In this document: in pieces, positions 1 through 64,000 of the stretch
Numbering within the stretch: the first letter of the stretch is position 1
How the letters are laid out: each line of letters opens with the position of its first letter
Sequence record: PZ386969.1
Strand: one strand, 5' to 3'
Length of the DNA stretch: 64,000 nt
Origin: a phage
Notes under the pieces: model-generated
Database searches by the model: none
Told to the model about the DNA's origin: nothing
The model's input: only the letters and a program-made list of their open reading frames with translations
Made by a program: the position numbers and the translations under genes

Positions 1-32
1 ATGGAAGATCTGATGGGTCTGGAGGTTGTGGG

Positions 33-335
33 ATGATTGTATTCACTGTCATCGGTGTGATCGTAACAGCTGGGGTATTCACAGCCATATTGGGCTACCT
101 GTACTTCATGTTCCTTCATCCGTTATTTCAGGCGTTCAGTCTCACGAATTGGTACTTGGCCTGCCTAAAGGCCGACGGCGGCGTGAACACGGCCTCTCTT
201 CCTTACTGGCGGCTGGTGGCGCATTACTACTCGGTCGGTGGCTGGCCTGGGGAAAGGACATGGAACTCTATCGGTGAGTGGTATGGAATAGGTCGATGGC
301 GTATATTCCCTGATGAAGACGATCAAGCCCCGTGA
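33..335 (+). CDS. small membrane protein (hypothetical)
   Basis: ATG with GGAGG about 8 nt upstream; N-terminal hydrophobic stretch IVFTVIGVIVTAGVFTAILGYLYF; no recognisable domain. Confidence 0.35.
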   Translation: MIVFTVIGVIVTAGVFTAILGYLYFMFLHPLFQAFSLTNWYLACLKADGGVNTASLPYWRLVAHYYSVGGWPGERTWNSIGEWYGIGRWRIFPDEDDQAP

Positions 336-399
336 GGGGCTTTTCTATATCCGGGATAGAGTATCATTGGTTCACCAACGAATCCTCGGGAGAGGCGAT

Positions 400-741
400 A
401 TGAAACGTTCGGTTGTTGTAAATGACATCACGAGATTGATAAACCTTGTCAAAGATGTGTTTCCACAACAGGTGGATGTCGAGTACGTGGGGAAGAACGG
501 GAAGTGTTACCAGGTCGCTCTGTTGTTGAAGCACGTGTACCCTCAAGCAGAGATCCATTACAGTCAGACCGAAGGTCATGTGTATACTCTGATTGATGGG
601 CATTACTACGACATCGAAGGCATCCACTTCAGTGTCCCACCGGATACGTGTTTGCTCGAACACAACAGAGGCCATAAACCCCATCGCTGGCATAAAGGGT
701 TTGTGAACGTACCGATTTTAGAATGGTTGAGGAGACCATAA
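400..741 (+). CDS. hypothetical protein
   Basis: ORF 313..741; start placed at internal ATG preceded by GGGAGAGG; stop overlaps next start (TAATG). Confidence 0.4.
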
Positions 742-1301
742 TGGCAGGAATTGTAAAGTATCTGGGCGACACTCACCTCGGACACAAGAAGATCTTCAAG
801 CCCCGTGGGTTCGACACGCAGGAAGCCCACGACGCTGTGGTCATCGACAGTATCTTTCAGGGGCTGAAGTCTCGAGACGTCCTTGAACTTGCAGGCGACA
901 TCTGCTTCATCGGGGCTGAGGGGTTCATTCGCCTGATGCGCGAGGGTGCCAAGCGGAATATTGATGAGTTCAAGCGCCGCCCCGTCCCTGATGACTGGCG
1001 TCCGAACTTTATCATCAGGGTGGCGCAAGGCAACCATGACAGATTCAAGATGTTGATTCAGCTGTATCAAGAGGGATGGATTAGCTCCTTTGGTGCGATG
1101 TATGAGCGTGATACTCCGGTTGGTCGTGTACTGACCACTCACGTTCCTTATCAATTAGACCGCTGGGCGTATAATATCCATGGCCATCTTCACGAAAATA
1201 TTCGCGAAGAGCGCGAATACCTGAACTGCAGCTGGGAACAATTCAAGCGTCCTGTAACCCTGTCTGAGTTGTTATACACCAATCTGGGGATTGAAATATG
1301 A
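741..1301 (+). CDS. calcineurin-like metallophosphoesterase
   Basis: Motifs GDTHLGH, QGNHD and HGHLH typical of the metallophosphatase fold; GAGGAG RBS before the second ATG of the ORF. Confidence 0.6.
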
Positions 1302-1615
1302 AAATTTATTTTCCTGGCCAAAAAGTGCCTTCTGAAGTGCAGAAGGTCACAATCACAGGCTACCGGAAAGGGGATCCGTATCTGCGCTTCTCCTCTCCAT
1401 GTATCGTGAAGCGAACTAAAACGGGTTATTATATCAGGCCGATTGTGTTGATGGGCTGTGTAACGACGTTCAGAGCTTCCTGTGAACACGTTCTTATACA
1501 AGGAAGTCCGAACATCGAAGGTGGAGAAACCCACATGAACTGCAAGCCGATTATCCCGACATGGTTGATTATTGGTGTGCTTTCCGTTTTAGCTCTGAAA
1601 GGAGTATTTTCATGA
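1298..1615 (+). CDS. hypothetical protein with C-terminal transmembrane segment
   Basis: ATGA overlap with upstream gene; C-terminal hydrophobic stretch [14 protein letters not shown]. Confidence 0.4.
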
Positions 1616-1941
1616 AAAAGCCGCGCATCACAGGACATCAACTCTGCGTCCTTTTAGGAATGTTGAACTTTGAGAAAGGTCATTGCCGTTATGGTGAATG
1701 GTACTTTCATCCCAAATCCTGGACCAATGACAAGGGCAACACCGTCTGGACGTTCCAGGTATGCCCGAACGCTGGTGGTTTCACCTCCGTCAAAGGCAAC
1801 CCCCGCACTGGGGCTTCCCTGCTCGCCAAGGGGTTGATCGAACCAGCTGGCTCAATGGTTCATGACGGTTCTTACGTGAACTGGCCGAACGCTGAGGTGA
1901 CGTTCTATCGCCTGACCGAACTCGGTAAATCTTACCTCTGA
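1612..1941 (+). CDS. hypothetical protein
   Basis: ORF 1561..1941; start moved to internal ATG (MKKPRITG) preceded by GGAG and overlapping the upstream stop. Confidence 0.4.
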   Translation: MKKPRITGHQLCVLLGMLNFEKGHCRYGEWYFHPKSWTNDKGNTVWTFQVCPNAGGFTSVKGNPRTGASLLAKGLIEPAGSMVHDGSYVNWPNAEVTFYRLTELGKSYL

Positions 1942-2010
1942 ATAAAGATTCAGCGGTTATTGAAGAAGGGGGAGTATATACTTCCCTTCGTTTATTAAGA
2001 GGAACCGGAA

Positions 2011-2325
2011 ATGACCCCATTAAAAGAAATGTATGAGCGCCTGGCTGAACTGCAGGCGAAGGAAAAGCGCTTCTCAGAAGAAGAGTCTGAAATCTCCGAG
2101 CTGAACAACCTGATTGCCACTCGCGAGAAGTACCTGCAGCGCTACATTAATCACCCGCCGCGCATGGTAGACCGCGTCAGCACTATCATGGACCTGGATG
2201 AAGTTACTCCTGGTAAAGAAATCATTGTCAGGGAAGTCCACCAGATGGTCGCCATGGGTCAGATCTTTGGTCGTGCAGACCAAGACGACATGATCTTCCT
2301 CCTTGAAAAGAAACTGGTGATGTGA
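2011..2325 (+). CDS. hypothetical protein
   Basis: ORF with AAGAGGAA RBS; acidic, coiled-coil-like N-terminus; no recognisable domain. Confidence 0.45.
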   Translation: MTPLKEMYERLAELQAKEKRFSEEESEISELNNLIATREKYLQRYINHPPRMVDRVSTIMDLDEVTPGKEIIVREVHQMVAMGQIFGRADQDDMIFLLEKKLVM

Positions 2326-2831
2326 TGGCTATCAAACCCCGTATGTTATTTGCGCATATGCGCTCGGCTCATGCATACGCCCTGTCCAGCTATGCCCAGC
2401 GCCTGAAGGTCGGCTGTGTTATCGTTGACCCGCGTGTTGACCAGCCCCTGTCTATCGGTTGGAACGGGACTGCTCCTGGCGCTCCTAATGTCTGTGAGAA
2501 GGAAGTAGACGGTCAACTGGTATCGGTGGGTGTTATCCACGCCGAGGAGAATGCTCTGAGCAAACTCCCCCAGCACACCGAAGACTGTTGTGGCCTGGTG
2601 ATGTTTGTCACTCATAGCCCATGCCCAGAGTGCACCCGTCGTATTATCGACAGTGGCAAGATCGCTAAAGTGTTCTATGACCGACCATATCGTATCATAG
2701 ACGGCATTATTGAAATGCTGAATGCTGGGATTGAAGTATATCGCATGGTCGATCAGTTTGTTGTAGTCCAGCATTCTGTGAAGAACGGCGAACTGGTATC
2801 CACCCCTGTTTTAGTGAACCCTGACAAATAA
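2325..2831 (+). CDS. dCMP deaminase (cytidine/deoxycytidylate deaminase family)
   Basis: Zinc-binding deaminase motifs HAEENAL and SPCPEC; size about 168 aa typical of dCMP deaminase. Confidence 0.85.
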   Translation: MAIKPRMLFAHMRSAHAYALSSYAQRLKVGCVIVDPRVDQPLSIGWNGTAPGAPNVCEKEVDGQLVSVGVIHAEENALSKLPQHTEDCCGLVMFVTHSPCPECTRRIIDSGKIAKVFYDRPYRIIDGIIEMLNAGIEVYRMVDQFVVVQHSVKNGELVSTPVLVNPDK

Positions 2832-2841
2832 GGAATTTATC

Positions 2842-3249
2842 ATGCGTTATGTAGATCGTATGCTCGGCAAAGACGAGCACGTTATTGCCTTCACCCGCCC
2901 GACTTGGTGGAGCGGTTTTTGGATTTATGTTCTGGTTATTTTAACGTTTATCCCAACATTTGGATTCAGCTTGTTATTTCTGATACCAACAATTTTAAAT
3001 GTATTGACAACTGAATTCGCTGTGACTAATAAGCGTGTCATCGTCAAACGTGGTTTCATCCGTCGTGATGCTGATGAGTTGCGCATCGGTAAGGTGGAGA
3101 CAGTGAAGGTTGATCAGTCCATCACAGGCCGTATCTTGGGCTTCTCAACAATCAGCGTGATCGGTACGGGCGGCACCCACCTGCTGGCCAAGGGTTGTGC
3201 TGGTGGTAATGCGTTCCGTCAGAAGATCTACGATCACCTAGAAGACTGA
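2842..3249 (+). CDS. membrane protein (hypothetical)
   Basis: AAGGAA RBS; two predicted TM helices near N-terminus (WWSGFWIYVLVILTFIPTFGFSLLFLIPTIL). Confidence 0.45.
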   Translation: MRYVDRMLGKDEHVIAFTRPTWWSGFWIYVLVILTFIPTFGFSLLFLIPTILNVLTTEFAVTNKRVIVKRGFIRRDADELRIGKVETVKVDQSITGRILGFSTISVIGTGGTHLLAKGCAGGNAFRQKIYDHLED

Positions 3250-3251
3250 TT

Positions 3252-3464
3252 ATGATCATTTCAGGTTACACCATCGATCTTTATTGTGAATGCTCAGATT
3301 GCAAGGCATGCAGTTGGGCTTGGGAAGAGCATCACCCCAAGTGCGGGTTCAAACAATACACTGGTGAGACTTGGGGTGATTGTGTCAAACAGGCGCGAGC
3401 AGACGGCTGGCAAATCGGGCGCGACAGGCATACCTGCTACGCCCCTGGCCACAAAAGAAGTTAA
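3252..3464 (+). CDS. small Cys-rich protein (hypothetical)
   Basis: 70-aa ORF with CxC..C..C and HxxC pattern; weak RBS. Confidence 0.3.
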   Translation: MIISGYTIDLYCECSDCKACSWAWEEHHPKCGFKQYTGETWGDCVKQARADGWQIGRDRHTCYAPGHKRS

Positions 3465-3469
3465 GGTAG

Positions 3470-4084
3470 TTAAGGTAATAGAAGTCCATCATCCCGCTCC
3501 GTTGGGGCGGGTTTAATCTCCTTCCGCATCTGTTCCTTCAGCACCCTGACACGTTCGGCATGTCGGCGATCTTGCATCTCCATATCCCGTTTCTTTTTCG
3601 ACTTCAGCTCAAACTGTTTACGAACATCCGGATCTTCACCTGGAACAAGATGCTCTTCGGTCCAGATAATGAACTTCCAGTTCTTCTTGGCACACAGTTC
3701 GCGGGTGGCCTCCCACTTGGCAGAATTGACCAACCAGGTTCGCATCGCATTGTTGAATGTCGACTCCTTCATGTTCGGAGTCTTCTTCGGCTGCTTGATC
3801 TGGTCTTTGGGCTTGATCTCAATGAGGGTGACCTGTAGTTCCTCTTGCCCTTCACGGCGCGTCCAGACCTTGAGGTCCATGAAGTAACGATGGGTGCGCC
3901 CGTCGACTGGGGAAATGTAAGGGATTACGGTCTCCTCACTAGACCACTTCACTATCGCGGAGTTCATATCACAGAACTTGAAAGCCACCAACTCCAGCGA
4001 AGAGCGGAAGATGATGTTATTCACATTCCCCTGATACTTCTTGGGATTAACCGGGGTGTACTTCCCCTGAAGATAGTTGCTCAT
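3470..4084 (-). CDS. hypothetical protein, possible PD-(D/E)XK-like nuclease fold
   Basis: ATG with AGGA RBS; segment PVDGRTHRYFMDLKV...LIEIKPK resembles a D...E-x-K nuclease core; basic coiled-coil C-terminus; lone minus-strand gene between plus-strand genes. Confidence 0.35.
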   Translation of the reverse strand: MSNYLQGKYTPVNPKKYQGNVNNIIFRSSLELVAFKFCDMNSAIVKWSSEETVIPYISPVDGRTHRYFMDLKVWTRREGQEELQVTLIEIKPKDQIKQPKKTPNMKESTFNNAMRTWLVNSAKWEATRELCAKKNWKFIIWTEEHLVPGEDPDVRKQFELKSKKKRDMEMQDRRHAERVRVLKEQMRKEIKPAPTERDDGLLLP

Positions 4085-4134
4085 AATCTAGTCCTAAATA
4101 GCCATAACACTCTATCTATTTAAGGGCTGAGACC

Positions 4135-5103
4135 ATGGCCGACTTCAAGAAGACAATCGATAAGATCAAGGTTCTGAACACGAAGGGATTGTCCCAGGCT
4201 CAGAAGCAATTGTCTTATCCCCTAGACGTTACTGGGGGTAAGACCTTGGGACACTATGTCCTATTCAACATCAACCGCATCTCCGGTTCATCTTATGGCA
4301 ACACGGCTGCTCAGACTATCGAGAACCCAATACAGAACCCTCTGGGGAATACTCCTGTGGTCTATGGGTCCAAGTCTGGTTCCATCACCAAATATGCATG
4401 GGCGCGTCACGTTCGTTCGAACGAATCTATTGTTCTGTGTATGCCGGAGTCCATTACAACCAACTATGGTGTTGGCTGGAACGGTAGCGAGCTGGGGCTG
4501 GCTGGTATGGGGGCACAGTTCCTTTCCCGCGCCGCCCAAGACATGACTCAGTTTAAACTGGGTGATGCGCTCAACGTCGGGAAGGAGATGGGGCGATTCG
4601 CTGCCACCAAGGCTATCCAATCTGCGTCGGAGGCTATTCCATTCCTGCCGAGCATTAACGCTCATGACACCCTTGAGTTGTTCACAGGCACCATGACCAA
4701 CCCATATGTGGAGATGATCTTCCAGGGTGTTCGCAACCGTGAGATTCCATTTACATTCAAATTCACGCCGCGATCTCAGAAGGAAGCCAAGATGGTCCGT
4801 GAGATCATCCGCATGTTCAAGATGCATATGTACCCAGAGTACAAGTACAACAAGAATTCCAGCGCGTTTTACTTGCATCCTTCAACATTCGACATTACGT
4901 TCATGGTCAATGGGGAGCGTAACCAGTGGCTGCACCGCATATCCACTTGTGTACTTTCCAACATGTTCGTCAACGAGACGCCGGACAGTTCATATGCGGT
5001 TCACAAAGATGATGGTATCGTGTCCACGCAGGTTGACATGACCTTCATTGAACTGGAGCCTCTACATAAAGGGCGCTTTGAAACCGAAGGCGATAGCTTC
5101 TAA
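4135..5103 (+). CDS. virion structural protein (baseplate/tail-tube associated, tentative)
   Basis: First gene of a four-gene plus-strand module ending in a tape-measure-like protein; size near T4 gp48/gp54; no enzymatic motifs. Confidence 0.45.
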   Translation: MADFKKTIDKIKVLNTKGLSQAQKQLSYPLDVTGGKTLGHYVLFNINRISGSSYGNTAAQTIENPIQNPLGNTPVVYGSKSGSITKYAWARHVRSNESIVLCMPESITTNYGVGWNGSELGLAGMGAQFLSRAAQDMTQFKLGDALNVGKEMGRFAATKAIQSASEAIPFLPSINAHDTLELFTGTMTNPYVEMIFQGVRNREIPFTFKFTPRSQKEAKMVREIIRMFKMHMYPEYKYNKNSSAFYLHPSTFDITFMVNGERNQWLHRISTCVLSNMFVNETPDSSYAVHKDDGIVSTQVDMTFIELEPLHKGRFETEGDSF

Positions 5104-5114
5104 GAGAGGATGCC

Positions 5115-5669
5115 ATGAAATATTTTGAGAAGTTTCCTCTTGTTTGGCATCAATTACAAGATGTCCAAGAGAACGATCAGGTGCTGTTACAGAACTTAAC
5201 GCGCCGTGTAATGATCTTACAGAAAATTAAGGACATCGAAGGGCTTCTCCTGCCGTATACGATCCAAGATGGGGAAACCCCAAGGTCTTTCGCAGAACGC
5301 GTTTACGGATCCTTCGAGTTGTTTTGGATACCTTGTCTGATAAACGGCATCATGGACATCAATAAGGACTGGCCGAAACCGGAACGCCGTATTGTTGAAG
5401 AACTGACTGCAGATTACGGCATCGATGGTATGTGGGATACAGCCTATTATGTCGACCAGTTCAACAATGTGACCGACGCCCGTGCTATCAAATTTGCATA
5501 TAACCTAGACCTAGATGAGCCGTCCATAATTGCTAACTATGGTCTGACGGCAGTTTCATACCATGATGATGCAATCAGTAAGAATGAAGCCAAACGGAAC
5601 ATCCAAGTACTCGACCCAGATTATGTGTCTTCGTTTGTCAATCAGCTGGAGCAGGAGTTGGCGAAATGA
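5115..5669 (+). CDS. virion structural protein (tentative)
   Basis: Translationally coupled within the structural module; 184 aa. Confidence 0.4.
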   Translation: MKYFEKFPLVWHQLQDVQENDQVLLQNLTRRVMILQKIKDIEGLLLPYTIQDGETPRSFAERVYGSFELFWIPCLINGIMDINKDWPKPERRIVEELTADYGIDGMWDTAYYVDQFNNVTDARAIKFAYNLDLDEPSIIANYGLTAVSYHDDAISKNEAKRNIQVLDPDYVSSFVNQLEQELAK

Positions 5670-7054
5670 TCGAAAACAGAGAGACCCAAGACGGTATTGT
5701 AACACCGTCAACAACATTTGACCTGAAGTATATGGCGATACTCCCTCATACACCCCAGGGCGGATCACCAACGCCATATGACCTGACGGCGTTGTTTGAG
5801 GAGTTCAACGTCTTCCAGGATCTGGGTCTTGAAGGGAAGTCATCTCCATCACTTACAGCCAATGTCTTGATAAAAGAAGGGTGGGACATTCTTGACACAA
5901 TGCCTATCTTGGGTGGTGAAGAAGTTGTGGTGTCATTCAAGAGTCCGGCGGCCTCGGAATACACCACTCTATCCCTGCGCGTAGCGCGTGTTGGGCGCGT
6001 AGCTGATGAGTCCAACAGCTCGTCCAAGAAAGCATTCTGGTTACACATGGTGACCACCGATGCCTACAAGGACAGCATGATCCGCTGCTCCCTCGGTCTT
6101 GAAGGTTCGTATTCTGACATGGCGAAGGCAATCTTCAATCAGTTGGAGTCGCGCACCAAGTTCGAAGACATCGACCCGTCATATGGTATTCAAGAGCGGT
6201 TCGCCACCCCGCTCTGGCCTGTGCTGCGATCTATTGATTATATGGCAAGCCGTTCTTATGACGAATTGTTCATGCCATTCGTTTTCTATGAAGACTTCAA
6301 TGGCTATCACTTCAAGAGCCTGACGACGTTGTTCAACCAGGGCAGCCAGTCATTGACGGCAGAAGAGAAGCAGGAACTGGCTCAGCAGAACAAGTTATTC
6401 CGTGATCCTCAGGACGCACCGCTCATGCAGGATAACAACTTCAACTCTGAGCGCTTTATGCGCACGATCATCAAGGCAGAGAAGAAGCTGGCGCGTGACC
6501 AGTTCATGGCAAACTACCGCGATGTCCTGGCGGTGAACGAGCGCGTCTACGACTTTGAGACCAAGACAGTCACCCCAACACAGCGCATCTATACTGAGTG
6601 GTTTGCAGAGACGGCTCACCTTGATCCGTTCCCGATGTTCTCAGATGAATTCAATCGTCAGAACGTCCGTTACATTGAAGCCCAGCCGGATGGAGCGGAG
6701 CAGATTGATTATGCTCGTCGTGTTATCAACTTCAGTCTTGCCAGCACTGTGATGCGCGTGTTGCTCGTTGGTGATAACCGCCTGAACGTCGGTCAGGTGT
6801 TCTACGTCGAAGACCAGTCCAACCGTCCTAAGAAGAACGAAAACCTGGCAGAGTTAAGTAAGCTATCGACAGGCCACTATATCGTGACCAAAGTGCGTCA
6901 CAAGATTTCCCGCCTAACCAAAGATTATCAGTGTATCGCTGAGATTGCCAAGGACAGTTTGCTGGAGCAGGTGCTTCCACCTCAGACCAATCAGACAACT
7001 GCTTCCACCACTACTCCTCAGGCGATTGAGAAAGGCCAAGCACAGAAGGTTTAA
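5666..7054 (+). CDS. virion structural protein (baseplate hub-like, tentative)
   Basis: ATGA overlap with upstream gene; 462 aa; sits immediately upstream of the tape-measure-like gene. Confidence 0.45.
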   Translation: MIENRETQDGIVTPSTTFDLKYMAILPHTPQGGSPTPYDLTALFEEFNVFQDLGLEGKSSPSLTANVLIKEGWDILDTMPILGGEEVVVSFKSPAASEYTTLSLRVARVGRVADESNSSSKKAFWLHMVTTDAYKDSMIRCSLGLEGSYSDMAKAIFNQLESRTKFEDIDPSYGIQERFATPLWPVLRSIDYMASRSYDELFMPFVFYEDFNGYHFKSLTTLFNQGSQSLTAEEKQELAQQNKLFRDPQDAPLMQDNNFNSERFMRTIIKAEKKLARDQFMANYRDVLAVNERVYDFETKTVTPTQRIYTEWFAETAHLDPFPMFSDEFNRQNVRYIEAQPDGAEQIDYARRVINFSLASTVMRVLLVGDNRLNVGQVFYVEDQSNRPKKNENLAELSKLSTGHYIVTKVRHKISRLTKDYQCIAEIAKDSLLEQVLPPQTNQTTASTTTPQAIEKGQAQKV

Positions 7055-7065
7055 CGAGGTGACCC

Positions 7066-9012
7066 ATGGCACAGGAAGCAACGAACAACGATGTTGTCAA
7101 AGTTCTAGACAAGATCAAGGCGGAGATGATGCAGCGCAAACAACTCCGCGCTCAGAATGAAACCAACAAACAGCTTGACCGGATGAACAAGAATCTGGCC
7201 AAGCTGGAATCTGCCACCAAACAGGGCACCAAGGCCGAGTCCAAGCCATTTGAAATCCGTATCCCGACGGTCAATGAGATCGTCATGGGATTCGCTCGCA
7301 TGTCTCCGATCTTCACCCGCGACTTCAGCGTATGGATGAAAGATACTGTCGATGTGGGTAACGAAGGCAATCGGGAACTGGAGAATATCGCAGGCAAGAT
7401 TGACCGCCTCGGTGAGATCACCCGTATGCCAACAGATGACACGTCCCTGGAGTATCTTAACCTGATCTCAGACCAGCTGAAGTCTGCCAATGATGACACC
7501 CTCAAGCGCATGGACGAGCAGAGTGTGTCTCTGGTCCGCGTGGGATCATTCTTGAACATGATCGACGGAGTGATGATCGAAGTTCGTGACGATGTTGCTG
7601 AACTGAAAAAGAACTCCGATGACACCCTTACTCGCCTGTCTAGTATTGAAAACAAGATTGGGCGCACGGGTGGTCATATCGTTGGAGTGTTGACACGCAT
7701 CTTTGATGAAGACCAGAAGTGGCGTGAGAAGGACGAGATGCGCCGTGGGGAAACCGACAAAGAAACAGGTGGTCATCCTCAGGCGGGTTCTGTTATACCC
7801 AAAGACGATGACCAGAAAGACGATTCCTCCGGTATCGGGGCTGCTGTGGCTGCTATGCTCGGTCTGAATGCACTGAAGGGATTCTTGCTCAAGCCGTTCA
7901 AGATCATCGGTGGCGTTGTCGGGGCTTTCCTCGGTATGTTCTCCAAGCTGGGAGAAGGTATCACCAAACTTCTGGGTCCATTTGGGAAGGTGTTCAAGTT
8001 CCTGAAAGTCGGCCCACTGGCTCTCCTGTCTATGATCTGGGACTTCGGTAAAGGCTTCATTGATGCGAAGGAGATCCTAGGTAAAGGTGCTGTCACGATA
8101 GTTGACCGAGTACGGGCGGGGATATCAGAACTGGTTGGTGGATTTGGTGATCTATTTGACTGGGTGTCCAAGATCTTTGGCTTTGATACCGAGGCGGGTG
8201 AAACCCTGCGCAAATACACCCTCATGATCACTGAGGCTCCCGCTCGTTGGCTGAATGGTATTATCGACTGGATTAGCAACGACTTGTTTGCAGGGATCGG
8301 GAGAGACACGTCTCTTACGGATATCCCTGGCAAGTTAGCAGACAACCTACAGTCCGAGTTGATAAAGCTGGTAGGCTGGATCACAGGGGGTATCAGTAGT
8401 GTGATCGACGAGGGCATGGGTGTGGCCAACAAGGTCATTGACGATATCAAGAAGGGATTTGCCGAAAATGTGAAGAAACCTTTCTTCAACATGCTGAACA
8501 CAATCACCAATGCGATGTTCGATATCGTTGACAAGTTCGTCAGCATCATCCCTGACGCTCTGGGTGGACAGGCTGCGAAGCAGAAGATGGATGAGGCTCG
8601 CCAGTCTATGCTGATTGACACTGATGAGAATCCGTCTCCTAATGTGACAGAGACCCAGCAGCCACAGACGCCAGCACAACCGAACATCGATCCACAAACG
8701 CTGACTCCAATACCTTCTGGTGCGTCTTCGGATGACAAGAATATGACTAATGACCGCACCTCTCAGCTGAAAGCTGCGTATGGTTCTATCGGGGGTGGTA
8801 CTCTGGGCGGGGCCATGCCATCACAAGGGAGGGCGCTGTCTAATATTGAGCAAGTACAAGGCGGCTATTCACCGCCTCCAGCCAGCGTCGTGATACCAGT
8901 ACAGCAGAATGTGGATGCTTCTAAGAGGATCAACACGACCAATAACTTCAACAGCTCATATCTTGAGCCTGAGAACAAAACAGATAATTCCCGCATCCTG
9001 TGGGAATGGTAA
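7066..9012 (+). CDS. tail tape-measure / length-determinator-like protein
   Basis: 648 aa; N-terminal coiled coil, central Gly-rich hydrophobic segments (GIGAAVAAMLGLNALKGFLL..GGVVGAFLGMFSKLGEG) typical of tape-measure proteins; size close to T4 gp29. Confidence 0.45.
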   Translation: MAQEATNNDVVKVLDKIKAEMMQRKQLRAQNETNKQLDRMNKNLAKLESATKQGTKAESKPFEIRIPTVNEIVMGFARMSPIFTRDFSVWMKDTVDVGNEGNRELENIAGKIDRLGEITRMPTDDTSLEYLNLISDQLKSANDDTLKRMDEQSVSLVRVGSFLNMIDGVMIEVRDDVAELKKNSDDTLTRLSSIENKIGRTGGHIVGVLTRIFDEDQKWREKDEMRRGETDKETGGHPQAGSVIPKDDDQKDDSSGIGAAVAAMLGLNALKGFLLKPFKIIGGVVGAFLGMFSKLGEGITKLLGPFGKVFKFLKVGPLALLSMIWDFGKGFIDAKEILGKGAVTIVDRVRAGISELVGGFGDLFDWVSKIFGFDTEAGETLRKYTLMITEAPARWLNGIIDWISNDLFAGIGRDTSLTDIPGKLADNLQSELIKLVGWITGGISSVIDEGMGVANKVIDDIKKGFAENVKKPFFNMLNTITNAMFDIVDKFVSIIPDALGGQAAKQKMDEARQSMLIDTDENPSPNVTETQQPQTPAQPNIDPQTLTPIPSGASSDDKNMTNDRTSQLKAAYGSIGGGTLGGAMPSQGRALSNIEQVQGGYSPPPASVVIPVQQNVDASKRINTTNNFNSSYLEPENKTDNSRILWEW

Positions 9013-9672
9013 TCAGATTCCGTGGGCTTGTATTAGCTCACGGAGTCTCTGTTTTGAATATGTGGTATCCTCATCCGGAACCACAGCATTCGTCTTCCTG
9101 AGCAAGAACGCCTCTGAGTTCCAGTAGATGTCATCACGCAGAATCGTATCGTATAGATGAATGAAACCAACGATCTTGTTCAGACCGACAAGGAACCAAA
9201 TCGGGAACTTCTTGATGATGATGTCTGTCAGCAACGGTGGATGACCTGTACCCGTCCCCTTGATGTACTCAATGAAGGTGCAGTTGCGCTCCCTTATGGC
9301 AGGGATCATCTCCCGCTCGAACTCCTCAAGGAAGTTATATGTGAAGTTCTCGTACAGCTTACGGTATTCATCATAATTGGCCTGAGCCTGGCGTGTAAGC
9401 AATGTCGTCACCCAGGTCTTGGGTGATTTGATGAAGTTGGCAATGATGTAGTTCTCTACCACTTCACCCTGTGTTGACTCGAACCGACGGGCAAGGCGAG
9501 CAAACTGTTTGCACACGGCCTCCTTCGCCAAGAACGTCTCGAACTTGTAATTCATCGGTCCATACAAGCTGTAATCGAAGTCCTTAGTGGTGAAGTGCAG
9601 CTTGATCGCCATGAAGACACAGTAAACGTTGAACGCCCGTTCATACTCCATCTTTTGCCACTCTGTCAGCAT
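9013..9672 (-). CDS. hypothetical protein (possible gp59-like helicase loader)
   Basis: 219 aa; size and aromatic-rich N-terminus loosely resemble T4 gp59; assignment tentative. Confidence 0.3.
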   Translation of the reverse strand: MLTEWQKMEYERAFNVYCVFMAIKLHFTTKDFDYSLYGPMNYKFETFLAKEAVCKQFARLARRFESTQGEVVENYIIANFIKSPKTWVTTLLTRQAQANYDEYRKLYENFTYNFLEEFEREMIPAIRERNCTFIEYIKGTGTGHPPLLTDIIIKKFPIWFLVGLNKIVGFIHLYDTILRDDIYWNSEAFLLRKTNAVVPDEDTTYSKQRLRELIQAHGI

Positions 9673-9920
9673 TTGCGTTCCTCTTCTTTAATAAATTGCA
9701 ATAACTCTTCCATCAGCCCTTTCTTCTTGATGAACTGTAACACTAGGATGAAGCGACGGAAGGAACGGGGGACAACACGATAACCCTTCGCCCAGTAGTT
9801 CACAACATTGGAACAATCCAATAAACGAGCCAGCCCAGATTGTGACACCCCGAGGCTCAGCAGAACCTTGTACATGTACTTCTTGTCATTTACCGGAAGC
9901 TCTTTCATTCTTAAACTCAT
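9666..9920 (-). CDS. helix-turn-helix DNA-binding protein
   Basis: Segment LSLGVSQSGLARLLDCSNVVNYW looks like an HTH motif; 84 aa. Confidence 0.4.
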   Translation of the reverse strand: MSLRMKELPVNDKKYMYKVLLSLGVSQSGLARLLDCSNVVNYWAKGYRVVPRSFRRFILVLQFIKKKGLMEELLQFIKEEERKC

Positions 9921-10143
9921 GATACTTGTCCGCTAATGTCTTGTAATATTTGTTAGGATTATACTCCTGTTTGGAATAGTGAAGAGTAAGGGAAGCACTC
10001 AGACCGAGGATAATCACGACAACGAGCGCCTTGTGGTTATTGATCTCGGGAATAGCTATCCACACCAGCAGCATCACAAGCGAGCTGATAATCAAGGACA
10101 ATAAGAACGTTAATGCAATCACCAATGCGAATAGCTCGTCCAT
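9886..10143 (-). CDS. small membrane protein
   Basis: Two hydrophobic helices (LFALVIALTFLLSLIISSLVMLLVWIAI and ALVVVIILGLSASL). Confidence 0.35.
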   Translation of the reverse strand: MDELFALVIALTFLLSLIISSLVMLLVWIAIPEINNHKALVVVIILGLSASLTLHYSKQEYNPNKYYKTLADKYHEFKNERASGK

Positions 10144-10147
10144 CAGA

Positions 10148-10381
10148 TCACACCTCTTTGTGTTTCTTCATCTTGCGAACAGTGCCCACAAACCCAAGAT
10201 CCTTCCCGCAATGGGTGCAGATAGCATGGCAAGCGTGGTTCTCACGATAGGTGCTGTGTTTGCAGCGCCATTGCTTGAACGCCGAACGGGCAACTAGGAT
10301 CACGGCGATCAAGAAGACGATGCCGGATATCTGAAGTTCAACCAAGAACTTCGCCCACCAGAAACTCATGTACTCACCCAT
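10148..10381 (-). CDS. small membrane protein with C-terminal Cys/His cluster
   Basis: Start placed at ATG (MGEYMSF) after GGAGAAGGGAA, overlapping the ligase stop; TM helix plus HACHAICTHC motif. Confidence 0.3.
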   Translation of the reverse strand: MGEYMSFWWAKFLVELQISGIVFLIAVILVARSAFKQWRCKHSTYRENHACHAICTHCGKDLGFVGTVRKMKKHKEV

Positions 10382-11804
10382 TTCCCTTCTCCAACAGGAA
10401 TGCAATGTTTTCGATGTATGCTTTCTGTATCGCATAGACTTCATCCAGTGTGTTGGCCACTTTCTTGTCAATGCGGACTTCTACAAGGCGAGGTAGGAAC
10501 AAAGACTTCATCGCATCATCTGTCTTATCCTGTACGCCATTGGAGAGCACTGCGGCGATCTTGCCAATGTAGTCGCCCTGGTTCTCCCACATATGGCGTC
10601 TCAGCTCATCTGAGATCCCTGATACGCCAACAACAAGCAGGCTGTCGGAAGTTTTACAAATCAGTGAGCCAAAAGTCTTGGCGTGTTTACCCTTCTTGTC
10701 AGCCTCGTTGAAGCCCACAATTTCAAGGTCACACTCAACCTCCATCTTCAGCTTCAGACCTTCAGAAGAAGTCCCATCTTCCCAAGGCATGTCGGCGGCC
10801 TTACATATCGTGCCTTCTTCTTTGCGAGCCAGCGCGTCTTTGAAGTGGTCGACGGCTTCGGCAAATGAGTGAACAACATGAGTTTCCTGAACCTGAACCA
10901 GACCGTCGTCTTCATCAAACAGTTGCTGGATAATATCGAAGCGGCGCTCATACGGGGTGTCCACGCGCTGGGCGTTGAACCAGTTGTCGTACGGGATAAC
11001 ATCCCACACCCGGTAGATCACCCGATAACGATCTTCTAGGGGTTCTCCTGTCTGAATCACGCTGTTGAGTTTACCGTTACCGACAGCACGAGGCAGGATG
11101 GTATTCGACTTGAGGTCAACAACGAGAAGTTCACCATGGAACACACTCTCACCAATCCCCGCATCGTAGATCAGGTCTTTGAACACCAGTGAAAGGTTAT
11201 CAACCGAACCACCTGCGATAAGGGAACCGGAGCGAGAGCGAATCTCAGGCTCTTTATTGTACCGACATATGATGTTGGCGAACATACCGTCTGACTTCAG
11301 CTGGCTGTAGACGCCGCGCTTGAAGTCCATCTTCTTCAGCAGGTCAATCGTCATGTTGTCATAACGATGATATGGAAGGATGTTGATCAGGCGTCCAGTG
11401 CCTCCGGCGGCGTTGAATGCAGCGTTGATGCCCTTCTCAGCGATACCCGCCTTGATATCACGGTCTAGGATCATCTGAATGAGTTCGTGGTATTGGGGAT
11501 CCATCTTCAGGGCGACAGAGGCCAACAGGGCATCAGCCTTTTGGCCACCGACAAGGCGCTGCGCCATCTGGTCGAGGACGTCATAGACTTCGCTGATGTC
11601 ATCAGTCTTCTCACGGACGAGCATGCGAGGATACGCGCTGAGCTTCAACTCAGTCCGATAGAACGACATCATTGGGTCATAGACATACTGCAGGAAGTCT
11701 GCCAAGTCTGGGTTGTTCTTGAATGCTTCGGTCAGCACGGCTTTCTTCGCATTGCTGCCTTTGGTTTCGCGAAGTCGGTGGACTGTTTCAAGGATAGGGA
11801 TCAT
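10374..11804 (-). CDS. ATP-dependent DNA ligase
   Basis: Adenylation motif I KxDG (LKSDGMF); 476 aa close to T4 gp30; GGAG RBS. Confidence 0.8.
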   Translation of the reverse strand: MIPILETVHRLRETKGSNAKKAVLTEAFKNNPDLADFLQYVYDPMMSFYRTELKLSAYPRMLVREKTDDISEVYDVLDQMAQRLVGGQKADALLASVALKMDPQYHELIQMILDRDIKAGIAEKGINAAFNAAGGTGRLINILPYHRYDNMTIDLLKKMDFKRGVYSQLKSDGMFANIICRYNKEPEIRSRSGSLIAGGSVDNLSLVFKDLIYDAGIGESVFHGELLVVDLKSNTILPRAVGNGKLNSVIQTGEPLEDRYRVIYRVWDVIPYDNWFNAQRVDTPYERRFDIIQQLFDEDDGLVQVQETHVVHSFAEAVDHFKDALARKEEGTICKAADMPWEDGTSSEGLKLKMEVECDLEIVGFNEADKKGKHAKTFGSLICKTSDSLLVVGVSGISDELRRHMWENQGDYIGKIAAVLSNGVQDKTDDAMKSLFLPRLVEVRIDKKVANTLDEVYAIQKAYIENIAFLLEKGNG

Positions 11805-11918
11805 GTGGTGTCTCCAGGGTTATATGTGCTGCTATTATAACCCTGGGGACTTCAATAGATTATTGGCGGGTACGGGATCTTGCTTGGCTGATAATGACCG
11901 CAAATGTTTCTGTATCCA

Positions 11919-12452
11919 TCATGAACCCTCCGCCCAGACAAAGCCGTATTTGTTCAGTAGATCCACGGTTTCACCACGAGCGCGAGCCACGATAGATTCT
12001 ACTGATTCTTCCACCTCGAGTGGTGGGCAACCAGCCTTTTCGTACGTGTTAAGCAAGAGAGCAAGTTCTTTTACAAACTCTTCTTGTTCCTCTCCTCCAA
12101 AGAACCACATCCGCAGATCGTCGCGTTCCCCGTGCTTGTTCAGGGAAGCCATATTCACGTACACGTAATCAGTTTTCTGAACAACGCCGTTTATCTCCGG
12201 CCATCGCAACCCAGCCATCGCATAATTGAAGAATTCCGAAGGGGTGACTTCATCCGACAAATAATACAAACGGAAGTCACCGCTGGGGCCATGTTTGCAA
12301 GTTCTATCCAGCATTATTTTGTGGATGTCAATACGGTCTCGCTTCAAGACTTCCCGTTTCTTCAGTCGACCTCTCAGCCAGGCACTGCCAATACACAAAA
12401 GAACGAAAGCAGTAGCACCAGTGAGTATGTTGAAAGAATCAATAATGTTCAT
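11919..12452 (-). CDS. membrane-anchored protein (hypothetical)
   Basis: ORF 11919..12479; upstream ATG lies inside a perfect hairpin, so start moved to ATG (MNIIDSF) with GGGGA RBS; N-terminal TM helix ILTGATAFVLLCIGSAWL. Confidence 0.4.
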   Translation of the reverse strand: MNIIDSFNILTGATAFVLLCIGSAWLRGRLKKREVLKRDRIDIHKIMLDRTCKHGPSGDFRLYYLSDEVTPSEFFNYAMAGLRWPEINGVVQKTDYVYVNMASLNKHGERDDLRMWFFGGEEQEEFVKELALLLNTYEKAGCPPLEVEESVESIVARARGETVDLLNKYGFVWAEGS

Positions 12453-12493
12453 AAGATCCCCGAAGTGATAGAGGGGCATAAGCCCCTCTGATG

Positions 12494-13102
12494 TTATTTG
12501 CTCAGGCTGGCGAGGTAGTTGTCGGCTTCGATAGACGACGGGCTGTTGGCGGAGTAGCTCGAATCAGCGATTTCGGTTTCGCGCAGGATGGCATCGATAT
12601 CGATGGTGGTCATACCAGCGGCATAATCGATATCTTCAGGGAGCACCAGACCCAGGTCGTTCGTCTCTTTCTGAACACGAACCAGCTCGAGATTGGACTT
12701 GACTTCGTCCAGTTTGTCACCCAGCTGGATGATCGCACCGTTCAGTTTGTCGCTGCTTGCTTCGATGTCCTTCACCTGAGCCAACAGGGCTTCACCGATA
12801 CGGCGGCGATGCAGAATAATCAGGGCGTCGGCGCGGGTTGGTGTGACACCACGAGCGATGGCGTCCTTCAGAACTTCTTCGCGCTTGGCGGCTTCACTTA
12901 GGTTCTGTTCTGCGGTCTTCTTCAGCTTGACGCCGTTGCGGACGTTGGTGACACGGGCTTCCTCCAGGCGACGGATTTCGTCAGACAGCTTGCGAGCAGC
13001 CAGGTTCAGGCGCTTTTCGGTGTCGGTCAGTTTATCCAGACCTGCGGTGACGTTAGCTTCAACAGTGGTGAAGATGCGTTTCAGTAAGTTTTTCAGTGAC
13101 AT
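12494..13102 (-). CDS. PspA/IM30 (phage-shock protein A)-like protein
   Basis: 202 aa all-helical; N-terminal pattern MSLKNLLKRIFTTVEANVTAGLDKLTDTEKRLNLAARKL parallels E. coli PspA N-terminus; GAGGA RBS. Confidence 0.45.
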   Translation of the reverse strand: MSLKNLLKRIFTTVEANVTAGLDKLTDTEKRLNLAARKLSDEIRRLEEARVTNVRNGVKLKKTAEQNLSEAAKREEVLKDAIARGVTPTRADALIILHRRRIGEALLAQVKDIEASSDKLNGAIIQLGDKLDEVKSNLELVRVQKETNDLGLVLPEDIDYAAGMTTIDIDAILRETEIADSSYSANSPSSIEADNYLASLSK

Positions 13103-13119
13103 CAGTGTGTAGTCCTCAG

Positions 13120-13461
13120 TTATTTCTTCGGGGGTTCAATTGAGGTGAAAGAATCCTTCCAACTCTTGAATTTTTCAACCAGGGCTTCTTTACCCAGCTT
13201 GTCATTTGACACGCTGTGAATATAGGCGAATGCTCCATAGCCGGATCCTGGCATAGCCTTGCAGATGCGCAGACTGACCAAAGAATCTCCTACGGAAACA
13301 AGATAGTGGTCACGACGATTGTTCAGGGCATAGTGGTTGTCGTGAAACTTGTCAACAATAACACAGTTCTGAGGTTCGACGTCAATCGGTAGCCCGTTGG
13401 CTTCGGATCCACCGCGCCCAAGCACGCAGCCTGGGAATAATGTTTCTACGAGTGTAGTCAT
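13120..13461 (-). CDS. hypothetical protein
   Basis: 113-aa ORF with AGGAA RBS; a TATAAT -10-like box lies upstream. Confidence 0.4.
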   Translation of the reverse strand: MTTLVETLFPGCVLGRGGSEANGLPIDVEPQNCVIVDKFHDNHYALNNRRDHYLVSVGDSLVSLRICKAMPGSGYGAFAYIHSVSNDKLGKEALVEKFKSWKDSFTSIEPPKK

Positions 13462-13691
13462 GGTCTGTTCCTTCTGTAAGTTCCCATGTATTATATGGGT
13501 GAATAGTTTATTGAATTATTTGTTATGAAACCCAGAGCCTTGTGGACTTCTTCACGATTTTAATTTCGGCCTGAGCCTTTGTGCGATTAATCCGGCGCTC
13601 GCCATTCCATTTCAACATCGATCGCATCTATCAGACAACGGATTTCGGTGCTCAGGGGCTTGCCAACAGCCAGTTGAAATACTTGCGCATG

Positions 13692-13904
13692 TCACTTCCT
13701 CATCAATGAGAGTAGGTTGACCGTAGCCGGACGCGCATCAGGAGCGTAGAAGACGTCCTGAGAGTGCCTCTTACAGCACGGGCAATCCTTCGTGGCGATT
13801 ACACAGGGAGCCTTGTCCACGGCAAATCCAGCGGCTTCGGCTTCCTTCACAGTGGTGAATGGCAGGTAAGCACTTGTGCCCTGCCCTCCGCATGAACATT
13901 CCAT
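13692..13904 (-). CDS. small Cys-rich protein (putative zinc-binding)
   Basis: ORF track start is TTG; ATG one codon in; CSCGG...CPCCKRH cysteine cluster. Confidence 0.35.
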   Translation of the reverse strand: MECSCGGQGTSAYLPFTTVKEAEAAGFAVDKAPCVIATKDCPCCKRHSQDVFYAPDARPATVNLLSLMRK

Positions 13905-14020
13905 CAACGTTTCCTCTTAAAGGGGATGACCAGGGCTATGATGAGAAGCATAGCTGTAATCATCCCACATGCTATCAGACCGAAGGCGAACGACTTCAGA
14001 ACAAACTCAATCAAATTCAT
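13904..14020 (-). CDS. 38-aa hydrophobic peptide (not in ORF track)
   Basis: ATG overlapping the stop of the upstream gene (ATGA), GAGGAAG RBS; translation MNLIEFVLKSFAFGLIACGMITAMLLIIALVIPFKRKR; stop overlaps next start. Confidence 0.3.
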   Translation of the reverse strand: MNLIEFVLKSFAFGLIACGMITAMLLIIALVIPFKRKR

Positions 14021-15222
14021 AACTTCCTCAATTTAGCTCTGGTGACCTGAGTTTGTTTAACGCCGTTGTACTCAGTCAGTTCTTTAACACGACCACGGAT
14101 GATCATATCACCCTGCAAGAACTCTGTATCCATATAAGAGGTCTTCCAGGTAATTGTATTGCCTTCTGCTGTTTTGAAAGTAAACAGGTAGCTATCACCA
14201 TATTCATTGGAGAAGAGGAAGGTGCGCTTGTCGAACCTGACTTGCACTTCCAGCATTTCACCGACTTCACCCACCCATTTGTTCTCCGCCTTGCGGTCAG
14301 TACGAGGACGATGGATGTAATCGTAATACTTCTTGGCACCCCAGCGGACTGTGTTGTTATCCTTGATGAGGTGATAGCCGGGTTCACACATGCGTTTCAG
14401 GCGAACATTGAACTCATTAGATTCGGACAGCGCACTGATGAAAAGCTTCATATGGTACATTTCCGACTCGGCATCTTCACGGTATTCGTGTGCCTTGTTT
14501 ACGAAATACTCTTCATCGGAACCTGCTTTTGGTTTCTGATGAGACCGGACATAGCCCAGTACTTTGTCAAACAGTTCAGACTTGATATCCACGCCTGCTA
14601 GCATCACCTGGAAGCATGCGCGCAGGAAACTGTGGGTGTCGACGAAGCGCTCATTTTGGACGCGATATATACCCTCTGGGTCGTCCTCGTCTGGCATGAA
14701 GAACTCTTGGATTTCCAGATAGTAAGACATAATCGCGTCAAGGGACTTCTGATGAGGCACATAATGATGCATACAGGTGCTACCAATCAGCATCTGGGTA
14801 TGCGTTTCCTCATTTTCAATCACATACGTGTTCTTGCGACGGATGACTAGATTGCAATGCTGACACCAAGAGACGTTCTCTGTCTCGAAGTGACGGATGA
14901 AGTCAGGATTGATGTTGTCGGACAGGCGGTTAAGAATAACCTTTGGATATTCGTGATTGAACTGACCGATGATCTTCCAGCCACCATAAGAGACGGGGCG
15001 GTCAATGCCTTCGCCTTCGAGAGTAACAGGTTTCCACCAGTGAGTAAGGATCTCACCAGTGAAGTCGCGGGTGTGGGTTTTGAAGGGTTCACCATAAGTC
15101 ACAGTCGGAAACGGAACACCCAACCTTTCGGCAGTGCGCTCGAGCTTCTTCAGTCGCTCAACTACCAACCCTTCATTGTCGATCGGAATATTGAATGTTT
15201 TGACGTTCATTTCCAGCCTCAT
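14017..15222 (-). CDS. hypothetical protein with Cys/His cluster
   Basis: ORF track start is TTG; start moved to ATG (MRLEMNV); WCQHCN...CMHH motif; about 402 aa. Confidence 0.45.
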   Translation of the reverse strand: MRLEMNVKTFNIPIDNEGLVVERLKKLERTAERLGVPFPTVTYGEPFKTHTRDFTGEILTHWWKPVTLEGEGIDRPVSYGGWKIIGQFNHEYPKVILNRLSDNINPDFIRHFETENVSWCQHCNLVIRRKNTYVIENEETHTQMLIGSTCMHHYVPHQKSLDAIMSYYLEIQEFFMPDEDDPEGIYRVQNERFVDTHSFLRACFQVMLAGVDIKSELFDKVLGYVRSHQKPKAGSDEEYFVNKAHEYREDAESEMYHMKLFISALSESNEFNVRLKRMCEPGYHLIKDNNTVRWGAKKYYDYIHRPRTDRKAENKWVGEVGEMLEVQVRFDKRTFLFSNEYGDSYLFTFKTAEGNTITWKTSYMDTEFLQGDMIIRGRVKELTEYNGVKQTQVTRAKLRKL

Positions 15223-15253
15223 GATGTAGTTGTAACTCTTCAATACAGATTAA

Positions 15254-15282
15254 ATATTAGGCGATTATTTCTTGAAAGTAAA
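15254..15282 (-). promoter_or_regulatory. early promoter C (-35 TTTACT, 17-nt spacer, -10 TAATAT)
   Basis: Minus strand ACTTTACTTTCAAGAAATAATCGCCTAATATTT upstream of the gene starting at 15222. Confidence 0.45.
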
Positions 15283-15292
15283 GTTATTGAAG

Positions 15293-15320
15293 TTAAAAAG
15301 CCCAGTACTTGACTGGGCTT
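15293..15320 (-). terminator. intrinsic terminator
   Basis: Minus strand AAGCCCAGTCAAGTACTGGGCTTTTTAA. Confidence 0.6.
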
Positions 15321-15337
15321 CTTGGTGTTCTATTGAC

Positions 15338-15652
15338 TTATTCGCCACTGGCATTCGGATCTCGATCGGGCTTGGCGTTCGGGAATAGAGACTCGTACAA
15401 GTCTTGATATTTCTCGCTCGTTTCGATCGTCTTATGGTAAGTTCCATTGGCGCGGTCGGATACAACCTTGCGCAGGTCGCTGGCCTTGATGCCCGTCTCT
15501 TTCGCCAGCTCGGCCAGAGTCTCAGTAATGAAAGTCTGTTCCGACTTGATGCGGACCTGGGCGGCACGACAGTTTTCAATCGCACCTATCAGCTTGCGAC
15601 GGGATTCAGGATCAGAAGGTAGTACATAAAAACCGATTTGTTCTACAGACAT
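15338..15652 (-). CDS. hypothetical protein
   Basis: 104-aa ORF with GAGGAA RBS, followed by an intrinsic terminator. Confidence 0.45.
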   Translation of the reverse strand: MSVEQIGFYVLPSDPESRRKLIGAIENCRAAQVRIKSEQTFITETLAELAKETGIKASDLRKVVSDRANGTYHKTIETSEKYQDLYESLFPNAKPDRDPNASGE

Positions 15653-15667
15653 TTGGTGTTCCTCTTG

Positions 15668-16003
15668 TTAGGATCTCATACCTTGTGGGATCAGATTAGT
15701 CCCGCAACGGCGTAAAAAGAAGTTTACGATGGAGTGATACTGGAACTTCGGGATGATCTCTACACCATCTTCCGTCGTATACCATTCCACTGTGTTAGTG
15801 CGCACTGGAAGGGGGAATGACGGCAGATCCAGCTGTACGAGTTCACCCTCTTGGCATATCATACCAATTCCATATTCCTCCCAGATTTTACGATTGTTGA
15901 AGAACTCCAGAGTCTGCTCCGGACTCAGCTCAATCGCTTGTTTGGTGTGGCACACCTGTTTGGCGGCCTGCACCAGGCCAGCCATAAAATCATTGTGTGA
16001 CAT
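15668..16003 (-). CDS. hypothetical protein
   Basis: 111-aa ORF with AGGAG RBS. Confidence 0.45.
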   Translation of the reverse strand: MSHNDFMAGLVQAAKQVCHTKQAIELSPEQTLEFFNNRKIWEEYGIGMICQEGELVQLDLPSFPLPVRTNTVEWYTTEDGVEIIPKFQYHSIVNFFLRRCGTNLIPQGMRS

Positions 16004-16067
16004 GATGTGCTCCTGGTTTACATTCAGATCATAGAATTATACCCTATGACCCGCTTTATTGAATTGC

Positions 16068-17492
16068 CTAGAATTTCCAATTATTGACTGTTTGGGCTTT
16101 CTGCTCATCGCTGGCAGCAGCCCCGGACTTGTTGAGGTCATGTTTGATGTGTACGTTTTCGACATATTTGGCCTCAGCCTCAGTCAGATCCTTCTTAACT
16201 TCGTTCCAGTCCAGGTCAAACAGGATCTGTTTGTCTTGGTCCATACCAAACAGGAATGACTTCAGCTTCTGCTTGTTGGCATAACGGTTCTTGAGTATTG
16301 AGGCTCGGGCTTTCTTGACCGCCGCCAGTTCGTCAGGAGCATAGAATGCCATGATGAAGTCGGCCACCTTCGGAATACCGATAGCATCTGCCAGATCACT
16401 GATTCCACCATCAGTGCTATTCTGATTCTCACGATTGAACTGCATACCAGTCCATACAGGGACATCAAACTCAAATCCCAGCGCACGAAACTCACGAGCC
16501 ACAGACGTGTAATAGACGTTCGTGTTCTGCATCAGGTGGGAAGGCAGGCGCGAGGAAGCAGCTTCGCCAAGATAGTCAATAACGATAACATCAGGAGCAC
16601 GACCTGTTGCCTGGATGTACTCAAGGATATCGCGGCGGAATAAACCCGTGTGTCCAGTACCAGAAGGATATTCCTTGATGACGATATCACCCTTGGGCGC
16701 ACCATCTTGGCGACTGCGGAGCTTCTCTATCGTTGCAATATACTCGTGCCTTGTGAGTTTCTCTAAAGACTCAAAGTCGCGACGCATGATACGGGCATCA
16801 AGACGGTGTCGCCAGACGTTCTCGGCCACTTCAAGGGTGAAGACAAAGACGTTCAGCCCCTGCTCCGAGTACCCTGCGGTCAGGTCAATCAGCGTTGTGG
16901 TCTTACCTGCGTTGATCGCACCTGTTACGATGTTCAGTGTCTTCTTACCAACGCCACCACGTGTCGCCTTATTGAAGATCTCAACTGCGAACGGGATCTT
17001 GGCCTCGTTGGAGTTCATGTGGTCATACTGCTCTGCCGCCATCTCCCAATAGATGTGGCCGAGGTATGAATCAAACCGGATAGCCAGGGCTTCCTGCAAC
17101 ATGGTCGGGATGTTGTTCATCTCGTCCTTGCGCTTCTCGTCACCGTAGATGTTGACGGCGGTCTTGATTGCGTTGTGTACGGCTTTTTGCCGCGCCCAAG
17201 CCTCGGTTTCCTTCGCCAGCCACTCTTCATTGAAGGTGTTGTCGTTGATGTTCTCCAGGGCAGTCACTGCCTGGTCAAACACATATTCGTTCAACTTTGT
17301 CCGTTCAAGAATGATAGATAGTGCTTCGACAGACGGGCGGGCATTGTACTCTGAGGTATAACTGTCAATCAGGCCAAAGATGACCTTTTCGCCTTCGTTG
17401 TCAAAATAATCGGCTTTCAGGTACGGCAGGATCTTTCTTTGGTAATCTTCATTGTAAATCAACTGTGAAAGCACGACAGATTCGAGTAACAT
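16068..17492 (-). CDS. DnaB-family replicative DNA helicase (T4 gp41-like)
   Basis: 474 aa; Walker A GAINAGKTT; DnaB-like C-terminal RecA fold; size matches T4 gp41 (475 aa). Confidence 0.85.
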   Translation of the reverse strand: MLLESVVLSQLIYNEDYQRKILPYLKADYFDNEGEKVIFGLIDSYTSEYNARPSVEALSIILERTKLNEYVFDQAVTALENINDNTFNEEWLAKETEAWARQKAVHNAIKTAVNIYGDEKRKDEMNNIPTMLQEALAIRFDSYLGHIYWEMAAEQYDHMNSNEAKIPFAVEIFNKATRGGVGKKTLNIVTGAINAGKTTTLIDLTAGYSEQGLNVFVFTLEVAENVWRHRLDARIMRRDFESLEKLTRHEYIATIEKLRSRQDGAPKGDIVIKEYPSGTGHTGLFRRDILEYIQATGRAPDVIVIDYLGEAASSRLPSHLMQNTNVYYTSVAREFRALGFEFDVPVWTGMQFNRENQNSTDGGISDLADAIGIPKVADFIMAFYAPDELAAVKKARASILKNRYANKQKLKSFLFGMDQDKQILFDLDWNEVKKDLTEAEAKYVENVHIKHDLNKSGAAASDEQKAQTVNNWKF

Positions 17493-17498
17493 TGGCCA

Positions 17499-17828
17499 CT
17501 ACCCCACCAAAAATTTATTATATTCCTGAGCATTACGCTGCATGAGGTCTACAAGGATATCCCCTGATACCTCAGTGAACAAGTCATTTTCTTTCAAATT
17601 CACAAACATCAGACGCAATGGTTTCTTCAATATATCAGTCACGAAAGACAGGCGGGGTTCGCCGTCCACTTCGTTAATAGCCACCTTGCCGAACCGGAAT
17701 TGAACACCACGGAATTTGCCAGAAGTGATCTTGATGATCGCCAGCTGATCAGCACCAGGGTCGATGATTGTGTAGTTATTGGGGGAGTCTCCTCCCCCTC
17801 CACTATTATTCGCTTGTGTTAATAACAT
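17499..17828 (-). CDS. hypothetical protein
   Basis: ORF 17499..17879; start tentatively moved to internal ATG (MLLTQANN); overlaps 3' end of the recombinase gene; Gly-rich N-terminus. Confidence 0.3.
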   Translation of the reverse strand: MLLTQANNSGGGGDSPNNYTIIDPGADQLAIIKITSGKFRGVQFRFGKVAINEVDGEPRLSFVTDILKKPLRLMFVNLKENDLFTEVSGDILVDLMQRNAQEYNKFLVG

Positions 17829-18891
17829 GGTCCATTTGCTCCAGCATGTTAGCAGGCATAACAGTACCGTTAGAAACACCGAACATTTTCTTCACGTCAT
17901 CGGCGAAGTTGACATTCTCCAGCAGCGGATACCAGAAATCATCACCCATCTGACGCTTCTGATATTTCTTTTCCTTCTCAGGATCGAAACCGCCCTTGGC
18001 TGTACGCACATACCAGCCGGAAGACGGCATATCAACATAACCCAGAGCACGAGCGATCTCAAGCAGGCCGCTCCAGCGATCAATACCACCGTTGTACAGT
18101 ACCGTGACAGGGAGCTTGGCTTTTTCTTTGACATGGCGGCCTTTCATGATGCTTATGTTGAAGTTCCAGCCCAGCAGATCTTTGTCTTCCTTCACCTGAG
18201 AACGGGTGATAAACCAGATCAAGTTGGAGGATAAGAAGCCCTGTTTGCCGCCTTTGATGTTAGGCTCGGCATATTGGTTGCCGATCTCATCGTAATAGGA
18301 GTTGATCCAAACACACACGAGATTTTTGCTGTTGATTTCGGGAGTCATGACACGCCAGAAGCTGTTGAGGGCACGGGCGCGGGTCATGTCTTGAGTGTCG
18401 TTCCCTTTGATCGCATCTTCAACTTCCTTGGTGGAGGGAAGTTGGCTGATAGAGTCGATGAAGATTATAACATGGTCGCCTTTCTTGACTTCCTGTAGGA
18501 TCTGTAGCAATCGGATCTTGGTCTGTTCAACGTTGTCGATCGGTACGTACAGGACGCGATCCATGTCAATGCCCATAGAGGTCCAGTAATCAGCGTTGGC
18601 ACCCTTTTCTGAGTCCGCAAAGACGCAGATAGCATCAGGGAACTTGTCCATGTACGCCTTGACGTCCACCAGACCGAACATCGTTTTGAAGGTACGGGAA
18701 TCACCCACCATCATCTTGATACCGGAGATCAGGCCGCCGTCAATACGCCCAGACCATGCGATGTCGATCAGGGGAATACCAGTAGAACAGATGATAGACG
18801 GTTCCAGAGCGTCTGATTGGGACAGCACTGAAGCCTGGTCATCGTGTTTCTTAGCAACCTTCAGCATGCGGTCCATTAATGAACTGGCCAT
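17806..18891 (-). CDS. uvsX: RecA-like recombinase (UvsX-like)
   Basis: 361 aa; RecA core with Walker A-like GDSRTFKT; AAGAGGAAG RBS. Confidence 0.8.
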   Translation of the reverse strand: MASSLMDRMLKVAKKHDDQASVLSQSDALEPSIICSTGIPLIDIAWSGRIDGGLISGIKMMVGDSRTFKTMFGLVDVKAYMDKFPDAICVFADSEKGANADYWTSMGIDMDRVLYVPIDNVEQTKIRLLQILQEVKKGDHVIIFIDSISQLPSTKEVEDAIKGNDTQDMTRARALNSFWRVMTPEINSKNLVCVWINSYYDEIGNQYAEPNIKGGKQGFLSSNLIWFITRSQVKEDKDLLGWNFNISIMKGRHVKEKAKLPVTVLYNGGIDRWSGLLEIARALGYVDMPSSGWYVRTAKGGFDPEKEKKYQKRQMGDDFWYPLLENVNFADDVKKMFGVSNGTVMPANMLEQMDHVINTSE

Positions 18892-19418
18892 TTCACTTCC
18901 TCTTTGTTGTTAATCGTCGTTAGTAAGTCTACACCCATAACCTTCTGGGACAAAATGTTAACCGCCTCTTGGATGCTCTTCAGGGACATTATCTCAACAA
19001 GTGACGATGCGTCATTATGCCGGTCGGTTAGGTACATATTGCGCAGATTGTTGTAGTTCGTGCGGTTGATGCACGCAGTGTTCAGTGCTATATTCAGGAT
19101 ATACATCATCTGTTCAATGGTTATATCCTTTGGCATAGCGTGGATGTAATAGATCGATCCTTCAAAATAGACGTCTACCAGTTCATCTGGTATCTTGATA
19201 CCACCACTGGCATACTCTTCGATCATTCTGAACAGAGACTCTGGTTGCTCGCTGGCGATCTTATGCGTAACAGTCGCCGAAAGACCGTCGCCCGGTTTAA
19301 CAGGCCTGTTGTATTCAGTAAGGAATACATTATGGCCGCCGCCGATGATGTGCTCGGCGAATTTGGAGGATGCCTGAGCAGCGTTCTCCGCATGGTATGA
19401 AACGACGACTGTAAACAT
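18876..19418 (-). CDS. hypothetical protein
   Basis: 180-aa ORF, last gene of the nucleotide operon, overlapping the recombinase start. Confidence 0.4.
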   Translation of the reverse strand: MFTVVVSYHAENAAQASSKFAEHIIGGGHNVFLTEYNRPVKPGDGLSATVTHKIASEQPESLFRMIEEYASGGIKIPDELVDVYFEGSIYYIHAMPKDITIEQMMYILNIALNTACINRTNYNNLRNMYLTDRHNDASSLVEIMSLKSIQEAVNILSQKVMGVDLLTTINNKEEVKWPVH

Positions 19419-19972
19419 TAGAACTCCAGGGTCAGAGGGGTTTCTGCGGACTTGTCGTAATCCGCGCCACCAGAAGCACGCAGACGATTGCGATCGTTCT
19501 TGCGTTTGTGCGCCAGCATGTAAGTCTCAATGTCGATCTCCATATAAGAACACGCAGACGACAGGAAGAACATGAGAGTCTCAACGCAAGGATCGTTCAT
19601 GAATTGCCCAAGGCGGTACGTAACATTGCGATGCCCTACAACACCCAAAGCAGATGGGGTGAATTCGCGATTACTGAGGACTTCAAATTCTTCTTCGATC
19701 TCACCTTTGGTTCGGTCCACAAGGATGAAGCACAACATGAAGTGTACCACGTCCACCAGTTCATAAACTGCGTTCGTATGGTCAAACCCGATGTCGTTGC
19801 CATAGACCTTCCAGTCACGGGTGGTTTCATCAAGGAACTCTGCCCACTCACGATAGATGGAGTTGATGACTGCGTTCTGACTCCATACATTCTTCCACTC
19901 TTCCCCAAAATAGGCCACGTTGGTGACCTTTTGGAGTTCGAGCAGGCTTTTGATATGTCCTGCTGTGATCAT
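19418..19972 (-). CDS. all-alpha NTP pyrophosphatase (dimeric dUTPase/MazG-like)
   Basis: Acidic helical motifs (EEWKNVW, EFLDETTRDW, ELVDVVHF) resembling dimeric dUTPase-like pyrophosphatases; ATGA coupling to the upstream kinase. Confidence 0.45.
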   Translation of the reverse strand: MITAGHIKSLLELQKVTNVAYFGEEWKNVWSQNAVINSIYREWAEFLDETTRDWKVYGNDIGFDHTNAVYELVDVVHFMLCFILVDRTKGEIEEEFEVLSNREFTPSALGVVGHRNVTYRLGQFMNDPCVETLMFFLSSACSYMEIDIETYMLAHKRKNDRNRLRASGGADYDKSAETPLTLEF

Positions 19973-20538
19973 TTACGTTCTCCGTAGAATTTAACGAACG
20001 GTTCCCAACCATCAAATGGATTGAGGAATTCGTAGTCCACTTTCATTTGGTCAATGAAAGCCTCTATATCGTCCTCTATGATACCAGCACGGTCGGCCTT
20101 TGAAATACGGGTGATAGGACATTTCGTACTCAGCGCCCATTCATATTCCTGAGGGGTACGCAGATCGCTCACGATATAATGGACGTGGGGGTTCTGCTCT
20201 ACCAGAGGAAGCTGGAAGCGCTTGAAGAATGCCAGGAACAGATCGGGTTGTACGTAACGCAAGCCCGTATCGCTGCCTAGATGAAGCCAGATCTGCCGTG
20301 GAGTTAAGCCCTTGGGGTTATCAGGGTGCACGTAAGGAACGTCCTTCACGGCATCCTCTACCTCCGCTGGGAGCCATGGGTAGATGTAGTTGGCCACACG
20401 GCGCAGTTCATCTGAGAACGAAAGGCGCTGGATGTCCATATCACCCTGTAGTTGGTGATAGCTGATGAGGGACTCCAAACAGAAGTCCTTACCGGAGCGT
20501 TTGCGCCCCGTAAAGAATTCAAGATTTGGGTACATCAT
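19969..20538 (-). CDS. deoxynucleoside monophosphate kinase (T4 gp1-like)
   Basis: N-terminal P-loop FTGRKRSGKD closely matches T4 gp1 (GVKRSGKD); 189 aa; GGAAGG RBS. Confidence 0.7.
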   Translation of the reverse strand: MMYPNLEFFTGRKRSGKDFCLESLISYHQLQGDMDIQRLSFSDELRRVANYIYPWLPAEVEDAVKDVPYVHPDNPKGLTPRQIWLHLGSDTGLRYVQPDLFLAFFKRFQLPLVEQNPHVHYIVSDLRTPQEYEWALSTKCPITRISKADRAGIIEDDIEAFIDQMKVDYEFLNPFDGWEPFVKFYGERK

Positions 20539-21581
20539 ACTACACCTTCCAGGAACTTAGGATCAACGATCTTGCGGTCAACCGGAGAATGGGTGAGCGC
20601 GGTGTTCAAGCCATGATCCTGAATCAGGTCCAGGTTAATGAGCTTTTCGTTCAGTTTGCAGTGCAGACAGTACGCCATCTGTACAATCAGGCCGCGATCC
20701 GCATCGTATTCCTTCAGGTGAGCAACCACAGTTTCCCACGGGCTACCGATATCACAGTGATGAAGCACACCAGTGAACAGATTGCGGATATGGTTCTGGT
20801 TGGTCACGTTCGTGAAGTGGATCATGGAGTTGATGAACCCAGCTTCTACTTTGGTGTCCTTCGTGATCTTGCCCAGCTGCTTCTGGCTGACTTCATTGTT
20901 GTAGTAATGAAGATTGTTAGAGAATAGCTTGTACTGACCGACATCAACATCTAACACCCGAGCAATCACTTCCTGAAGAATAGAGAACTCAATGAAGTTG
21001 ATTGAACTCATCCCCCACAGAACATCCTGTGAGCGATTGATGACCGTCAGGTTCAGACGACCTTCAACGATGGCGAACAACAGAGCCAGGTTACACACCA
21101 TGTCCTTAGTCTTTGCTTCGCCGCTCTCGCTGAACTTCGCCAGACCAGCATCCGAATCTAGAGCCGGGTCATAGATGGTGAGGTACGCCTGACGAGTGTT
21201 TGGGTTCTTGCGCAGGCGGTTGATAACGCTATCCAGCTGGCCATGGGCGTACAGACGCGGACCATAAGCAGCTCGCCATGTTACCCCATCATCCGAAAAG
21301 TTAGCAGCGCGAGGCAATACGCGTGACAGGAACTTTATGTCGTTGCGGCCTGACAACACCCAGAAGGTCTCGCCGATGGCAGCGATAGCCGATGAGTTGC
21401 GACCTTCAACGGAGAGCCAGCGGTCACGAATATCGGAAACAGTGATAGTCACACCATCAAGGAAGCGGGTGCTATCAGTATTGATTTCAGCATTACCAGG
21501 ATCAGATTCGATCCCGAATTCACGGATAGCCAAGACAGCCTGCTTCAGCATGTCATTGTTGTTAATTGCTTTGATTTCCAT
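20535..21581 (-). CDS. thymidylate synthase-family enzyme (ThyA-like or dUMP hydroxymethylase)
   Basis: TS-fold motifs: NPNTRQAYLTIYDP, catalytic-Cys region MVCNLALLF (PCH-like), INRSQDV, and pyrimidine-specificity Asn in GMSSINF. Confidence 0.75.
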   Translation of the reverse strand: MEIKAINNNDMLKQAVLAIREFGIESDPGNAEINTDSTRFLDGVTITVSDIRDRWLSVEGRNSSAIAAIGETFWVLSGRNDIKFLSRVLPRAANFSDDGVTWRAAYGPRLYAHGQLDSVINRLRKNPNTRQAYLTIYDPALDSDAGLAKFSESGEAKTKDMVCNLALLFAIVEGRLNLTVINRSQDVLWGMSSINFIEFSILQEVIARVLDVDVGQYKLFSNNLHYYNNEVSQKQLGKITKDTKVEAGFINSMIHFTNVTNQNHIRNLFTGVLHHCDIGSPWETVVAHLKEYDADRGLIVQMAYCLHCKLNEKLINLDLIQDHGLNTALTHSPVDRKIVDPKFLEGVV

Positions 21582-22240
21582 CAGATACTCCCAAAATCAC
21601 GACAGAGGAATGCCATCACAGCCTGGTCTACCGTTAGGCCGTGAGACTTCATCATACCCGCAGCCACCGTAGGGAACAAGTCTTTATGTCGTTGACGATG
21701 GTCATGAACTCTCTCCCACTTCTCGACCACCAGACTTTCATTGAAGTCCACACCGCCGTTACGTGATTTAACGCGGGTGATACACGTTTCAAGAGGAGTG
21801 TCCATAAAGAGCACAACCAATTCACGTGGTGGGCGTGTCAGACGGGGGATCCAAGAACTCAATAATGTGGATGGAATGATACCTTCGAAAATCACATCAT
21901 ATTTCAAGTATTCTGGTTGGTCAGCAATAGACAACGCGAACAACATCTGCTCAGTGTCCTTCAGGGAATCAACCCCCTTGGACTTCGACTTGTCATATTT
22001 ACCGATACAGACCACGTTGAACGAAGGACAGACAGTCAGCATGACCTTGCCATTATGGGTCACGACATACGCCTGAGGATCCCTCTCCGCCAGCTGAGAC
22101 GGCACAGTGGATTTACCGCTACCATTGGAGCCTTTGACGTAGTAGATTTGCCCTCGTGCTGGGTAGATCCCCTTTACGACGGGTGGTTTAAAGAATGTGT
22201 GGACGGGGCGCTTCATCAACCCCTTCAGGGAGTAGGACAT
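21581..22240 (-). CDS. P-loop kinase (candidate nucleotide or DNA-base kinase)
   Basis: Walker A YYVKGSNGSGKST; start moved to ATG (MSYSLKG) with GGAG RBS; stop overlaps the TS-family gene start. Confidence 0.55.
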   Translation of the reverse strand: MSYSLKGLMKRPVHTFFKPPVVKGIYPARGQIYYVKGSNGSGKSTVPSQLAERDPQAYVVTHNGKVMLTVCPSFNVVCIGKYDKSKSKGVDSLKDTEQMLFALSIADQPEYLKYDVIFEGIIPSTLLSSWIPRLTRPPRELVVLFMDTPLETCITRVKSRNGGVDFNESLVVEKWERVHDHRQRHKDLFPTVAAGMMKSHGLTVDQAVMAFLCRDFGSI

Positions 22241-22249
22241 AAACTGCTC

Positions 22250-22285
22250 CAATAAACAAAAGGAGCTGCTATTATAGCAGCCCCT
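22250..22285 (-). terminator. intrinsic terminator
   Basis: Minus strand GGGGCTGCTATAATAGCAGCTCC followed by TTTTGTTTATT. Confidence 0.55.
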
Positions 22286-22314
22286 TCATCTTTTGAACAG
22301 TTTCTGAACTTAAA

Positions 22315-23154
22315 TTACGCAGCAGCTTTCGCTTCAGCCAGAGCCTGTGGAAGCCATTCATTGATCGCCTTAACCAGAGACTCAGCATCAGACTCTTTGA
22401 TCTTCTGACGTTTGGTGAAGGACTTGCCGTTCACGTACAGACTGAAGCCCCAGCCACCGGAAACGATAGGCGCAACGTCGACATACGTATTGGTGCGGGC
22501 GTGAAGGTTTTCAGGGTTAGCCAGTTCGGTGACCGGGAACTGGAACCAACGCATGTCTGGGTTCACGTAGCTCAGGAACACGCCGGGGACAACACCAGCT
22601 TCAATCGCCGCCAAGACCGGACCGTGATTAGAAGCGCGAGCCAAGTCAACCATTTCCTCACGTTTGGTGTGACGGCGTTTACGCTCTACCAGCGCTGCCT
22701 GCGGGGTCAGGGTCTTACCCTTCGATGCTTCTTTCAGCATAGAAGACGCTAAGGAACCGATTTTCGCGTCGGACGGCTGATTGCCTTCTTCCAGCGCCGC
22801 GTTGACTGCATCTTTAACCGCGTCTACCGGGGCGTCGGACACTGGGGCTTCACATGCATCGGCAGAGATCGGTGCTTCAGCATCAACGGTTTCAGCGACT
22901 TTCAGGGATACTTCAGCTTGGGCTTGCTCTTGGGCTTGCGCCAGAGCCTGCTGAGTTTCTTCCTTCTCTTCGGCGCTCAGACCTTCAATCAGTTCGAAGC
23001 CGTTGGCAGCCTGAAGAACACCTTCAACCATACGGCGCAGGGTAACGTTTCCGATGACCAGACCTGCTTCTTTGATTTCAGCCTGAATAGCAGCAACGTC
23101 TTTGCCTTCAATTTCAATTTTGGTTCCAGAATCCACATGAAGAATATATGACAT
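22315..23154 (-). CDS. hypothetical protein
   Basis: 279 aa with acidic, Ala-rich central linker; driven by an early promoter and followed by an intrinsic terminator. Confidence 0.45.
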   Translation of the reverse strand: MSYILHVDSGTKIEIEGKDVAAIQAEIKEAGLVIGNVTLRRMVEGVLQAANGFELIEGLSAEEKEETQQALAQAQEQAQAEVSLKVAETVDAEAPISADACEAPVSDAPVDAVKDAVNAALEEGNQPSDAKIGSLASSMLKEASKGKTLTPQAALVERKRRHTKREEMVDLARASNHGPVLAAIEAGVVPGVFLSYVNPDMRWFQFPVTELANPENLHARTNTYVDVAPIVSGGWGFSLYVNGKSFTKRQKIKESDAESLVKAINEWLPQALAEAKAAA

Positions 23155-23224
23155 AATAAAAACCCTTTCGTTATTAAGACCGTATCCGCGGCATATTGTT
23201 GTTCTGACTGTGTAGTGAGAACAT

Positions 23225-23252
23225 AATATACTGCATTTTCATAGATGTAAAC
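23225..23252 (-). promoter_or_regulatory. early promoter E (-35 GTTTAC, 16-nt spacer, -10 TATATT)
   Basis: Minus strand AAAGTAGTTTACATCTATGAAAATGCAGTATATT upstream of the gene starting at 23154. Confidence 0.45.
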
Positions 23253-23343
23253 TACTTTTTATTGAAAAGAAAGTTAACACCTTAGTGTTATAAGGTGCGC
23301 GACCAAGCGGAGCGCGAACTTGCGTGAATATTAACTTTCTACG

Positions 23344-23619
23344 TCAATATAGAAAAACCATTTCCGGCGGCCAACAATTTGTTAGCTCGACTTTTGCGAA
23401 CCGTGGTTGGCAGTACGCATCAACCGACTCATCAAACAGACAGTGTTCTACATTTGCAATCATCAGATCATCATCCACCACTTCAACAGAATGGACAATG
23501 ATCTTGTGGTCATACGTCAGGCAACCGTCTAAATGCATGTTGTCGGCGCGGAGGTGTTGCATGATGAAATACTCTATGATCGACTCAAGGACAGTCGTCA
23601 GCTTCAGATAACGTTTCAT
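23344..23619 (-). CDS. hypothetical protein
   Basis: Start moved to ATG (MKRYLKL) with GAGAGG RBS. Confidence 0.4.
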   Translation of the reverse strand: MKRYLKLTTVLESIIEYFIMQHLRADNMHLDGCLTYDHKIIVHSVEVVDDDLMIANVEHCLFDESVDAYCQPRFAKVELTNCWPPEMVFLY

Positions 23620-23639
23620 ACACACCTCTCACAGTGGAG

Positions 23640-24389
23640 TTATTTGGACAGGTAGAAGTTTGGAACTTCAGGGAAATGCTCTGGTAGATATCCCACCAGA
23701 ACATCCTGTTTCACCTTCCCTTCGATATCTTCGCGGATACGACGAATCACTTCTTCCTGTTGTTCTGCTGCCATCACTTCTTCCATGGCTGAGTACAAGT
23801 TTTCTAGAATGGCACCTACGTAGTTGTGGATGGCACGACAGGAGTTCTGATCATACTCCATATCCGGATGAATCGCCAGGTCGACCTGATCACGCCCTAC
23901 CAGCAGATGCCCAGACACCAGATTTATCGGGTGTTTGAATACTTCACTAGATTTGACAGCAACTCCGTCAGCTTGCTTCAGCAGGAATTCGGTTTCAGAG
24001 AAGCGTTCAAGCAGTTCCGATGGGAATACCATATCGAGATTCTGACGCTTGCGACCAAAGAAGTATAGACAATGCGCCAGCTTCAGGCAAGCCTCTGTCG
24101 CCATCTTCATATGCGCTTTGGCATGTTCATATCCAGCGATCACATCACGGACATAATCGTACAGGTCGGCATGACCAAAACGAATGTCTTCGCTGAACTG
24201 AATTGCGGTTTCGCTGTCTTCTTTCAGACCCAGCGCGTCGAAGATATTGTGTTCACGGACAGATCTGCCATTGCGATCGAACCCCAGGACGCAACCGACT
24301 TCGAACCCGCTCTTTTCAAAGTTTGGGAGTTTCATTTCAAGACGGGCTGGCGTAAACTCCAGACCGAACAAACGATACATTTGTGACAT
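23640..24389 (-). CDS. hypothetical protein
   Basis: 249-aa ORF with GAGG RBS; contains an HxD (FGHADL) segment and downstream His residues but no confident fold assignment. Confidence 0.45.
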   Translation of the reverse strand: MSQMYRLFGLEFTPARLEMKLPNFEKSGFEVGCVLGFDRNGRSVREHNIFDALGLKEDSETAIQFSEDIRFGHADLYDYVRDVIAGYEHAKAHMKMATEACLKLAHCLYFFGRKRQNLDMVFPSELLERFSETEFLLKQADGVAVKSSEVFKHPINLVSGHLLVGRDQVDLAIHPDMEYDQNSCRAIHNYVGAILENLYSAMEEVMAAEQQEEVIRRIREDIEGKVKQDVLVGYLPEHFPEVPNFYLSK

Positions 24390-24452
24390 GTTATAGCCTC
24401 ATTGTTGAAGGATTACCCGTTCACGAATTATCCCTCGGAACAGGTTATAGAA

Positions 24453-25157
24453 CTATTTCTTCTTATGCATACGACGTGCATCTTTCCACACAGACATCTG
24501 GCTCTGTTTCTGGAAGCGAGCCGTGCGCATGAAGAGAACGATCTCCCAGTACTGTGGTTCAATCTCGTAAAGCTGTGAACGGAACTGATCGGCGCGGTAC
24601 AGCTTCACACAGTGATTGTACAGCGGATGGTTGGCGAAGCGCTTCAGGGCTTCCCAGGTGAGCTTCAGACGCGTCTTTGAGCGGTATGCCCGTTCGTTAC
24701 GCAACTTAATCAGATCCTCAAACACCAACAGCCTGAGCTTCGGTGGCAGGTAGTGCATGTTGAGTCCCCAGAGGTATGTCACACCCTTCTCTCCAAAGGT
24801 GATACCATCACCCTTGACAAAGTTGAAGAAGAACACCAGAGGGTACATATCCCAGTAGGGTAGTTCATTCTTCGTCAGAGCATCATATTTGAAATAGAAC
24901 ATACGCCCGACTATATACCGCACACCTTGTACCGGACGTTTGTGATCAGCAAACGCCTGTTTCATATGGTTGGGATTCAGGTTGGCGTCCTTAGACACAC
25001 GCTCCATGAACCACACATGCGAACGGCGGATGTTACGCTTCGCCTCTGGACCGAAGTGTTGACGGTACTTGCGGATGTAACGCTTGACCAGCTCGGGGGC
25101 GTCCATCTCGGCCGGAAACAGCAACGGATCTTCTTCGCCAGCTGCATTCTTTGCCAT
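24453..25157 (-). CDS. hypothetical protein
   Basis: 234-aa ORF with AGGAG RBS; aromatic-rich core, basic C-terminus. Confidence 0.45.
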   Translation of the reverse strand: MAKNAAGEEDPLLFPAEMDAPELVKRYIRKYRQHFGPEAKRNIRRSHVWFMERVSKDANLNPNHMKQAFADHKRPVQGVRYIVGRMFYFKYDALTKNELPYWDMYPLVFFFNFVKGDGITFGEKGVTYLWGLNMHYLPPKLRLLVFEDLIKLRNERAYRSKTRLKLTWEALKRFANHPLYNHCVKLYRADQFRSQLYEIEPQYWEIVLFMRTARFQKQSQMSVWKDARRMHKKK

Positions 25158-25168
25158 TTGTCAACTCC

Positions 25169-25176
25169 TATAAATA
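25169..25176 (+). promoter_or_regulatory. T4-type late promoter box TATAAATA
   Basis: Exact TATAAATA about 35 nt upstream of the GTG start at 25211. Confidence 0.5.
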
Positions 25177-25210
25177 ATAACAGTTATTTTATTTAAGTGG
25201 AGTCCTCACC

Positions 25211-26155
25211 GTGGAAGACTATCGCAATTTTATCACACAGATATTACAGCGGGGCTTGTCGCGCAAGAACCGCTTCAGAGTGACCATCCCTCTACCACCA
25301 GGGATCTTTGACTCCAATGCCACTCTGGCTAATGACGGAAAGGCGTACAGAACCAATTCATCTTTCGGTGACTTGTTTAAGCAGTCAGCCCGTATTGTAA
25401 ACGCTTTCTTTGGAGGGACAAACCAGACGTCCCGTTCCCTTCAGATGATGTGTATGGTTGCCTCATTGCCAGGGGTTGGTATCGACACCACTCCAATGAC
25501 AAGCAACGGTAATCACATCAAGATGCCGAACAACAAGTCCAACGTCGACCTCGACTTGTCATTCTTATTAGCCAATGACTATTATGAGAAGTCTGTGATG
25601 GACAAGTGGAAGAGTCTGATCTTTGATCCACACACCACCAAAATGGGATATTACGAAGACTTCGTGACTGACATATGCATTGAACAGCTTGACACCGAAG
25701 ATCAAGTGGTCCACCGCGTCTACATCGTCGAGGCTCACCCAATAAATTTCAGTTCTATTGAGCTGGATAAAGGTGCCACAGACCAGTTCAACCAGTACAA
25801 CATTTCTTTCTCTTACAACAAAGTGCTTTCGGAGACAGAATATGAAACACGCAGCCTTTCCAGCGATTTTCTTCCTCTCGGTATTGCTGACGCTCTTACC
25901 AGTGGTGACTGGGAAACTGCGGCCTCAAAAGCCGGACAGCTTTATCGCAAGGTGAAAGAAGGGAACTTCACAGGAGAGGCTCTCCTGGCTTACAAACAGC
26001 TTGACCAACTTGTAAACAACCTGGCTGGGATAAGCATACAGGACTTCGAGCGCATCTCGGTAGGTATCTCTCGTGACATCATGGGCAACGATAACCTGAC
26101 GGCGGCGGAGAAGACAAGCCTGTTGGGGATATTGAAAGACGTGATGGGAAAATAA
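25211..26155 (+). CDS. late protein, probably virion structural
   Basis: GTG start preceded by GGAG; exact TATAAATA box about 35 nt upstream; 314 aa. Confidence 0.45.
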   Translation: MEDYRNFITQILQRGLSRKNRFRVTIPLPPGIFDSNATLANDGKAYRTNSSFGDLFKQSARIVNAFFGGTNQTSRSLQMMCMVASLPGVGIDTTPMTSNGNHIKMPNNKSNVDLDLSFLLANDYYEKSVMDKWKSLIFDPHTTKMGYYEDFVTDICIEQLDTEDQVVHRVYIVEAHPINFSSIELDKGATDQFNQYNISFSYNKVLSETEYETRSLSSDFLPLGIADALTSGDWETAASKAGQLYRKVKEGNFTGEALLAYKQLDQLVNNLAGISIQDFERISVGISRDIMGNDNLTAAEKTSLLGILKDVMGK

Positions 26156-26180
26156 AAAGCCATCCGAAGATGGCTTGTTT
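26156..26180. terminator. bidirectional intrinsic terminator between convergent genes
   Basis: Hairpin AAAGCCATC-TTCG-GATGGCTT flanked by A-run on one side and T-run on the other. Confidence 0.6.
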
Positions 26181-26182
26181 GA

Positions 26183-27193
26183 TCAGTTAGACTTGAGATA
26201 CTGCTCGAATTCATCAATGGTAGCCGTGTTTCTGGCATCCGGTTGAGTCTGAGCCTGCGACGGCGCGGCCTGTTGCTGTTTCAGGCTGTCTTGAGCAGTT
26301 GGCTGATGTGTAGTCTGGGTGCTAGGAGCATGAGCCATCGTGGCTGCACCACCTTCAACCAGAGGCTGGTCATCAGGAATTGCCAGAACTTTGCGCAGGC
26401 GCTTTTCCAGGGTGTCGTAGTCTTTGAAGTTAGCCGGATTGAAGAATTCAAACAGGCTATGCTCACGAGACCAGACGTCTTCCATATACGCTTCGTCATC
26501 ACTCAGCGGGGCAGGGTTCTCCCACACCACCTTACTGAAGTTTGCCACCAGACCTTCCCAGTTCCCAAACTTCTTCTGCTCGCCAAAGAGCTTCAGGTTC
26601 AGGTTGGCACCTTCCCACAGATCGAACGGATCGAATTTAGGGTCGGTTGGGAACTTAGGATTCTGCGCCTGATCCAGGATTTTCTTGATGGCGTTACCAA
26701 ATTTCAACAGGAAGACCTTGCCGTTGTTTTCCGGTACGTTGACATCTTTGATCACCAGAATGTTAGCGTAGTAATCGGTGTTGGGTAGACGTTTCTTCAG
26801 GATGTCCTTCAGCTTTTCGTCGTTCGTTTCTTTCTGCTGCGCCCACAGCGGACGGTCATGGTCGCGCACCGGATCGTCGTTGCCGAACGTCTGAGGTGAG
26901 TTCTCAATGTACCAACCACCAGGTCCTTGGAACTGATGCTTCATGATCATGGCACAAGGGGTGAGGATCTGATCTTTATCGATCGTCCCTTCTTCCTGTG
27001 CCTTGAGGTCTACCAGCGGGACTGGCAGGAAGCGGATGATATTCTCGGAGATACCATCTTTGTTCCAAGTCCATTTCCAGATGCGAGGATCCTTCTGGAA
27101 ACCGGACTTCTGGCCTTGCTGTGCAAGACGCGCCTGCATTGCTTCAGTTTGCTGGCCACGAGATGCTTTCAGACGATCGAATAAATTACCCAT
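26183..27193 (-). CDS. single-stranded DNA-binding protein (T4 gp32-like)
   Basis: Segment RIWKWTWNKDGISENIIRFLPVP parallels the T4 gp32 N-terminal core; acidic Q/A-rich C-terminal tail; 336 aa. Confidence 0.8.
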   Translation of the reverse strand: MGNLFDRLKASRGQQTEAMQARLAQQGQKSGFQKDPRIWKWTWNKDGISENIIRFLPVPLVDLKAQEEGTIDKDQILTPCAMIMKHQFQGPGGWYIENSPQTFGNDDPVRDHDRPLWAQQKETNDEKLKDILKKRLPNTDYYANILVIKDVNVPENNGKVFLLKFGNAIKKILDQAQNPKFPTDPKFDPFDLWEGANLNLKLFGEQKKFGNWEGLVANFSKVVWENPAPLSDDEAYMEDVWSREHSLFEFFNPANFKDYDTLEKRLRKVLAIPDDQPLVEGGAATMAHAPSTQTTHQPTAQDSLKQQQAAPSQAQTQPDARNTATIDEFEQYLKSN

Positions 27194-27291
27194 TTCTTAA
27201 TTTCCTCTGTTTCCGCCCCTCAGGGCTATTCTGTTACATGTATTTCAGTTTGCTACAAAGCGGGGTAATTATACCCCGATCTTACATTGAA

Positions 27292-27531
27292 TTAACCTTT
27301 AAGCACTTGATTTGCTGGGTCAATTTCAATAATGTCGAACACGTCCGAAAACGTCTTCTTGCCTTCGTCGTGCGTGTGATACTCAACGACATATGAGCGA
27401 CCATCAGGGGTAACGTAACGAATACGATCCGTCTGGTCGGCATGCTCGTTCAGGCTACCCACACGCCAGCGCATAGAGCCAGGAAGGAATTCGGAGGCTT
27501 TCATTGCGCTGTAAATTGATTCTTTGCTCAT
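27292..27531 (-). CDS. hypothetical protein
   Basis: 79-aa ORF. Confidence 0.4.
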   Translation of the reverse strand: MSKESIYSAMKASEFLPGSMRWRVGSLNEHADQTDRIRYVTPDGRSYVVEYHTHDEGKKTFSDVFDIIEIDPANQVLKG

Positions 27532-27538
27532 AATAGAC

Positions 27539-27784
27539 CTACACTAATTTCTTAGACTTTAGCGCGTCTTTGATCAGGCGCGCATCGGAGCACTCAGCTG
27601 TCAGTCGTGACAACAATGGTGCTGTAATCATCTTTTTGACTTTGGTCTCGTCTATGTCGTTCTCTTCACAGACAGCTGCCAGAGTCTCAAGGATACTATC
27701 CTTGGTTTGGGCGGCGCGTAGTAGGACGATTTCAGAAAATAATTCTGGTGTCATCACAAGCGCTGGCTGTTTTTCGTCAGACAT
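27539..27784 (-). CDS. hypothetical protein
   Basis: 81-aa ORF overlapping the upstream gene stop. Confidence 0.4.
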   Translation of the reverse strand: MSDEKQPALVMTPELFSEIVLLRAAQTKDSILETLAAVCEENDIDETKVKKMITAPLLSRLTAECSDARLIKDALKSKKLV

Positions 27785-28022
27785 CGATTGTGTTCCCCTT
27801 ACCCGAACCCTTCTTTATCGTACGCAAGACGTCCTTGAAGCCGTCTGGAGCTGATTGTGGTCCCTTCACCCCAGAGACAATCTTGGGAGCACCCACGATC
27901 ATTTTAATCTCCCCTCCGCACTCAGTGCAAGGGTTGGATTCAGGCTCATGGCGATCTGCAATAGATTTACGCAGTGTCATCGCGTTACCACAGCCCTTGC
28001 ATTGATAATCATACAGCGGCAT
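27777..28022 (-). CDS. zinc-ribbon protein (FmdB-like)
   Basis: MPLYDYQCKGCG...CTECGG: paired CxxC motifs with an N-terminal YxYxC signature. Confidence 0.5.
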   Translation of the reverse strand: MPLYDYQCKGCGNAMTLRKSIADRHEPESNPCTECGGEIKMIVGAPKIVSGVKGPQSAPDGFKDVLRTIKKGSGKGNTIDV

Positions 28023-28323
28023 GGAACACCCCCACGGTTGTCAGTACGAAACGCACCATAATGATAACCAGCAACATCACTGTAGAAAACACTACACGCT
28101 TGATCATTTTATCGCGCATGTGGATGAACTGATATGAGAGGATAGCCTCGGCCTGTTGATCGGCACGAACGTTCGTGTCACGATGTGGGGACAGCGTGTA
28201 GAAGTTGATCTGGTACACATACGCATGAACCAGAGTGAAGAACGACTTCACCCAGACCAAGACAACCACTAACAACAAAGCGAACGTCAGGAAGTTCGCC
28301 AACAACCAATAATCGACCATCAT
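28009..28323 (-). CDS. membrane protein (hypothetical)
   Basis: Hydrophobic helices (YWLLANFLTFALLLVVVLVWV; VVFSTVMLLVIIMVRFVL). Confidence 0.4.
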   Translation of the reverse strand: MMVDYWLLANFLTFALLLVVVLVWVKSFFTLVHAYVYQINFYTLSPHRDTNVRADQQAEAILSYQFIHMRDKMIKRVVFSTVMLLVIIMVRFVLTTVGVFHAAV

Positions 28324-28910
28324 ATACCTCTGTTGAAGTCTGGATTATTCTCAATGAAGTAAGAGCCACAAGCCATTATCGCAAACGAATCCACGAGGTC
28401 ATCGATTGGCTTAGGATCCTTAACTTCCAACATATCCATTATACCGCGCATATTAACATTGAACAGCGACTCGAAGTGAGCGATCATGGCGTGTTTATCC
28501 GCGTTGCCCTTGTCGGTGAACATCTTCTTCACATGGGATGGCGTCACGATCTGGAAGTCGAAATTGTTACGGCGCAGGGCTTGCTTCAACAGTGAGGTAT
28601 TCTCTGCGGTCTGGCATATGTTGTTGGAGTTCTTAGAGTTGCCCATAGCATACCCTTCAAGAGTGATCACATCCGGCTTCTCAGTCAACAGGACAGCCTC
28701 AGCCCATTTACAGATGTTATAGAAGCGTTCTTCTGGGGTCTCCCACTTCGGTTGCTTCATGATAAGGATATTCTGACGAATCTGAGTGCAGTACTTCTCC
28801 ACAGTATAATATGCGTAGAAGCGCAGATGATCAAAATCAAGAGGGTCTTTGTCATCCCAGAAGCACAGGGATGGACAGCCATAGGAGTAGTCGATTCCGC
28901 AATATTTCAT
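28320..28910 (-). CDS. RuvC-like Holliday junction resolvase (RNase H fold)
   Basis: N-terminal GIDYSYG (RuvC GIDxG-like), ITLEGYAM, and C-terminal DDLVDSFAIMACG acidic motifs in RuvC-like spacing. Confidence 0.5.
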   Translation of the reverse strand: MKYCGIDYSYGCPSLCFWDDKDPLDFDHLRFYAYYTVEKYCTQIRQNILIMKQPKWETPEERFYNICKWAEAVLLTEKPDVITLEGYAMGNSKNSNNICQTAENTSLLKQALRRNNFDFQIVTPSHVKKMFTDKGNADKHAMIAHFESLFNVNMRGIMDMLEVKDPKPIDDLVDSFAIMACGSYFIENNPDFNRGI

Positions 28911-28961
28911 GTAAATAGCCCATAACGAAGTTTCATTGGTGTATGGGCTATTTACGCCGGG

Positions 28962-29453
28962 TTAACGGGTGATGATTTTGCTATCAGGTAGGATCAGACC
29001 AGGGTGGTCCAGGTTCTTCTGCATCTGTTGGATACTCTGCAGGATCACGGTAGTGTCGATGTGGCGTTTCACTTTGCGCGCTTCATCACCGTAGGAGATC
29101 TGTCCCTGAGGATCGATGTAGTGGGCTGTCACAACCTGCAGATCATAACCACACTTGATCAGGTACTTAGCAATGTTGCTAACTTCGAGAGACAGGGACT
29201 CACCGTCCACACCGATGTTGGCTGAGTAGACGATTACGCCATTTTCTACTGCTTTTGGTTCAAACAAAACCATACCAGCGATCGTCTGGATCAAAGGAAC
29301 TCCCTCTGTATCGAAAGCCACCTGATCGAACGCACCGATGAACTCATCCGGCACTTTACCTTCGGCATCAGAAACTGTGTGTTTCATAAGGTCCAGGACG
29401 TGTTGTTGTACTTCCTCAATCGGAGCACGTTCAACGGGTTTTTCGTTTTGCAT
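28962..29453 (-). CDS. hypothetical protein
   Basis: ORF 28962..29564; start moved to internal ATG (MQNEKPV) preceded by GGAGAAAAG. Confidence 0.4.
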   Translation of the reverse strand: MQNEKPVERAPIEEVQQHVLDLMKHTVSDAEGKVPDEFIGAFDQVAFDTEGVPLIQTIAGMVLFEPKAVENGVIVYSANIGVDGESLSLEVSNIAKYLIKCGYDLQVVTAHYIDPQGQISYGDEARKVKRHIDTTVILQSIQQMQKNLDHPGLILPDSKIITR

Positions 29454-29955
29454 TACTTTTCTCCAGTTCATAATCGCGCTCCACAACGTATTGGTAGACA
29501 CGCATCTTAATATAGTCAGCACTGCCTGCTGAAGACAGCACCATCCATCCACTACTAAGGGCATTCATCTTATATTGACCAACACCCTCTTGAAAATAAC
29601 TTTTAATCTGTTCCAGCTTTCGCACACGATGATAATACGAGATGAGTTCGCCGATGACAATACAATCTGGATAATGCTTTTCCAATGTATTGATGTTGCG
29701 GTGAACATATACGGGTAGAACTTCTTCATCGTCGATAGGGCTGTAGTATGGGTCTACAATGACCACTTGTAGACCATAACGCAGCAGGTCTTTGACACCC
29801 AGCCGACAGAACTTATAATCTTCGTGTTTCATTGCCACATGGAGGATATTCTCTTTCTTGGCATAATCAGTCAGGAAGATAAAGAAGTCTGTGTTGGGAT
29901 CGGGATATTGTATAGACAGTTCTTTGCCTATTTCACTAAAACAAAATCCGCGCAT
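29431..29955 (-). CDS. hypothetical protein
   Basis: Start at second ATG (MRGFCFSE) with GAGGAA RBS. Confidence 0.4.
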   Translation of the reverse strand: MRGFCFSEIGKELSIQYPDPNTDFFIFLTDYAKKENILHVAMKHEDYKFCRLGVKDLLRYGLQVVIVDPYYSPIDDEEVLPVYVHRNINTLEKHYPDCIVIGELISYYHRVRKLEQIKSYFQEGVGQYKMNALSSGWMVLSSAGSADYIKMRVYQYVVERDYELEKSNAKRKTR

Positions 29956-30004
29956 TTTCATTCCTCGTTATAATTACTCTTACAATATACCGTGGAGATA
30001 CATT

Positions 30005-30811
30005 ATGAATTTACCATCATTGCCCAGAACAGAAAAGACATATAAAAGCGACTTTTGGCCTACTGTGATCAAATATCGCGCCTTTACTGCGGGGCAACAA
30101 ACTTTATTACTTCAGGTGTCAGATCCGCAAACGCCGATTGAAGAACGCGCGGCCATGATGGAGAGTCTCTTTAGCGAGTGTGTAAATGCAGGCGCACCTT
30201 TCAGTAAACTGCCAATCGGCGTTGTTGAGGAAGTGTTCATCCGCATGCGCATGATCTCCATCGGTGAATTGATGAAGATTCGTTATAAGTGCAATAATCA
30301 GATTGAAGAAACGATCGATCTGGGAGATGGTCAAGAAAAGCACCAGATGGTTCCCTGTGAGCAGGAACTGACTCTACCTATCCCGTTGAACAACGTCAAA
30401 TGCATTGCTCAGGACGGCTTCCGGGAGACGTTTGACCTGCCAGGTGGATATCACCTCAAGATGCGCCAACCTTCCTTCTCGGACGCTACGGCACTGTCTG
30501 ATGCTGCAAGCGTTGAGATGATGCTGGCCACCTTTATCGACTGTCTGTACGATGATGACGGTCAGGTGTGGAAGGTTGAGAATCCTGAAGAAATCGGAAT
30601 CACTCCGGAAGAGGCTACTGAGCGCCGCCGTGTGAAAGAAGCGTTTGTTGAGTGGGTGAAGGATAACATCGAATCAGATGTTATTGACAGCATTACGAAG
30701 AACTTCTTCCATAAAATACCGCGCATCCACTACAAGAGTTCGATCAAGTGTCCGAAATGTGGTAAGGAGCACAAAATCGAATTCAATAGTATTAATGAAA
30801 TTTTCATTTAA
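30005..30811 (+). CDS. hypothetical protein with C-terminal zinc ribbon (possible baseplate assembly protein)
   Basis: ORF 29891..30811; start moved to ATG (MNLPSLP) with GGAGATA RBS; C-terminal CPKCGKEH; upstream of gp5/gp25-like genes. Confidence 0.4.
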   Translation: MNLPSLPRTEKTYKSDFWPTVIKYRAFTAGQQTLLLQVSDPQTPIEERAAMMESLFSECVNAGAPFSKLPIGVVEEVFIRMRMISIGELMKIRYKCNNQIEETIDLGDGQEKHQMVPCEQELTLPIPLNNVKCIAQDGFRETFDLPGGYHLKMRQPSFSDATALSDAASVEMMLATFIDCLYDDDGQVWKVENPEEIGITPEEATERRRVKEAFVEWVKDNIESDVIDSITKNFFHKIPRIHYKSSIKCPKCGKEHKIEFNSINEIFI

Positions 30812-30960
30812 TGTTTGAAACTGATTTATTATCCTACTTCGTGATGTGTGATGAATTGAAGTTACACGGCTATAGCATATTTGAAATCAACGAGTCGATG
30901 CCATGGCATCTTGACTTGTTAACCGAAGCCCTCAAGGTCAGGTTGTCTAAGAAACAGTAA

Positions 30961-30986
30961 TCCCGCTTCGGCGGGATTTTTATTGG
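30961..30986 (+). terminator. intrinsic terminator
   Basis: TCCCGC-TTCG-GCGGGA followed by TTTTTATT. Confidence 0.65.
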
Positions 30987-31028
30987 CTTAACTGTAAAAT
31001 CGGTTAACACGCGCTCTTTTTACCTGAA

Positions 31029-31041
31029 ATTGCTATAATGG
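31029..31041 (+). promoter_or_regulatory. possible extended -10 promoter (TGcTATAAT)
   Basis: ATTGCTATAATGG with TG two nt upstream of TATAAT, about 280 nt upstream of the gp5-like ATG. Confidence 0.3.
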
Positions 31042-31323
31042 GCTTGTTCCCGAGTCATTTGTTGGTGTTTGTCTGTTTTGAATCAGATTGTCAGTAAAAT
31101 ACCATTTTTCAAGGAGTGTTCTGGGGTGTACAGTTATTGCCTCGCCCTTATGCCTCCATGGCATTGGAATGGTGCTGCCCGCATAGGGCGGTTTGATGAG
31201 CGAAGCGAATAGGATCGAATAAAACAAATAAAATGAACGGAAGCAGAGCTTCCTATAGTATATAAGGCAAAATCAGCTGCGCATAAATACCTTCAAATCC
31301 TTGTTTGACAACCGGAACTCAAT

Positions 31324-32934
31324 ATGTTAGACAATATGAGATGGTTTTACGGCACCGTTGAAGATGTCAACGATCCAGACCAAAACGGGCGCGTCGCCGT
31401 CCGCATCTATGGCGTACACACCGACGATCCCGTCCTCCTGCCTACAGACAAACTCCCGTGGGCGAAGGTACTGATGCCTGCTTCTAACGCCTCCTCTGCT
31501 GGTTTAGGTTGGTCTCCAACGGGTATCATTCCTGGTACTGAGGTTATGGGGTTCGCCCTTGACGAAGCATACCAGAATTTACGCATCACCTGGACTTGGA
31601 CTGGTTCAAGTCCTACTGATGGCGCCGACACAAACCCACTGGCTCTCGGGCAGGTCGTTCAATCTGTAGAACGTCAGGCGTACAACGCTGTCACTGACGT
31701 TCCTGTGAAACAAGAAGACGAACCACAACCAGATCCACAACCACCTGTTGGTGGGTATGATCCAGAGAAGTGGATGACAATCGCTCGTGGCGAATTAGGT
31801 ATCAAGGAGTATGCCGGAAAGTTCAACAACAACCCGCGCATTATAGAATATCACAAGACAACCTCCCTTGGTGCTTCTGAAGATGAAGTGTCGTGGTGTG
31901 CGGCGTTCGTGGGTTGGGTTATGATACAGGCTGGATACACGTCTACACGCTCCGCTCTTGCCCGATCTTACCTTACATGGGGTACTGCACTGTCAGCACC
32001 ACAATATGGCGCTATCGTAGTCTTCCGGCGTGGTAACAACCCCACATTTGGACACGTAGCGTTTGTGCAGAAGTTCGATGCAAACTATGTCTGGTGTATT
32101 GGTGGCAACCAATCCGATTCAGTGAAGGTCAGTCGTTTCAGACGTTCTTCGGTCTTGGGATATCGTTGGCCTGGTCCTGCTAACACAGCCACAGCCGCGC
32201 CTGCGCAGCAGAATGGTAAATGGTCAGAACCTATCCCAGATCGTACCCCAAAGGAACAACCGACTCCGGCTCCTACTGGGCGAGTACAGGATATTGACAA
32301 CACTGGAGAAACCATGGTTCCGGCTGCGGGTGGATCTAAATACCCGTACAATAACGTCATGGTGTCCCGAGCTGGGCATATTATGGAAGTGGACGACACC
32401 CCTGGTGGTGAACGTCTTCACTGGATGCATAAGTCTGGGTCTTACAAGCAAATGTTGCCGGATGGTGATGTGGTCAACAAGTCCGTCAAAGACCACTATG
32501 ACCTGACGATGTTCAACAAGCGTTATTATGTCGGCGGGGACCACAACCTGACGGTCAAAGGAACTGAAGTTCAGCGCAAGACAGGTGAGGTCTATCATTT
32601 GCATTCCAACAATTACTCCAACGTGGTTGCGGGCACAGCGCTGATGAAATTCAGTGACCTAGCGGAAATGCAAGCGCAGAATATTCTGCGCATTATCTGC
32701 GAGACTCTGGAGGTCGGTGGGACATTGAAGGTTCCTAAGATTCTAACGACTGAGATAATCGCTGACAAACTGACTGTCGCTCAGACGATCAATGGTAACA
32801 TCATATATGCCGAAGGTGCTGGTCGCGCTTCTTCTCTGTCAGGTGCAACCCCTGCATCCCCTACGGGTCCGGGTGAGATTGACATCAAGGCAGAATTAAA
32901 AGACAATGGTGGTAATTTCGGCACCAAAGAGTAA
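31324..32934 (+). CDS. baseplate central spike protein (gp5-like) with CHAP/NlpC-P60-type peptidase domain
   Basis: N-terminal gp5-type OB motif FYGTVEDVNDPDQNGRVAVRIYGVHTDD; central Cys/His peptidase motifs (EVSWCAAFVGWV; GHVAFV); 536 aa. Confidence 0.7.
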   Translation: MLDNMRWFYGTVEDVNDPDQNGRVAVRIYGVHTDDPVLLPTDKLPWAKVLMPASNASSAGLGWSPTGIIPGTEVMGFALDEAYQNLRITWTWTGSSPTDGADTNPLALGQVVQSVERQAYNAVTDVPVKQEDEPQPDPQPPVGGYDPEKWMTIARGELGIKEYAGKFNNNPRIIEYHKTTSLGASEDEVSWCAAFVGWVMIQAGYTSTRSALARSYLTWGTALSAPQYGAIVVFRRGNNPTFGHVAFVQKFDANYVWCIGGNQSDSVKVSRFRRSSVLGYRWPGPANTATAAPAQQNGKWSEPIPDRTPKEQPTPAPTGRVQDIDNTGETMVPAAGGSKYPYNNVMVSRAGHIMEVDDTPGGERLHWMHKSGSYKQMLPDGDVVNKSVKDHYDLTMFNKRYYVGGDHNLTVKGTEVQRKTGEVYHLHSNNYSNVVAGTALMKFSDLAEMQAQNILRIICETLEVGGTLKVPKILTTEIIADKLTVAQTINGNIIYAEGAGRASSLSGATPASPTGPGEIDIKAELKDNGGNFGTKE

Positions 32935-33007
32935 GTTGGTATAAGTTTAGTGGCAGAGGGACAGCACGTCTCTCTGCTCCTTATAGGCATCCTGAGAGGA
33001 TCGCGAA

Positions 33008-33388
33008 ATGAAAGAGTATAAAGATGTCGATCTGAAGTTCGGCATGCATCCGGTGACCAAAGATGTCACCATGAAATCAGGTGTGTATGCTGTCTTACAA
33101 TCCGTGCGGAATATCGTCATGTCTTCAGTCGGGGACTGGCCCACTTATCCTGGGATCGGCGCGGGACTTTATGGGCTGCTGGGTGAAAACACGACACCGA
33201 CTATCCAGGTAGATGTGAAGAACAAAGTAGAGGACGCCATCGCCCTGTATGAACCCAGAGCAGAGGTAGAAGAAGTCACGGTGAGTCTGTCAGAGGATTA
33301 CCACTCTCTGGGCGTGACCATCACATTCTATGTGGTCAACAATCCAGATCCAATAACAGACACCGTGTGGTTGAAAAGGACGAATTAG
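33008..33388 (+). CDS. baseplate wedge protein (gp25/GpW-like)
   Basis: C-terminal LYEPRAEVEEVTV...VTITFYVVNNPDPITDTVWL aligns with T4 gp25 (NYEPRIDKLAVNV...IRFSVIDNPDDIEQIKL); 126 aa. Confidence 0.85.
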   Translation: MKEYKDVDLKFGMHPVTKDVTMKSGVYAVLQSVRNIVMSSVGDWPTYPGIGAGLYGLLGENTTPTIQVDVKNKVEDAIALYEPRAEVEEVTVSLSEDYHSLGVTITFYVVNNPDPITDTVWLKRTN

Positions 33389-33735
33389 AATTTCGTCCTG
33401 AATGCCGGAGCCACGACTAACATGAAGTGGCTCAATAACCTGAACATTTCTTTGCCGTTGAATTGGTAGAGGATAATCATCGGCCTGACGTCAACCACTG
33501 ATCCCTCCAGCTTCTTGTTCAACACAAATCTGGAACCCACACTGACCTTTCCGCGCTCTTCGTCTCCTGGTTTGTCGTAGACCACGCAACTGGTGGCATA
33601 ACCGATCTGAGATCCATCCTCAGACCGCAAGGGCAGCATATGCCCTTCAGACATCAGATGATGCAGGTTCTGGTATAAACCTTTGTCTGGTATGGGGACT
33701 GCCAGCTGCATTCTCAACTCTTTGTAATCTTGCAT
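33385..33735 (-). CDS. hypothetical protein
   Basis: 116-aa ORF convergent with the gp25-like gene. Confidence 0.4.
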   Translation of the reverse strand: MQDYKELRMQLAVPIPDKGLYQNLHHLMSEGHMLPLRSEDGSQIGYATSCVVYDKPGDEERGKVSVGSRFVLNKKLEGSVVDVRPMIILYQFNGKEMFRLLSHFMLVVAPAFRTKF

Positions 33736-33740
33736 GAGGA

Positions 33741-34202
33741 CTACTCCGCCAGGGTGATCACAACCATATTTAAGACTGTGTCGATAGCTCGGCCTGTTTC
33801 CTCTTCATGGAGGGTTTCGGCGCGGAGGTGCACGTCGGTGATGAAATTGTCGATGTGCATTGACGTCAGATACGGGCGGTGTTGACTGACCGGGCGGTTG
33901 ACCAGAACATAATTGCGCAATGTGTTGAAGTCCTGATGAGAGCACCCCGTTGTATCGATACGAAGGAAGCGTTCGTTGTGGCTTGTCTTCAACTCAGTCA
34001 CCTTGCCGAGGTAGACCAGAGGTCCATTGCGACCGATACGGAACATGACATCAACAACAGACTTGAAGATTTCGCGTTCAATCAGTGCGGTGGGTGACCA
34101 GCAGATCTCTTCTTTGTCGTCGGCGTACAGGGTGTCGATCACCAGAGGGAGTTGAATGTAACCGAAGTTGTGCAGTGGGTTGGTGAGTACTTTGTTTGTC
34201 AT
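33741..34202 (-). CDS. hypothetical protein
   Basis: ATG preceded by AAGGAACTATATC (conserved start context); 153 aa. Confidence 0.45.
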   Translation of the reverse strand: MTNKVLTNPLHNFGYIQLPLVIDTLYADDKEEICWSPTALIEREIFKSVVDVMFRIGRNGPLVYLGKVTELKTSHNERFLRIDTTGCSHQDFNTLRNYVLVNRPVSQHRPYLTSMHIDNFITDVHLRAETLHEEETGRAIDTVLNMVVITLAE

Positions 34203-34213
34203 GATATAGTTCC

Positions 34214-34453
34214 TTATTTCACATATTCAAGGGCTTTGGTCAGACCAAAGCGAAGACGTTCACGAGCAACCTTCAATTCTTCTCGGTCTTTACCTTGACC
34301 GTTGTTGTCGTGATTCATAATGATTTCGTGGTTGACCACGGCGCGGAGGGTTCTGAGTTCACCTATCCAATATGCCTTGTTAGCAGCACAGCCGCGTTTG
34401 GCTGTCATGGCGTGGTATTTCATTGAGGTGTCGTAGACTTCAGAGTCGGTCAT
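34214..34453 (-). CDS. hypothetical protein
   Basis: ORF track start is TTG; start at ATG (MTDSEVY) preceded by AGCAGGAACTATATC; early promoter upstream. Confidence 0.45.
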   Translation of the reverse strand: MTDSEVYDTSMKYHAMTAKRGCAANKAYWIGELRTLRAVVNHEIIMNHDNNGQGKDREELKVARERLRFGLTKALEYVK

Positions 34454-34504
34454 GATATAGTTCCTGCTGTTCAATTTGTGGCGAATGCCAATGAATTACT
34501 GGGA

Positions 34505-34533
34505 AGTATAAGCGCAGGGATTATAGAAGTAAA
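34505..34533 (-). promoter_or_regulatory. early promoter A (-35 TTTACT, 17-nt spacer, -10 TATACT)
   Basis: Minus strand reads GCTTTACTTCTATAATCCCTGCGCTTATACTTC about 45 nt upstream of the ATG at 34453; -35 overlaps the upstream terminator tail. Confidence 0.5.
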
Positions 34534-34557
34534 GCCCCTCAATGAGGGGCTTTGGCT
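34533..34557 (-). terminator. intrinsic terminator (after glutaredoxin gene)
   Basis: Minus strand AAGCCCCTCATTGAGGGGCTTTACTT. Confidence 0.6.
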
Positions 34558-34559
34558 TG

Positions 34560-34784
34560 TCAGCGTTTAAGGCTGGCGGCGAGTCCATTAACGTCGGTCA
34601 CGGTCTGGTCAGCGAGGACGATTACAGGCATCGACACGCGCGGCTTACCCGTCAACTGCTGAAGTTCTTCCAGCCGGTAATCTTTGTCCAGCTTGAGGAT
34701 CTTGTGTTCCAGCCCTTTCATTTTGCACAGATTTTCGGCTGTTACACACTGAGCGCAACCTTGTTTGGAATAGATCGTAATCAT
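34560..34784 (-). CDS. glutaredoxin-like protein (NrdH/glutaredoxin family)
   Basis: MITIYSKQGCAQC: CxxC redox motif in thioredoxin-fold context; 74 aa; directly downstream of nrdB. Confidence 0.7.
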   Translation of the reverse strand: MITIYSKQGCAQCVTAENLCKMKGLEHKILKLDKDYRLEELQQLTGKPRVSMPVIVLADQTVTDVNGLAASLKR

Positions 34785-34793
34785 TTCTCACCT

Positions 34794-35897
34794 TTAAGCG
34801 AATTTGAGGCCATCGGATACCGAACCAGTCAGTACACCCATCAGATAATCAGGAGCTTCCGCTTCCTGCAACGCGTACTGCATTGCCTTATTATCTAGCC
34901 AGTCATTAATCCATGGGACTGGGTTCTCCTTGCGAGGTTCACCGGGATATGGGTGCCCGATAGCGCCCATCCGGTGGGTTGCCAGCCAGTCTACCATCTG
35001 ATGAAGGATCTTGGCGTTCAGCCCCAGGATGGAACCGTCTTTGAATAGGTAGTTCGCCCACTCCTTCTCCTGATGGACCACGTCCAGGAACATCTGGGTC
35101 ATCTCACCACGCAGTTCCTCACGGATGATTGCAAAGTCAGGGTCCATACCAGGCAGGCGGTTTAGCAGCGTCTGGGTCAGGATCAGGTGATCCTGCTCAT
35201 CACGGGCGATCTGTCGAATGATTTTGGCATTGCCTTCCATCTTCTTCTGGAACTGTGTGAATGCCCAAGAGCATGCAAAGGACACGTAGAAGCGGATGCC
35301 TTCCAGTGTGTTGGCAGCAAACAGAGCACGCCAGAATGCGCGTTTGGCATTCATCAGATCTTCTCGGGTGAAGATGCGTCCGGCCATACGCATGCCACTG
35401 TACTGTACCATGTCATCGTAGTACACACTGATCTGGTGAGCACAGTCCACGATCTCCACAACATCCAGTACGTGGTCAAACACAATACCTGGATCGTTCA
35501 CAGTATTGCGCAAAATGTGGGTGTAAGATAAAGAGTGAATGGCTTCCTGGCGCGTCCATTCAAGGACAGCAAACTGCATTTCAGGGGTAGACGCCCATGG
35601 ACCAAACGCCTCGAACGGAGCCGCACCCTGGATAGAGTCCAGCATGGTCTGGCGCTTCAGGTTGCTGAAGTAGACATGTTTCTCTGCTTCGTTCAGAGTA
35701 GCGAAGTCTGCCTTGTCCTTGGTGATGTCCACCTCTTCAGGACGCCAGAATTGACTGAGACCTTTCTCATACCACTTCTGTACGAATGGCCAGGCCACGA
35801 CATCGTAACGCTGAATGCTCACTGGGTCACCGAAGAACGGCAGACCAGTGTTATCGGAGCTTGGGTCGAATACGGAGAATTGTTTCTGTTCGCTCAT
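34794..35897 (-). CDS. nrdB: ribonucleotide reductase small subunit (class Ia, NrdB)
   Basis: Start moved to ATG (MSEQKQF); ferritin-like di-iron fold with conserved acidic/His residues; adjacent to nrdA. Confidence 0.9.
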   Translation of the reverse strand: MSEQKQFSVFDPSSDNTGLPFFGDPVSIQRYDVVAWPFVQKWYEKGLSQFWRPEEVDITKDKADFATLNEAEKHVYFSNLKRQTMLDSIQGAAPFEAFGPWASTPEMQFAVLEWTRQEAIHSLSYTHILRNTVNDPGIVFDHVLDVVEIVDCAHQISVYYDDMVQYSGMRMAGRIFTREDLMNAKRAFWRALFAANTLEGIRFYVSFACSWAFTQFQKKMEGNAKIIRQIARDEQDHLILTQTLLNRLPGMDPDFAIIREELRGEMTQMFLDVVHQEKEWANYLFKDGSILGLNAKILHQMVDWLATHRMGAIGHPYPGEPRKENPVPWINDWLDNKAMQYALQEAEAPDYLMGVLTGSVSDGLKFA

Positions 35898-35898
35898 G

Positions 35899-36192
35899 TT
35901 ATGCCTTGCCTTCGTGGAGTTTGATCTGTTCGGTGGTAATGTAATTCTTGATGTTAACAACAAAATCCCGGCGTTTGTCTGCAGGTAATTTGCTGAGGTC
36001 TAGAAGGATGTGAGTACGGTTCACAGTATCCATTGGATCCGTGTAGTTCAACGGGATAGCCGTGACTTCGCCGCCGTTGTGCCAAGCAGTGGCCACCTTC
36101 ACGTTGCGCAGAACATTCTCCGCTTCCATTTTGCTGTTGTGTTCGAGCAAGATACCTGGTTGGCCAGGGACTAACAATAACGTTTGGAACAT
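35899..36192 (-). CDS. hypothetical protein
   Basis: 97-aa ORF with CAGGAG RBS inserted between nrdA and nrdB; Cys-free. Confidence 0.4.
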   Translation of the reverse strand: MFQTLLLVPGQPGILLEHNSKMEAENVLRNVKVATAWHNGGEVTAIPLNYTDPMDTVNRTHILLDLSKLPADKRRDFVVNIKNYITTEQIKLHEGKA

Positions 36193-36261
36193 ATAGAACT
36201 CCTGATGAATAGGGGTGATCTCTCACCCCTGATGATATAACGGTAGTAGGTTTAGACCAAT

Positions 36262-38544
36262 TTATACAACACAGCTATCGCACTGAGTTTCCTCAGCCTG
36301 CTTCAGCTCTTCGTCTTCCTTGGCGTCCTTGTTTGTGTTGTAATACAGAGTCTTGCCACCCCACATATAGAACGACAGGATATCCTGCATCATCTTGGCG
36401 CGAGGGATCTTGCTGTCAGGGTACTTCTCTGGGTCATACCACGTGTTGGTACTGATGGACTGGTCAACCCAGCGCTGGATGACAGCAGCGGTCTTCAGGT
36501 ACTCAATACAGTCCAGGTCCCACTTGAGGTCATACATCGGTCCAAGGGTCTCAACGTCCGGGACGACCTGCTTATAAGTGCCGTCCTTGCTACCCTTGAT
36601 GCTCACCAAGCCCTTCGGTGGCTCAATGCCGTTCGTTGCGTTGAGGACCTGTGAGGAGCTTTCGGTAGGGGCTACTGCCAGCAGAGTGGCGTTGCGGATA
36701 CCATAGGTCTTCAGATTATCCTTCAACTCATCCCAATCCAGCCCGTATGCCATCCCTTCTGGCTTCTTGCCATTTGGTAGGATATCAAGTGGAAGCGGCT
36801 GAAGGTCGGCGGTGACCTGCCCATTATTGTGGATGGTTCTGCGTTTACACGCCCCGAACTTCATGGCCAGACGGTTGGACGCCTTGACCAGATAGAAGTG
36901 CAGGTGTGCCATCCACGCATCCAGCATTTCAAGACCAGCTGGTGAGCCATAGCCCGTGAAGTTCTTGGCCAGGAAGTGAGCCACATTCACGATACCAACA
37001 CCCAGAGGACGATAGTCTTCAACAGCCTTGCGAGCCTGAATCGCTGGATAGTCCTGATATTCCAACAGCATGTCCAGCGCAGACACCAACACGAACGCCA
37101 CGTCTTCCATTTCCGTAGGATCTTCGAACGCTGTCAGGTTGAAGGAAGCCAGGGTGCACAGAGCCACGCGCCCGTTTTCATCGTTGTACTGCTCAAACTC
37201 ACGGGTCGGCAGGGCGATTTCTAAACAAAGATTTGAAGAATAAATCGTGTCTAGGTTGAATGGACTGTATTCATTCATGTGATCGACAAATGCGATGTAG
37301 ATGCGGCCTGTGTCTGAACGCTGGTCTAACAGCATCTGGAACACCTCTTCTGCCTGCAACTTTTTAGCACGAACCAAACCAGCATCAGCGGCCTTGATCA
37401 TGTTCTCATACAGAGTACGGAACTTGTCAACGTCAGCGAAGTATGCTTCATACATTTCGCGGTTGTCTTTCGGGTCGAACAGATACAGAGGCTGCTTGGC
37501 AACAAGGCGCTCAAACATCACGCGGTTGATCTGAATGCCATAGTCGATACGACGTTCGCGGTTTTCTTCAGTACCACGGTTGTTCTTCAGAACAACGACG
37601 TCATCGAACTGGTAATGCCACAGAGGGATGTACGCTGTTGCTGCACCACCACGAATGCCGCCCTGAGAGCACGATTTGAGTGCCCCAGTGAGATACTTGA
37701 TGAACGGGATCAGGCCTGTGTGAACCATCTCTCCGCCGCGAATAGGACTACCAATCCCACGGATTGCCCCGACATCGAAGCCGATACCCGCACGTTTGGA
37801 CACATAGTCAACGATGGTCTTGGCTGTTGCGTTGATAGAGTTCAGGGTGTCATCAGTCTTGATTAACACACAGGAACTGAACTGACGGGTAGGAGTACGA
37901 ACACCTGCCATAATCGGGGTGGGAAGACTGAACTTGCCTGTGCTGGCATATTCATAGAACTTTTTCACCATCTCCAGGCGGCTGGCTTTGTCCCAGTTAG
38001 AGAACAACGCCATGGCGATGCCCATGTACATGACCTGAGGGGTTTCGTAGAAGATCTTGCTGTCTTTCTTGGAACGGTCGCGCAACAGGTACTTCTCAGT
38101 CAGCTGACCCATGGCCGCCCACGTGAAGTTCTTATCGCGTTTGTGATTGATGACGTCGTTCAGCTCGTTGAACTCTTCGGTCGTGTAGAGATCAAGGAAC
38201 TCACGATCATACACGCGCTGTTTGATGTTCTTGACGAAGATGTCCAGCAGGTGAGGCGGCTTGTACTGACCATAGACAGCCTTGCGCAGATCATACGACT
38301 TCAGACGAGCAGCCACATACTGGTAATTGGGTTTGTCTACAGAGATCAGTGAAGCCGCAGCCTGGATGAGGATATCCTGAATGCGATCTGTTCTCATGTT
38401 GTCGGTGAACTGAATCTTAGATGCAGCGATCACCTCTGACATTGACACACCAGACAGGCCATCACATGCGCGGTCTACGACTGCGTGTAGTTTCTCAATA
38501 TCAAATGGGACAGAAGATCCGTCACGTTTTATAACGTTAATCAT
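36262..38544 (-). CDS. nrdA: ribonucleotide reductase large subunit (class Ia, NrdA)
   Basis: 760 aa; N-terminal ATP-cone (MINVIKRDGSSVPFDIEKL), catalytic core, C-terminal Cys pair (CDSCVV). Confidence 0.95.
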   Translation of the reverse strand: MINVIKRDGSSVPFDIEKLHAVVDRACDGLSGVSMSEVIAASKIQFTDNMRTDRIQDILIQAAASLISVDKPNYQYVAARLKSYDLRKAVYGQYKPPHLLDIFVKNIKQRVYDREFLDLYTTEEFNELNDVINHKRDKNFTWAAMGQLTEKYLLRDRSKKDSKIFYETPQVMYMGIAMALFSNWDKASRLEMVKKFYEYASTGKFSLPTPIMAGVRTPTRQFSSCVLIKTDDTLNSINATAKTIVDYVSKRAGIGFDVGAIRGIGSPIRGGEMVHTGLIPFIKYLTGALKSCSQGGIRGGAATAYIPLWHYQFDDVVVLKNNRGTEENRERRIDYGIQINRVMFERLVAKQPLYLFDPKDNREMYEAYFADVDKFRTLYENMIKAADAGLVRAKKLQAEEVFQMLLDQRSDTGRIYIAFVDHMNEYSPFNLDTIYSSNLCLEIALPTREFEQYNDENGRVALCTLASFNLTAFEDPTEMEDVAFVLVSALDMLLEYQDYPAIQARKAVEDYRPLGVGIVNVAHFLAKNFTGYGSPAGLEMLDAWMAHLHFYLVKASNRLAMKFGACKRRTIHNNGQVTADLQPLPLDILPNGKKPEGMAYGLDWDELKDNLKTYGIRNATLLAVAPTESSSQVLNATNGIEPPKGLVSIKGSKDGTYKQVVPDVETLGPMYDLKWDLDCIEYLKTAAVIQRWVDQSISTNTWYDPEKYPDSKIPRAKMMQDILSFYMWGGKTLYYNTNKDAKEDEELKQAEETQCDSCVV

Positions 38545-38626
38545 GGTGTTCCTCGGGTTTGTTTACGCAGGTTTATTATACGCCGCCCTCGTAGATTGAA
38601 GGCGGCGGGGAGGGTTGGTGAGTTAC

Positions 38627-39469
38627 TTAAATGTCGTACAGATCGTTGACTTCCAGCATCAGGCGGGTGAAGTCGCCGCGCCCGTTGCGGTCAGACTTGT
38701 CGAACTCGATGATACTGAACGGCTGAACCCATTCAGGGTACTCATCACCGACGCCAACACCATCGATCTTCAGGGTTCCGGCCTCCAGCTTGGCGTTGAA
38801 GTCGCGGAAGGAACTGACGTACTTTTCAAGGGCGCTGTCGCGCAGGCGCTTGTTGGACTGTTTGATGTCACCGTTGACGAAGATGTAAGTCGAGTCGGAT
38901 GCGCGGGTCAGTAGGTTCTTCAACTGCTCCATATCACATTCCTGCGCTTCTTCAATGATCAGGAAGGTGTCGTCGAAGGTCATCCCCTTGATGGTCTCCA
39001 GATCCTGGATCTCAATGATCCGCTTCTCCCACAGATAGTTGAAGAAACCGTCGCTACCTGTGTCAGTCTTCAGCACCTTCTTCAGCGTCTGAATCAGGGG
39101 CATCAGATATGGCATCAGTTTTTCGTATGTGTCGCCAGGGCGGAAGCCTGCAGTCTGGCCTGTTGGCAGCGGAGAGCGCGTGATGACGATCTTGCTGACC
39201 ACTTTATCGATCAGGAGCTTGGCGGCGGCTGAGGCACCACAATACGATTTACCTGTGCCTGCCGGACCGATTGCGATGGTGAGGTTTTCTTCAAGAGCAG
39301 ATTGATACGCGAGGTTCTGATTTTCTGAGAGGCCATTGAACGGAGCGATTCTGAAGTCACCTTTAGAGAACTTCATCCAGTCATCTTCTTTCTGGATTGT
39401 CTCTTTCTTACGTGCTGACTTGGTCTTGCCCGCTGGCTTCTTACTTACAACTTTGGTGGCAGATTGCAT
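38627..39469 (-). CDS. phoH: PhoH-like ATPase
   Basis: Walker A GPAGTGKS and PhoH-family core; 280 aa. Confidence 0.8.
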   Translation of the reverse strand: MQSATKVVSKKPAGKTKSARKKETIQKEDDWMKFSKGDFRIAPFNGLSENQNLAYQSALEENLTIAIGPAGTGKSYCGASAAAKLLIDKVVSKIVITRSPLPTGQTAGFRPGDTYEKLMPYLMPLIQTLKKVLKTDTGSDGFFNYLWEKRIIEIQDLETIKGMTFDDTFLIIEEAQECDMEQLKNLLTRASDSTYIFVNGDIKQSNKRLRDSALEKYVSSFRDFNAKLEAGTLKIDGVGVGDEYPEWVQPFSIIEFDKSDRNGRGDFTRLMLEVNDLYDI

Positions 39470-39571
39470 GGGAACCTTCCTATATCTCAGGGTGTCATCA
39501 CCTCTAATTAAGGTGACAACCCCAGCATACCTGAGGATTGGATAAAGAAAAGGCCGTTTCCGGCCTTTGAG

Positions 39572-40366
39572 TTAACTGAAACTCTTGTATGCTGCTGCGA
39601 GCTTCTTGTCGTACTGGTTCTTGGCATACGCCGGACCATTATAGCGCCGTGCAAATTCAGACCAGTTCTTGTCCTTCAGAGCCTGCCAGAGCTTGGCGTC
39701 AGCCTTGATGAACTTCACGAATGCCATCAAATGAGCACGTTCTCCTGTCAGGAAGTCGTTGAACATCTCCTTGGCGTTGGCATATCCACAGACCTGGCAG
39801 TTGAATCCCATGATCTGGAAGAGACCGTAAGAGGCACTCTCGTACGCACAATCCTCGTCGATGTTGATCGCTGCATGAAGTCGATCCAACTCCGCGTCAC
39901 CACCCGTGTACCCGCCTGCGGAAGGACTGACCAACGTCGGGTACATATGTCCCATGGCATTCGCCCGAGCCTGTCCGAACTTCGCCGTCAGCTTCTTATA
40001 CATGATGTGGCGCTCAAATAATGTCTTGATCTTACCTGACTTGGTGAAGCCCGTACCGCGTGACTCAACCTGATTCACCGCCTTGGCAGAGGCGAGGTCA
40101 ACACCCAGATCGTTAGCAGCATCAATCAGGTCTGATTCAGTTAGATGATCCTGATGGGCGTCTCCGGCGTTGCGAATAGCATAGGAGGTCTTTGGACCTA
40201 CGATACCATCAATGACAAGCCCCGCACCCGCCTGAACAGTCTTGACAGCGTTCTCTGTTGCCTTGCCAAAGATACCATCAGCGACGAGGGTGAAGCCGAT
40301 TTTGTTGAGGCTATTCTGAAGTGCCTTCACTTCAGTGCCACGGTTGCCAAGTTTTAGAATGGCCAT
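39572..40366 (-). CDS. endolysin (N-terminal peptidoglycan-binding domain, C-terminal muramidase-like domain)
   Basis: Start moved to ATG (MAILKLGN) with GGAGG RBS; PG-binding repeat (GFTLVADGIFGKATENAV...DGIVGPKT); C-terminal ESASYGLFQIMGFN motif. Confidence 0.7.
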   Translation of the reverse strand: MAILKLGNRGTEVKALQNSLNKIGFTLVADGIFGKATENAVKTVQAGAGLVIDGIVGPKTSYAIRNAGDAHQDHLTESDLIDAANDLGVDLASAKAVNQVESRGTGFTKSGKIKTLFERHIMYKKLTAKFGQARANAMGHMYPTLVSPSAGGYTGGDAELDRLHAAINIDEDCAYESASYGLFQIMGFNCQVCGYANAKEMFNDFLTGERAHLMAFVKFIKADAKLWQALKDKNWSEFARRYNGPAYAKNQYDKKLAAAYKSFS

Positions 40367-40395
40367 AAGAAATACCTCCACAATGAGTGCAGAGG

Positions 40396-40403
40396 TATTT
40401 AAA
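40396..40403 (-). promoter_or_regulatory. possible late promoter variant (TTTAAATA) upstream of endolysin
   Basis: One-mismatch variant of TATAAATA about 30 nt upstream of the endolysin ATG. Confidence 0.25.
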
Positions 40404-40537
40404 GTGAAAGTGAACTACTCGAGGAGCTGGGGGAGACTTTGTTCTGAACCCAGAGAGCGCCTAAAGAGGATTGAATGACTGTGATCTCCTCCCAAGACCT
40501 GATAGGGGGAGTTGCCTCCCCTGTGTACACGTCTGGA

Positions 40538-41026
40538 TTAGGCTAGTTTGCTCACCAGATCTTCAACTGCGTCGGCGCTCAGTTTACCCATTTTGACGTA
40601 CTGAGCTTTTGCTTCGCCGCCAGCAGCTTTCACGATGTCGGTGTTGTCGTATCCCTTCTTAGGGAAGACCATCACAGAGAAGGAACCGTTGTTCAGTGGG
40701 TTCAGCTGGATGCGACCTTTACCGACTACGATGGTGCCGTAAGTTTCGGTCTTTGCTTCGACAATGTGAATGTCGTGGCCCAGGCTTTTCAGCATACCAA
40801 CTTTGTCGGCAGTCTTAGCAACCACAGCTTTATCAACCACAACCTGCTCTACCAGGGTGAAGCCGTTAGTCGCTTTCACTTTACCGTTCAGCAGGTTCAT
40901 GAAGGAAGTTTTGCCACCAGTGAAGCCAGCTGCCTGAGCGATGCGGAACATTTCAACTTTAGCAACTTCGGTGTTCAGTTCGAAAGAGATGGTGCCGTTG
41001 GTGATCAGAGTTTTGGTAGTAGCCAT
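40538..41026 (-). CDS. hypothetical protein (strong early promoter)
   Basis: ORF 40538..41137; start moved to ATG (MATTKTL) with GAGGAA RBS; strong early promoter with A/T-rich upstream element. Confidence 0.45.
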   Translation of the reverse strand: MATTKTLITNGTISFELNTEVAKVEMFRIAQAAGFTGGKTSFMNLLNGKVKATNGFTLVEQVVVDKAVVAKTADKVGMLKSLGHDIHIVEAKTETYGTIVVGKGRIQLNPLNNGSFSVMVFPKKGYDNTDIVKAAGGEAKAQYVKMGKLSADAVEDLVSKLA

Positions 41027-41098
41027 GATGTAATTCCTCATAATGTAGTTGGTACGTTTCACTTTCATTCGGCGGTGTGTTGCCGCCCTATGTGAATT

Positions 41099-41165
41099 AT
41101 AATAGTGCGCTATTATTGAATAGTAAAGTCTTTTCAATAAATTTTTAAAATATTTTTGAAATATT
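41099..41165 (-). promoter_or_regulatory. early promoter D with A/T-rich upstream element
   Basis: Minus strand GACTTTACT-17 nt-TATTAT, preceded by an A/T-rich run (TTAAAATATTTCAAAAATATTTTAAAAATTTATTG); drives the gene starting at 41026. Confidence 0.45.
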
Positions 41166-41220
41166 TTAAAAAGACCTCATTCGACGAGGCCTGGAGGGAA
41201 GTAATGTGAAGTAAAAAGTT

Positions 41221-41427
41221 TTAGTTCGGGCGAAATCTTACAAACTCGCGAGCCAATTCGGCCTGCTCAGCACTGATGGGAACCCCATGGAAGTCCGCCT
41301 GACCATTCTTCCAGCCGTGGATGAAACTCGGAGACTCTTCCCCAGATAGGACATATCCCTCACGAGATTTCAAGTACCCCCGCACGATCTCTCCGTCGTC
41401 CAGTTTGTTCAGTTCTTCTAACGTCAT
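41221..41427 (-). CDS. hypothetical protein
   Basis: 68-aa ORF overlapping the primase stop. Confidence 0.4.
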   Translation of the reverse strand: MTLEELNKLDDGEIVRGYLKSREGYVLSGEESPSFIHGWKNGQADFHGVPISAEQAELAREFVRFRPN

Positions 41428-42485
41428 CTCACTTTCCTCAGTTCAGCAAATTGCAGTGATGCGGCCATCCCCTGGTAGACGTTCTGGGCGATCAGCTTCA
41501 GGAGGTCTCGTATGGCCATGTTACCCTTCGAAGGCATGACCATATCATTGATGTCCTTCCACGGAATATTCGGTGGGAAGAGGACGACCTTGACACCTTT
41601 ATCTATCATCTTCTGAATACCATCACATACCTGTGGGTTCCGGTACTGGTTGTCGGGGATATAGATGTCGCCCTTCACACTCAGTAGATCGGCGTCGGCT
41701 GATGCAAGACAGTTGGGTAGGAACAGGCTGTCAATCGGACCTTCCACAACCAGCTTGGTCTTGTGAAAGTTCACCCGGTCTTCACCATAGACCTTAGTGT
41801 CTTCATCGCGCGGCTTGACAGTAGAGTAACGCAGTACCCCATCACGCACTTCAAATGCACGTCCCTGGACGATCTTCATACGCCCGTCTTGCGTCCAGAA
41901 TGGAATCACCAGCCGTTCGTCATCGGGGATTTTCAGCTGCTTCTCGGGGTTCGTTTCGAACTGGAGTAGATCCTGGCGGAAGTGTTGGGTGTAATACAGG
42001 AGGGGCAACGTGCTCTCCGGCATTCCCCTGCCCTGTACGTACTGCCGAGCCTTATGGTCAGGCGGTAGCAGATCAAGCCGGAGCATATTGCCGAGGAGGC
42101 TCTCGTCGCGTTTAGCCTCCATTGAACCGATACGGGCTGACTGTGTCAGCTTTGGCAAAGGCTTCAGCGCCGGGAGCGGTTTGGAAGATGAATCACCCAG
42201 CAGACGGAACTTCTCCATGTTGTACTCAGTGGACAAGCGTTCATCAAACTTCTTCAACCAGAACTCAAACGCCCAGCCACTCATGTTATGGCAATTATGA
42301 CATTTAAACCGAAAGCAATCATTATCTCGATCGAAGAAGAAATAACCGCGTCGCTTGTTAGCACTTTTGAGAGAATCTCCACAAATTGGGCATCTAAAAT
42401 TTGCGACAGACCCAACACGTTCCCACTTGAATTTATCGAGTCTAGGAGCAACGTAATTTATGAATTGTTCATCAAGAAATTTCAT
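41424..42485 (-). CDS. DNA primase (T4 gp61-like, zinc finger + TOPRIM)
   Basis: N-terminal zinc finger CPICGDS...CHNCH; TOPRIM-like acidic motifs (LVVEGPIDSLFL); 353 aa. Confidence 0.75.
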   Translation of the reverse strand: MKFLDEQFINYVAPRLDKFKWERVGSVANFRCPICGDSLKSANKRRGYFFFDRDNDCFRFKCHNCHNMSGWAFEFWLKKFDERLSTEYNMEKFRLLGDSSSKPLPALKPLPKLTQSARIGSMEAKRDESLLGNMLRLDLLPPDHKARQYVQGRGMPESTLPLLYYTQHFRQDLLQFETNPEKQLKIPDDERLVIPFWTQDGRMKIVQGRAFEVRDGVLRYSTVKPRDEDTKVYGEDRVNFHKTKLVVEGPIDSLFLPNCLASADADLLSVKGDIYIPDNQYRNPQVCDGIQKMIDKGVKVVLFPPNIPWKDINDMVMPSKGNMAIRDLLKLIAQNVYQGMAASLQFAELRKVR

Positions 42486-42728
42486 TAGATCTTCTGCCTC
42501 TGGAACACTTCGGTCACAGTATAGTCTACATCACGACTTTGAGCTATACACAGTTGTCGTCAAGCCCCATACAATATATTCTGTTTATCAGCCGTGTTGC
42601 GCTCGAAGTGGGCGAAGCCGTCCAAGAGATTCATGTAGCTGCGCATGTGTCGGGGTAAAGATTTTGCTCATTGTCCTTTCCTTTTGGCGAATAATGAGCA
42701 AAATTATATGCCTTTATTTCGTATTGAC

Positions 42729-43082
42729 TTACGACAGCTGCTTCAGTTTGTAGATCGTCTGGTAGCACAGTGTCTTGATATCGTCAAGAGTGCTCTGAAG
42801 GTGGGAGTCACACTGCTTGTAGATGCCATCGACGTCTATCACCACACTGTTAATATAGGAGATAGGGTCTGGGTTGTACAATTTGATATTCTCGAATGAT
42901 GGAACATACTGACCACCCGCACCGATGTATGCTTCGGTAAACGTGTCCAGCAAGCCCTCCAATTCCCCGTAGAACTCCCCGAGTGCCTTGTGCTTGGCAT
43001 AGGATGTTGTAACGAAGTGCAAGGCATGAGAGTGGGCTATAGCAAGCAGTCCACGGTTGATGAAAATACTCGCATTGACCAT
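42729..43082 (-). CDS. hypothetical protein
   Basis: ORF 42729..43136; start tentatively moved to internal ATG (MVNASIF). Confidence 0.35.
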   Translation of the reverse strand: MVNASIFINRGLLAIAHSHALHFVTTSYAKHKALGEFYGELEGLLDTFTEAYIGAGGQYVPSFENIKLYNPDPISYINSVVIDVDGIYKQCDSHLQSTLDDIKTLCYQTIYKLKQLS

Positions 43083-43093
43083 GATGTTGTCCT

Positions 43094-43128
43094 CAGAAAA
43101 AGAAATCCCCCTGTATTTAAGGGGGATT
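43094..43128 (-). terminator. intrinsic terminator
   Basis: Minus strand AATCCCCCTTAAATACAGGGGGATTTCTTTTTCTG. Confidence 0.6.
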
Positions 43129-43155
43129 ATGATCATGGCTTGACAAGAGTTTCAC

Positions 43156-43461
43156 TTAGTCTTTGTCGGCAGGCTTGCCAAAGAAGAATTCGAAGCCGTC
43201 ATGGACAGCAACAACTTCCTGGCCTTGGGTAATGCCATGGGTCTGATCCGGAGTCAGCTTCACCTTGATAGTGTTGCCGTTGGTTAACTCCAGGTTGTAG
43301 ACATCCGCCTGATTGTCAGGGGTGATCTGGGTCACGGTAGCGCCGGAACACCACTGGGTGCCGTCAGCTTGCTTGGTGATGGATACGGTCTTACCCTGGA
43401 CACCAGCATGGGTCTGAGGTTTAGCGGCTTGTTCTTTAAAATATTCGATAAACGGTTTCAT
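43156..43461 (-). CDS. small late protein (hypothetical)
   Basis: GAGGAG RBS; exact TATAAATA box about 25-30 nt upstream; 101 aa. Confidence 0.45.
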   Translation of the reverse strand: MKPFIEYFKEQAAKPQTHAGVQGKTVSITKQADGTQWCSGATVTQITPDNQADVYNLELTNGNTIKVKLTPDQTHGITQGQEVVAVHDGFEFFFGKPADKD

Positions 43462-43485
43462 CTTAATCTCCTCGGGGATTTCAGT

Positions 43486-43493
43486 TATTTATA
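43486..43493 (-). promoter_or_regulatory. T4-type late promoter box TATAAATA
   Basis: Minus strand CTTATAAATAAC directly after the terminator hairpin and about 25-30 nt upstream of the ATG at 43461. Confidence 0.5.
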
Positions 43494-43517
43494 AGCCCCC
43501 GAAGGGGCTTTCAATGA

Positions 43518-46502
43518 TCAGATCTTAATCTGCATGTTGCCACCCAGGGACTGCTCGTACTCGCTGTATGCGCTTTCCCCGTTGTCTTGTGACCACTGGT
43601 CAGACTGCTGGGCGCGAGCCAGAGTCATCAGGTTTGGTTCAGTCGGGTTGTAACCCTTGGACTTCGCATCCCGGTACAGTGTCTGCAGGTACTGGTTGGC
43701 GCGGTCAATCTGAGCTTTGAACTCGCGATATGCCCCTTCAGTTGTGTTGCGGCGGAAGGTGATATCCCAGTCCACGTTCAGAGTCTGACCATCACGGCTT
43801 GCATAGATCTGCCAATCCAGGTCGCGACCTTTTGGTGCGTTGTCGCGAATGGAGTCGGCGTATGCCGCAAGGTCGTCCTTCGGATTGTGCGACGTGCTTT
43901 TCAGAAATAGTGCATGACCCATACCACCGTTTGGCTGAAGAGACCATTTTCCTGTTTCTCTTCCCAGGCGTTCTATGTTGTTGAGTTGGTTTATCGACAA
44001 TTCAGAAGAGTCAAATAATACCACATCACGTTTTTTGGGGGTTCTCACATAAGGGGTGAGATCGATGTCGATCATCCGGTTTATAAATTCTACCACTTCA
44101 GCTTGTTTCTTGGGCAATGTGATATTGATATCCGGCGTGTTTGCTACTTTCTCCAGGCGTTTATTTTCTGCGCTTATCATGGACAGCATAATTTGTGTAA
44201 CTTTGCCGTCAGACAAGTTGTAATCATTCCAAATCACTTCACCTTTATCCGTGATGGTTATATCGTTCAAGAACACCTGGTTTGGGTTGTATGACTGACT
44301 TTTCAACTGTTGGAGGTTTCTGGAAAGATATACCATTTTTGATGAAATCTCATCAATCACACTCTGGACCATATCTTTGTTTAAAGGAAGTTCATATGTC
44401 TTCGGATTGTTCAGGGTACGCCCTTTCTGAGAGACAATTGGGGTGAATGCAACTTTACCTTTGTCGTAGTAATAGGTCACGTTGGTTATCATAGAAGTAC
44501 CGGCGTATTTTCCCGTTTCGGGGAAATTGACATCCCACCGAATGGACATACCGTTGACAGTCTCACCAAACACCATGGCGTTGCTTGGTATCTTCAGGGT
44601 TCCAGAGTTGACCAGATCAGCGCCTTGGGCATTCAGGTCGATAGAACCATAGATGGCCCCGGTGATACGATCTTTCAGCATCAGGGTCTTGTCGCCCTTC
44701 TCTGGGATGATTTCCAGCGGGTGCTTGCCACGCGGAGGTTCTTTGATGAGTTCCAGTAGAGCAGTGTTCCCTGGCTTCACACGATTCAGGACAGCGTCGG
44801 ACACTGTCAGAGTCCAGTTTGCGGTTTCCACATAACCCCAGCCCCGAGAACGGCGAATGGCTTTGATAGGATATGGAGCGCTTGTTGGCACTGCGCTAAT
44901 TTCCCATTTGCCAGTGTACTGGGTCTTAGCAACCTCAAAGATGGACGCAATTACCGCCTTGGCGACGTCACGGGCGCTACCTTTGGCCACGTTCTCCTCT
45001 TCAGCAATTTCGCTGAAAACTGAGTATTGAACGAAACCAGCGAGGACGTTTGTGAAGTTGACAACGATAACCAACCCGCCTGCCGTCGTGTAACGACCAG
45101 CGCCCACGCGACGGATGTTTTCACCAGGAAGAATAGAAGTGTCCAGCCCAACGTTGGTATCAATGATACCCAGAACACGAGCGATGAAACCGCTGTCACG
45201 TAATTGATCAACACTGGTTGCACCCTCGGTCGAATCTGATGTGGATTTAGACACTTTGTTCAACTTGATAGAGACAAGGGTTTCCCCGTTGACACCGATG
45301 ATATCCCATTCAGTACCCTGCTCGTTCGAGGTGCGGGCAATCTTGCGCTTTGAATTGATGGCACCTTCGTAACGCCCGTTCTTGACCACAACAGAGGCTG
45401 TGGCAGCATCAGCCGCACTTGCTGCATTTGAAAAGTCTGGGTCAGAAATACTGATGTCGACGTCACCGTTTTGAGAACGCATGCGAACGCCGTTTTTGAA
45501 TCGTTCCACGTTTACTTCCCGAGCACCAAGTCGTTTGGCATCAATAACAGCAGTTCCAGAACCGATAATGTTGGCTGGGTTATTTCTGTCCGAACCTGCC
45601 GGCACAACAGGCGCAGATTTCTGTTGAGAACCTTTCCAAAATTTTGTGGACGCCGTGGTGAAATCATTCAGGATACTGATAGGGACTTGTGGTAATTTCA
45701 ACTGACGAGCAATGAAATCAGCACTTTGCCCACGCACAGGTTTCTCATTCATGTATGCGCCAACATACACGCCCGGCTCATTGTAGTGGGGAGCGATATT
45801 TGCCGTATTCGTGCGGCCTCTCTCCTTACCAGCCCATATCAACATGGGCTGATCCCCGTTTGAAGTTAATTTCCATCCGTTGGAATTATCAACAGAAGAT
45901 GACACACCCACATCCGGAGTATTGTTCTGAACCGGAACGTCACCGACCTTGTCTGGATCATCCCAGGTGATACCCTGCATCTTCGGACCGTCGAATACCT
46001 GAGCCGGATCTTTGCCCTTACGAACTAGCCACACATAACCACGGTCAGGGACAGGCGCGTAGGTCAGGTCCATGACATTCAGTTTCTGCTTCAGACCGGA
46101 CTGGCGGATGATCTTAGGAATCAGGGTCATACCGCGATCCAGCGCTTTCTTCGAGAAGTTGACAGCATAGCCATCGATAGTTTTGCCCAGAGGAGTCGCC
46201 ATGAATTGTTTGGTCGCTTCGATCATGGAAGCAATAACGCGCATTGGGTTCTTGAAGCGAGCGATGGCGTCAGGATAGACGGAGCCGCGCTTCTGGCCGA
46301 TGAAAACCTGACGAACGCTCTTGCCCAGTCCCTGAGGAGTATAGAACTGAATGCGGTATTCCTTATCATCTTCGTCGACGAAGGTGAAGAACACATCGCC
46401 TGCGTTCTTCTTGCCCATGGTCAGCTCATACGGAGCGGAGTTGAACGCTTCGTCCAACTGATCTCTTTCCTGCATGAACTGGAGGAAACTTAGCTTTGAC
46501 AT
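43518..46502 (-). CDS. large hypothetical protein (994 aa), possibly virion-associated
   Basis: Long uninterrupted ORF with AGGAG RBS; Gly/Asn/Ser-rich; no polymerase, P-loop or nuclease motifs recognised. Confidence 0.5.
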   Translation of the reverse strand: MSKLSFLQFMQERDQLDEAFNSAPYELTMGKKNAGDVFFTFVDEDDKEYRIQFYTPQGLGKSVRQVFIGQKRGSVYPDAIARFKNPMRVIASMIEATKQFMATPLGKTIDGYAVNFSKKALDRGMTLIPKIIRQSGLKQKLNVMDLTYAPVPDRGYVWLVRKGKDPAQVFDGPKMQGITWDDPDKVGDVPVQNNTPDVGVSSSVDNSNGWKLTSNGDQPMLIWAGKERGRTNTANIAPHYNEPGVYVGAYMNEKPVRGQSADFIARQLKLPQVPISILNDFTTASTKFWKGSQQKSAPVVPAGSDRNNPANIIGSGTAVIDAKRLGAREVNVERFKNGVRMRSQNGDVDISISDPDFSNAASAADAATASVVVKNGRYEGAINSKRKIARTSNEQGTEWDIIGVNGETLVSIKLNKVSKSTSDSTEGATSVDQLRDSGFIARVLGIIDTNVGLDTSILPGENIRRVGAGRYTTAGGLVIVVNFTNVLAGFVQYSVFSEIAEEENVAKGSARDVAKAVIASIFEVAKTQYTGKWEISAVPTSAPYPIKAIRRSRGWGYVETANWTLTVSDAVLNRVKPGNTALLELIKEPPRGKHPLEIIPEKGDKTLMLKDRITGAIYGSIDLNAQGADLVNSGTLKIPSNAMVFGETVNGMSIRWDVNFPETGKYAGTSMITNVTYYYDKGKVAFTPIVSQKGRTLNNPKTYELPLNKDMVQSVIDEISSKMVYLSRNLQQLKSQSYNPNQVFLNDITITDKGEVIWNDYNLSDGKVTQIMLSMISAENKRLEKVANTPDINITLPKKQAEVVEFINRMIDIDLTPYVRTPKKRDVVLFDSSELSINQLNNIERLGRETGKWSLQPNGGMGHALFLKSTSHNPKDDLAAYADSIRDNAPKGRDLDWQIYASRDGQTLNVDWDITFRRNTTEGAYREFKAQIDRANQYLQTLYRDAKSKGYNPTEPNLMTLARAQQSDQWSQDNGESAYSEYEQSLGGNMQIKI

Positions 46503-46577
46503 TTTATATCTCCTGACTGAATTAACGGCGGTTTCTTCTAATTAGCGAAACCAAAAGGGAGCGTCAGCCCCCTTATC

Positions 46578-46913
46578 TTATTTTTGAACTTGGGCTACAG
46601 ACATCGCCCAGAGCGGGAGGGTGTGGGGGTCCAGGGCTTCCAGTAGATATTCGACGCGCTCTGACATGATACCTTCAGGGAAGTTTACTTCTTCTGGTTC
46701 GTTGTTGGCCGTCCAACCCAAGGTCAGTCCTTCAGCGTGATGGATGATATAAACGAAGTCGCTCGATTCGTAGTCCTTTTCCATCAGGTCGAAGAACGCT
46801 TCCATCTCTTCGTCGGAGAAGTAGTAGATGCGAGGTACAGAGCCGTCAGCAAAGTGCTCAGCACCCTGGAAGGCAAACATGTCATCGGCGGTGAAGTTCT
46901 TGAGTTGTGTCAT
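46578..46913 (-). CDS. hypothetical protein
   Basis: ORF track start is TTG; start at ATG (MTQLKNF) preceded by AGCAGGAACTATATC; early promoter upstream. Confidence 0.45.
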   Translation of the reverse strand: MTQLKNFTADDMFAFQGAEHFADGSVPRIYYFSDEEMEAFFDLMEKDYESSDFVYIIHHAEGLTLGWTANNEPEEVNFPEGIMSERVEYLLEALDPHTLPLWAMSVAQVQK

Positions 46914-46961
46914 GATATAGTTCCTGCTATTCAAGTTGGTGTCGTACTGCTTATGGAATGA

Positions 46962-46990
46962 AGTATAGGGAAGGATATTGAAGAAGTAAA
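46962..46990 (-). promoter_or_regulatory. early promoter B (-35 TTTACT, 17-nt spacer, -10 TATACT)
   Basis: Minus strand CCTTTACTTCTTCAATATCCTTCCCTATACTTC; same architecture and near-identical downstream leader as promoter A. Confidence 0.5.
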
Positions 46991-47010
46991 GGGGCGAAAG
47001 CCCCTTTTAT
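46988..47010 (-). terminator. intrinsic terminator
   Basis: Minus strand AAAAGGGGCTTTCGCCCCTTTACTT. Confidence 0.6.
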
Positions 47011-47020
47011 TGAATTATTT

Positions 47021-47659
47021 TTACGGCGTCAGATTCACAACCGGAATGTGGGATCGAATACCTGCGATGATGTCCTTCAGCTGAGGCTTCCATCCATCCA
47101 CCAAACGGGGGAGAGCGATAGCGCCAGGCTGGACCAAAATGATGTCGCTGCCTGTGATATTGTGCTGAGGGAACTGGGCAAGGTACTGCTCCATGGTGAC
47201 ACCCTCATCAATCAGAACTGCACCGACGTCAGACGATGCGTAGGTTGCACCCAGGCCGTCAACACCCCATGCCAAGATACCCCAGTCAGGGATGTTGGCT
47301 TCAGATGTGATGGTGAATCCAAACACGGTGTTCAGCGAAGTAAAGGAATAGACATCGTGGGTGATGTCATACACTAGATACCCCTTGGCCAGCATATCGG
47401 CAAAGATCGCGTCCGTATCGCCAGCAGCCGGAGTCGGCACAGTAAACAACAGCTCGCCATCAGGAGGAGCAGGATACGTGCCGAGGGCATAGAGGCACCA
47501 TGCGTCAATACACTTCTTGATAAATGCCTCTGGTGCGACATAATCGGCAAGGCGAACCGTGCCTGAGTACTCGGATACGATGATGCCTTCCTTCGCACCC
47601 TGTAGAGCAATGAAGACCAAGATATGTTCATATCCGGCCTGAGATGGAGTGATGTTCAT
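47021..47659 (-). CDS. hypothetical protein
   Basis: ORF 47021..47755; start moved to ATG (MNITPSQ) overlapping the upstream stop (TAATG). Confidence 0.45.
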   Translation of the reverse strand: MNITPSQAGYEHILVFIALQGAKEGIIVSEYSGTVRLADYVAPEAFIKKCIDAWCLYALGTYPAPPDGELLFTVPTPAAGDTDAIFADMLAKGYLVYDITHDVYSFTSLNTVFGFTITSEANIPDWGILAWGVDGLGATYASSDVGAVLIDEGVTMEQYLAQFPQHNITGSDIILVQPGAIALPRLVDGWKPQLKDIIAGIRSHIPVVNLTP

Positions 47660-48273
47660 TATCTTGTCCTCTTCAGTTTCTCTATTGTGTGCTTGTTCAT
47701 GGCGATCACCTGAGGATCTACCTCGGAGATGGTCCGGCCTTCGAAAGACACACATTTCTGAAGATATTTAGCTTTCTTCACGACGTCAGCAGCATAAGCG
47801 TTCGATGCGGGATTACGGGCGAAGCCAGCATTGTAAGAGGAGAGGGATTTGCGGATATTCTGATTGTGATAGGTCAGCCAGAACTGCATCTCATCGAGGG
47901 CGGCTTGCGCGGCATATTCTTGGTCGGTCAGCAACTTTATGGCGACATTGGCATAGCACTTGCGATTCTTACAACCTTCGCGATCACCAACTGTCTTCAC
48001 CTTGTTCTGAAAGGCTCCCATGTTGGCCGCCTTGAGGCCGTATCGCATTGACACTACATCTTCACCAGCGCGGCTCTCTCGCCAAGATATGGCGGCCAGA
48101 GTGTAGCCAAGATCTTGTGTCTTGCCTACATGATAGGCGGTTGCCATCGTATTAAGTTGTTGCTCGGAGAAATTATAAACACATTGACTTGTATTTTGGG
48201 AAGCGTGCACATTCCCGCTGGCAATGGTAAAGGTCACGGACAAGGCCATGGCCTTCAACGTTGTCATCGTCAT
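47659..48273 (-). CDS. secreted lytic transglycosylase-like protein (SLT domain)
   Basis: N-terminal signal peptide (MTMTTLKAMALSVTFTIASGNVHA); SLT-like motifs ESRAG, GAFQ, SYNAGF. Confidence 0.5.
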   Translation of the reverse strand: MTMTTLKAMALSVTFTIASGNVHASQNTSQCVYNFSEQQLNTMATAYHVGKTQDLGYTLAAISWRESRAGEDVVSMRYGLKAANMGAFQNKVKTVGDREGCKNRKCYANVAIKLLTDQEYAAQAALDEMQFWLTYHNQNIRKSLSSYNAGFARNPASNAYAADVVKKAKYLQKCVSFEGRTISEVDPQVIAMNKHTIEKLKRTR

Positions 48274-48330
48274 GATGGCGTTCCTTATGTTTGTCGACTT
48301 GCAGCTCGATTGAGCCTCCTGACAGGGGTT

Positions 48331-48363
48331 AAAAGATAAAGGGCACGTGATATTTAGTGCCCT
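48331..48363 (-). terminator. intrinsic terminator
   Basis: Minus strand GGGCACTAAATATCACGTGCCC followed by TTTATCTTTT. Confidence 0.55.
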
Positions 48364-48369
48364 TCAGCC

Positions 48370-48654
48370 TCATTCGTAGATGAGGTGGTAGGATTCCTCG
48401 ATACACTCCAGCCAGCCATAGACGAACTGTAGAGGGTCATCCCATGCCGTCTTGGTCGCGACGGTAAAGTTGCCGTCCAGGATCTGCATATCTTGGTACT
48501 TGTTGAAAGCGAGTACAGCATCAACCACAATCAGGCCGCCCTGCTCAAGATAACGATTCGGAGTGACGGTCACTTGGTAATGAGGATTCCTGCGATTCCA
48601 TATCTCCACAGCAATGTCACAGGATTCCTGAATTTCATCTTTGTTTTCTGACAT
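48370..48654 (-). CDS. hypothetical protein
   Basis: 94-aa ORF with AAGGAA RBS, followed by an intrinsic terminator. Confidence 0.4.
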   Translation of the reverse strand: MSENKDEIQESCDIAVEIWNRRNPHYQVTVTPNRYLEQGGLIVVDAVLAFNKYQDMQILDGNFTVATKTAWDDPLQFVYGWLECIEESYHLIYE

Positions 48655-48964
48655 ACGTTTGTCTCAGATGTTCAGTAAAGGATTTACCCAGCTTGCGGAA
48701 TAGTTTAATACGCCCGACGACTTTGACGTAAACATCTCCTTGGCAGGGGCGCGGCTTACACCAGCACCCCAATACCTTCCCGTCAAGATCAAGGAGTTCA
48801 TCCTCGGTGATATCCCCTTCAATCAGGCGCACATACAGGTCGTCCTCAAACAGTTCGATACAGACACCTCGTCCATGGTCTTTGACCTCAAACGGGTTCC
48901 CCCATTTACCAGGCCGACCAATGTAGACATCATATGGCTCCTTCTTGAAGTGGACGACTTTCAT
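48635..48964 (-). CDS. DUF4326-like protein
   Basis: Pattern VYIGRPGKWGNPF...GCWCKPRPCQGDV resembles the DUF4326 family signature. Confidence 0.45.
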   Translation of the reverse strand: MKVVHFKKEPYDVYIGRPGKWGNPFEVKDHGRGVCIELFEDDLYVRLIEGDITEDELLDLDGKVLGCWCKPRPCQGDVYVKVVGRIKLFRKLGKSFTEHLRQTYVRKQR

Positions 48965-49125
48965 TTCAGGATTTGACCTGCAAGTAGGTAACAGAACCAG
49001 ACAGAGAACCCGAGATACCCCAGTGCTTTCAGGTAGTTTTTCCTTTCGACTTCACGAGAAAACGCAACGATATCAATGATGCATGCAAAGACCAGGATTG
49101 CGAGTTTAATTTGTTCGTAGTTCAT
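48961..49125 (-). CDS. 54-aa two-helix membrane peptide (not in ORF track)
   Basis: ATG with AAGGA RBS just after the SbcC-like stop; translation MNYEQIKLAILVFACIIDIVAFSREVERKNYLKALGYLGFSVWFCYLLAGQILK; stop overlaps next start (ATGA). Confidence 0.3.
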   Translation of the reverse strand: MNYEQIKLAILVFACIIDIVAFSREVERKNYLKALGYLGFSVWFCYLLAGQILK

Positions 49126-49127
49126 GA

Positions 49128-51473
49128 TTAATCCTTCTTGATAACTTCAGTCAGGCCGTTTCGCAGGCCGTAGCGAATGTTGTGTTGGAAGTATTCCTGG
49201 AACTCCTGTTCGCGCTGGCTAATAACAAACAGGTTGTTCCCGCCGAACTTATGCTTCAACATCTCAACCGATTCCTGCACCCCGCGCTCGCTCATGTTCT
49301 CAAGGATCTCGTCCAGAACGAACAGGTTACATTGTACAGACGCCTTGAGGTTAGCCACGTCACGCAGAGCTAATGTCACCGCCAGGTTCAGACGACTGCG
49401 CTGGCCAGTAGATAGGGAGAATATACTCTGTCCTTTGCGACCTGCTGCGCTCATGGTGATCTCAAAGGTATCGTCAACAACGATATCCAAGAACATGTTG
49501 AGGGCTTCAAGATACTCGTTGATCTTGCTATTGAGGAATGGCAGGTACAGAGCGATGATGCGCGCCTTGGTCTGGTCATCCTTCAGGAAGAACAGGAGGT
49601 GCTGTAAGTCCTGGAGTTCCTGATCGGCATCCTCGCGGCGCTGGTATAGATCCTCCAGTTCACCTTCCAACACAGCGATAGAGTTCTCTAGTTCGGCGGT
49701 AGGCGTTGGTTGTACAGCCAGTTTACGCTCCAGATCGGCAATAGACGCCACGAGAGGAGCACGACGGGCTTTCAGCTCGGCGATCTTATCATCGACGGCT
49801 TTAATCCCGCTGACGGCATTCTCTCGAGTTTGTTGTAGTGACGCAGTGATGTCTTCAAAACGAACGTTCAGTGCCTTACGGATGTCAAGGATCTTCTGTT
49901 GACATTCACGGTTCAGTGAATTACACTCAATCGTGGCAGCATCATGAAAACCTTGAATATCACGGCGCAGCTGCTTGATGTTGTCAACGATTTCGTCGGC
50001 CTGCTTGCGCATTGCATCCAGTTCAGTGTCCAACACAGCAATGTCAGCAACCAACTTATCGTCCTGAGCCTTGTGATCATCGATCAGGACATTGATATCG
50101 GCGGTAACTTTGTCTAGTTGATCTAACTTCGACTGCAGTTCCTGGATCTGAGGATTGTACTCACTCTCAATCCGCGCCTTGGTGTCATCAGACACCAGTT
50201 GGGTACAGGTAGGGCAAGTCCCCATGTCGTGGAAGCGCTTGATGGCCGACTGATGTCCGTCCATTTCGGTCTGGAACTTGATGCGGAAGTTCTCACCCTG
50301 CTGGCGGCGCTGAATAGCAGCGTTCAGGGCGTCCAGGTTTGTGTTGCGCTCGGTGAGCAGGGTGTTCTTGCTTTCGGCCACTGTAAAGGCACGGTCACGC
50401 AAGACCTGAAGTTCATGCTCCGCAGTAGACACTTCGATGCGCTCATAATCATCGGCCTTTTCCTGAGCGGCATCCTTCACCGCCTGGATCTTGGCATCAA
50501 AGTCTTTCTTGATAGCCTCGATCTCCACCATGGATTCATCATTCAGGCGGTTTTCTACCGTCTTCATTTCCTGGGTGGCTTCGAACTCAACCGCAGTGAG
50601 GCGGCTGCGCTCCTCATTCTGCGCGGCAATGTCAGCATCCAGGGAATTCAGGGCTTCCTGTTGCTGTACAAGGATATCGGCCGACTGCTGTTGGATCAGG
50701 GCGTTGGATTGCTCGATCTGCTGAAGCTGCGTCTTCTTGTTGGTGTGGTCAACAACCTTCAGTGCGCATTCGTTAGATATGGAGTCCAGAGTTGTATTTG
50801 CCTTTTTGATGGCGGCCTTGACATCTTCGTTCATCAGGCTGAAGAAGCCCAAGTCCCAAATTGTCTCCACCATGGCGCGACGGTCGGCAGTGTACATCTC
50901 CGTAAACGGAATGAACTTCTCTTTACCCAGCACCAGAGAGTTCTCAAACATCTTCTGGTCTACACCGATGAGGTTCACGATGTACTTGTTCATGTCGGCC
51001 TTGGCTGCTTCGTTATCGATCTGCAACCACTTACCGTCCACCATCTGGTAGACTTCAACAAAGTCGGGCTTGATACCCCGGCGAACTTTCCATTCACTAC
51101 CACGACAGGCAAACTCTACCTCACCCACACATTCCTTGCGGCTTTGTGAGTTAACCAGGCCTGCCTTCTTCTCCTTCTTACTGTACGTGGTGTTGTACAG
51201 TACGAAGAACAGCAGCCATACCAACATCGTGGATTTACCCGCGCCGTTGTCATCAGACGTGACAAGGGTGGCTGGGTTGCGCTGATAATCAATCTCCATG
51301 AACTGATTGCCGATGGAGCGGAAGTTCTTGGCGCGACCTTTGCGGAAAGTCAGTTTGTGCGTAACGTTATCACGCACTTCAAATGGGACTTCCACCTCTA
51401 CCGGGGTGTCAGCTTCCTTCAAAAGATTGCCAAATTTGGCCAGGATATCTGTACTTTGAGTCATGTTATGCAT
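49128..51473 (-). CDS. SbcC/Rad50-like recombination nuclease ATPase subunit (T4 gp46-like)
   Basis: Walker A DNGAGKST near N-terminus, very long central coiled coil, C-terminal ABC-type domain; 781 aa. Confidence 0.75.
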   Translation of the reverse strand: MHNMTQSTDILAKFGNLLKEADTPVEVEVPFEVRDNVTHKLTFRKGRAKNFRSIGNQFMEIDYQRNPATLVTSDDNGAGKSTMLVWLLFFVLYNTTYSKKEKKAGLVNSQSRKECVGEVEFACRGSEWKVRRGIKPDFVEVYQMVDGKWLQIDNEAAKADMNKYIVNLIGVDQKMFENSLVLGKEKFIPFTEMYTADRRAMVETIWDLGFFSLMNEDVKAAIKKANTTLDSISNECALKVVDHTNKKTQLQQIEQSNALIQQQSADILVQQQEALNSLDADIAAQNEERSRLTAVEFEATQEMKTVENRLNDESMVEIEAIKKDFDAKIQAVKDAAQEKADDYERIEVSTAEHELQVLRDRAFTVAESKNTLLTERNTNLDALNAAIQRRQQGENFRIKFQTEMDGHQSAIKRFHDMGTCPTCTQLVSDDTKARIESEYNPQIQELQSKLDQLDKVTADINVLIDDHKAQDDKLVADIAVLDTELDAMRKQADEIVDNIKQLRRDIQGFHDAATIECNSLNRECQQKILDIRKALNVRFEDITASLQQTRENAVSGIKAVDDKIAELKARRAPLVASIADLERKLAVQPTPTAELENSIAVLEGELEDLYQRREDADQELQDLQHLLFFLKDDQTKARIIALYLPFLNSKINEYLEALNMFLDIVVDDTFEITMSAAGRKGQSIFSLSTGQRSRLNLAVTLALRDVANLKASVQCNLFVLDEILENMSERGVQESVEMLKHKFGGNNLFVISQREQEFQEYFQHNIRYGLRNGLTEVIKKD

Positions 51474-52581
51474 CCAGTGTATTCAGGCGTTGTTGGGCAG
51501 CGTTGTAGAAGTGCTCTGCCAGCTTGCAGACGTTTTCAGGGCGCTGGATGTTGTTCCCGGCGCGGATATCCTTCTTTAGGACTTCCACTGCGTCGGTTGC
51601 CACCATCTCTTCGGTGACCTCAACCTTCTCAGCCGCTACGGTAATAGTCCGGTCGATGAAGTTGTAGTCAATACACTTACAGCGCTTCATGGCATCACAG
51701 AACTTTTCATAATGCTTAGCATTGTCGCGATTCTGTACAATAACCTTAACGATTTGCCCTTCAATACCCAAGCATGTGTTCAGCCATTCCGGGTCGATCC
51801 AATTGCCTTCTTCATCGGAGGACAACTTGGTGTAGTCATATTCCACATAGCGGAACAGCGTCTGGTGCTCGGCGTTCGGGATAAAGACCTCACCACCGCG
51901 CATGTCGTCCACATAGAAGCCACGGTTGGTGCCGTCTTTGTAGTCTTCCCAATTCAGGTGATACGGAGTCCCAAGATACTGAATGTTACCTTCCATCGAA
52001 CGGGTATGGAAATGCCCCGTGTCGACCCTGGTAAACTTGGAAAGCAACGCAACGTCGATCTGACCGTGATCACAAGTAGAGGACTGGTACATTTTGAACC
52101 CTGCCAACTCCAGATGCGCAAAACAGTACTCGGCGTCTGTATCTTGTAACGCCTTAATAGACGCATCATAGTTCTCCTTGTTGATCCACGGTAGGAGCAG
52201 AGTCTTGACACCCTCGATCATCACTTCGGTCGGTTCGCTATAATAGCAGTATACATCTGGGTCGAGTTCGTTCAGGTAGGATGGCCAGTTGATGCGGTTA
52301 GACTCTTCCAGGGTGATGTCGTGGTTGCCAACAATACCATTCCACTTGATCCCAGCAGCTTTCAGCGCCGGAGTCAGCTCATCTTTCAACCAGTCCTTGT
52401 CACGCCCGTACATGAATTTGCGGACGTCAAATGTGTCACCAAACTGCCAGACCTCATGGATGTCGGAGGCGACAAGTTCAGGGATGAAATAATTGATGAG
52501 GTAGTTCTTGATGAAGTCGCGAACGTAACGGGAACCATTACGGCTCCCGATATGCAGATCGCCGATTTTAGCAATCGCCAT
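51466..52581 (-). CDS. SbcD/Mre11-like recombination nuclease subunit (T4 gp47-like)
   Basis: Metallophosphatase motifs IGDLHIG, GNHD and HxH-type segments; overlaps the SbcC-like start. Confidence 0.85.
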   Translation of the reverse strand: MAIAKIGDLHIGSRNGSRYVRDFIKNYLINYFIPELVASDIHEVWQFGDTFDVRKFMYGRDKDWLKDELTPALKAAGIKWNGIVGNHDITLEESNRINWPSYLNELDPDVYCYYSEPTEVMIEGVKTLLLPWINKENYDASIKALQDTDAEYCFAHLELAGFKMYQSSTCDHGQIDVALLSKFTRVDTGHFHTRSMEGNIQYLGTPYHLNWEDYKDGTNRGFYVDDMRGGEVFIPNAEHQTLFRYVEYDYTKLSSDEEGNWIDPEWLNTCLGIEGQIVKVIVQNRDNAKHYEKFCDAMKRCKCIDYNFIDRTITVAAEKVEVTEEMVATDAVEVLKKDIRAGNNIQRPENVCKLAEHFYNAAQQRLNTLDA

Positions 52582-53359
52582 TATTCTTTTTCTCCCGTTC
52601 TTCTAATCTTTGTTTGAGGGCTTCCCAATCTGGTTCCATCGCACAGATATCATCTTCCAGATTGAATTGGGTTTTGCCGAAGTCCTGATCTGAATTGTCT
52701 TCGGCCTGCGCTGTTACCGTATTCTTAGCCTGCGCCATGTATTGAAGTATACCTTTCGCAATCTTTTTATTCGATTCTGCTAGACGAGCTGCCTCCACCT
52801 TCTCTCGCTCCTTCTGCCTTTGAGCGTCCTTTTTGTTCTCAAAGTTACCGATACGTTCACGGAAGTCCATGCCAATCCCTGTCGCGTCAACAAAGATCTC
52901 TTGTTTGAAGTCGGGATCGTCTGCCAGGCCTGCGAACCCACCCGCCTCTTCAAATGAGCGCAATTTAATGTACGTGTGCTCTTCTTCGATGTTCAGTTTA
53001 CGGGCAAATGAGCGATCAGCACACATGGTCACCCAAGAAAAGAAGTTGATCTTCCCTTTCTTTCCAATGTGTTCGACGTCAAATGTGTGGAGGTAGCGCA
53101 GGATGTTGACTATTGCTTCAGAGACCATGTCTTCACGGAAGGGATAGTCACGATAGTTGTAGCGGGTGCTCATCTTGGTGATGATGCGCTGGACCTGTAG
53201 AGCAACATAGTTGGGGATCTTTGGAAGCCTGGTGCCTTCAGCCAGAGCCTTCTTACGAGCAGGGATCCAATCACGAAGGATACTGATGACACGCTCGTTA
53301 TCTTCGTCTGTGAAATATTTGACGACATTCTCCCCTCTGTCCACGAAGCTCATTCCCAT
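52568..53359 (-). CDS. late-transcription sigma factor (T4 gp55-like)
   Basis: N-terminal region (ILRDW...YNYRDY...INFFSWVTMCADRSF) parallels T4 gp55 (IIDW...FNFSGY...AYITQACFNAF); adjacent to gp47-like gene as in T4. Confidence 0.65.
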   Translation of the reverse strand: MGMSFVDRGENVVKYFTDEDNERVISILRDWIPARKKALAEGTRLPKIPNYVALQVQRIITKMSTRYNYRDYPFREDMVSEAIVNILRYLHTFDVEHIGKKGKINFFSWVTMCADRSFARKLNIEEEHTYIKLRSFEEAGGFAGLADDPDFKQEIFVDATGIGMDFRERIGNFENKKDAQRQKEREKVEAARLAESNKKIAKGILQYMAQAKNTVTAQAEDNSDQDFGKTQFNLEDDICAMEPDWEALKQRLEEREKKNNGDC

Positions 53360-53370
53360 TATGATAGTCC

Positions 53371-53898
53371 TCAGATACCGATAAATTCATCAAAAGATCC
53401 AACAACCTTCTTCACCGAGATCTTGTCATTCTCAATCAGGAAGTTGCTGTCGTTTTTGGCTGCTGTGGCCCAGTCATCGGCAAGTTCGTTGCCTTCGTGT
53501 CCCGCATGACCCTTAACCCATTTTAGTTCAACATCACAAATTGAACAAACGAGATCATAGATTCTGAACAGATCTTTGATGAGTTCAACGTTCTTTTCTG
53601 GGAAACCCTGATACTCCCACTTCGTTCGCCATTCGGTGACACTCTTGATGGCATATTGGCTGTCAGACCAAATTGTTGCCTTTGGTATTCTGCGCTCACC
53701 CTTTCCTGAGAATGCCCACAGTAGCTTCAATGCGTTGGTCACACCCAACAACTCGGCGATATTGTTGGTGGACGGGGGAGGTAGATGGCCGAAGAACACC
53801 TTCCATTGCATACCCGTTATTGGCCTGATGACAAATGCCCAGCCTGCGGCCTGGTTGGTCTTCGGGTTAGAACCCCCGTCAGAATAAATTTCTATCAT
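53371..53898 (-). CDS. ribonuclease HI
   Basis: Start moved to ATG (MIEIYSDGG); RNase HI motifs SDGG, NNIAELLG, WSDSQY, KGHAGHEGNELADDWA. Confidence 0.85.
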   Translation of the reverse strand: MIEIYSDGGSNPKTNQAAGWAFVIRPITGMQWKVFFGHLPPPSTNNIAELLGVTNALKLLWAFSGKGERRIPKATIWSDSQYAIKSVTEWRTKWEYQGFPEKNVELIKDLFRIYDLVCSICDVELKWVKGHAGHEGNELADDWATAAKNDSNFLIENDKISVKKVVGSFDEFIGI

Positions 53899-53900
53899 GA

Positions 53901-53908
53901 TATAAATA
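53901..53908 (+). promoter_or_regulatory. T4-type late promoter box TATAAATA
   Basis: Exact TATAAATA about 36 nt upstream of the ATG at 53944; overlaps the RNase H start region on the opposite strand. Confidence 0.5.
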
Positions 53909-53943
53909 TCCCAAACTGGTTTTATAGAAAGAGGAATGAAACT

Positions 53944-54711
53944 ATGGCACCCCGCGCATATCGTTTCAGTCTCACCGCCCCGCAGATTGAGCAATTGCTC
54001 CTCTCTATCTATGATGCTATCAAGTCAGAAGATATCATCTATGATTATGCTGCAGGTGGGACTGCTGGACAAGTCGCAGCAGCGTCTGCTGTCAAGAACA
54101 TGTGGTTGAAGCTCAACGAGATGGTGACAGGCCAAGGTCTCAAAGATGCCATCAACGATGCAGAAGACAGCAACGTGTTCACCGACTATTATAAGTCTTT
54201 ACTGGATCGCGAAGGTTGGAAATTTATTGGATCTCCAGCAGATGAACTCCAGCGAGGCGACATCGATACCTCGAACTTCAAAGGTGGTGAGGTCATTCTA
54301 CTTCAGAAGAACGCTTCGGGCAACCCAGAATTCCAATACTGGAAGCGAACCCCTGTTGCTGGGGGTGATCCTACCTTTGCATGGGCTTCGGTCTATGAAG
54401 GGAACTCTAATGATTCCAGCATAGAGATTCCCGTGGTTGGCACCAGCGTACTCAAGGACATCCCCAAGGCACTCTTCCATATGATCGAGTTCAGAGTGCA
54501 TGTCTACGATGAGACACTGGGTCATTGGCAAGACACAGACGGGAAGGTAGGGTATCGTGGCGAGGATCTGATCTACAGTGTCTACAACCATATTCAGACC
54601 AAACCTCTCGCCACCATTGACTTCAGCCAAGATACGGACAATATGACGGTTTCTGTGACGTCGTTGGAACCGAATGTCAAGTGCCATCTGTCCTTCGTTG
54701 CGGGTTACTAA
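53944..54711 (+). CDS. late protein (hypothetical, possibly structural)
   Basis: ORF 53785..54711; start moved to ATG (MAPRAYR) with GAGGAA RBS; exact TATAAATA box about 36 nt upstream; lone plus-strand gene among minus-strand early genes. Confidence 0.45.
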   Translation: MAPRAYRFSLTAPQIEQLLLSIYDAIKSEDIIYDYAAGGTAGQVAAASAVKNMWLKLNEMVTGQGLKDAINDAEDSNVFTDYYKSLLDREGWKFIGSPADELQRGDIDTSNFKGGEVILLQKNASGNPEFQYWKRTPVAGGDPTFAWASVYEGNSNDSSIEIPVVGTSVLKDIPKALFHMIEFRVHVYDETLGHWQDTDGKVGYRGEDLIYSVYNHIQTKPLATIDFSQDTDNMTVSVTSLEPNVKCHLSFVAGY

Positions 54712-56426
54712 ACCTCAAACACGGCATCAGTGAACCAAGCGGGGAAGAACTCTGGGTTGCGCATCATCAGTGATTCGAAAGAAGAATCAAGGATGTACGT
54801 CGCAGCCCAGTCATTCACGCCCCTGACCGAACGCCCACACATCTGAACGATACGCAGTACCGCCATCCTGAAGTACGCCGATGGGTCCACACTGTTGACG
54901 TGGGCCACCAGAGGATCACCAAGGTAATCGTATGGCACCTTGATCAAGATCTGAAATCGACTATAATCGCCTTTGAAGTCATACCCCTCTTCCATGGCCG
55001 GACTGGCGATGACACAAGGCGTCTTCGTCCTGAACGCGTGTTCCATGATGTCCATCAGAGCCTTACGAGTACGAGGAACGTGAATCATATTCCGGTACTT
55101 ACTGAACTTTTGTAGAGCCAGGGCGCGGTCATAACTGACTGTGTGAATGATGCCAGACTGTCCAGGGTGGAACGCGATAATTTCATCCACGTATTCAGCC
55201 AGCTTCTTCATCTCGTAGTCACCCATGTTCGCTGTCATCTTCATGATGGGCATGTAGTTGACTTTCCGGTTCTCAATCGGGATAGGGTTGCCGATCTGTA
55301 TCTTGTGGTACTCACCCTCGCGGATACCCAGTGACCGGGCGTACGAGTCAATCCCGCAAATGGTAGCCGACATGTGGACGTGGTAGTCACCCTTGCGGAA
55401 CAGGCCGAACTGGGATACATCAGAGGCGATGACAGGCTTGAACTGAATCATACCCTTGTCCTTCTCCTGTACGATGAAAGTGCTGGCGTTGGTCTGTCCC
55501 ATGATACCACAGTAGTCGCTGAGGTTGTGAAGATTATCAATAATATCAGACAGCTTCATCACCTGGGCTTCAGTCAGGCGCTCGTCCTCTACCAGTTCCT
55601 CAAGAGTTTCCAACAGGGCTTCAACCTTGCCGTGTAGTTCATCAAATATCGCATGCATCTCACCAGACAGGGAATACAGCTTGCCCAATTCATAGTTCTC
55701 TGTGCGGATGATGATATCCTTGATGGTCTCCACGATAGGCACTCCCTCGGGGATCGTAAGCAACCCTTCCACAGCCTTTATGTTGTATTCCATGATAGTA
55801 TGCTCTAGGAGCGTAGAGGGCATTTTATGACACTCGTCAAGGATCAGCATATCGGCACGGTTTTCCGGCTTCATACAAATCGTCGTACACATCTCCACCA
55901 TCATGGCGGCGTTGGTGCAGCGCAGGGAGGAGACGTCGGTCCACTGTCGACGCGCCTGAACATATGGGCAACGATTCTTACTACAGTGGCCATCACGGCA
56001 TGCCATACGGCACTGAATGGCGTTGTAGTACAGGTCGGGGCTGATATGACAACGATAATTCTTCTTGCCCTTCAGAATGTCTATCGCCACGGCTTTCTCT
56101 GCTGCATACTGATCCTGTAAACCTTTGGTCGGCGTCGTGATAGACGTGCGGAACTGACCATACGGGTTGTGCTCAAGAACCAAATGGCGAAGCACATTAT
56201 GGATGGTAGTGCCGATGAGGGATTTACCTACACCAGTCGGAGCCTCGATGATCACGTGTTTGAATTTCTTATTCACAAGGGCATCAATGGCTTCAACGAT
56301 GCATTCCATCTGGCCGGGGTTGGCGGTGTCATACGGGAAGAACTCAGTGGCAAGAGACTTGATGCGGTCTATGCTGACTGGTCCGACGCCGTCAAGCGCC
56401 TTGGTATATTGGTTGAATGCTGTCAC
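54708..56426 (-). CDS. DinG/XPD (Rad3)-family Fe-S DNA helicase
   Basis: GTG start with TAGGAGGAAGAAA RBS; Walker A APTGVGKS, DECH box (LDECHKM), four-Cys cluster (CHISPD...CRMACRDGHC...CPY) typical of the Fe-S domain. Confidence 0.7.
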   Translation of the reverse strand: MTAFNQYTKALDGVGPVSIDRIKSLATEFFPYDTANPGQMECIVEAIDALVNKKFKHVIIEAPTGVGKSLIGTTIHNVLRHLVLEHNPYGQFRTSITTPTKGLQDQYAAEKAVAIDILKGKKNYRCHISPDLYYNAIQCRMACRDGHCSKNRCPYVQARRQWTDVSSLRCTNAAMMVEMCTTICMKPENRADMLILDECHKMPSTLLEHTIMEYNIKAVEGLLTIPEGVPIVETIKDIIIRTENYELGKLYSLSGEMHAIFDELHGKVEALLETLEELVEDERLTEAQVMKLSDIIDNLHNLSDYCGIMGQTNASTFIVQEKDKGMIQFKPVIASDVSQFGLFRKGDYHVHMSATICGIDSYARSLGIREGEYHKIQIGNPIPIENRKVNYMPIMKMTANMGDYEMKKLAEYVDEIIAFHPGQSGIIHTVSYDRALALQKFSKYRNMIHVPRTRKALMDIMEHAFRTKTPCVIASPAMEEGYDFKGDYSRFQILIKVPYDYLGDPLVAHVNSVDPSAYFRMAVLRIVQMCGRSVRGVNDWAATYILDSSFESLMMRNPEFFPAWFTDAVFEV

Positions 56427-56474
56427 TTTCTTCCTCCTATGGGATTCGCCTATAGTTTACCCGATCCCCAAGAA

Positions 56475-56505
56475 CGAAAAAGCCGGAGTACAATGCTCCG
56501 GCTTT
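56475..56505 (-). terminator. intrinsic terminator (after HU-like gene)
   Basis: Minus strand AAAGCCGGAGCATTGTACTCCGGCTTTTTCG. Confidence 0.65.
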
Positions 56506-56554
56506 CTCTTTGCCATGCCCTGTATTGCAGAGCCTGGCCGCGCGTCAGATAGAA

Positions 56555-56833
56555 TTACTTGCCGTTGGCAGCGTTCTTCAGACCTTCGCCCACTTTGAAT
56601 TTCACAACGTTTTTCGCCGCGATCTGAATGGTCTGGCCGTCCAGAGGGTTGCGGCCTTCACGCGCTTCTTGGTGTTTCACTTCGAACGCACCGAAGCCGA
56701 CCAGCTGTACAGATGCGCCTGCAGCAACTGCAGTCTTAACACCGTTGATAAAGGATGCCACTACTTTCTCCGCTTCGCCTTTGGTGATGTTCTGGGTCGA
56801 AGCAATGTGGGCAACAAATTCAGTACGATTCAT
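56555..56833 (-). CDS. HU/IHF-family histone-like DNA-binding protein
   Basis: 92 aa; near-canonical HU signature (VQLVGFGAFEVKHQEAREGRNPLDGQTIQIAAKNV). Confidence 0.9.
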   Translation of the reverse strand: MNRTEFVAHIASTQNITKGEAEKVVASFINGVKTAVAAGASVQLVGFGAFEVKHQEAREGRNPLDGQTIQIAAKNVVKFKVGEGLKNAANGK

Positions 56834-56923
56834 CTGGATTTCTCCGTTGGGTTAATGTTTACTTTCATGTTCACTACAAGAGGACTACAGTTTAACTAAC
56901 AAATTTTATTGAATAAAGCGGAA

Positions 56924-57175
56924 TTAATAGCCTTTCGCCACGTCTTCAGTCGTCATCGTGCCATAACATCCACAGCGTTCACAAATCACTCTGACGCAAG
57001 GCTTAAAAGTCTGAATATTAGTCACAGGAACGTTCACCACCTTTGAAGAAACCTGCATTTCGCGGACTTCAACCCGTTGTTCGGCCAGGCGCTCATCGTC
57101 CAAGAAGGTGATCGTCTTGTGAGGACAACGCATTGACGATTCACCAACCCAGATTATTGCCATGTTGGGACTCAT
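56924..57175 (-). CDS. small Cys-containing protein (possible zinc finger)
   Basis: 83 aa with RCPHK...CVRVICERCGC. Confidence 0.4.
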   Translation of the reverse strand: MSPNMAIIWVGESSMRCPHKTITFLDDERLAEQRVEVREMQVSSKVVNVPVTNIQTFKPCVRVICERCGCYGTMTTEDVAKGY

Positions 57176-57468
57176 GATTTGACCTCCGATTTGGAGATTA
57201 ACGATTCCATCTCCTGACGACCAATGACAGTCTCAACTTTGTCTTCTTCAACCATCATTTCATTCAGAAGATCGTACCCCAGGACTTGTACACCAAAAGA
57301 CTTTTTGTTCAGTTCTGCCTCAATATTGAGAACTCGCTGAACCGTCAGGCCACCGGAAGAGAACGGTACTGGATAGAAGGCGGAACGCACTTGGACACAC
57401 CCATTTACGCTGTAACGAACCAGCAAGACATCACACCATACACCAGCCATATTATACCTCCACCGCAT
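57172..57468 (-). CDS. hypothetical protein
   Basis: 98-aa ORF overlapping neighbours at both ends. Confidence 0.4.
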   Translation of the reverse strand: MRWRYNMAGVWCDVLLVRYSVNGCVQVRSAFYPVPFSSGGLTVQRVLNIEAELNKKSFGVQVLGYDLLNEMMVEEDKVETVIGRQEMESLISKSEVKS

Positions 57469-58114
57469 GAGACTTCAGGAGTTCATCAATCTCTTTCTGT
57501 CCCATGTATGAGAACGGGGTGCGCTGGTAGAACGCCCAGAGTACTAACTGGACAACAGCACGGGAACGGGTTTCGGCCGTCATCACCAGGCCACTGAAAT
57601 GAGGAGACTCAGCTGTCCATTGTATCTCTTCGCCCAGGTCTTGATTACAGGTCACCGAGATGCGGAACTTGTTGCACAGATTGTCGACTTCTTTGTACGC
57701 ATCGGTAGACACACGAAGTTGTTCCGCATGTGCCCACGGAGTTGTGACGATTCTTTCACCCATCACTTTATCAGAGATAAACCAATCAATACATTCGGTA
57801 AACTCACTAAAATGGTCGATACGATAAATGCAGTCTCCCCCTTCCATAGAACGCATGGCATGATAGCGAGCGTCGATTTCGTTGTTGTGCATAGCGTTGA
57901 AGTCGATGAACACGCGACGCGCCAGCACAACATCTTCTGGTTGAAGTGCCAGGAAATCGTTCAGGCGGCTATAATGGAGGATATTGGAACCGTCGTGGTC
58001 ACGTGTGCAATATGCGTAATGGCTACCGATACGGGCGTGGGCAATATAAGACAACGGGGCGAAGAATAATCCGTCAGGATCAGGACCGACGATAATAGAA
58101 TAAAGTTTTTCCAT
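57452..58114 (-). CDS. hypothetical protein
   Basis: ORF track start is TTG; start at ATG (MEKLYSI) preceded by GAGAGACTATATC. Confidence 0.45.
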   Translation of the reverse strand: MEKLYSIIVGPDPDGLFFAPLSYIAHARIGSHYAYCTRDHDGSNILHYSRLNDFLALQPEDVVLARRVFIDFNAMHNNEIDARYHAMRSMEGGDCIYRIDHFSEFTECIDWFISDKVMGERIVTTPWAHAEQLRVSTDAYKEVDNLCNKFRISVTCNQDLGEEIQWTAESPHFSGLVMTAETRSRAVVQLVLWAFYQRTPFSYMGQKEIDELLKSHAVEV

Positions 58115-58170
58115 GATATAGTCTCTCAAATGAAAGGGCAGCTTTATGATAAGCCGCCCGAGGTTATTGA

Positions 58171-59040
58171 TTATTGGAAATCGCCAACATACATGTTCAG
58201 CTTGTCATCCCAATTCAGAACGACACGGATCGTTCCAGTATCTTCTGGGAAGGTCAGTTTGTCACACATGGCGCGATTAACATAAGTCCCACTCTGGTTC
58301 ACGTTGTAGTCCTTGCCTTGCATGATACCAAAACGCTTGAAGTCGCGAGTGACCATCATGTTCAGAGTTGTCCAAGGGATTGCATCGCGCAGGGCTTTGC
58401 ACAGGACGATCTTGCCATCCGACCTGAACGACACAAACAGCTCGTTGGCGACACGACGGCGAGTAGGCGGTTCAAGTTCACGCAGGGAAATGAATTGTGA
58501 ATTCTTTACCTTTTCTGCCAGCGTCTGTACTTCTGCTGGATCCGGCTTGAACGGCTCCACTGAAGAGTCAGACTTCATCACAACGTCACCCTTGCGCTTC
58601 TCGACCAATTGCTCCACAGCCTTTTGACTCACGGGTGGGAGGTATTTGGACTCAGGAACAACCGCTGGCTTGATGACAGGGCTTGCATCTGGTTTCGCCT
58701 TTGGGGTACTCCGAGCCGCACGCAGCTTTTCCTGGGCTTCCAGAATGCGCTCTTGACGAGAAAGCGGAGCCTTTGGGGTGATCTTCGTACTGAAGTCAGA
58801 AACTCCGACCCAGTCACCCTGGTCATTACGCTTGGCGACCAGAGTCAGTTTGTGGATGATACCCTGAAGTTTGCTCTCACGCAAGTTGTCGGCATACCAG
58901 AACTTCGCGCCCATCTCGAACTTCTCGGCGAAGATCACGCGAGCGTCTTCGTGTACCAACATAACTTTGGCTGCGTTGGGGGCAAAAGCCTTATTCTTTT
59001 CGATAATCGCCGCAGCGATTGTTTTGGTCAGGAGCATCAC
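58171..59040 (-). CDS. hypothetical protein
   Basis: 289 aa; two globular parts joined by a Pro/Lys-rich linker. Confidence 0.45.
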   Translation of the reverse strand: MMLLTKTIAAAIIEKNKAFAPNAAKVMLVHEDARVIFAEKFEMGAKFWYADNLRESKLQGIIHKLTLVAKRNDQGDWVGVSDFSTKITPKAPLSRQERILEAQEKLRAARSTPKAKPDASPVIKPAVVPESKYLPPVSQKAVEQLVEKRKGDVVMKSDSSVEPFKPDPAEVQTLAEKVKNSQFISLRELEPPTRRRVANELFVSFRSDGKIVLCKALRDAIPWTTLNMMVTRDFKRFGIMQGKDYNVNQSGTYVNRAMCDKLTFPEDTGTIRVVLNWDDKLNMYVGDFQ

Positions 59041-59076
59041 AGTGTATTCCTTCAGTTCACAATGTAGGGCTAAATT

Positions 59077-59403
59077 TTAACCCGAAACTTTATTTTGAAA
59101 TCCGACAAAGTCCTGGGCAATCCCCCGGCAATACATCAGGTCTTTCTTCGTTTGTGGACTGTTATCAGCCGCAGTCAGCATCATGGGAAGATCCAGCGCA
59201 TTCTCTATCTGATCAACACTGAACAGATCAAGGCGCTTCAGCTCTCCCTCGAAGTCAGACAGTAGGATAGATGTGTCTTTGTCATCTGGGTGGAACTGCT
59301 GATACGTCTCCATCCACGCCACACATGTGTTCAGTTTGGACGGTGGCGCGGCGTTTACACACCCGGCTATCAGTACCAACAAGAGCAGGATTTTACATTT
59401 CAT
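59077..59403 (-). CDS. lipoprotein (outer-membrane-type signal, lipobox LIAGC)
   Basis: ORF track start is GTG; ATG start; MKCKILLLLVLIAGCVNA signal with lipobox Cys; one-base overlap with the upstream stop. Confidence 0.5.
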   Translation of the reverse strand: MKCKILLLLVLIAGCVNAAPPSKLNTCVAWMETYQQFHPDDKDTSILLSDFEGELKRLDLFSVDQIENALDLPMMLTAADNSPQTKKDLMYCRGIAQDFVGFQNKVSG

Positions 59404-60089
59404 CACTCGTTCTCCTTCATCATATTGTCGCAGTCAACACGAGTCTGCTGGAGTTCGCGCGACATGCGAGGATCATCAAGGTTCACGCTCAGATTCGTGG
59501 CCAGGTCTTTCAGACCGTTCTGAACCCTGTCTTCAAAGTAATAATCGTTCTCCACCAACCATGCCCTGAGGCCGAGGGCGCGGGTGCGCCATTCCTTCTT
59601 CAGGACGCGATCAGAGGTCTGCGTGGCGCTGTATTCGAATACTTTGACGCACTGGTTGCCATCGTTGATGAGGTTCAGGTGACGGCGGCCTATCTGCACA
59701 CCCTTCTGTAATGCCGGAGAAGGGAGCGAACGGCACTGTCTTACGGTCATTCGGCCTTGGGTGCCCATACGCCCAGTCATGATCAAATCGCCAGCCTCCA
59801 TGCCTCCACGGTTAAATTCGTCGTCATTGAGGTAGCCCTTGAGGTTATAGGCTCCCTGTTTGTAACGGTTGAACTCAATTCCGGCATTGACGACAGCAGT
59901 GGAGACGTTGCCTGTGTTCCAGAGTTCAGCGAAGTTCTCTATGGAACCAGACTTGTCGATGGCAACCGCCTGGGAGAACCCAGCACAATAGGAAAGGTCG
60001 GACCACAGTTTATCACCTGTGGAGTTCAGCTTGGCAGCGGCGGGTAATGCCAGACCAGCCAGCACAACCCCGAGGATTAAACGTTTCAT
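59403..60089 (-). CDS. secreted/periplasmic protein (signal peptide)
   Basis: ORF 59403..60254; start moved to ATG (MKRLILGVVLAGLALPAAA) with GGAGAA RBS; Sec-type signal peptide. Confidence 0.45.
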   Translation of the reverse strand: MKRLILGVVLAGLALPAAAKLNSTGDKLWSDLSYCAGFSQAVAIDKSGSIENFAELWNTGNVSTAVVNAGIEFNRYKQGAYNLKGYLNDDEFNRGGMEAGDLIMTGRMGTQGRMTVRQCRSLPSPALQKGVQIGRRHLNLINDGNQCVKVFEYSATQTSDRVLKKEWRTRALGLRAWLVENDYYFEDRVQNGLKDLATNLSVNLDDPRMSRELQQTRVDCDNMMKENE

Positions 60090-60168
60090 GGTGATTCTCC
60101 TTATTTCATTGGATGAAATGATAGGCGGCTCACCATGATGAGTAAAGGGTTTCAATAAACTATCGTAT

Positions 60169-60618
60169 TCAGAAACGGGTATCGCTGACCGTTCTGTATC
60201 GCACACCCTGAAACTGTTTAGCGAGTTTAACAAATTCCATCGCTGGCAAATCAACTTTGTAGACCTTCATGCGCTGTTTGCCGTCCATGTTCAACGCAGC
60301 GACAAATCGGTGAGAACCGTCAACAACGTAATTGTCAGAAGACACCCAAACTCGACCCATAGGTTTCTTATTTCTGATCTGCTTCATAATCTTCCAGACC
60401 TTCATTTTATTGATTTCGTTCTGGGTAAGACGAAGCATTTTGATGGGCACTTGCACAGCATCTATGGACACGCCGTTGTCTTCAAGATATTTGTGAAAAT
60501 CTTCTTGTTTGTCGGCATCGATTTGCGGCATAGAAGAACGCGAAAGCCCGAGGTTCCCAACAGGGATCCTCAGGCCGTTAATGATGTTCAACCAGTCAAT
60601 AAAGGATGTAAGGAACAT
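60169..60618 (-). CDS. ParB/sulfiredoxin-fold nuclease-like domain protein
   Basis: Segment YVVDGSHRFVAA resembles the ParB-like nuclease DGxHR core; 149 aa. Confidence 0.4.
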   Translation of the reverse strand: MFLTSFIDWLNIINGLRIPVGNLGLSRSSMPQIDADKQEDFHKYLEDNGVSIDAVQVPIKMLRLTQNEINKMKVWKIMKQIRNKKPMGRVWVSSDNYVVDGSHRFVAALNMDGKQRMKVYKVDLPAMEFVKLAKQFQGVRYRTVSDTRF

Positions 60619-60650
60619 GACACACCTCGGGATATAGGGTTATCCCTTAG

Positions 60651-60842
60651 TTAGCGCATCCATCGATCCTTTCTCTCTTTCTCCTTGCGTTCGCGACGTT
60701 TCTGGTCGGATCGGAATAACCAATAGAAGAAGTTCCCACCCAAGATGAAAACCACCGCGATTATTACTAGGACACCCTTCACAATTTCCCAAACCAATTC
60801 TTTATCCAAATTATACCTCGTCTTCTTCAGGTCTACCGTCAA
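60651..60842 (-). CDS. small membrane protein
   Basis: TM helix VLVIIAVVFILGGNFFYWLF followed by a highly basic tail. Confidence 0.35.
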   Translation of the reverse strand: MTVDLKKTRYNLDKELVWEIVKGVLVIIAVVFILGGNFFYWLFRSDQKRRERKEKERKDRWMR

Positions 60843-61098
60843 TCAGGATACGAGCAGTGTCGAAACCTTCCCCGCCCGTGTTCAACAGCTTGGTCAGATC
60901 ATCAAGAGTATAGACAGGACCAAGATCAGCCTGGCGAAGAACGAACTCGAGAAGCCCGTAGAGCGCCGATTGGAATCGGGAGTTGTCGATGTCGTTCTTG
61001 ACTTCCATCAGGCGGACAACATTGGCAGACTGGACATAACTCAGCTGAGTCTTACCTTTCACCATGACTTTCACGGAACGGCGTTGTTCAGGCGTCAT
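60811..61098 (-). CDS. hypothetical protein
   Basis: 95-aa ORF overlapping neighbours at both ends. Confidence 0.35.
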   Translation of the reverse strand: MTPEQRRSVKVMVKGKTQLSYVQSANVVRLMEVKNDIDNSRFQSALYGLLEFVLRQADLGPVYTLDDLTKLLNTGGEGFDTARILIDGRPEEDEV

Positions 61099-61473
61099 AA
61101 TGTTCCACCCCCGACAGAGATCAAGAACTCTTCTTGCATGGTCTTGACCGGGTGGTGGTTGCGGGTTTCGAACATGAAGCCCCAGCCACCGTCGGCGACG
61201 TTGCCAAAGGTCTTGACACCAAAGGACTTCGTCCCGTTGGAGCAGGAATAGATGTCCAGGACGTATGGGCTACCCTGATTGTCGATCCCACGATTCACGT
61301 CGTCTGATACGCAGCGCTCAATCATCTTCCCGTTCTTATACAGAACGAGGTCTTGACCATACGCCTTGAAAGCATAAACACCGTTGGTAGACACCCCAGT
61401 GATGACAGGAGGGGCGGAAACAGCAGCAAAGGAAGCTCCCAGCAGGGCAACAGCGAGGATTAACTTTTTCATG
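61095..61473 (-). CDS. secreted protein (signal peptide)
   Basis: ORF 61095..61517; start moved to ATG (MKKLILAVALLGASFAAVSA) preceded by AGAGACTATATC. Confidence 0.45.
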
Positions 61474-61531
61474 ATATAGTCTCTTGGTTTCAAATGGGCG
61501 GGGTAATCATACCCCACCCAAAGTTATAGAA

Positions 61532-61771
61532 TTAACTGATGTGCTTCAGAAGAGCGAAGAGGATCGCGGCCTTGGCCTTTACCTTTCCCACGATGCCTGT
61601 CTCGACATCAACTTCTTCAGCAACCCACTCCTTTCCCTTCTTGCTGATGATCACGTCACGGCGCTGGGCATATACCTCTTTGGTCGCATACACGCGGCGG
61701 AATCCTTTGGCGCGGAGCAAGCCCCAATTACGATCAATTTCTACTGAGGTTTCTACCATTTTGTTCTTCAT
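61532..61771 (-). CDS. hypothetical protein
   Basis: 79-aa basic protein; ATG preceded by AGATTATATC; early promoter upstream. Confidence 0.4.
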   Translation of the reverse strand: MKNKMVETSVEIDRNWGLLRAKGFRRVYATKEVYAQRRDVIISKKGKEWVAEEVDVETGIVGKVKAKAAILFALLKHIS

Positions 61772-61822
61772 GATATAATCTTACCTTTCAACCCGGTGAA
61801 CCCATCGTTCGCCAGTTATTGA

Positions 61823-61852
61823 ATAATACGCATTTACCTTATAGAAGTAAAC
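61823..61852 (-). promoter_or_regulatory. early promoter F (-35 GTTTAC, about 18-nt spacer, -10 TATTAT)
   Basis: Minus strand GGGGTTTACTTCTATAAGGTAAATGCGTATTAT directly after the terminator of the ACP-like gene. Confidence 0.4.
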
Positions 61853-61860
61853 CCCTAAAG

Positions 61861-61885
61861 TAAAAATTCCCAACGTTTGTTGGGG
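61861..61885 (-). terminator. intrinsic terminator (after ACP-like gene)
   Basis: Minus strand CCCCAACAAACGTTGGG followed by AATTTTTA. Confidence 0.6.
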
Positions 61886-61892
61886 ACTTCTG

Positions 61893-62216
61893 TTATTTGC
61901 GCAGGGCAACCACGAGTTCAGCGAGTTCACCCATGGTCGGGTCATCGCCTTTACTACCCAGCCAACCGTCGTCGATTTCGACCTGAAACTCTTCTTCTAG
62001 TTCCATTACGATTTCGATGGCATCCAGTTCATCACCGCCGAGGTCTTTCTTGGTACGGAGGCCAGCCAGCTTGTCCAGGGCGTCCTCGTTTTGAGATGCC
62101 ACGTCGTCCAGCAATTTGCGCTTGTCATCGTCACGCCACAGATCCATATTCAGATTGTCAGTGGCGTACTGAGCCAGATGACGCATGACTTCAACATATG
62201 TTGGTTTACTGCTCAT
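61893..62216 (-). CDS. acyl-carrier-protein-like protein with Glu in place of the phosphopantetheine-attachment Ser
   Basis: C-terminal region DLGGDELDAIEIVMELEEEFQVEI matches the ACP core [20 protein letters not shown] except DSL is DEL (GAT GAA CTG GAT in the DNA); 45-aa N-terminal extension. Confidence 0.55.
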   Translation of the reverse strand: MSSKPTYVEVMRHLAQYATDNLNMDLWRDDDKRKLLDDVASQNEDALDKLAGLRTKKDLGGDELDAIEIVMELEEEFQVEIDDGWLGSKGDDPTMGELAELVVALRK

Positions 62217-62226
62217 GTTATTACTC

Positions 62227-62252
62227 CAAAGAAAGGCGGGTTGCCCCGCCCG
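62227..62252 (-). terminator. intrinsic terminator (after 565-aa gene)
   Basis: GC-rich hairpin (GGCGGG/CCCGCC) followed by TTTCTTTGG on the minus strand. Confidence 0.5.
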
Positions 62253-62257
62253 TTGGA

Positions 62258-63955
62258 TTAGATTTTGATTTCTTTCTCTGTCAGTTCGGCAGTGACCTTG
62301 TACTTCACGCCATCCACTTCAACTTCCATGGTGGACTCTTCCAGGTCGAGGTCGGTGAACCAGCCATGGCCAGCAACGATACCATAAACCACTTTAGACA
62401 GCGTCTTGTTAAGGGCACGGACTTCGGTGATGGCCGCCTTGGCAGCAGCGTCGATCCAGTTTTCGATCAGCTGTTTCTGTAAGGCTTCAGGCACGGCAGT
62501 GATCATAGGAGACTTCACGAATGCTTCGTACTCCTTCAGCGCATTGGCGATGAACAAGTCACCAGCATTGAGTTTCTTGTTCTCGGCAATCTTCTTCTGT
62601 ACCGCTGCGATAGACGGTAGAGAAGAAGCGCCAGCGATCTTAACGTTCAGCTCACGGCTCATGTAGAAGTCGGTAGACTCTTTGGTCTCAGTCTTCGGTG
62701 AGAAGCCGTAATCGCGGATGCCGTAGGAGGACAGGAACTCGGCCGCCTCAGCGCCGTACTGTACTGCCAGGCCTTTGGCGTTACCTTTACCAACCAGGGC
62801 GTCTCGATAGAACTTCAGCACCTTCTGCTTGCCTTTCAGGGCTTCCAAACGGACATTATCCGCAAAGAACTGAGCAGCACTGATGTTCTTGACCATGGCA
62901 CGGTTGACCAGCGGTACGCTTTCCAGGTTCAGGATGAACACTTCCGGACCACCGAACACATGAACACCCATCTCGATCAGCTTCTGTACAACTTCGATAT
63001 CAGCCTTGAACGGCAGAGTCTTCACGTTAATGATACCGTCTTTGACGATGGTATAGTTGCGCCACTGGAAAGTATCCAGTTCTTCAGGCAGGCCAAACTT
63101 CTTCTGTGCGAATTCAGGCACAGCCACAGTACCGTGTTGAATTGTACGCACACTGATGTTCGGGCGCTCGGAGTTATAGACCAAATCACTGATTGGCACA
63201 ACACCCAGATCGTTGGTAGGTTCGAACGTCGGGTTCCACTCTTCGTGTTCTGCCAGCTTGAGAGCCAGGGCTTTACGCTCTTCTTTGGACTGAGCATTCG
63301 CGATCTGTTCTGCCAGCTTGTCTTCGGTGTCGTCGGTTTTCTGCACAGTACCGCGCCCGATACTCTTATAGGAGAACATCGGATGCTTGGTAGCAACAGG
63401 CACACCAGCTTCAGCCAGGTACGTCAGCACATCAACGACGGTGGTCGCGTCTTCGGCCGGAACCAGGTCATAGTCAATACCGTCAACACCACGCAGCTGG
63501 TCGTCAACAATCGCCTGTACCAGATCGTTCTTGATGTTGGAGTAGTCCTGCTTGGTGAAGCAGTTGCTGTACTGTTTGATGAAGCGAACGTCACCCGTTT
63601 TCTTCAGCGCAGCCCAAACCAGATCTGCGTCCATAGTGTGTACACCGTAGAACGCCAGCACGTATGCCGCCTGGATATCCGCCAGCGCATCAAGCTGGTC
63701 GATCATGTTAGGATCGACGACCCACAGCTTCGTGACGCTCTCAGGGATGCTCACGTGGCCGATAGGATGATCTTCATCCGGCTGTACCGCCAGCACGGTC
63801 GCCGCGCCGTTTTCAACATAGATGGCGTGGGTGTATAGCAGGGGTACATCAACAACTACTTTCGGTACAGAAGACTTCAGTACGTTTTCCAGCTCGGTCT
63901 GATATTCGGTCTGGCCTTCGGCGAAAACGTGGGTTGCACCAGATCGTTCGGCCAT
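62258..63955 (-). CDS. hypothetical protein (565 aa; 5' end may extend past the ORF-track start)
   Basis: Long ORF ending with an intrinsic terminator; no P-loop or catalytic motif recognised; start lies 45 nt from the window edge. Confidence 0.45.
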   Translation of the reverse strand: MAERSGATHVFAEGQTEYQTELENVLKSSVPKVVVDVPLLYTHAIYVENGAATVLAVQPDEDHPIGHVSIPESVTKLWVVDPNMIDQLDALADIQAAYVLAFYGVHTMDADLVWAALKKTGDVRFIKQYSNCFTKQDYSNIKNDLVQAIVDDQLRGVDGIDYDLVPAEDATTVVDVLTYLAEAGVPVATKHPMFSYKSIGRGTVQKTDDTEDKLAEQIANAQSKEERKALALKLAEHEEWNPTFEPTNDLGVVPISDLVYNSERPNISVRTIQHGTVAVPEFAQKKFGLPEELDTFQWRNYTIVKDGIINVKTLPFKADIEVVQKLIEMGVHVFGGPEVFILNLESVPLVNRAMVKNISAAQFFADNVRLEALKGKQKVLKFYRDALVGKGNAKGLAVQYGAEAAEFLSSYGIRDYGFSPKTETKESTDFYMSRELNVKIAGASSLPSIAAVQKKIAENKKLNAGDLFIANALKEYEAFVKSPMITAVPEALQKQLIENWIDAAAKAAITEVRALNKTLSKVVYGIVAGHGWFTDLDLEESTMEVEVDGVKYKVTAELTEKEIKI

Positions 63956-64000
63956 CTGCGCCAGCAGTTCGCGGTTACAGTGCCAGCCGTATTCGATGAA

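Follow-up and report, generated by a model that had tools for sequence, protein, structure and literature searches.

A PspA/IM30-branch protein of the T4 e.6 family in a two-gene accessory cassette of an Ackermannviridae phage

Background

PspA, Vipp1 and the ESCRT-III proteins are universal machinery of membrane repair and remodelling. PspA and Vipp1 bind membranes through an amphipathic N-terminal helix (alpha0), polymerise, and counter the loss of proton-motive force (PMF). Helices alpha4 and alpha5, located in the C-terminal third of PspA, Vipp1 and ESCRT-III proteins, provide the contacts between subunits of the polymer. Small membrane proteins assist some of these systems. LiaI is an anchor and regulator for LiaH, and PspB and PspC play the same parts for PspA.

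Phage-encoded relatives have been described. Gendre et al. (2022; PMC9409062) called Gp_125 of the Kuttervirus SeF3a, which belongs to phrog_1203, a PspA homolog. They treated its gene as a special feature of SeF3a and 4 of 15 Kutterviruses, and proposed, independently of the present work, that it counters abortive infection (Abi) by protecting the PMF. A separate lineage is represented by the PspA/IM30 protein of Acinetobacter phage vB_AbaM_ME3 (A0A172Q0S7, 229 aa), which also has the PspA fold.

The protein considered here is encoded in a stretch of 64,000 nucleotides (record PZ386969.1, hereafter the window) from an Ackermannviridae phage. It is an ortholog of SeF3a Gp_125 (80.7% identity over the full length, same PHROG). 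The two genes share their genomic position and also the membrane-protein gene that directly follows. NCBI already applies the name 'PspA/IM30 family protein' to a protein with 92% identity. The PspA homology of this family, recorded in databases and in one paper, is not new. What is new is the equation with T4 e.6, the cassette formed with a membrane-anchored partner, and an RNA hairpin that follows e.6 in four genera. In contrast to the SeF3a paper, the family is shown here to span Ackermannviridae genera and Straboviridae.

Organization of the locus

All of the open reading frames (ORFs) named in the initial annotation exist, and all lie on the minus strand (Table 1). A GAGGA ribosome-binding site (RBS) precedes the 202-aa ORF. 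The start assigned to the membrane-anchored protein is supported by a GGGGA element upstream and by a PHROG match that begins at residue 10, and an earlier ATG at 12479 falls within the loop of an RNA hairpin. The Cys-rich ORF and the 38-aa hydrophobic ORF are both found at the locus. The former encodes six Cys residues and probably begins at an ATG at 13904, which yields 70 aa.

The 202-aa protein had been placed between these neighbours. The flanking ORFs are indeed present, but a 113-aa ORF and a gene remnant of about 230 nt were overlooked, and the 'cluster' is looser than first described. The 113-aa ORF is directly upstream, with 17 nt separating it from the e.6 ATG, and the remnant (13462..13691) lies between this ORF and the Cys-rich ORF. 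Members of the 113-aa family are found in 233 phage records, some of which lack e.6. The idea that the run of small genes acts as a single functional cluster is not borne out: co-variation with e.6 is seen solely for the membrane-anchored gene downstream. In Ackermannviridae, the e.6-family gene resides in the replication module, with ligase and helicase genes on either side. A PADLOC search gave no match to a defence system.

Table 1. Coordinates of genes, RNA elements and protein regions at the locus
Feature	Position	Strand	Description
e.6-family PspA/IM30-like gene	12494..13102	minus	202 aa; stop 12494-12496
Partner gene (membrane-anchored protein, phrog_11433)	11919..12452	minus	177 aa
Two-gene accessory cassette (partner + RNA hairpin + e.6)	11898..13101	.	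bounds set by indel relative to YX22
113-aa ORF (phrog_5022)	13120..13461	minus	context, outside cassette
Cys-rich 70/71-aa ORF (phrog_4789) and 38-aa transmembrane ORF (phrog_6569)	13692..14020	minus	context, outside cassette
GC-rich RNA hairpin	12469..12490	minus	between e.6 stop and partner RBS
Residues 2-22, amphipathic N-terminal helix	13037..13099	minus	alpha0 equivalent, putative membrane-binding
Residues 25-150, long helical hairpin	12653..13030	minus	alpha1, then alpha2/3
Residues 151-202, C-terminal region	12497..12652	minus	family-specific

The T4 e.6 family

The window protein belongs to the T4 e.6 family. It matches phrog_1203 with E=1.3e-66 over residues 4-201, and T4 e.6 itself is assigned to this PHROG. 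Direct alignment to T4 e.6 (NP_049742, 197 aa, a 'conserved hypothetical protein') covers residues 5-200 with 23% identity (E=7e-13). The two proteins are similar in length, and their full-length homology includes the tail pattern LGxxxxEDV...DVD...YLxSL that is specific to the family.

The genomic settings of the two genes differ. In T4 and in Proteus phage Pm5461, e.6 resides in a block (e.1-e.8 in T4) that adjoins the endolysin gene e, and the T4 gene has unrelated neighbours and no anchored partner. No similarity was found between the window neighbours and T4 e.5, e.7 and e.8 or the neighbours in phiAS4.

A profile search of 1.84 billion proteins recovered 42 family representatives, nearly all of which are 195-205 aa long. 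The family is present in at least 234 phage genomes from Ackermannviridae and Straboviridae, although only a subset of Ackermannviridae carry the gene. A phage-encoded PspA had been expected to be unusual. This expectation is at odds with the breadth of the family, with the canonical PspA/IM30 proteins of other phages, and with the report published in 2022.

Relationship to PspA and Vipp1

The suggestion that the N-terminus of the 202-aa protein parallels that of E. coli PspA is borne out by profile searches. Pfam family PF04012 (PspA_IM30) is matched above its gathering score (43.1 bits versus 33.9; E=4.9e-11), with protein residues 5-147 aligned to profile positions 1-144 of 220. No match to positions 145-220 was found in the protein. 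When family members were searched singly, 13 of 44 matched PF04012 (E<=0.01), and every other Pfam family was matched by at most one. T4 e.6 alone yields no PspA match in Pfam.

Searches of the PDB with family profiles agree with this assignment. The first profile (A1) finds Vipp1/PspA as its best match with E=0.0055, anchored at residue 1. With more divergent family members in the profile (A2), the matches grow stronger. Only Vipp1/PspA entries are then on top (E=5.1e-6), residues 1-145 are colinear, and E. coli PspA is found at 5.8e-4. The A2 model aligns residues 1-145 of E. coli PspA with an identity of about 20%. The colinear Vipp1/PspA alignment (residues 1-146) includes the hairpin-tip pattern A-x-x-x-G ... 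L-x-R-[KR]. Comparisons of single sequences were too weak to use. A phmmer search of the PDB gave PspA (4whe) with E=8, and hhalign of A1 against the E. coli PspA sequence aligned only alpha0, with a probability of 1.4%.

Equivalog models place the protein outside of the host families. It scores 13.2 bits against a cut-off of 242.95 for TIGR02977 (proteobacterial PspA proper) and 13.5 bits against 380 for NF045984 (LiaH). With scores so far below these cut-offs, the protein does not count as orthologous to either host protein. Among 1.84 billion proteins, the profile search recovered no bona fide PspA at E<1e-3. This reflects the size of the database and the remoteness of the relationship, and does not count against homology, given the significant profile matches in the PDB and Pfam. 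The adhesin P0064 (3868 aa), in which residues 145-190 are matched 17 times (GLGLTAPTDVDTAVGTLTI), was rejected as a chance match amplified by repeats.

Neither the 202-aa protein nor other family members match the Snf7 (eukaryotic and archaeal ESCRT-III) Pfam family. Fold searches place CdvB2 no higher than rank 48 in Foldseek (E=0.23), and BFVD gives E=0.085 for a Megaviridae Snf7 protein. Any tie to Snf7/CdvB ESCRT-III proteins runs only via the PspA/Vipp1 branch. Within the ESCRT-III superfamily, the 202-aa protein falls in the PspA/IM30/Vipp1 branch as a strongly diverged and, at about 200 aa, compact member.

Architecture of the protein

Structure prediction agrees that the protein is all-helical, as had been proposed. 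Like the bacterial ESCRT-III-like proteins of PF04012 (E. coli PspA, cyanobacterial Vipp1/IM30 and Bacillus subtilis LiaH), with which it is colinear from the first residue on, it has an amphipathic alpha0 followed by a hairpin that spans about 120 residues. In contrast to these proteins, it is about 20 residues shorter and has a family-specific tail where the alpha4/alpha5 region would lie.

The alpha0 equivalent carries a hydrophobic face formed by L3/L6/L7/I10/F11/V14/V18, with K4/K8/R9 on its flanks. The hydrophobic moment of residues 2-19 is 0.47, compared to 0.49 for E. coli PspA alpha0 and 0.446 for the 95th percentile of shuffled sequences. This region aligns to PspA residues 3-35 and has low pLDDT in the monomer model.

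An ESCRT-III-like helical hairpin had been named as a check on the proposed relationship, and a long hairpin is present in the AlphaFold2 (AF2) model. It consists of two arms of 60 residues each, preceded by the amphipathic helix. Helices are predicted at residues 3-83 and 90-150 (pLDDT 79-94), and the tip is at about residues 84-89 (ARGVTPTR). The best match to the predicted fold is Vipp1, which tops the Foldseek search of the PDB with a modest E of about 6e-3, a score close to those for unrelated long helical hairpins. In the BFVD search, a phage PspA/IM30 protein and the Megaviridae Snf7 protein come right behind the family's own members. The former, A0A172Q0S7, is the next-best viral structural match. 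It differs from the e.6 family in its canonical length and in being directly recognised as PspA/IM30, and shares 13% identity with the window protein in the structural alignment.

The C-terminal region contains a conserved LGxxLPEDhD linker and an invariant YLASL end. Short helices are predicted at residues 169-177 and 190-201, and residues 151-190 have pLDDT of 55-59. This tail is conserved inside the e.6 family alone, including T4 e.6. Since the C-terminal third is not recognisably conserved with PspA, polymerisation may differ or be absent.

A two-gene accessory cassette

In the phage group of the window, e.6 and the gene for the membrane-anchored protein form a two-gene accessory cassette. 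Both genes are found in one shared set of 86 genomes, and in all of them they are adjacent. In Escherichia phage YX22, the entire cassette is replaced by 2 nt between flanks that are 96-97% identical, such that both genes are lost together. The Cys-rich ORF and the 38-aa transmembrane ORF are kept in this phage.

The partner has a single N-terminal transmembrane segment and a conserved C-terminal domain that is predicted to be cytoplasmic. Between genera, its identity is 33% versus 84% for e.6. It can be compared by role only to LiaI and to PspB/PspC, which are likewise small, membrane-anchored and encoded next to the gene they serve. The partner is similarly co-inherited with a PspA-like gene, and its bulk is predicted to lie in the cytoplasm. 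However, no similarity to PspB, PspC or LiaI was detected in sequence or fold (Pfam, NCBIfam and fold searches), and T4-like e.6 carriers have no membrane-anchored gene downstream. The core function therefore cannot depend on the partner. Among distant e.6 carriers, a downstream gene of similar architecture was found only in Erwinia phage Bue1, with no detectable sequence similarity. Unlike host psp and lia genes, e.6 has no PspF, PspB, PspC, LiaI or LiaF match among its neighbours (Pfam, NCBIfam, PADLOC), and its carriers are virulent phages.

Expression

The RNA hairpin that separates the two cassette genes has a stem of 8-9 bp with a predicted stability of -16.7 kcal/mol, and lacks a U-tract. 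Hairpins occupy the same position in Ag3, Vi01 and Bue1, and a U-tract follows in Bue1. Proteus phage Pm5461 has an annotated terminator after e.6. The conservation of a hairpin or terminator at this site fits expression of e.6 at a higher level than its partner. A scan for sigma70 promoters and terminators performed no better than on shuffled sequences and gave no convincing sigma70 promoter.

No account of T4 e.6 was found in main-text literature, and the available data come from supplementary tables. Data accompanying PMC9697503 list its RNA as early and its protein as detected, with middle timing. Entries from PMC11879866 score the e.6 knock-down as 'Not Fit', which we read as no fitness cost. 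By analogy to T4, the window phage probably also expresses its gene at early to middle times.

Possible functions

T4-type phages shut off host transcription. We infer, with about even confidence, that the e.6 protein is a membrane and PMF stabiliser supplied by the phage when the host is unable to induce its own Psp response. It would be produced early to middle in infection and attach through alpha0 to the cytoplasmic face of the inner membrane, where the anchored partner may recruit or regulate it. Oligomers formed through the hairpin, as in PspA and Vipp1, would then seal or stabilise stressed membrane such that the PMF is kept. Large virulent phages stop host transcription and so leave the sigma54/PspF-dependent Psp response uninducible, which would explain why the phage carries a copy of its own. 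Any benefit would be conditional and might be felt, for instance, when Abi effectors depolarise the membrane, when superinfection does damage or when holins threaten to trigger too early. Such conditionality agrees with the gene being accessory and with the lack of a knock-down phenotype on a laboratory host.

A bolder version of this role is more tentative. The e.6 family may be a self-sufficient, minimal ESCRT-III-like repair module of viruses that serves as counter-defence against membrane-depolarising Abi effectors, and that has acquired its own membrane anchor in Ackermannviridae. Large virulent phages, T4 among them, would use it in this way to hold the cell they infect in an energised state. 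If true, the family would provide the first demonstrated case of a viral protein assuming the Psp function of the host, with T4 e.6 at hand as a genetic model.

Alternatively, the protein could be an antagonist or decoy of host PspA pathways that mimics the alpha0-hairpin module, though we consider this unlikely. It might keep the psp regulon silent by binding PspF, cap or poison the polymers that host PspA forms, or stand in as the target of defences that use PspA. The resemblance to PspA is confined to the N-terminal 145 residues, with a family-specific tail where the polymer-contact helices would lie. In E. coli PspA, this N-terminal part is the fragment whose crystal structure is 4whe, and it contacts PspF. 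The fast evolution of the partner relative to e.6 would also fit an arms-race interface. However, with an identity to host PspA of about 20%, the protein is doubtful as a specific mimic of the surfaces that bind PspF or PspA, PspF repression adds little where host shut-off already blocks psp induction, and the family-wide amphipathic alpha0 favours membrane binding over pure protein mimicry. A defence that uses PspA as a sensor or tether is exemplified by type II CBASS, in which the cyclase becomes conjugated to PspA. PMC11153139 describes that in Bacillus, PspA as conjugation partner holds the cyclase inactive, which favours the substitute-target route, but the link is known for this one system only.

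Holin triggering is sensitive to the PMF. A membrane-associated protein that preserves the PMF would delay this event, and the e.6 protein could act with its anchored partner in lysis timing, by modulating holin triggering or lysis inhibition, or in superinfection exclusion, by keeping the DNA of secondary phages from crossing the inner membrane. Proximity to gene e in T4 and Pm5461 and small membrane proteins close by in both lineages are in keeping with these roles, which we nonetheless judge improbable. The Ackermannviridae gene is not close to lysis genes, T4 e.6 expression is early to middle rather than late, and the small genes for membrane proteins next to e.6 do not accompany it from phage to phage. 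Profile searches (Pfam, PHROG, NCBIfam) also revealed no similarity to Imm, Sp, RI or RIII proteins.

We regard it as very improbable that the protein is an ordinary coiled-coil protein acting away from the membrane, for example as a replication or recombination scaffold, and that its likeness to PspA stems only from helical-hairpin composition: its location in the replication module, the spurious profile matches typical of such proteins (single members match Taxilin, BAR_3, MAP65 and others at E ~1e-3) and the unrelated helical hairpins returned by fold searches would agree, but the PspA/Vipp1 matches are consistent from residue 1 through the hairpin tip and improve with divergent members, no Pfam family other than PF04012 recurs, and in T4-like phages the gene lies outside of the replication module.

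Implications

Because the homology was already recorded, its detection here leaves existing knowledge unchanged, and the question is one of function rather than existence. The practical value of the comparison is that an Ackermannviridae protein is now tied to T4 e.6, for which expression and knock-down data exist in the best-developed phage genetic system. A candidate membrane partner can also be named, and YX22 provides a natural cassette-minus relative for comparison. If an early-acting phage PspA were confirmed, it would mean that virulent phages actively keep the host membrane intact, and could represent a new kind of counter-defence, directed at the many bacterial immune effectors that depolarise the membrane to kill.

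Homology of the e.6 family to PspA and Vipp1

The 202-aa e.6 protein matches Pfam PF04012 (PspA_IM30) with E=4.9e-11 and 43.1 bits, above the curated cut-off of 33.9 bits. Its residues 5-147 align to positions 1-144 of the 220-position profile, and nothing in the profile corresponds to the last ~50 residues. The relationship is beyond the reach of single-sequence methods. A phmmer search of PDB reaches E. coli PspA (4whe) at only E=8, and the NCBIfam equivalogs PspA and LiaH each give ~13 bits versus cut-offs of 243 and 380. These low scores make the protein a distant relative of host PspA rather than its ortholog.

At the level of sequence, the question of PspA-likeness is settled by family profiles. 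When a profile of 27 Ackermannviridae-type sequences (A1) is searched against PDB, the top matches are seven Vipp1/PspA chains (best E=0.0055). Adding distant T4-like members to give 44 sequences (A2) raises this signal rather than diluting it: the nine best matches are all Vipp1/PspA, and the scores are E=5.1e-6 for Synechocystis Vipp1 and 5.8e-4 for E. coli PspA. The A2 alignments run from residue 1 to ~145 on both sides, also when rerun against E. coli PspA, and homology is established from the amphipathic N-terminal helix alpha0 to alpha3. Individual PF04012 matches are found for 13 of the 44 members, and no other Pfam family is matched by more than one. The PF04012 match above cut-off and the profiles topped by Vipp1/PspA confirm the initial annotation's observation of a PspA/IM30-like protein, an interpretation that is right as far as homology is concerned.

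Structure prediction, which had been suggested as a check, yields the long helical hairpin in an AlphaFold2 model (pLDDT 75.5, pTM 0.62). Helices 3-83 and 90-150 form the hairpin and are followed by short helices at 169-177 and 190-201. Vipp1 structures rank first in a Foldseek search of PDB (7o3w_A, E=5.9e-3, TM 0.55), but unrelated proteins with long helical hairpins, ciliary microtubule inner proteins among them, reach almost the same scores. The predicted fold is therefore compatible with ESCRT-III but is not decisive alone. The helix at residues 2-19 is amphipathic: its hydrophobic moment is 0.47 (95th percentile of shuffles, 0.446), compared to 0.49 for E. coli PspA alpha0, and its hydrophobic face is bordered by Lys/Arg. 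The C-terminal ~50 residues are a family-specific tail, conserved in A1 and A2, with an LGxxLPEDhD linker, a DxD motif and a terminal YLASL.

Identity and distribution of e.6

The window protein falls in phrog_1203 (E=1.3e-66), to which T4 e.6 is also assigned in the CRISPRi-ART annotation table. The ortholog in Shigella phage Ag3 carries the annotation 'e.6', taken from an Aeromonas T4-like phage. The alignment between T4 e.6 (NP_049742, 197 aa) and the window protein is full-length, including the tail, at 23% identity (E=7e-13). Neither T4 e.6 nor phiAS4 e.6 on its own has a PspA match in Pfam; the identity of e.6 is thus revealed through the Ackermannviridae proteins, which act as a bridge.

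Searches with tblastn find the family in at least 234 phage records. Carriers among Ackermannviridae infect Salmonella, Klebsiella, Escherichia, Shigella and Enterobacter; further carriers, mostly Straboviridae, infect Aeromonas, Cronobacter, Citrobacter, Proteus, Serratia and Erwinia. Among 1.84 billion representatives, all searched by HMM, no more than 42 clusters match, nearly all of 195-205 aa, and e.6 is a compact family. The named members found are all phage records, except one protein filed under Salmonella enterica. A 3868-aa giant repeat adhesin (P0064) with 17 matches to profile residues 145-190 was rejected as a chance match amplified by its repeat, GLGLTAPTDVDTAVGTLTI. Some members are misannotated. 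In RB18 (L002:3106-4091) the 197-aa homolog is called 'e.7' and a 111-aa gene 'e.6', and an 80% identical ortholog in Klebsiella phage UPM 2146 (MN478483) is called 'tail completion protein'.

Genomic setting

The window is from an Ackermannviridae myovirus. Positions 11800-14100 are 96.9% identical to Escherichia phage vB_EcoM-ZQ1 and ~93% to Ag3 (Agtrevirus). The e.6 gene and the small genes around it lie on the minus strand, within the replication module, and are bounded by a DNA ligase gene and a gp41-type helicase gene.

Features of the e.6 region and of comparison phage loci
Feature	Position	Remarks
DNA ligase gene	10374..11804	Replication module
Partner to ligase interval	11805..11918	Partner stop to ligase start
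Partner gene	11919..12452	177 aa, phrog_11433
GC-rich hairpin	12469..12490	Directly after e.6 stop codon; -16.7 kcal/mol
e.6	12494..13102	202 aa, phrog_1203
113-aa ORF	13120..13461	Directly precedes e.6
Spacer	13462..13691	~230 nt, short ORFs only
Cys-rich protein gene	13692..13904	70 aa, 6 Cys, phrog_4789
408-aa protein gene	14017..15243	phrog_2319
gp41-type helicase gene	16068..17492	Replication module
Hairpin in comparison loci	L001:5102-5143
Hairpin in comparison loci	L006:3610-3645
Hairpin in comparison loci	L011:2631-2689

All ORFs of the initial annotation are present, and e.6 is preceded by a GAGGA ribosome-binding site. The proposed start of the downstream membrane-anchored partner also holds: GGGGA precedes this ATG, an earlier in-frame ATG (12479) lies inside the hairpin loop, and the longer ORF matches its PHROG profile from residue 10 onward. 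The 113-aa ORF and the spacer had been left out. Ag3 and Vi01 have a ~115-aa gene (orf00051) at the position of the spacer, which looks like a decayed gene because the window carries a 160-bp deletion there relative to Ag3. A TATAAT-like element (CCATATAATAC) lies just 5' of the 113-aa ORF.

The interval between partner and ligase genes is a gain/loss hot spot for tiny membrane-protein genes. It retains only a ~19-codon ORF in the window, and the matching region holds three small single-TM genes in Ag3 (gp041-043) and one in Vi01. The Cys-rich protein has a weak match (E=0.009) to the far N-terminal end of phrog_114, the DNA-ligase profile of PHROG, and some Kuttervirus records label the nearby 113-aa ORF region 'DNA ligase'. 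The small genes may have to do with the ligase rather than with the membrane. The 408-aa protein, similar to KVP40.0369 and conserved across Ackermannviridae, has a Cys cluster (CQHCN...C), a C-terminal domain common to several PHROGs of unknown function and a very weak PADLOC PtuB match (E=0.014).

A two-gene cassette

The idea that these genes form one cluster of small membrane proteins does not hold, and only the partner co-varies with e.6. No counterparts of the window neighbours occur beside e.6 in T4 or phiAS4. The 113-aa upstream gene is found in 233 records, within Ackermannviridae, and the Cys-rich and 38-aa genes are retained in phages that lack e.6. The partner is found in 86 records, the same count as for Ackermannviridae-type e.6 (identity >=60%), with 43 Salmonella phages in each search, and lies immediately downstream of e.6 in every genome among the matches listed. 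In Escherichia phage YX22, whose flanks are 96-97% identical to the window, two nucleotides replace 11898..13101, and the missing stretch comprises e.6, the partner gene and the hairpin between them, and nothing else. This indel and the co-occurrence indicate that e.6 and its partner are gained or lost as a two-gene cassette, which establishes that e.6 is linked to a membrane anchor in this group of phages.

The hairpin occupies the same position after e.6 in Ag3, Vi01 and Bue1, and its place is conserved in four Ackermannviridae genera. A U-tract follows it in Erwinia phage Bue1, and at the equivalent place in Proteus phage Pm5461 a terminator is annotated. These elements suggest that expression of e.6 would exceed that of the following gene, and the hairpin may work as an attenuator and so set the ratio of e.6 to partner expression.

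A single TM segment lies at the N-terminus of the partner, and the charges flanking it are -1 on the N side and +6 on the C side. The positive-inside rule predicts that the conserved C-terminal domain of the partner faces the cytoplasm, where e.6 would be. The partner evolves much faster than e.6, with Agtrevirus-like versus Kuttervirus identities of ~33% (compared with L006:3646-4233) and ~84%, respectively. Despite this divergence, a C-terminal motif, SIVARARGxxVDLLNKYGFxWxEG, is near-invariant. Divergence around a fixed motif would fit a protein with a variable part turned to the host and a constant part turned to e.6. In Bue1 the gene at this position encodes a 178-aa protein that is not homologous to the partner and has a TM segment at its N-terminus; T4-like phages have no anchored protein there.

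Expression and possible function

Supplementary files 4 and 6 of a time-resolved omics study (PMC9697503) place T4 e.6 in the early class for RNA and the middle class for protein, which establishes early/middle expression and means that the protein is made. In supplementary file 15 of a genome-wide dCas13d knock-down study (PMC11879866), T4 e.6 is scored 'Not Fit', that is, without measurable fitness cost in a laboratory host. This profile is that of a conditionally useful accessory gene.

The e.6 protein would attach to the cytoplasmic face of the inner membrane via alpha0, possibly brought there by its anchored partner, oligomerise by its hairpin, and guard membrane integrity and PMF during infection. 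To mount its Psp response, the host has to transcribe genes anew under sigma54/PspF control. T4-type phages shut such transcription off, and a virulent phage would for this reason carry its own copy. Membrane and PMF protection by an alpha0-bound, hairpin-oligomerised protein has, as a joint reading, about an even chance of being correct. It is weakened by the polymer-contact region alpha4/alpha5, which is not recognisably conserved in e.6, and by the absence of the partner from T4-like phages. Some defence systems are described as tethered to PspA (PMC11153139), and e.6 might act as a decoy or antagonist of these or other host PspA-linked pathways, although this is unlikely. A role in lysis timing or exclusion is less probable still, and a coiled-coil role away from the membrane is the least likely.

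Relation to previous work

The PspA link of an e.6-type protein is not new. By HHpred, Gendre et al. 2022 (PMC9409062) found Gp_125 of Kuttervirus SeF3a to be homologous to PspA and proposed that it is an anti-abortive-infection factor that prevents PMF loss. Gp_125, also in phrog_1203, is 80.7% identical to the window protein and is labelled 'shock protein A' in GenBank, and a 92% identical protein appears at NCBI under the name 'PspA/IM30 family protein'. A separate phage case in BFVD is the canonical PspA/IM30 protein of Acinetobacter phage ME3. A phage-encoded PspA had been considered unusual; this is not supported, since the family occurs widely and has already been both annotated and treated in the literature. 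The literature searched contains no paper linking T4 e.6 to PspA. The additions made here, namely the equation with T4 e.6, the two-gene cassette with a predicted cytoplasm-facing anchor, the conserved hairpin and the divergent C-terminus, are modest refinements, and they make the question of e.6 approachable by experiment.

Follow-up and report, generated by a model that had tools for sequence, protein, structure and literature searches.

Seven intergenic cassettes on one strand

The window analysed here, a stretch of about 64 kb, comes from an Agtrevirus-like Ackermannviridae (ViI-like) phage that shares 96–98% identity with Escherichia phage vB_EcoM-ZQ1. A regex scan of both its strands for [GC]TTTAC-N15-19-TAnnnT returned seven minus-strand matches, with 5' coordinates 61852, 60147, 46991, 41128, 34534, 23252 and 15283, each the core of a cassette (Table 1) in an intergenic gap of 79-194 bp. 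Intergenic DNA makes up 8.6% of the window and holds all seven sites; each faces the next gene, with 27-73 nt between the end of the -10 box and the ATG. The first-pass annotation had listed six such sites; the minus-strand, intergenic family it described is real, but the count is seven, and as its range of 15254-61852 runs from the -10 box of 15283 to the -35 box of 61852, the member it omitted is most likely 60147, which has the -10 TATCAT. The two-box architecture it proposed also held up, although in place of a 16-18 nt spacer the spacing was uniform: all seven sites fit (G/C)TTTAC-N18-TAnnnT, equivalent to TTTACW-N17-TAYWAT, with the N18 at 23252 depending on the -10 being read as TATTAT (23223-23228). 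On the plus strand there were two matches, 40717, which is inside a coding sequence, and 16016, which is in the intergenic gap 16004-16067 and runs in the direction opposite to the flanking minus-strand genes.

Table 1. Positions of the seven cassettes in the window, with their boxes, upstream hairpins, leaders and downstream genes.
Cassette	Span	Strand	-35 box	-10 box	Upstream hairpin	Leader	Downstream gene
1	61823..61884	minus	GTTTAC 61847-61852	TATTAT 61823-61828	CCCAACAAACGTTGGG 61869-61884, then T-run		ATG 61771, 79-aa ORF
2	60118..60147	minus	CTTTAC 60142-60147	TATCAT 60118-60123	terminator absent		ATG 60089, 228-aa secreted protein, upstream of Rz-like spanin gene
3	46962..47007	minus	CTTTAC 46986-46991	TATACT 46962-46967	AAAGGGGCTTTCGCCCCTTT 46988-47007, overlaps -35		ATG 46913, 111-aa ORF
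4	41099..41192	minus	CTTTAC 41123-41128	TATTAT 41099-41104	terminator hairpin + T-run 41172-41192		ATG 41026, 162-aa ORF
5	34505..34553	minus	CTTTAC 34529-34534	TATACT 34505-34510	AAAGCCCCTCATTGAGGGGCTTT 34531-34553, overlaps -35	conserved 5'UTR + GGAACTATATCATG	ATG 34453, 79-aa ORF, absent from ZQ1
6	23223..23298	minus	GTTTAC 23247-23252	TATTAT 23223-23228 or TATATT 23225-23230	weak hairpin 23277-23298, AT-rich tract		ATG 23154, 278-aa ORF, head of nucleotide-metabolism block
7	15254..15320	minus	CTTTAC 15278-15283	TAATAT 15254-15259	terminator hairpin AAGCCCAGTCAAGTACTGGGCTT 15298-15320, + T-run		ATG 15222 or 15210, ~400-aa ORF

TTTAC is common to all seven -35 boxes and is preceded at -36 by G in two and by C in five. 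Among the 30 nt ahead of the box, A+T amounts to 63-90% at six of the sites but 40% at 34534 (the genome is about 51%), with the 90% stretch in cassette 4 resembling an UP element; at 46991 and 34534 the proximal upstream position is taken by a GC-rich hairpin. A GT-rich or TG-type extended -10 just ahead of -12 was found at none of the seven window sites, the trinucleotides there being GCG, GCC, CCC, CAC, GCT, GTA and GCC. At the 3' end, five of the seven cassettes have in common a Shine-Dalgarno/start module, (G)GAAC/TTAT/CATCATG (…GGAACTATATCATG).

The terminator-promoter arrangement that had been suggested for several sites was borne out at five of the seven, which have GC-rich hairpins and T-runs 0-40 nt upstream (local dG -10.9 to -19.1 kcal/mol); the hairpin at 23252 is weak, and none was found upstream of 60147. 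The CTTTAC boxes of 46991 and 34534 are overlapped by the hairpin's 3' arm and T-tract, and these two hairpins may only attenuate transcription, because their T-tracts are poor (UUUACUU).

Enrichment and conservation

Could a low-information pattern, chosen after the sequence had been seen, simply have been matched by chance? Promoter-like strings are indeed common, since a generic sigma-70 scan was no richer in the window than in shuffled sequence (34 vs 25.8±5.6; 15 vs 19.8±4.5; 12 vs 9.2±2.9). The same scan nevertheless recovered six of the seven sites independently, as TTTAC(T/A)-17-TATnnT with 9-10 of 12 positions matched. Based on 300 Markov-simulated sequences, the loose pattern was expected 0.9-1.15 times per strand (maximum 6) and was observed seven times, above every one of the simulations, while the stricter TATnnT pattern was expected 0.14-0.27 times (maximum 3) and was observed six times. 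This enrichment, the intergenic placement of all seven sites in the correct orientation and the conservation of the orthologous positions across genera led us to reject a chance origin, which we regard as barely conceivable.

That conservation was assessed in five genomes from three lineages of the Ackermannviridae: ZQ1, AG3 and LIMEstone1 (Aglimvirinae), Vi01 (Cvivirinae) and the Taipeivirus Magnus. Of the 32 orthologous upstream regions, 28 retained both boxes at the same spacing, with divergence in the spacer sequence (23%, vs 5.6% at the three -10 positions left free by the regex, a statistic partly constrained by the regex having picked the orthologous sites), and the G or C at -36 was never swapped between orthologues. 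Cassettes 2, 4 and 6 are kept in all five genomes, cassette 4 almost unchanged and cassette 2 with both boxes and the N18 intact around a spacer that is rewritten in Magnus. Cassettes 1 and 7 are kept in ZQ1, AG3 and LIMEstone1, with cassette 7 degenerate in Vi01, and cassette 3 is kept in ZQ1, LIMEstone1 and Magnus and is missing from AG3. Cassette 5 has invariant boxes in Vi01 and AG3 and a spacer that differs from theirs at about 10 of 18 positions, and it is present in 224 phage records whose names are all typical of the Ackermannviridae. Extending the motif search from the window to the whole ZQ1 genome, as the first-pass annotation had proposed, gave 11 such sites; every one was intergenic and on the minus strand, and three of the further sites had N17.

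The comparison with ZQ1 also uncovered three indels with breakpoints within cassettes. At 61852 the window has a single chimeric cassette vs two tandem cassettes flanking a 74-aa ORF in ZQ1; at 34534 a 79-aa ORF that is missing from ZQ1 is bounded by the Shine-Dalgarno repeat GGAACTATATCATGAC; and at 61473-61531 a hairpin-cassette pair flanks an ORF of about 190 aa. Such breakpoints in dispersed repeats would be expected if the cassettes were mainly recombination or terminator modules, conserved for hairpin and T-tract function and by repeat homogenisation, with the promoter boxes incidental. Two further observations lean the same way: the CTTTAC box at 46991 and 34534 is itself the tail of a hairpin, and the promoter and 5'UTR of cassette 3 are repeated at ZQ1 125091 and 135820, giving promoter-plus-leader copies at three ZQ1 loci. 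We nonetheless consider this explanation quite unlikely as a whole, since 60147, with no hairpin at all, has both boxes preserved in each of the five genomes, 40 nt separate the end of the upstream hairpin from the -35 box at 41128, and what is conserved is the -10 box and an exact 18-nt distance but not the intervening sequence, neither of which a terminator or a repeat would need. A role in recombination is in any case compatible with promoter function, as the PeSLs (promoter-early stem-loops) of T4-like phages do both. On the strength of their sequence and its conservation, the seven cassettes are real and almost certainly promoters.

Precedents in T4 and in earlier annotations

The cassettes are of a known kind, that of the T4 early promoters and the PeSLs. 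T4 early promoters have GTTTAC at -36 to -31 and a -10 box at -12 to -7, giving N18 (Liebig & Rüger 1989; Miller et al. 2003; summarised by Nolan et al. 2006, PMC1524935), and the PeSL consensus of T4 and PST is TTTACW-N17-TAYWAT (PMC4122927). The T4-type -35 consensus claimed for the window was thus well founded: TTTAC is present in all seven sites, the T4 geometry is matched, and the identical regex run on 54 kb of T4 early regions recovered 18 early promoters, each of which lies on the transcribed strand. Shared with T4 are the (G)TTTAC(A/T) -35, the 18 nt to TAnnnT and the placement ahead of numerous small ORFs without an assigned function. T4 early promoters also have an A-rich UP-like element around -40 to -44 and beyond, to which the A/T-rich DNA upstream of the sites here may correspond. 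There are also differences. The G at -36 is near-invariant in T4 (18/18 minus-strand sites in our control), whereas five of the seven window sites have C, and T4 sites mostly have (A/G)TGG or TGA before the -10, i.e., the extended -10 that the window sites lack. The early promoters of T4 are tuned by its own Alt and ModA (T at -33 has been linked to the Alt-modified polymerase), whereas ViI-like phages are without both, and a phmmer search of ZQ1 with T4 ModA gave no match. Finally, base composition and modification differ, with 49% G+C and hypermodified thymidine here vs 35% G+C and glucosyl-hmC in T4. About 40% of the thymidines in ViI-type virion DNA are 5-NeOmdU, which could alter the recognition of T-rich boxes.

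The parallel with PeSLs (Arbiol et al. 2010, PMC2839356; Comeau et al. 2014, PMC4122927) extends to the whole intergenic module. In both, a sigma-70-like promoter is closely preceded by a stem-loop, and the module also includes an AT-rich region and, at the 3' end, a Shine-Dalgarno sequence and start codon; both are dispersed repeats, and in both, indels between close relatives end inside cassettes and leave chimeric ones. A PeSL of about 100 bp fills its intergenic gap, a size in line with the 79-194 bp gaps of the window. However, PeSLs have been described only in Straboviridae (T4, PST, RB49/phi1, KVP40/nt-1), and no papers tying them to the Ackermannviridae were found in the literature searched. 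Experiments have shown promoter and terminator activity, as well as mini-circle formation, only for the PeSLs of RB49/phi1. The putative promoter cassettes here are also fewer in number, at about 11 per genome.

Some members had been noticed previously. In LIMEstone1 (HE600015; Adriaenssens et al. 2012, PMC3296691), independent annotators labelled the orthologues of 23252 and 61852 "putative early promoter"; these two and a third site outside the window were annotated, based on similarity to T4, with a -35 of exactly GTTTAC and a -10 of TATTAT or TATACT. Only five early promoters were proposed; of the CTTTAC members, some were termed "middle" in other registers and the others received no annotation, and the annotation came without statistics, conservation analysis or experiment. 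In AG3 (Table S2), the 41128 orthologue appears in another register as Porf100 and the 23252 orthologue as Porf069; a sigma-70 consensus search in the AG3 and CBA120 genome papers yielded only eight promoters, and the record of ZQ1, the closest relative of the window, has no promoter annotation. The literature searched yielded no mapped transcript 5' ends for any Ackermannviridae phage, nor any results from in vitro transcription or reporter assays.

The label "putative middle promoter" that the LIMEstone1 authors gave to the orthologues of 15283, 41128 and 46991 raises an alternative, in which the host polymerase is redirected by a phage-encoded factor, in the manner of MotA/AsiA at the middle promoters of T4. 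A takeover role is not obvious for several of the downstream genes, the -35 falls short of consensus with no extended -10, and several spacers contain a TTC(A/T)ATAA-like sequence, all of which would suit it. The "middle" calls, however, take a bare CTT read in other registers, and the -10 annotated for ORF084 is not the conserved one. The T4 Mot box, (a/t)(a/t)(a/t)TGCTT(t/c)A centred at -30 and 11-13 nt from the -10, is found in none of the seven spacers (TGCTT at -30), and the spacer sequence TTCTATAA is not conserved among orthologues. In addition, the sites have a -35-like hexamer at the proper spacing, an element missing from the middle promoters of T4. Searches of six-frame ZQ1 with T4 MotA, AsiA and MotB (phmmer, single-sequence and hence of limited sensitivity) gave nothing at E<=10, in keeping with Kutter et al., who report that ViI-like phages have none of them. 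Middle-mode transcription from the seven sites thus appears unlikely.

Probable early transcription and a second class of cassette

The reading that we favour, and consider probable, is that the seven sites serve the phage as T4-type early promoters, set in terminator-promoter intergenic cassettes. From 5' to 3', a full cassette would comprise a stop codon, a terminator or attenuator hairpin with its T-tract, an A+T-rich stretch, the -35 (G/C)TTTAC(T/A), the 17-nt spacer counted from TTTACW, a -10 of TAYWAT, the 27-73 nt leader and the Shine-Dalgarno/start module. Judging from this architecture, the putative promoters would be early and sigma-70-dependent, with transcription beginning once the DNA enters the cell and starting about 7 nt past the -10, near 61816, 60111, 46955, 41092, 34498, 23216 and 15247. 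With the E. coli consensus TTGACA-N17-TATAAT they share two hexamers and a 17-nt spacer, TTTACT matching at 4/6 positions and TATACT or TATTAT at 5/6, and every member has T, not G, at position 3 of TTGACA. Host sigma-70 RNA polymerase would therefore read TTTACW as a 4/6 match optimally spaced from the -10, although the strength of the promoters with unmodified host polymerase is uncertain, because the -35 is without the G of TTGACA and there is no TG extended -10. The upstream hairpin would stop or attenuate read-through from the preceding unit, so that each cassette would re-set transcription for the gene that follows. As dispersed repeats, the cassettes would therefore also be points of homologous recombination at which small ORFs are gained and lost, as in T4-like PeSLs.

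The T4-type family, with seven members in the window and about 11 genome-wide, is part of a larger promoter/hairpin cassette set. It has no site in the plus-strand block of ZQ1 (rIIA/B, topoisomerase, DNA polymerase), and therefore is not the whole early programme. We suggest, tentatively and as one possibility, that the seven sites are the tip of a genome-wide cassette system of two classes that supplies the pre-late promoters of ViI-like phages, which Kutter et al. (2011) called "still-unidentified". If so, the T4-type class, at about 11 sites per genome and on one strand only, would be accompanied by a second class forming the larger part, both would double as PeSL-like recombination modules outside the Straboviridae, and the second would imply an unrecognised activator or sigma-remodelling factor, or structure-dependent initiation.

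This second, larger class, with its TTCAATAA box and a -10 within a hairpin loop, is more puzzling than the T4-type sites. Its geometry resembles that of a T4 Mot-box promoter, although no MotA/AsiA was found in the genome: a TTC(A/T)AT(AA) box lies 12-16 nt from a TATAAT that is held in the loop of a conserved hairpin.

A minus-strand family of seven sites

With a G+C content of ~49%, the window corresponds to positions 45,086-109,837 of its closest relative, Escherichia phage vB_EcoM-ZQ1 (ZQ1; MW650886; Ackermannviridae, Aglimvirinae), to which it is 96-98% identical, and it is ~92% identical to Shigella phage AG3 (Agtrevirus). A gene map made by transferring the ZQ1 proteins and adding extra ORFs left only 8.6% of the window intergenic, and from 9 kb onward it placed most genes on the minus strand, including those for DNA replication and nucleotide metabolism, gp55/gp33 and many small ORFs.

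A scan with the expression [GC]TTTAC-N15-19-TAnnnT produced seven matches on the minus strand (cassettes 1-7 in the Table, each named by the 5' coordinate of its -35 box) and two on the plus strand. The first-pass annotation had proposed six early promoters with a 16-18 nt spacer; the family is indeed there, but with seven members. The range given for the six ended exactly at the two outermost of the seven, and 60147 (-10 TATCAT) had probably been overlooked. The spacer is a uniform 18 nt in 7/7, with the -10 of 23252 read as TATTAT. In 300 Markov-simulated runs, the expression matched 0.9-1.15 times per strand by chance, with a maximum of 6, and the stricter TATnnT form, seen six times, was expected 0.14-0.27 times and never exceeded 3. 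The intergenic placement claimed for six sites holds for all seven, and each is oriented towards the next gene, whose ATG lies 27-73 nt from the promoter end and is preceded by a Shine-Dalgarno sequence. The family of seven is a confirmed observation, now more sharply defined.

Other delimitations of the family were tried and set aside. A generic TTGACA/TATAAT scan flagged 6/7 sites as TTTAC(T/A)-17-TATnnT, and its total of matches was not above that in shuffled sequence; a one-mismatch TTTAC scan of intergenic DNA added only two weak candidates, neither counted; and the plus-strand match listed in the Table was taken as coincidental, being the reverse complement of a second-class element (see below) and pointing away from genes. 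A separate observation is a perfect (12/12) sigma-70 consensus on the plus strand, of which ~0.02 would be expected by chance in the window. It lies within a minus-strand CDS (29431-29955), ~335 nt upstream of the gp26 baseplate gene, and its hexamers and spacing are retained in ZQ1, AG3 and LIMEstone1, the last with a local identity of just 76%.

Positions of promoter-like elements, and of segments that differ from ZQ1
Feature	Window position	Strand	Remark
Cassette 1	61852	-	
Cassette 2	60147	-	
Cassette 3	46991	-	
Cassette 4	41128	-	
Cassette 5	34534	-	
Cassette 6	23252	-	
Cassette 7	15283	-	
Second class 1	11834-11860	-	
Second class 2	13490-13515	-	
Second class 3	16036-16063	-	
Second class 4	22271-22297	-	
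Second class 5	24427-24452	-	
Second class 6	27268-27291	-	
Second class 7	38575-38600	-	
Second class 8	56889-56913	-	
Second class 9	58146-58171	-	
Second class 10	61506-61531	-	
Weak candidate	56889-56917		CTTTAT-N18-TAAACT; conserved
Weak candidate	39524-39551		
Coincidental match	16016-16045	+	
Sigma-70 consensus	29792-29819	+	TTGACA-16-TATAAT
Late-promoter octamer	43462-43517	-	Upstream of 994-aa ORF
Late-promoter octamer	25158-25453	+	Precedes gp54 baseplate gene
Alternative starts	15205-15225	-	ATGs at 15222 and 15210
Indel 1	61765-61900		ZQ1 107245-107740
Indel 2	34170-34570		ZQ1 78990-79135
Indel 3	61465-61570		ZQ1 106385-107050

A motif search of the whole ZQ1 genome gave 11 good T4-type members, every one of them in intergenic DNA and on the minus strand; none was found on the plus strand anywhere in that genome. 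The plus-strand block (ZQ1 ~12.7-48.3 kb; window 1-9012), which encodes DNA polymerase, rIIA/B, topoisomerase and dCMP deaminase, is served by no T4-type site, and its intergenic sites are of the TTCAAT-box/hairpin class, e.g., upstream of rIIA at ZQ1 30555.

Likeness to T4 early promoters

In T4 early promoters, GTTTAC spans -36 to -31 and the -10 box spans -12 to -7, a distance of N18, and an A-rich, UP-like region precedes them (Nolan et al. 2006); the T4/PST cassette consensus is TTTACW-N17-TAYWAT (Comeau et al. 2014). As a positive control, the same N18 expression was run on T4 1-30,000 and 145,000-168,903, where it found 18 matches on the transcribed strand and 1 on the other, of the form GTTTAC(A/T)…(A/G)TGG TA(C/T)(T/A)AT. 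The sites of the window share this geometry and also have T or A after TTTAC, which upholds the original comparison of the -35 box with T4. They differ from the T4 promoters in having C at -36 in 5/7 sites and a TG-type extended -10 in none. The presence of a -35-like hexamer at the proper spacing argues that the host sigma-70 holoenzyme recognizes these sites directly; early use is predicted on that ground.

This reading was partly anticipated by the GenBank record of LIMEstone1 (HE600015), in which the orthologues of 23252 and 61852 are each a "putative early promoter" with identical boxes. For the orthologues of 15283, 41128 and 46991, the same record gives "putative middle promoter", in other registers and with a bare CTT: its features 27794-27818, 55428-55450 and 61690-61712 overlap the T4-type cassettes, and their -35 is this 3-nt CTT. 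For ORF084, the record places the -10 at TACGAC, downstream of the conserved TATACT. Middle promoters were rejected because a Mot box is present in 0/7 spacers and the genome lacks MotA and AsiA: phmmer searches with T4 MotA, AsiA, MotB, ModA and Srd against a six-frame translation of ZQ1 found nothing, and Alt, ModA, MotA and AsiA are absent from ViI-like phages (Kutter et al. 2011). At the level of sequence, the interpretation of these sites as putative early promoters is supported.

Transcription in the Ackermannviridae (ViI-like phages) is essentially unstudied. According to the CBA120 genome paper, informatics could not identify early promoters; a 2024 review of the family, which counts 174 complete genomes, contains neither the word promoter nor the word transcription; and our literature search on Ackermannviridae, Kuttervirus and CBA120 returned no relevant transcriptome or experimentally mapped start site. 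Approximately 40% of the thymidines in ViI-type virion DNA are 5-NeOmdU, a modification that may affect how T-rich boxes are recognized. These phages are in wide use as biocontrol agents, for phage typing and as engineered reporter phages. A defined and conserved set of putative promoters, with starts predicted near 61816, 60111, 46955, 41092, 34498, 23216 and 15247, offers definite targets both for the mapping of 5' ends and for engineering (insertion sites, expression timing). The advance is incremental, as T4-like phages already provide both this type of promoter and the idea of the cassette, and two orthologous sites had been annotated as such in one relative.

A second class with a hairpin at the -10

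Inspection of all intergenic regions revealed a second, larger promoter-like class, in which a TTC(A/T)AT(AA) box is followed after 12-16 nt (mode 14) by a TATAAT-like hexamer; in most members, a GC-rich hairpin holds this hexamer in its loop or at its edge (e.g., GGGGTATAATTACCCC before gp32, or GGGGCTGCTATAATAGCAGCTCC then TTTT). The window has ten members and ZQ1 about 17-18, the latter on both strands; in ZQ1, TTCAATAA occurs 28 times, 23 of them fully intergenic. Behind these elements lie genes of replication and nucleotide metabolism; gp32, nrdA, DNA ligase, the hmdU-kinase/td block, rIIA and the orf058 homologue (15668-16003) that directly follows gp41 are each preceded by one. The elements are kept across genera with compensatory stem changes, such as GGTCATAG/CTATGATC to GGTCGTAG/CTACGATC and CGCCGCC/GGCGGCG to CGTCGCC/GGCGACG.

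The promoter-early stem-loop cassettes (PeSLs) of RB49 and phi1 are also known to carry stem-loops that lie between the boxes or cover the -10, but those promoters are near-consensus with N17, whereas the second class has a short box-to-(-10) distance. Its geometry resembles that of T4 Mot-box promoters, though in a genome without MotA or AsiA. Literature searches returned nothing relevant for TTCAATAA as a named motif, and no published "TTCAATAA-N14-TATAAT" consensus was traced.

The exact T4 late-promoter octamer TATAAATA also occurs in intergenic DNA of the window, on the minus strand after the hairpin GCCCCttcgGGGGC and once on the plus strand; ZQ1 as a whole contains just six exact copies, 4/6 of them intergenic.

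Cassette layout, conservation and exchange

Several of the T4-type promoters had been said to sit directly after intrinsic terminators, and a GC-rich hairpin followed by a T-run does lie upstream of 61852, 46991, 41128, 34534 and 15283; upstream of 23252 there is a weak hairpin, and at 60147 there is none. At 46991 and 34534, the descending arm of the hairpin and its T-tract overlap the CTTTAC box, so that terminator and promoter have bases in common there. From the stem-loop through the AT-rich region, the -35 and -10 boxes and the leader to the conserved SD and ATG, the order of parts is that published for the PeSLs of T4-like phages. The seven elements are predicted to be early promoters of the T4 type housed in PeSL-like cassettes, which adds one more example to a kind already known. 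Our literature search found no paper connecting PeSLs with the Ackermannviridae.

Syntenic regions were compared in ZQ1, AG3, LIMEstone1 (Limestonevirus), Vi01 (Kuttervirus) and Magnus (Taipeivirus), with orthologues of the downstream genes located by tblastn. The motif was retained in 28/32 orthologous regions, the exceptions being a cassette deleted from AG3, a changed gene context in both Vi01 and Magnus, and a site that has degenerated in Vi01. Divergence was 23% in the spacer vs 5.6% at the three -10 positions not forced by the expression, a contrast partly constrained by the picking of sites with that expression; the primary evidence for conservation is therefore the unconstrained upstream alignments, in which both hexamers and the distance between them are conserved blocks around a variable spacer. 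The clearest case is 34534, where CTTTAC and TATACT are unchanged in five genomes and the spacer reads TTCTATAATCCCTGCGCT, TTTTGAAACCTTCCCGCC, TTTTGAAACACCCTCCCC or TTCTATAATTCCCGCATT; this cassette was found in 224 phage records, every one with a name typical of the Ackermannviridae. Over the record searches made, 224-288 phage records matched. A TTCTATAA/TTCAATAA spacer box as a required part of the T4-type promoters was rejected, as the spacers of orthologues are not conserved (TTCTATAAGG vs TTCCTCTAAG vs TTCTTCAATA at 61852; TTCTATAATC vs TTTTGAAACC at 34534) and the box-to-(-10) distances differ between the two classes.

Three differences between the window and ZQ1 end inside promoter/hairpin cassettes. 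At indel 1, ZQ1 has two complete tandem 61852-type cassettes (107303/107659) either side of a 74-aa ORF, while the window has a single chimeric cassette, with the spacer of the ZQ1 upstream copy and, from the -10 onward, the sequence of the downstream copy. Indel 2 is a 79-aa ORF after the 34534 cassette, with GGAACTATATCATGAC at both borders, present in the window and Vi01 and missing from ZQ1, AG3 and LIMEstone1. At indel 3, a ~190-aa ZQ1 ORF lies between two second-class hairpin cassettes, and its counterpart in the window is one chimeric second-class copy (61473-61531). Such cassette-bounded indels, which leave chimeric cassettes, would be PeSL-like modular shuffling, and they suggest a route by which small accessory ORFs are exchanged in the Ackermannviridae. 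The 74-aa and ~190-aa ORFs are without annotation in MW650886.

Two further observations concern translation starts. The ~400-aa gene after cassette 7 has two in-frame ATGs, of which 15222 is favored by its conserved ACATCATG context, and the ZQ1 annotation uses the equivalent of 15210. A common initiation module, (G)GA(A/G)(A/C)CTATATCATG(A), precedes many genes in both cassette classes (e.g., minus-strand starts at 61771, 61472, 58114, 46913, 34453 and 34202), and it is also the 16-nt repeat at the borders of one indel.

Follow-up and report, generated by a model that had tools for sequence, protein, structure and literature searches.

A cluster of overlapping minus-strand genes in the 64,000-nt phage sequence analysed here (PZ386969.1; "the window") very probably encodes the pre-replicative half and the first post-replicative enzyme of a ViI-type thymidine hypermodification pathway. 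Because the cluster combines a putative dUMP-hydroxymethylase pathway with a candidate kinase for 5-hmdU in DNA, we propose that the phage DNA carries a modified thymine, predicted by analogy with ViI to be 5-(2-aminoethoxy)methyl-dU (5-NeOmdU) replacing T in part. A preliminary description of the window had already suggested a modified thymine, which the near-orthology of the kinase to ViI gp67 and the synteny with ViI support. Its hmU-type pathway likewise agrees with the predicted dUMP hydroxymethylase and 5-hmdU kinase, but the appropriate model is ViI rather than Bacillus phage SPO1. All pathway roles in the window phage are assigned by orthology. The relevant features are as follows.

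17806..18891, minus strand: UvsX/RecA-like recombinase (PF00154 and PF21134; 70% identity to ViI uvsX)
18876..19418, minus strand: 180-aa ACT-like (ferredoxin-fold) protein (PF24021 ACT_phage, E=1.7e-79)
19418..19972, minus strand: all-alpha (dimeric) dUTPase-family nucleoside triphosphate pyrophosphatase (PF08761, E=1.8e-8)
19969..20538, minus strand: dNMP kinase, T4 gp1 family (PHROG 139, E=1.2e-47)
20535..21581, minus strand: thymidylate synthase (TS)-family enzyme, predicted dUMP 5-hydroxymethylase (PF00303, E=1.1e-15)
21581..22240, minus strand: predicted 5-hmdU DNA kinase (5-HMUDK), ViI gp67 orthologue (PF18748 HMUDK_HMUD1, E=1.7e-108)
22259..22287, minus strand: putative terminator-like hairpin with a 13-bp stem and T-rich tail (pattern scan and sequence)
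2325..2831, plus strand: dCMP deaminase (PF00383, E=4.2e-16; 64% identity to ViI Vi01_030)
56555..56833, minus strand: HU-family DNA-binding protein (PF00216, E=5.7e-29; 85% identity to ViI Vi01_107c)

The five minus-strand reading frames that the preliminary description had joined by ATGA/TGATG overlaps were all recovered at their positions, as were the dCMP deaminase and HU-like genes that it had placed outside the cluster. The kinase and TS genes meet at TGATG (1-nt overlap), while the TS/dNMP kinase and dNMP kinase/dUTPase junctions are both ATGA (4-nt overlap). The fourth junction, however, is TAATG (1-nt overlap), and the chain continues past the 180-aa gene through a 16-nt overlap into uvsX, which is context and lies outside the modification chemistry. 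In the relative Escherichia phage vB_EcoM-ZQ1 the chain reaches a seventh gene. Gene overlap by itself is common in a genome of this type, occurring at 21 of 59 same-strand junctions in the ZQ1 annotation of the same 50 kb; the longest overlap run there comprises six consecutive junctions and coincides with the modification cluster, and the runner-up comprises two. At the upstream end, the terminator-like hairpin sits between a 279-aa ORF and the kinase start. The kinase had originally been extended to TTG 22252, which falls in the hairpin tail. Since ATG 22240 is preceded at 7 nt by a GGAG Shine-Dalgarno sequence and its translation fits the ViI gp67 N-terminus (MSYSLKG), this codon is most likely the start.

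The nearest complete genome is that of ZQ1 (~98% nucleotide identity to the window), and Shigella phage Ag3 matches the window at 92%; the window represents another isolate of a known group, an Aglimvirinae/Agtrevirus-like Ackermannviridae phage. The cluster is 89–98% identical at the nucleotide level to those of Aglimvirinae relatives (Ag3, Dickeya phages LIMEstone and PP35, and Escherichia phage AV101), and its gene order is also kept in a divergent metagenomic relative. In Salmonella phage ViI (Kuttervirus), which belongs to Cvivirinae whereas the window phage belongs to Aglimvirinae, the six genes are arranged just as in the window: gp67 kinase, TS homologue, dnk, dUTPase, orf62 and uvsX (Vi01_061c-056c). 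The six proteins share, in this order, 88, 77 (Vi01_060c), 90, 61 (Vi01_058c), 55 and 70% identity with their window counterparts. The closest link to demonstrated chemistry is the kinase, which carries the Walker A motif GSNGSGKST and is 87.7% identical over 219 aa to ViI gp67 (YP_004327432), an enzyme that phosphorylates 5-hmdU in DNA in vitro (PMC8989533). This match, together with PF18748, bears out the earlier suggestion that the second P-loop kinase of the cluster is of the type acting on 5-hmdU in DNA. Several public records label the protein "thymidylate kinase" or "terminase small subunit"; as names for 5-HMUDK, both are wrong.

As ViI synteny predicts, the 64-kb window contains no clade-2 aGPT-Pplase of the Ser:DNA transferase type, PLP decarboxylase, second kinase or aGPT-Pplase1. 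ZQ1 encodes homologues of ViI gp247 (88.6% identity; PF18724 amino acid:DNA transferase), gp226 (91%), gp160 (82%) and gp243 (the second kinase; 47%, PF18747, with a 235-aa extension), and from such relatives the four downstream ViI enzymes may be expected in this genome as well. It is because the remaining ViI enzymes are all present in ZQ1, at 47–91% identity, that we predict 5-NeOmdU as the product. In ViI and other genera, the kinase, transferase and decarboxylase activities and virion 5-NeOmdU are experimentally established (PMC8989533; PMC5889632). The modified nucleoside (301 Da) was measured in ViI, CBA120, CBA6 and Vibrio phage 1.255.O (PMC5889632), and also in Taipeivirus phiHS2 (bioRxiv 10.64898/2026.05.19.726188), and virion DNA of ViI and its relatives contains 5-NeOmdU and no 5-hmdU (PMC8989533; PMC5889632).

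By analogy with ViI, the pathway would begin with dUMP, predicted to be supplied by the dCMP deaminase and by the dUTPase-family pyrophosphatase, which may deplete dUTP/dTTP as well. On the TS-family enzyme, C5 of dUMP would receive the methylene carried by CH2-THF; hydration of the exocyclic methylene by Asp160-activated water, in place of hydride transfer, would then give 5-hmdUMP (dUMP + CH2-THF + H2O -> 5-hmdUMP + THF). The gp1-like dNMP kinase would then form 5-hmdUDP and host NDP kinase 5-hmdUTP, which the phage polymerase would insert into DNA. After replication, some of the 5-hmdU residues in DNA would be phosphorylated on their hydroxymethyl group by 5-HMUDK, with ATP as the donor, yielding 5-PmdU. 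Two further enzymes, both presumably encoded outside the window, would act next: a serine:DNA transferase of the ViI gp247 type, producing O-serinyl-thymidine, and a PLP decarboxylase of the gp226 type, producing 5-NeOmdU. Leftover 5-hmdU would become thymine.

The TS homologue is called thymidylate synthase in public records. As noted in the preliminary description, it retains the catalytic Cys (Cys163) and the uracil-specifying Asn (Asn195), the latter indicating uracil as the base. Its PF00303 match is confined to residues 67–235, and it stays below the cut-off of every NCBIfam ThyA equivalog model (best 57.8 bits, cut-off 327). In blastp searches it was closer to the SPO1 dUMP hydroxymethylase gp29 (34% identity, E=5e-33) than to E. 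coli ThyA (22%, E=1e-13), and its nearest PDB sequence is the MilA hydroxymethylase. When the AF2 model (pLDDT 93.3) was compared with PDB structures, the CMP hydroxymethylase MilA matched best, in a full-length alignment (TM 0.70). The predicted structure lacks the TS C-terminal tail and has a MilA-like helical domain of ~100 aa instead. Among 120 homologues Glu71, Tyr106, Asp160, Cys163 and Asn195 are invariant. Asp160 occupies the Cys-3 position (D160-M-V-C163), where E. coli ThyA has Leu143, and an Asp at this position is common to the TS homologue, the SPO1 dUMP hydroxymethylase and the T4 dCMP hydroxymethylase. Such an Asp is a proposed water activator and belongs to the proposed signature (Asp/Glu at this position) of TS-superfamily pyrimidine hydroxymethylases; a TS is expected to have a hydrophobic Cys-3 residue and a C-terminal tail that seals the active site for hydride transfer (PMC6400193). 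The Ser/Thr-x-Tyr half of the hydroxymethylase signature is absent from the TS homologue, which reads Ala104-Ala105-Tyr106. Since gp29, a proven dUMP hydroxymethylase, likewise carries Ala two residues before its catalytic Tyr, this half-signature appears to be restricted to dCMP/CMP enzymes. Asp160, the affinity to gp29 and MilA and the missing tail lead us to predict that the protein is a dUMP hydroxymethylase. The preliminary description held that sequence alone could not tell the two activities apart, which underrates what the sequence shows; in blastp, and in the structure comparison that it had suggested, the hydroxymethylases came out nearer.

The P-loop of the dNMP kinase (GRKRSGKD) fits that of T4 gp1 (GVKRSGKD), an atypical G-x-K-R-S-G-K-D motif. 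The "T4 gp1-like" assignment holds at the level of this motif and PHROG 139, but not of clear pairwise similarity, as the alignment to gp1 is weak (E=0.003, plus a collinear second segment); the protein has no Pfam, NCBIfam or PDB sequence match. It is predicted to make 5-hmdUDP from 5-hmdUMP. The identification of a dimeric dUTPase-like protein was confirmed by PF08761 (dUTPase_2; 35.3 bits, cut-off 22.9) and PHROG 173 (E=1.3e-39). The protein also matches the C. jejuni dimeric dUTPase 1w2y (E=0.0019), to which its acidic motifs E42-x-x-E45 and E71-x-x-D74 align, and it is predicted to convert dUTP, possibly dTTP too, to dNMP and PPi. The preliminary description had further read the enzymes as a SPO1-like hmU set. 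The dCMP deaminase and the hydroxymethylase fit this view, but similarity of the dUTPase-like protein to the SPO1 candidate dUTPase/dTTPase gp22.1 was undetectable, and the argument from HU and TF1 is weak: the HU-family protein is 38% identical to SPO1 TF1 and is an ordinary family member; any tie to modified DNA is speculative.

The 180-aa protein has the ACT beta-alpha-beta-beta-alpha-beta fold, is confined to Ackermannviridae and has a nearly invariant C-terminus of 30 residues. Its gene sits directly between those of the nucleotide enzymes and uvsX and overlaps the start/stop codons of either neighbour. There is a small chance that it is an uncharacterised pathway component, for example a small-molecule-sensing regulator, a scaffold between 5-hmdUTP synthesis and recombination-dependent replication, or a factor that turns residual 5-hmdU into thymine.

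Could the TS homologue be a genuine thymidylate synthase, and the cluster simply serve dTTP supply as td/gene 1 does in T4, with 5-HMUDK inactive or serving another role? The kept catalytic Cys, Glu and Tyr and the uracil-specifying Asn would suit such an enzyme, as would its public annotation and the ordinary thymine found at about 60–84% of T positions in measured relatives. We nevertheless assign this reading a negligible probability, given Asp160 in place of Leu, the MilA-like domain where a sealing tail should be, scores far under all ThyA equivalog cut-offs, and SPO1 dUMP hydroxymethylase and MilA being closer than any TS. ZQ1 has a single TS-family gene detectable by tblastn.

If the enzyme does make 5-hmdUMP, the phage might instead, like SPO1, replace thymine with unmodified 5-hydroxymethyluracil, the P-loop kinase acting on nucleotides and not on DNA. 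In favour of this, hmU phages have a parallel pre-replicative set of dUMP hydroxymethylase, dCMP deaminase, dUTPase-like protein and dNMP kinase (PMC8989533), older Ackermannviridae literature says so, with the AV101 paper still describing Agtrevirus DNA as HMdU-substituted, and several records call the kinase "thymidylate kinase" or "terminase small subunit". The near-identity of the kinase to an enzyme acting within DNA, the retention of transferase and decarboxylase at 89–91% in the nearest genome and the lack of 5-hmdU in ViI-group virion DNA make this highly improbable. It is also very unlikely that this subfamily keeps the same architecture but ends in another hypermodification, for example through a different amino acid donor or no decarboxylation. 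The donor does vary elsewhere, aGPT-Pplase2 of other phages using glycine or putrescine (PMC8989533); the ZQ1 second kinase diverges and is extended relative to gp243, and in the literature searched we found no nucleoside analysis of any Aglimvirinae phage. Yet the ZQ1 transferase and decarboxylase are close to the ViI enzymes, and the far more distant Vibrio phage 1.255.O and Taipeivirus phiHS2 still make 5-NeOmdU. A ViI-type pathway ending in 5-NeOmdU thus remains our preferred reading.

The pathway is already published, and since 2018 the literature has drawn attention to its genes in phages that are 89–98% identical. A list of 5-HMUDK phages with predicted 5-NeOmdU includes Ag3, SKML-39 and LIMEstone (PMC5889632). 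For PP35, ORF43 and ORF44 were named as dUMP hydroxymethyltransferase and kinase, and the orthologues were enumerated and described as conserved across all Ackermannviridae, the structure of the modification being "yet to be determined" (PMC6336734). The same genes have also been listed in print for all Agtrevirus genomes. The present analysis adds a sequence and structure argument against the "thymidylate synthase" label of most database records. Ackermannviridae DNA with 5-NeOmdU resists most tested restriction enzymes, and the modification complicates sequencing and cloning and bears on the use of these broad-host-range phages in therapy.

Compared with SPO1, the window phage likewise has a dCMP deaminase and an HU-family protein, and its TS homologue shares the TKD-x-x-CNL and FSDDG...YG-x-RL motifs with the SPO1 hydroxymethylase. 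However, the 5-hmdU of SPO1 DNA stays as it is, and descriptions of 5-HMUDK are limited to hypermodifying phages; plain hmU replaces all T in SPO1, whereas 5-NeOmdU replaces about 16–40% in ViI. T4 follows the same logic with gp42, gp1, gp56 and cd: its TS-family hydroxymethylase likewise has Asp at Cys-3, its dNTP pyrophosphatase is an all-alpha enzyme of the gp56 family, and a dCMP deaminase and a gp1-type dNMP kinase complete the set. In T4 the base is cytosine (Asp179) and the post-replicative step is glucosylation, whereas in the window phage the base would be uracil (Asn195) and the corresponding steps phosphorylation and then amino-acid transfer.

By megablast, both the cluster and the window's first 25 kb belong to the Ackermannviridae, subfamily Aglimvirinae: Escherichia phage vB_EcoM-ZQ1 (ZQ1, the nearest complete genome) is 98.4% identical, YX22, RPN242, fGh-Ecl02 and AV101 are 96.5-98% identical, and the values for Shigella phage Ag3 and the Dickeya limestoneviruses are 92% and 89%. 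Almost the entire window is collinear with ZQ1 45086-109837. A six-frame ORF listing, from which the five cluster ORFs are given here with their flanking features, and the junction sequences confirmed the preliminary description of five consecutive minus-strand genes joined by overlaps.

22259-22287, minus: strong terminator-like hairpin (13-bp stem and T-tail), directly upstream of the kinase start
21581-22252 (likely start ATG 22240), minus: kinase
20535-21581, minus: thymidylate synthase (TS) homologue
19969-20538, minus: dNMP kinase
19418-19972, minus: pyrophosphatase
18876-19418, minus: 180-aa ACT-like protein
17806-18891, minus: uvsX, overlapping the 180-aa gene by 16 nt

On the coding strand, the five cluster genes meet at TGATG, ATGA, ATGA and TAATG (overlaps of 1, 4, 4 and 1 nt), and the overlapping chain extends past the 180-aa gene into uvsX. 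According to the ZQ1 annotation, the overlap run at the cluster comprises six junctions and seven genes and is the longest in a 50-kb stretch; overlaps occur at 21 of the 59 same-strand junctions there, and the runner-up run is 2. Judging from the sequence, ATG 22240 is the most likely start of the kinase gene, since GGAG lies 7 nt upstream and the resulting N-terminus matches that of the Salmonella phage ViI orthologue, whereas TTG 22252 falls inside the T-rich tail of the hairpin. No convincing sigma-70 promoter was found after the hairpin, and the cluster may be transcribed either by read-through of the hairpin or from a phage-specific promoter. Upstream of the cluster, a 279-aa Ala/Glu-rich ORF (22315-23154, minus) has no Pfam match, and neither does a 249-aa ORF at 23640-24389.

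The kinase matched the Pfam family PF18748, "5-hmdU DNA kinase" (5-HMUDK), with E=1.7e-108 and shares 87.7% identity over 219 residues with ViI gp67 (YP_004327432), which as a purified enzyme phosphorylates 5-hmdU within DNA (PMC8989533). Both matches agree with the earlier proposal that this P-loop kinase is of the type acting on 5-hmdU in DNA. Orthologues of the kinase are widely mislabelled in databases, either as "terminase small subunit" (RefSeq ViI, Ag3 and SKML-39; PHROG 800) or as "thymidylate kinase".

We aligned the TS homologue with enzymes of known chemistry, namely SPO1 gp29 (dUMP hydroxymethylase), T4 gp42 (dCMP hydroxymethylase) and E. coli ThyA. The catalytic Cys163 as well as Glu71 and Tyr106 are retained, and an Asn occupies position 195, matching ThyA and SPO1 (Asp179 in T4) and indicating uracil as the substrate base; the catalytic Cys and uracil-specifying Asn noted previously were thus both found. 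The residue three positions before the cysteine is Asp160, likewise Asp in SPO1 gp29 and T4 gp42 (Asp145) and Leu143 in ThyA. Aspartate at this position activates the substrate water and is a proposed hydroxymethylase signature, while the TS C-terminal tail, which seals the site for hydride transfer, is missing from hydroxymethylases (PMC6400193). All 120 retrieved homologues keep Asp160, Cys163 and Asn195 unchanged. The published signature has a second half, Ser/Thr-x-Tyr, which the TS homologue lacks (Ala104); the proven dUMP hydroxymethylase SPO1 gp29 also carries Ala there, so this half seems to be specific to the cytosine enzymes.

Database comparisons point in the same direction. The Pfam TS match is limited to residues 67-235 (E=1.1e-15), and the protein scores far under the cut-off of all NCBIfam ThyA equivalogs (57.8 vs 327 bits). 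By blastp, identity is 34% to SPO1 gp29 (E=5e-33) vs 22% to ThyA (E=1e-13), and the best PDB sequence match is the CMP hydroxymethylase MilA (E=1.4e-17), true TSs reaching at best 3.5e-9. A high-confidence AF2 model (pLDDT 93.3) aligned with MilA over the full length, including the ~100-residue C-terminal helical domain (TM 0.70, 351 columns), whereas with true TSs the core alone aligned (236-272 columns, TM 0.52-0.57). The caveat that sequence could not separate a TS from a hydroxymethylase was therefore too cautious, as sequence and predicted fold both favour a dUMP hydroxymethylase. P0023, a 70%-identical database homologue, is already named "deoxyuridylate hydroxymethyltransferase" in one source. 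Orthologues are also found labelled "thymidylate synthase" in database annotations. In ZQ1, tblastn detected one TS-family gene and no second.

The dNMP kinase matched PHROG 139 (E=1.2e-47) and, at 90% identity, ViI dnk; no PDB sequence match was obtained. Its unusual P-loop, G-x-KRSGKD, recurs in T4 gp1, to which little further pairwise similarity is detectable. The pyrophosphatase exceeds the Pfam cut-off for PF08761 (dimeric dUTPase), and Campylobacter dUTPase aligns with it at the acidic motifs E42xxE45 and E71xxD74; besides dUTP, it might also act on dTTP. It is not similar to gp22.1, the candidate enzyme in SPO1, and has a short ELVD-x-HF motif alone in common with T4 gp56. The dCMP deaminase was as first described, with PF00383 and 64% identity to its ViI counterpart, and so was the HU-family protein, with PF00216 and identities of 85% to ViI and 38% to SPO1 TF1. 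The proposed link to TF1 amounts to membership of one family.

In the ACT-like gene, the last five codons and stop (…E-V-K-W-P-V-H*) are dual-coding with the uvsX Shine-Dalgarno and first codons (GAGGAAGTGAAATGGCCAGTTCATTAATG; 18876-18900, minus). The C-terminal ~30 residues hardly vary among 13 homologues but have AF2 pLDDT <50, which suggests a partner-dependent motif. Six weak repeats in the 1702-aa database protein P0143 matched ACT_phage profile positions 25-88 (E=1.9e-8); this protein has no Pfam domain, and the match may be spurious.

In ViI, conversion of phosphorylated 5-hmdU (5-PmdU) to the final hypermodified thymidine, 5-NeOmdU, requires the serine:DNA transferase gp247 and the PLP decarboxylase gp226; paralogues are gp243, a second kinase, and gp160, aGPT-Pplase1 (PMC5889632, PMC8989533). 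No homologues of these four were found within the 64-kb window, as expected from the position of the ViI genes at 87, 140, 150 and 151 kb. ZQ1 encodes homologues of gp247 (88.6%; PF18724, amino acid:DNA transferase), gp226 (91%; PALP), gp160 (82%; PF18723) and gp243 (47%; PF18747). The last (22876-24474), annotated "putative homing endonuclease", carries PF18747 at residues 236-531 behind a 235-residue N-terminal extension lacking a Pfam match; either a gene fusion or a wrongly placed start codon could account for this. At ZQ1 17202-21384 and 21438-21788, a DNA polymerase is annotated as three pieces with an intervening ORF, suggesting that an intron, an intein or a homing endonuclease has inserted there, and beside it lies a "putative 5'(3') deoxyribonucleotidase", which may correspond to the dTMPase that hmU phages encode.

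For the present phage we infer every step of the following pathway. The dCMP deaminase and pyrophosphatase would supply dUMP, which the hydroxymethylase would convert to 5-hmdUMP; the dNMP kinase and host NDK would then yield 5-hmdUTP for incorporation by the phage polymerase. These pre-replicative steps are proposed by homology to the SPO1 and T4 systems. After replication, 5-HMUDK would phosphorylate a subset of 5-hmdU residues, serine transfer and decarboxylation would give 5-NeOmdU, and leftover 5-hmdU would become T (PMC8989533); in ViI, the phosphorylation, serine transfer and decarboxylation were demonstrated biochemically.

The initial observation is thus confirmed, and its reading as an hmU-type pathway producing a modified thymine is supported with refinements. 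An SPO1-type system would give plain hmU DNA, and both 5-HMUDK and the downstream enzymes seen in ZQ1 speak against that. The cluster is very probably the ViI system: the order kinase-TS homologue-dnk-dUTPase-orf62-uvsX is common to both, the ViI gp67 gene (Vi01_061c) being directly followed by thyA, dnk, dUTPase, orf62 and uvsX. This system is already known in print. The 5-HMUDK phages listed by Lee et al. 2018, for which 5-NeOmdU was predicted, include Ag3, SKML-39 and LIMEstone (PMC5889632). Orthologues assigned in PP35 comprise the dUMP hydroxymethyltransferase ORF43, kinases ORF44/183, PLP enzyme ORF169 and aGPT-Pplases ORF113/187, and were called conserved across all Ackermannviridae (PMC6336734); for Agtrevirus, a family review of 2024 and the paper on AV101 make the same statement. 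5-NeOmdU itself was measured at ~40% of T in ViI, CBA120, CBA6 and Vibrio phage 1.255.O (PMC5889632) and at 16.4% in the Taipeivirus phiHS2 (bioRxiv 10.64898/2026.05.19.726188).
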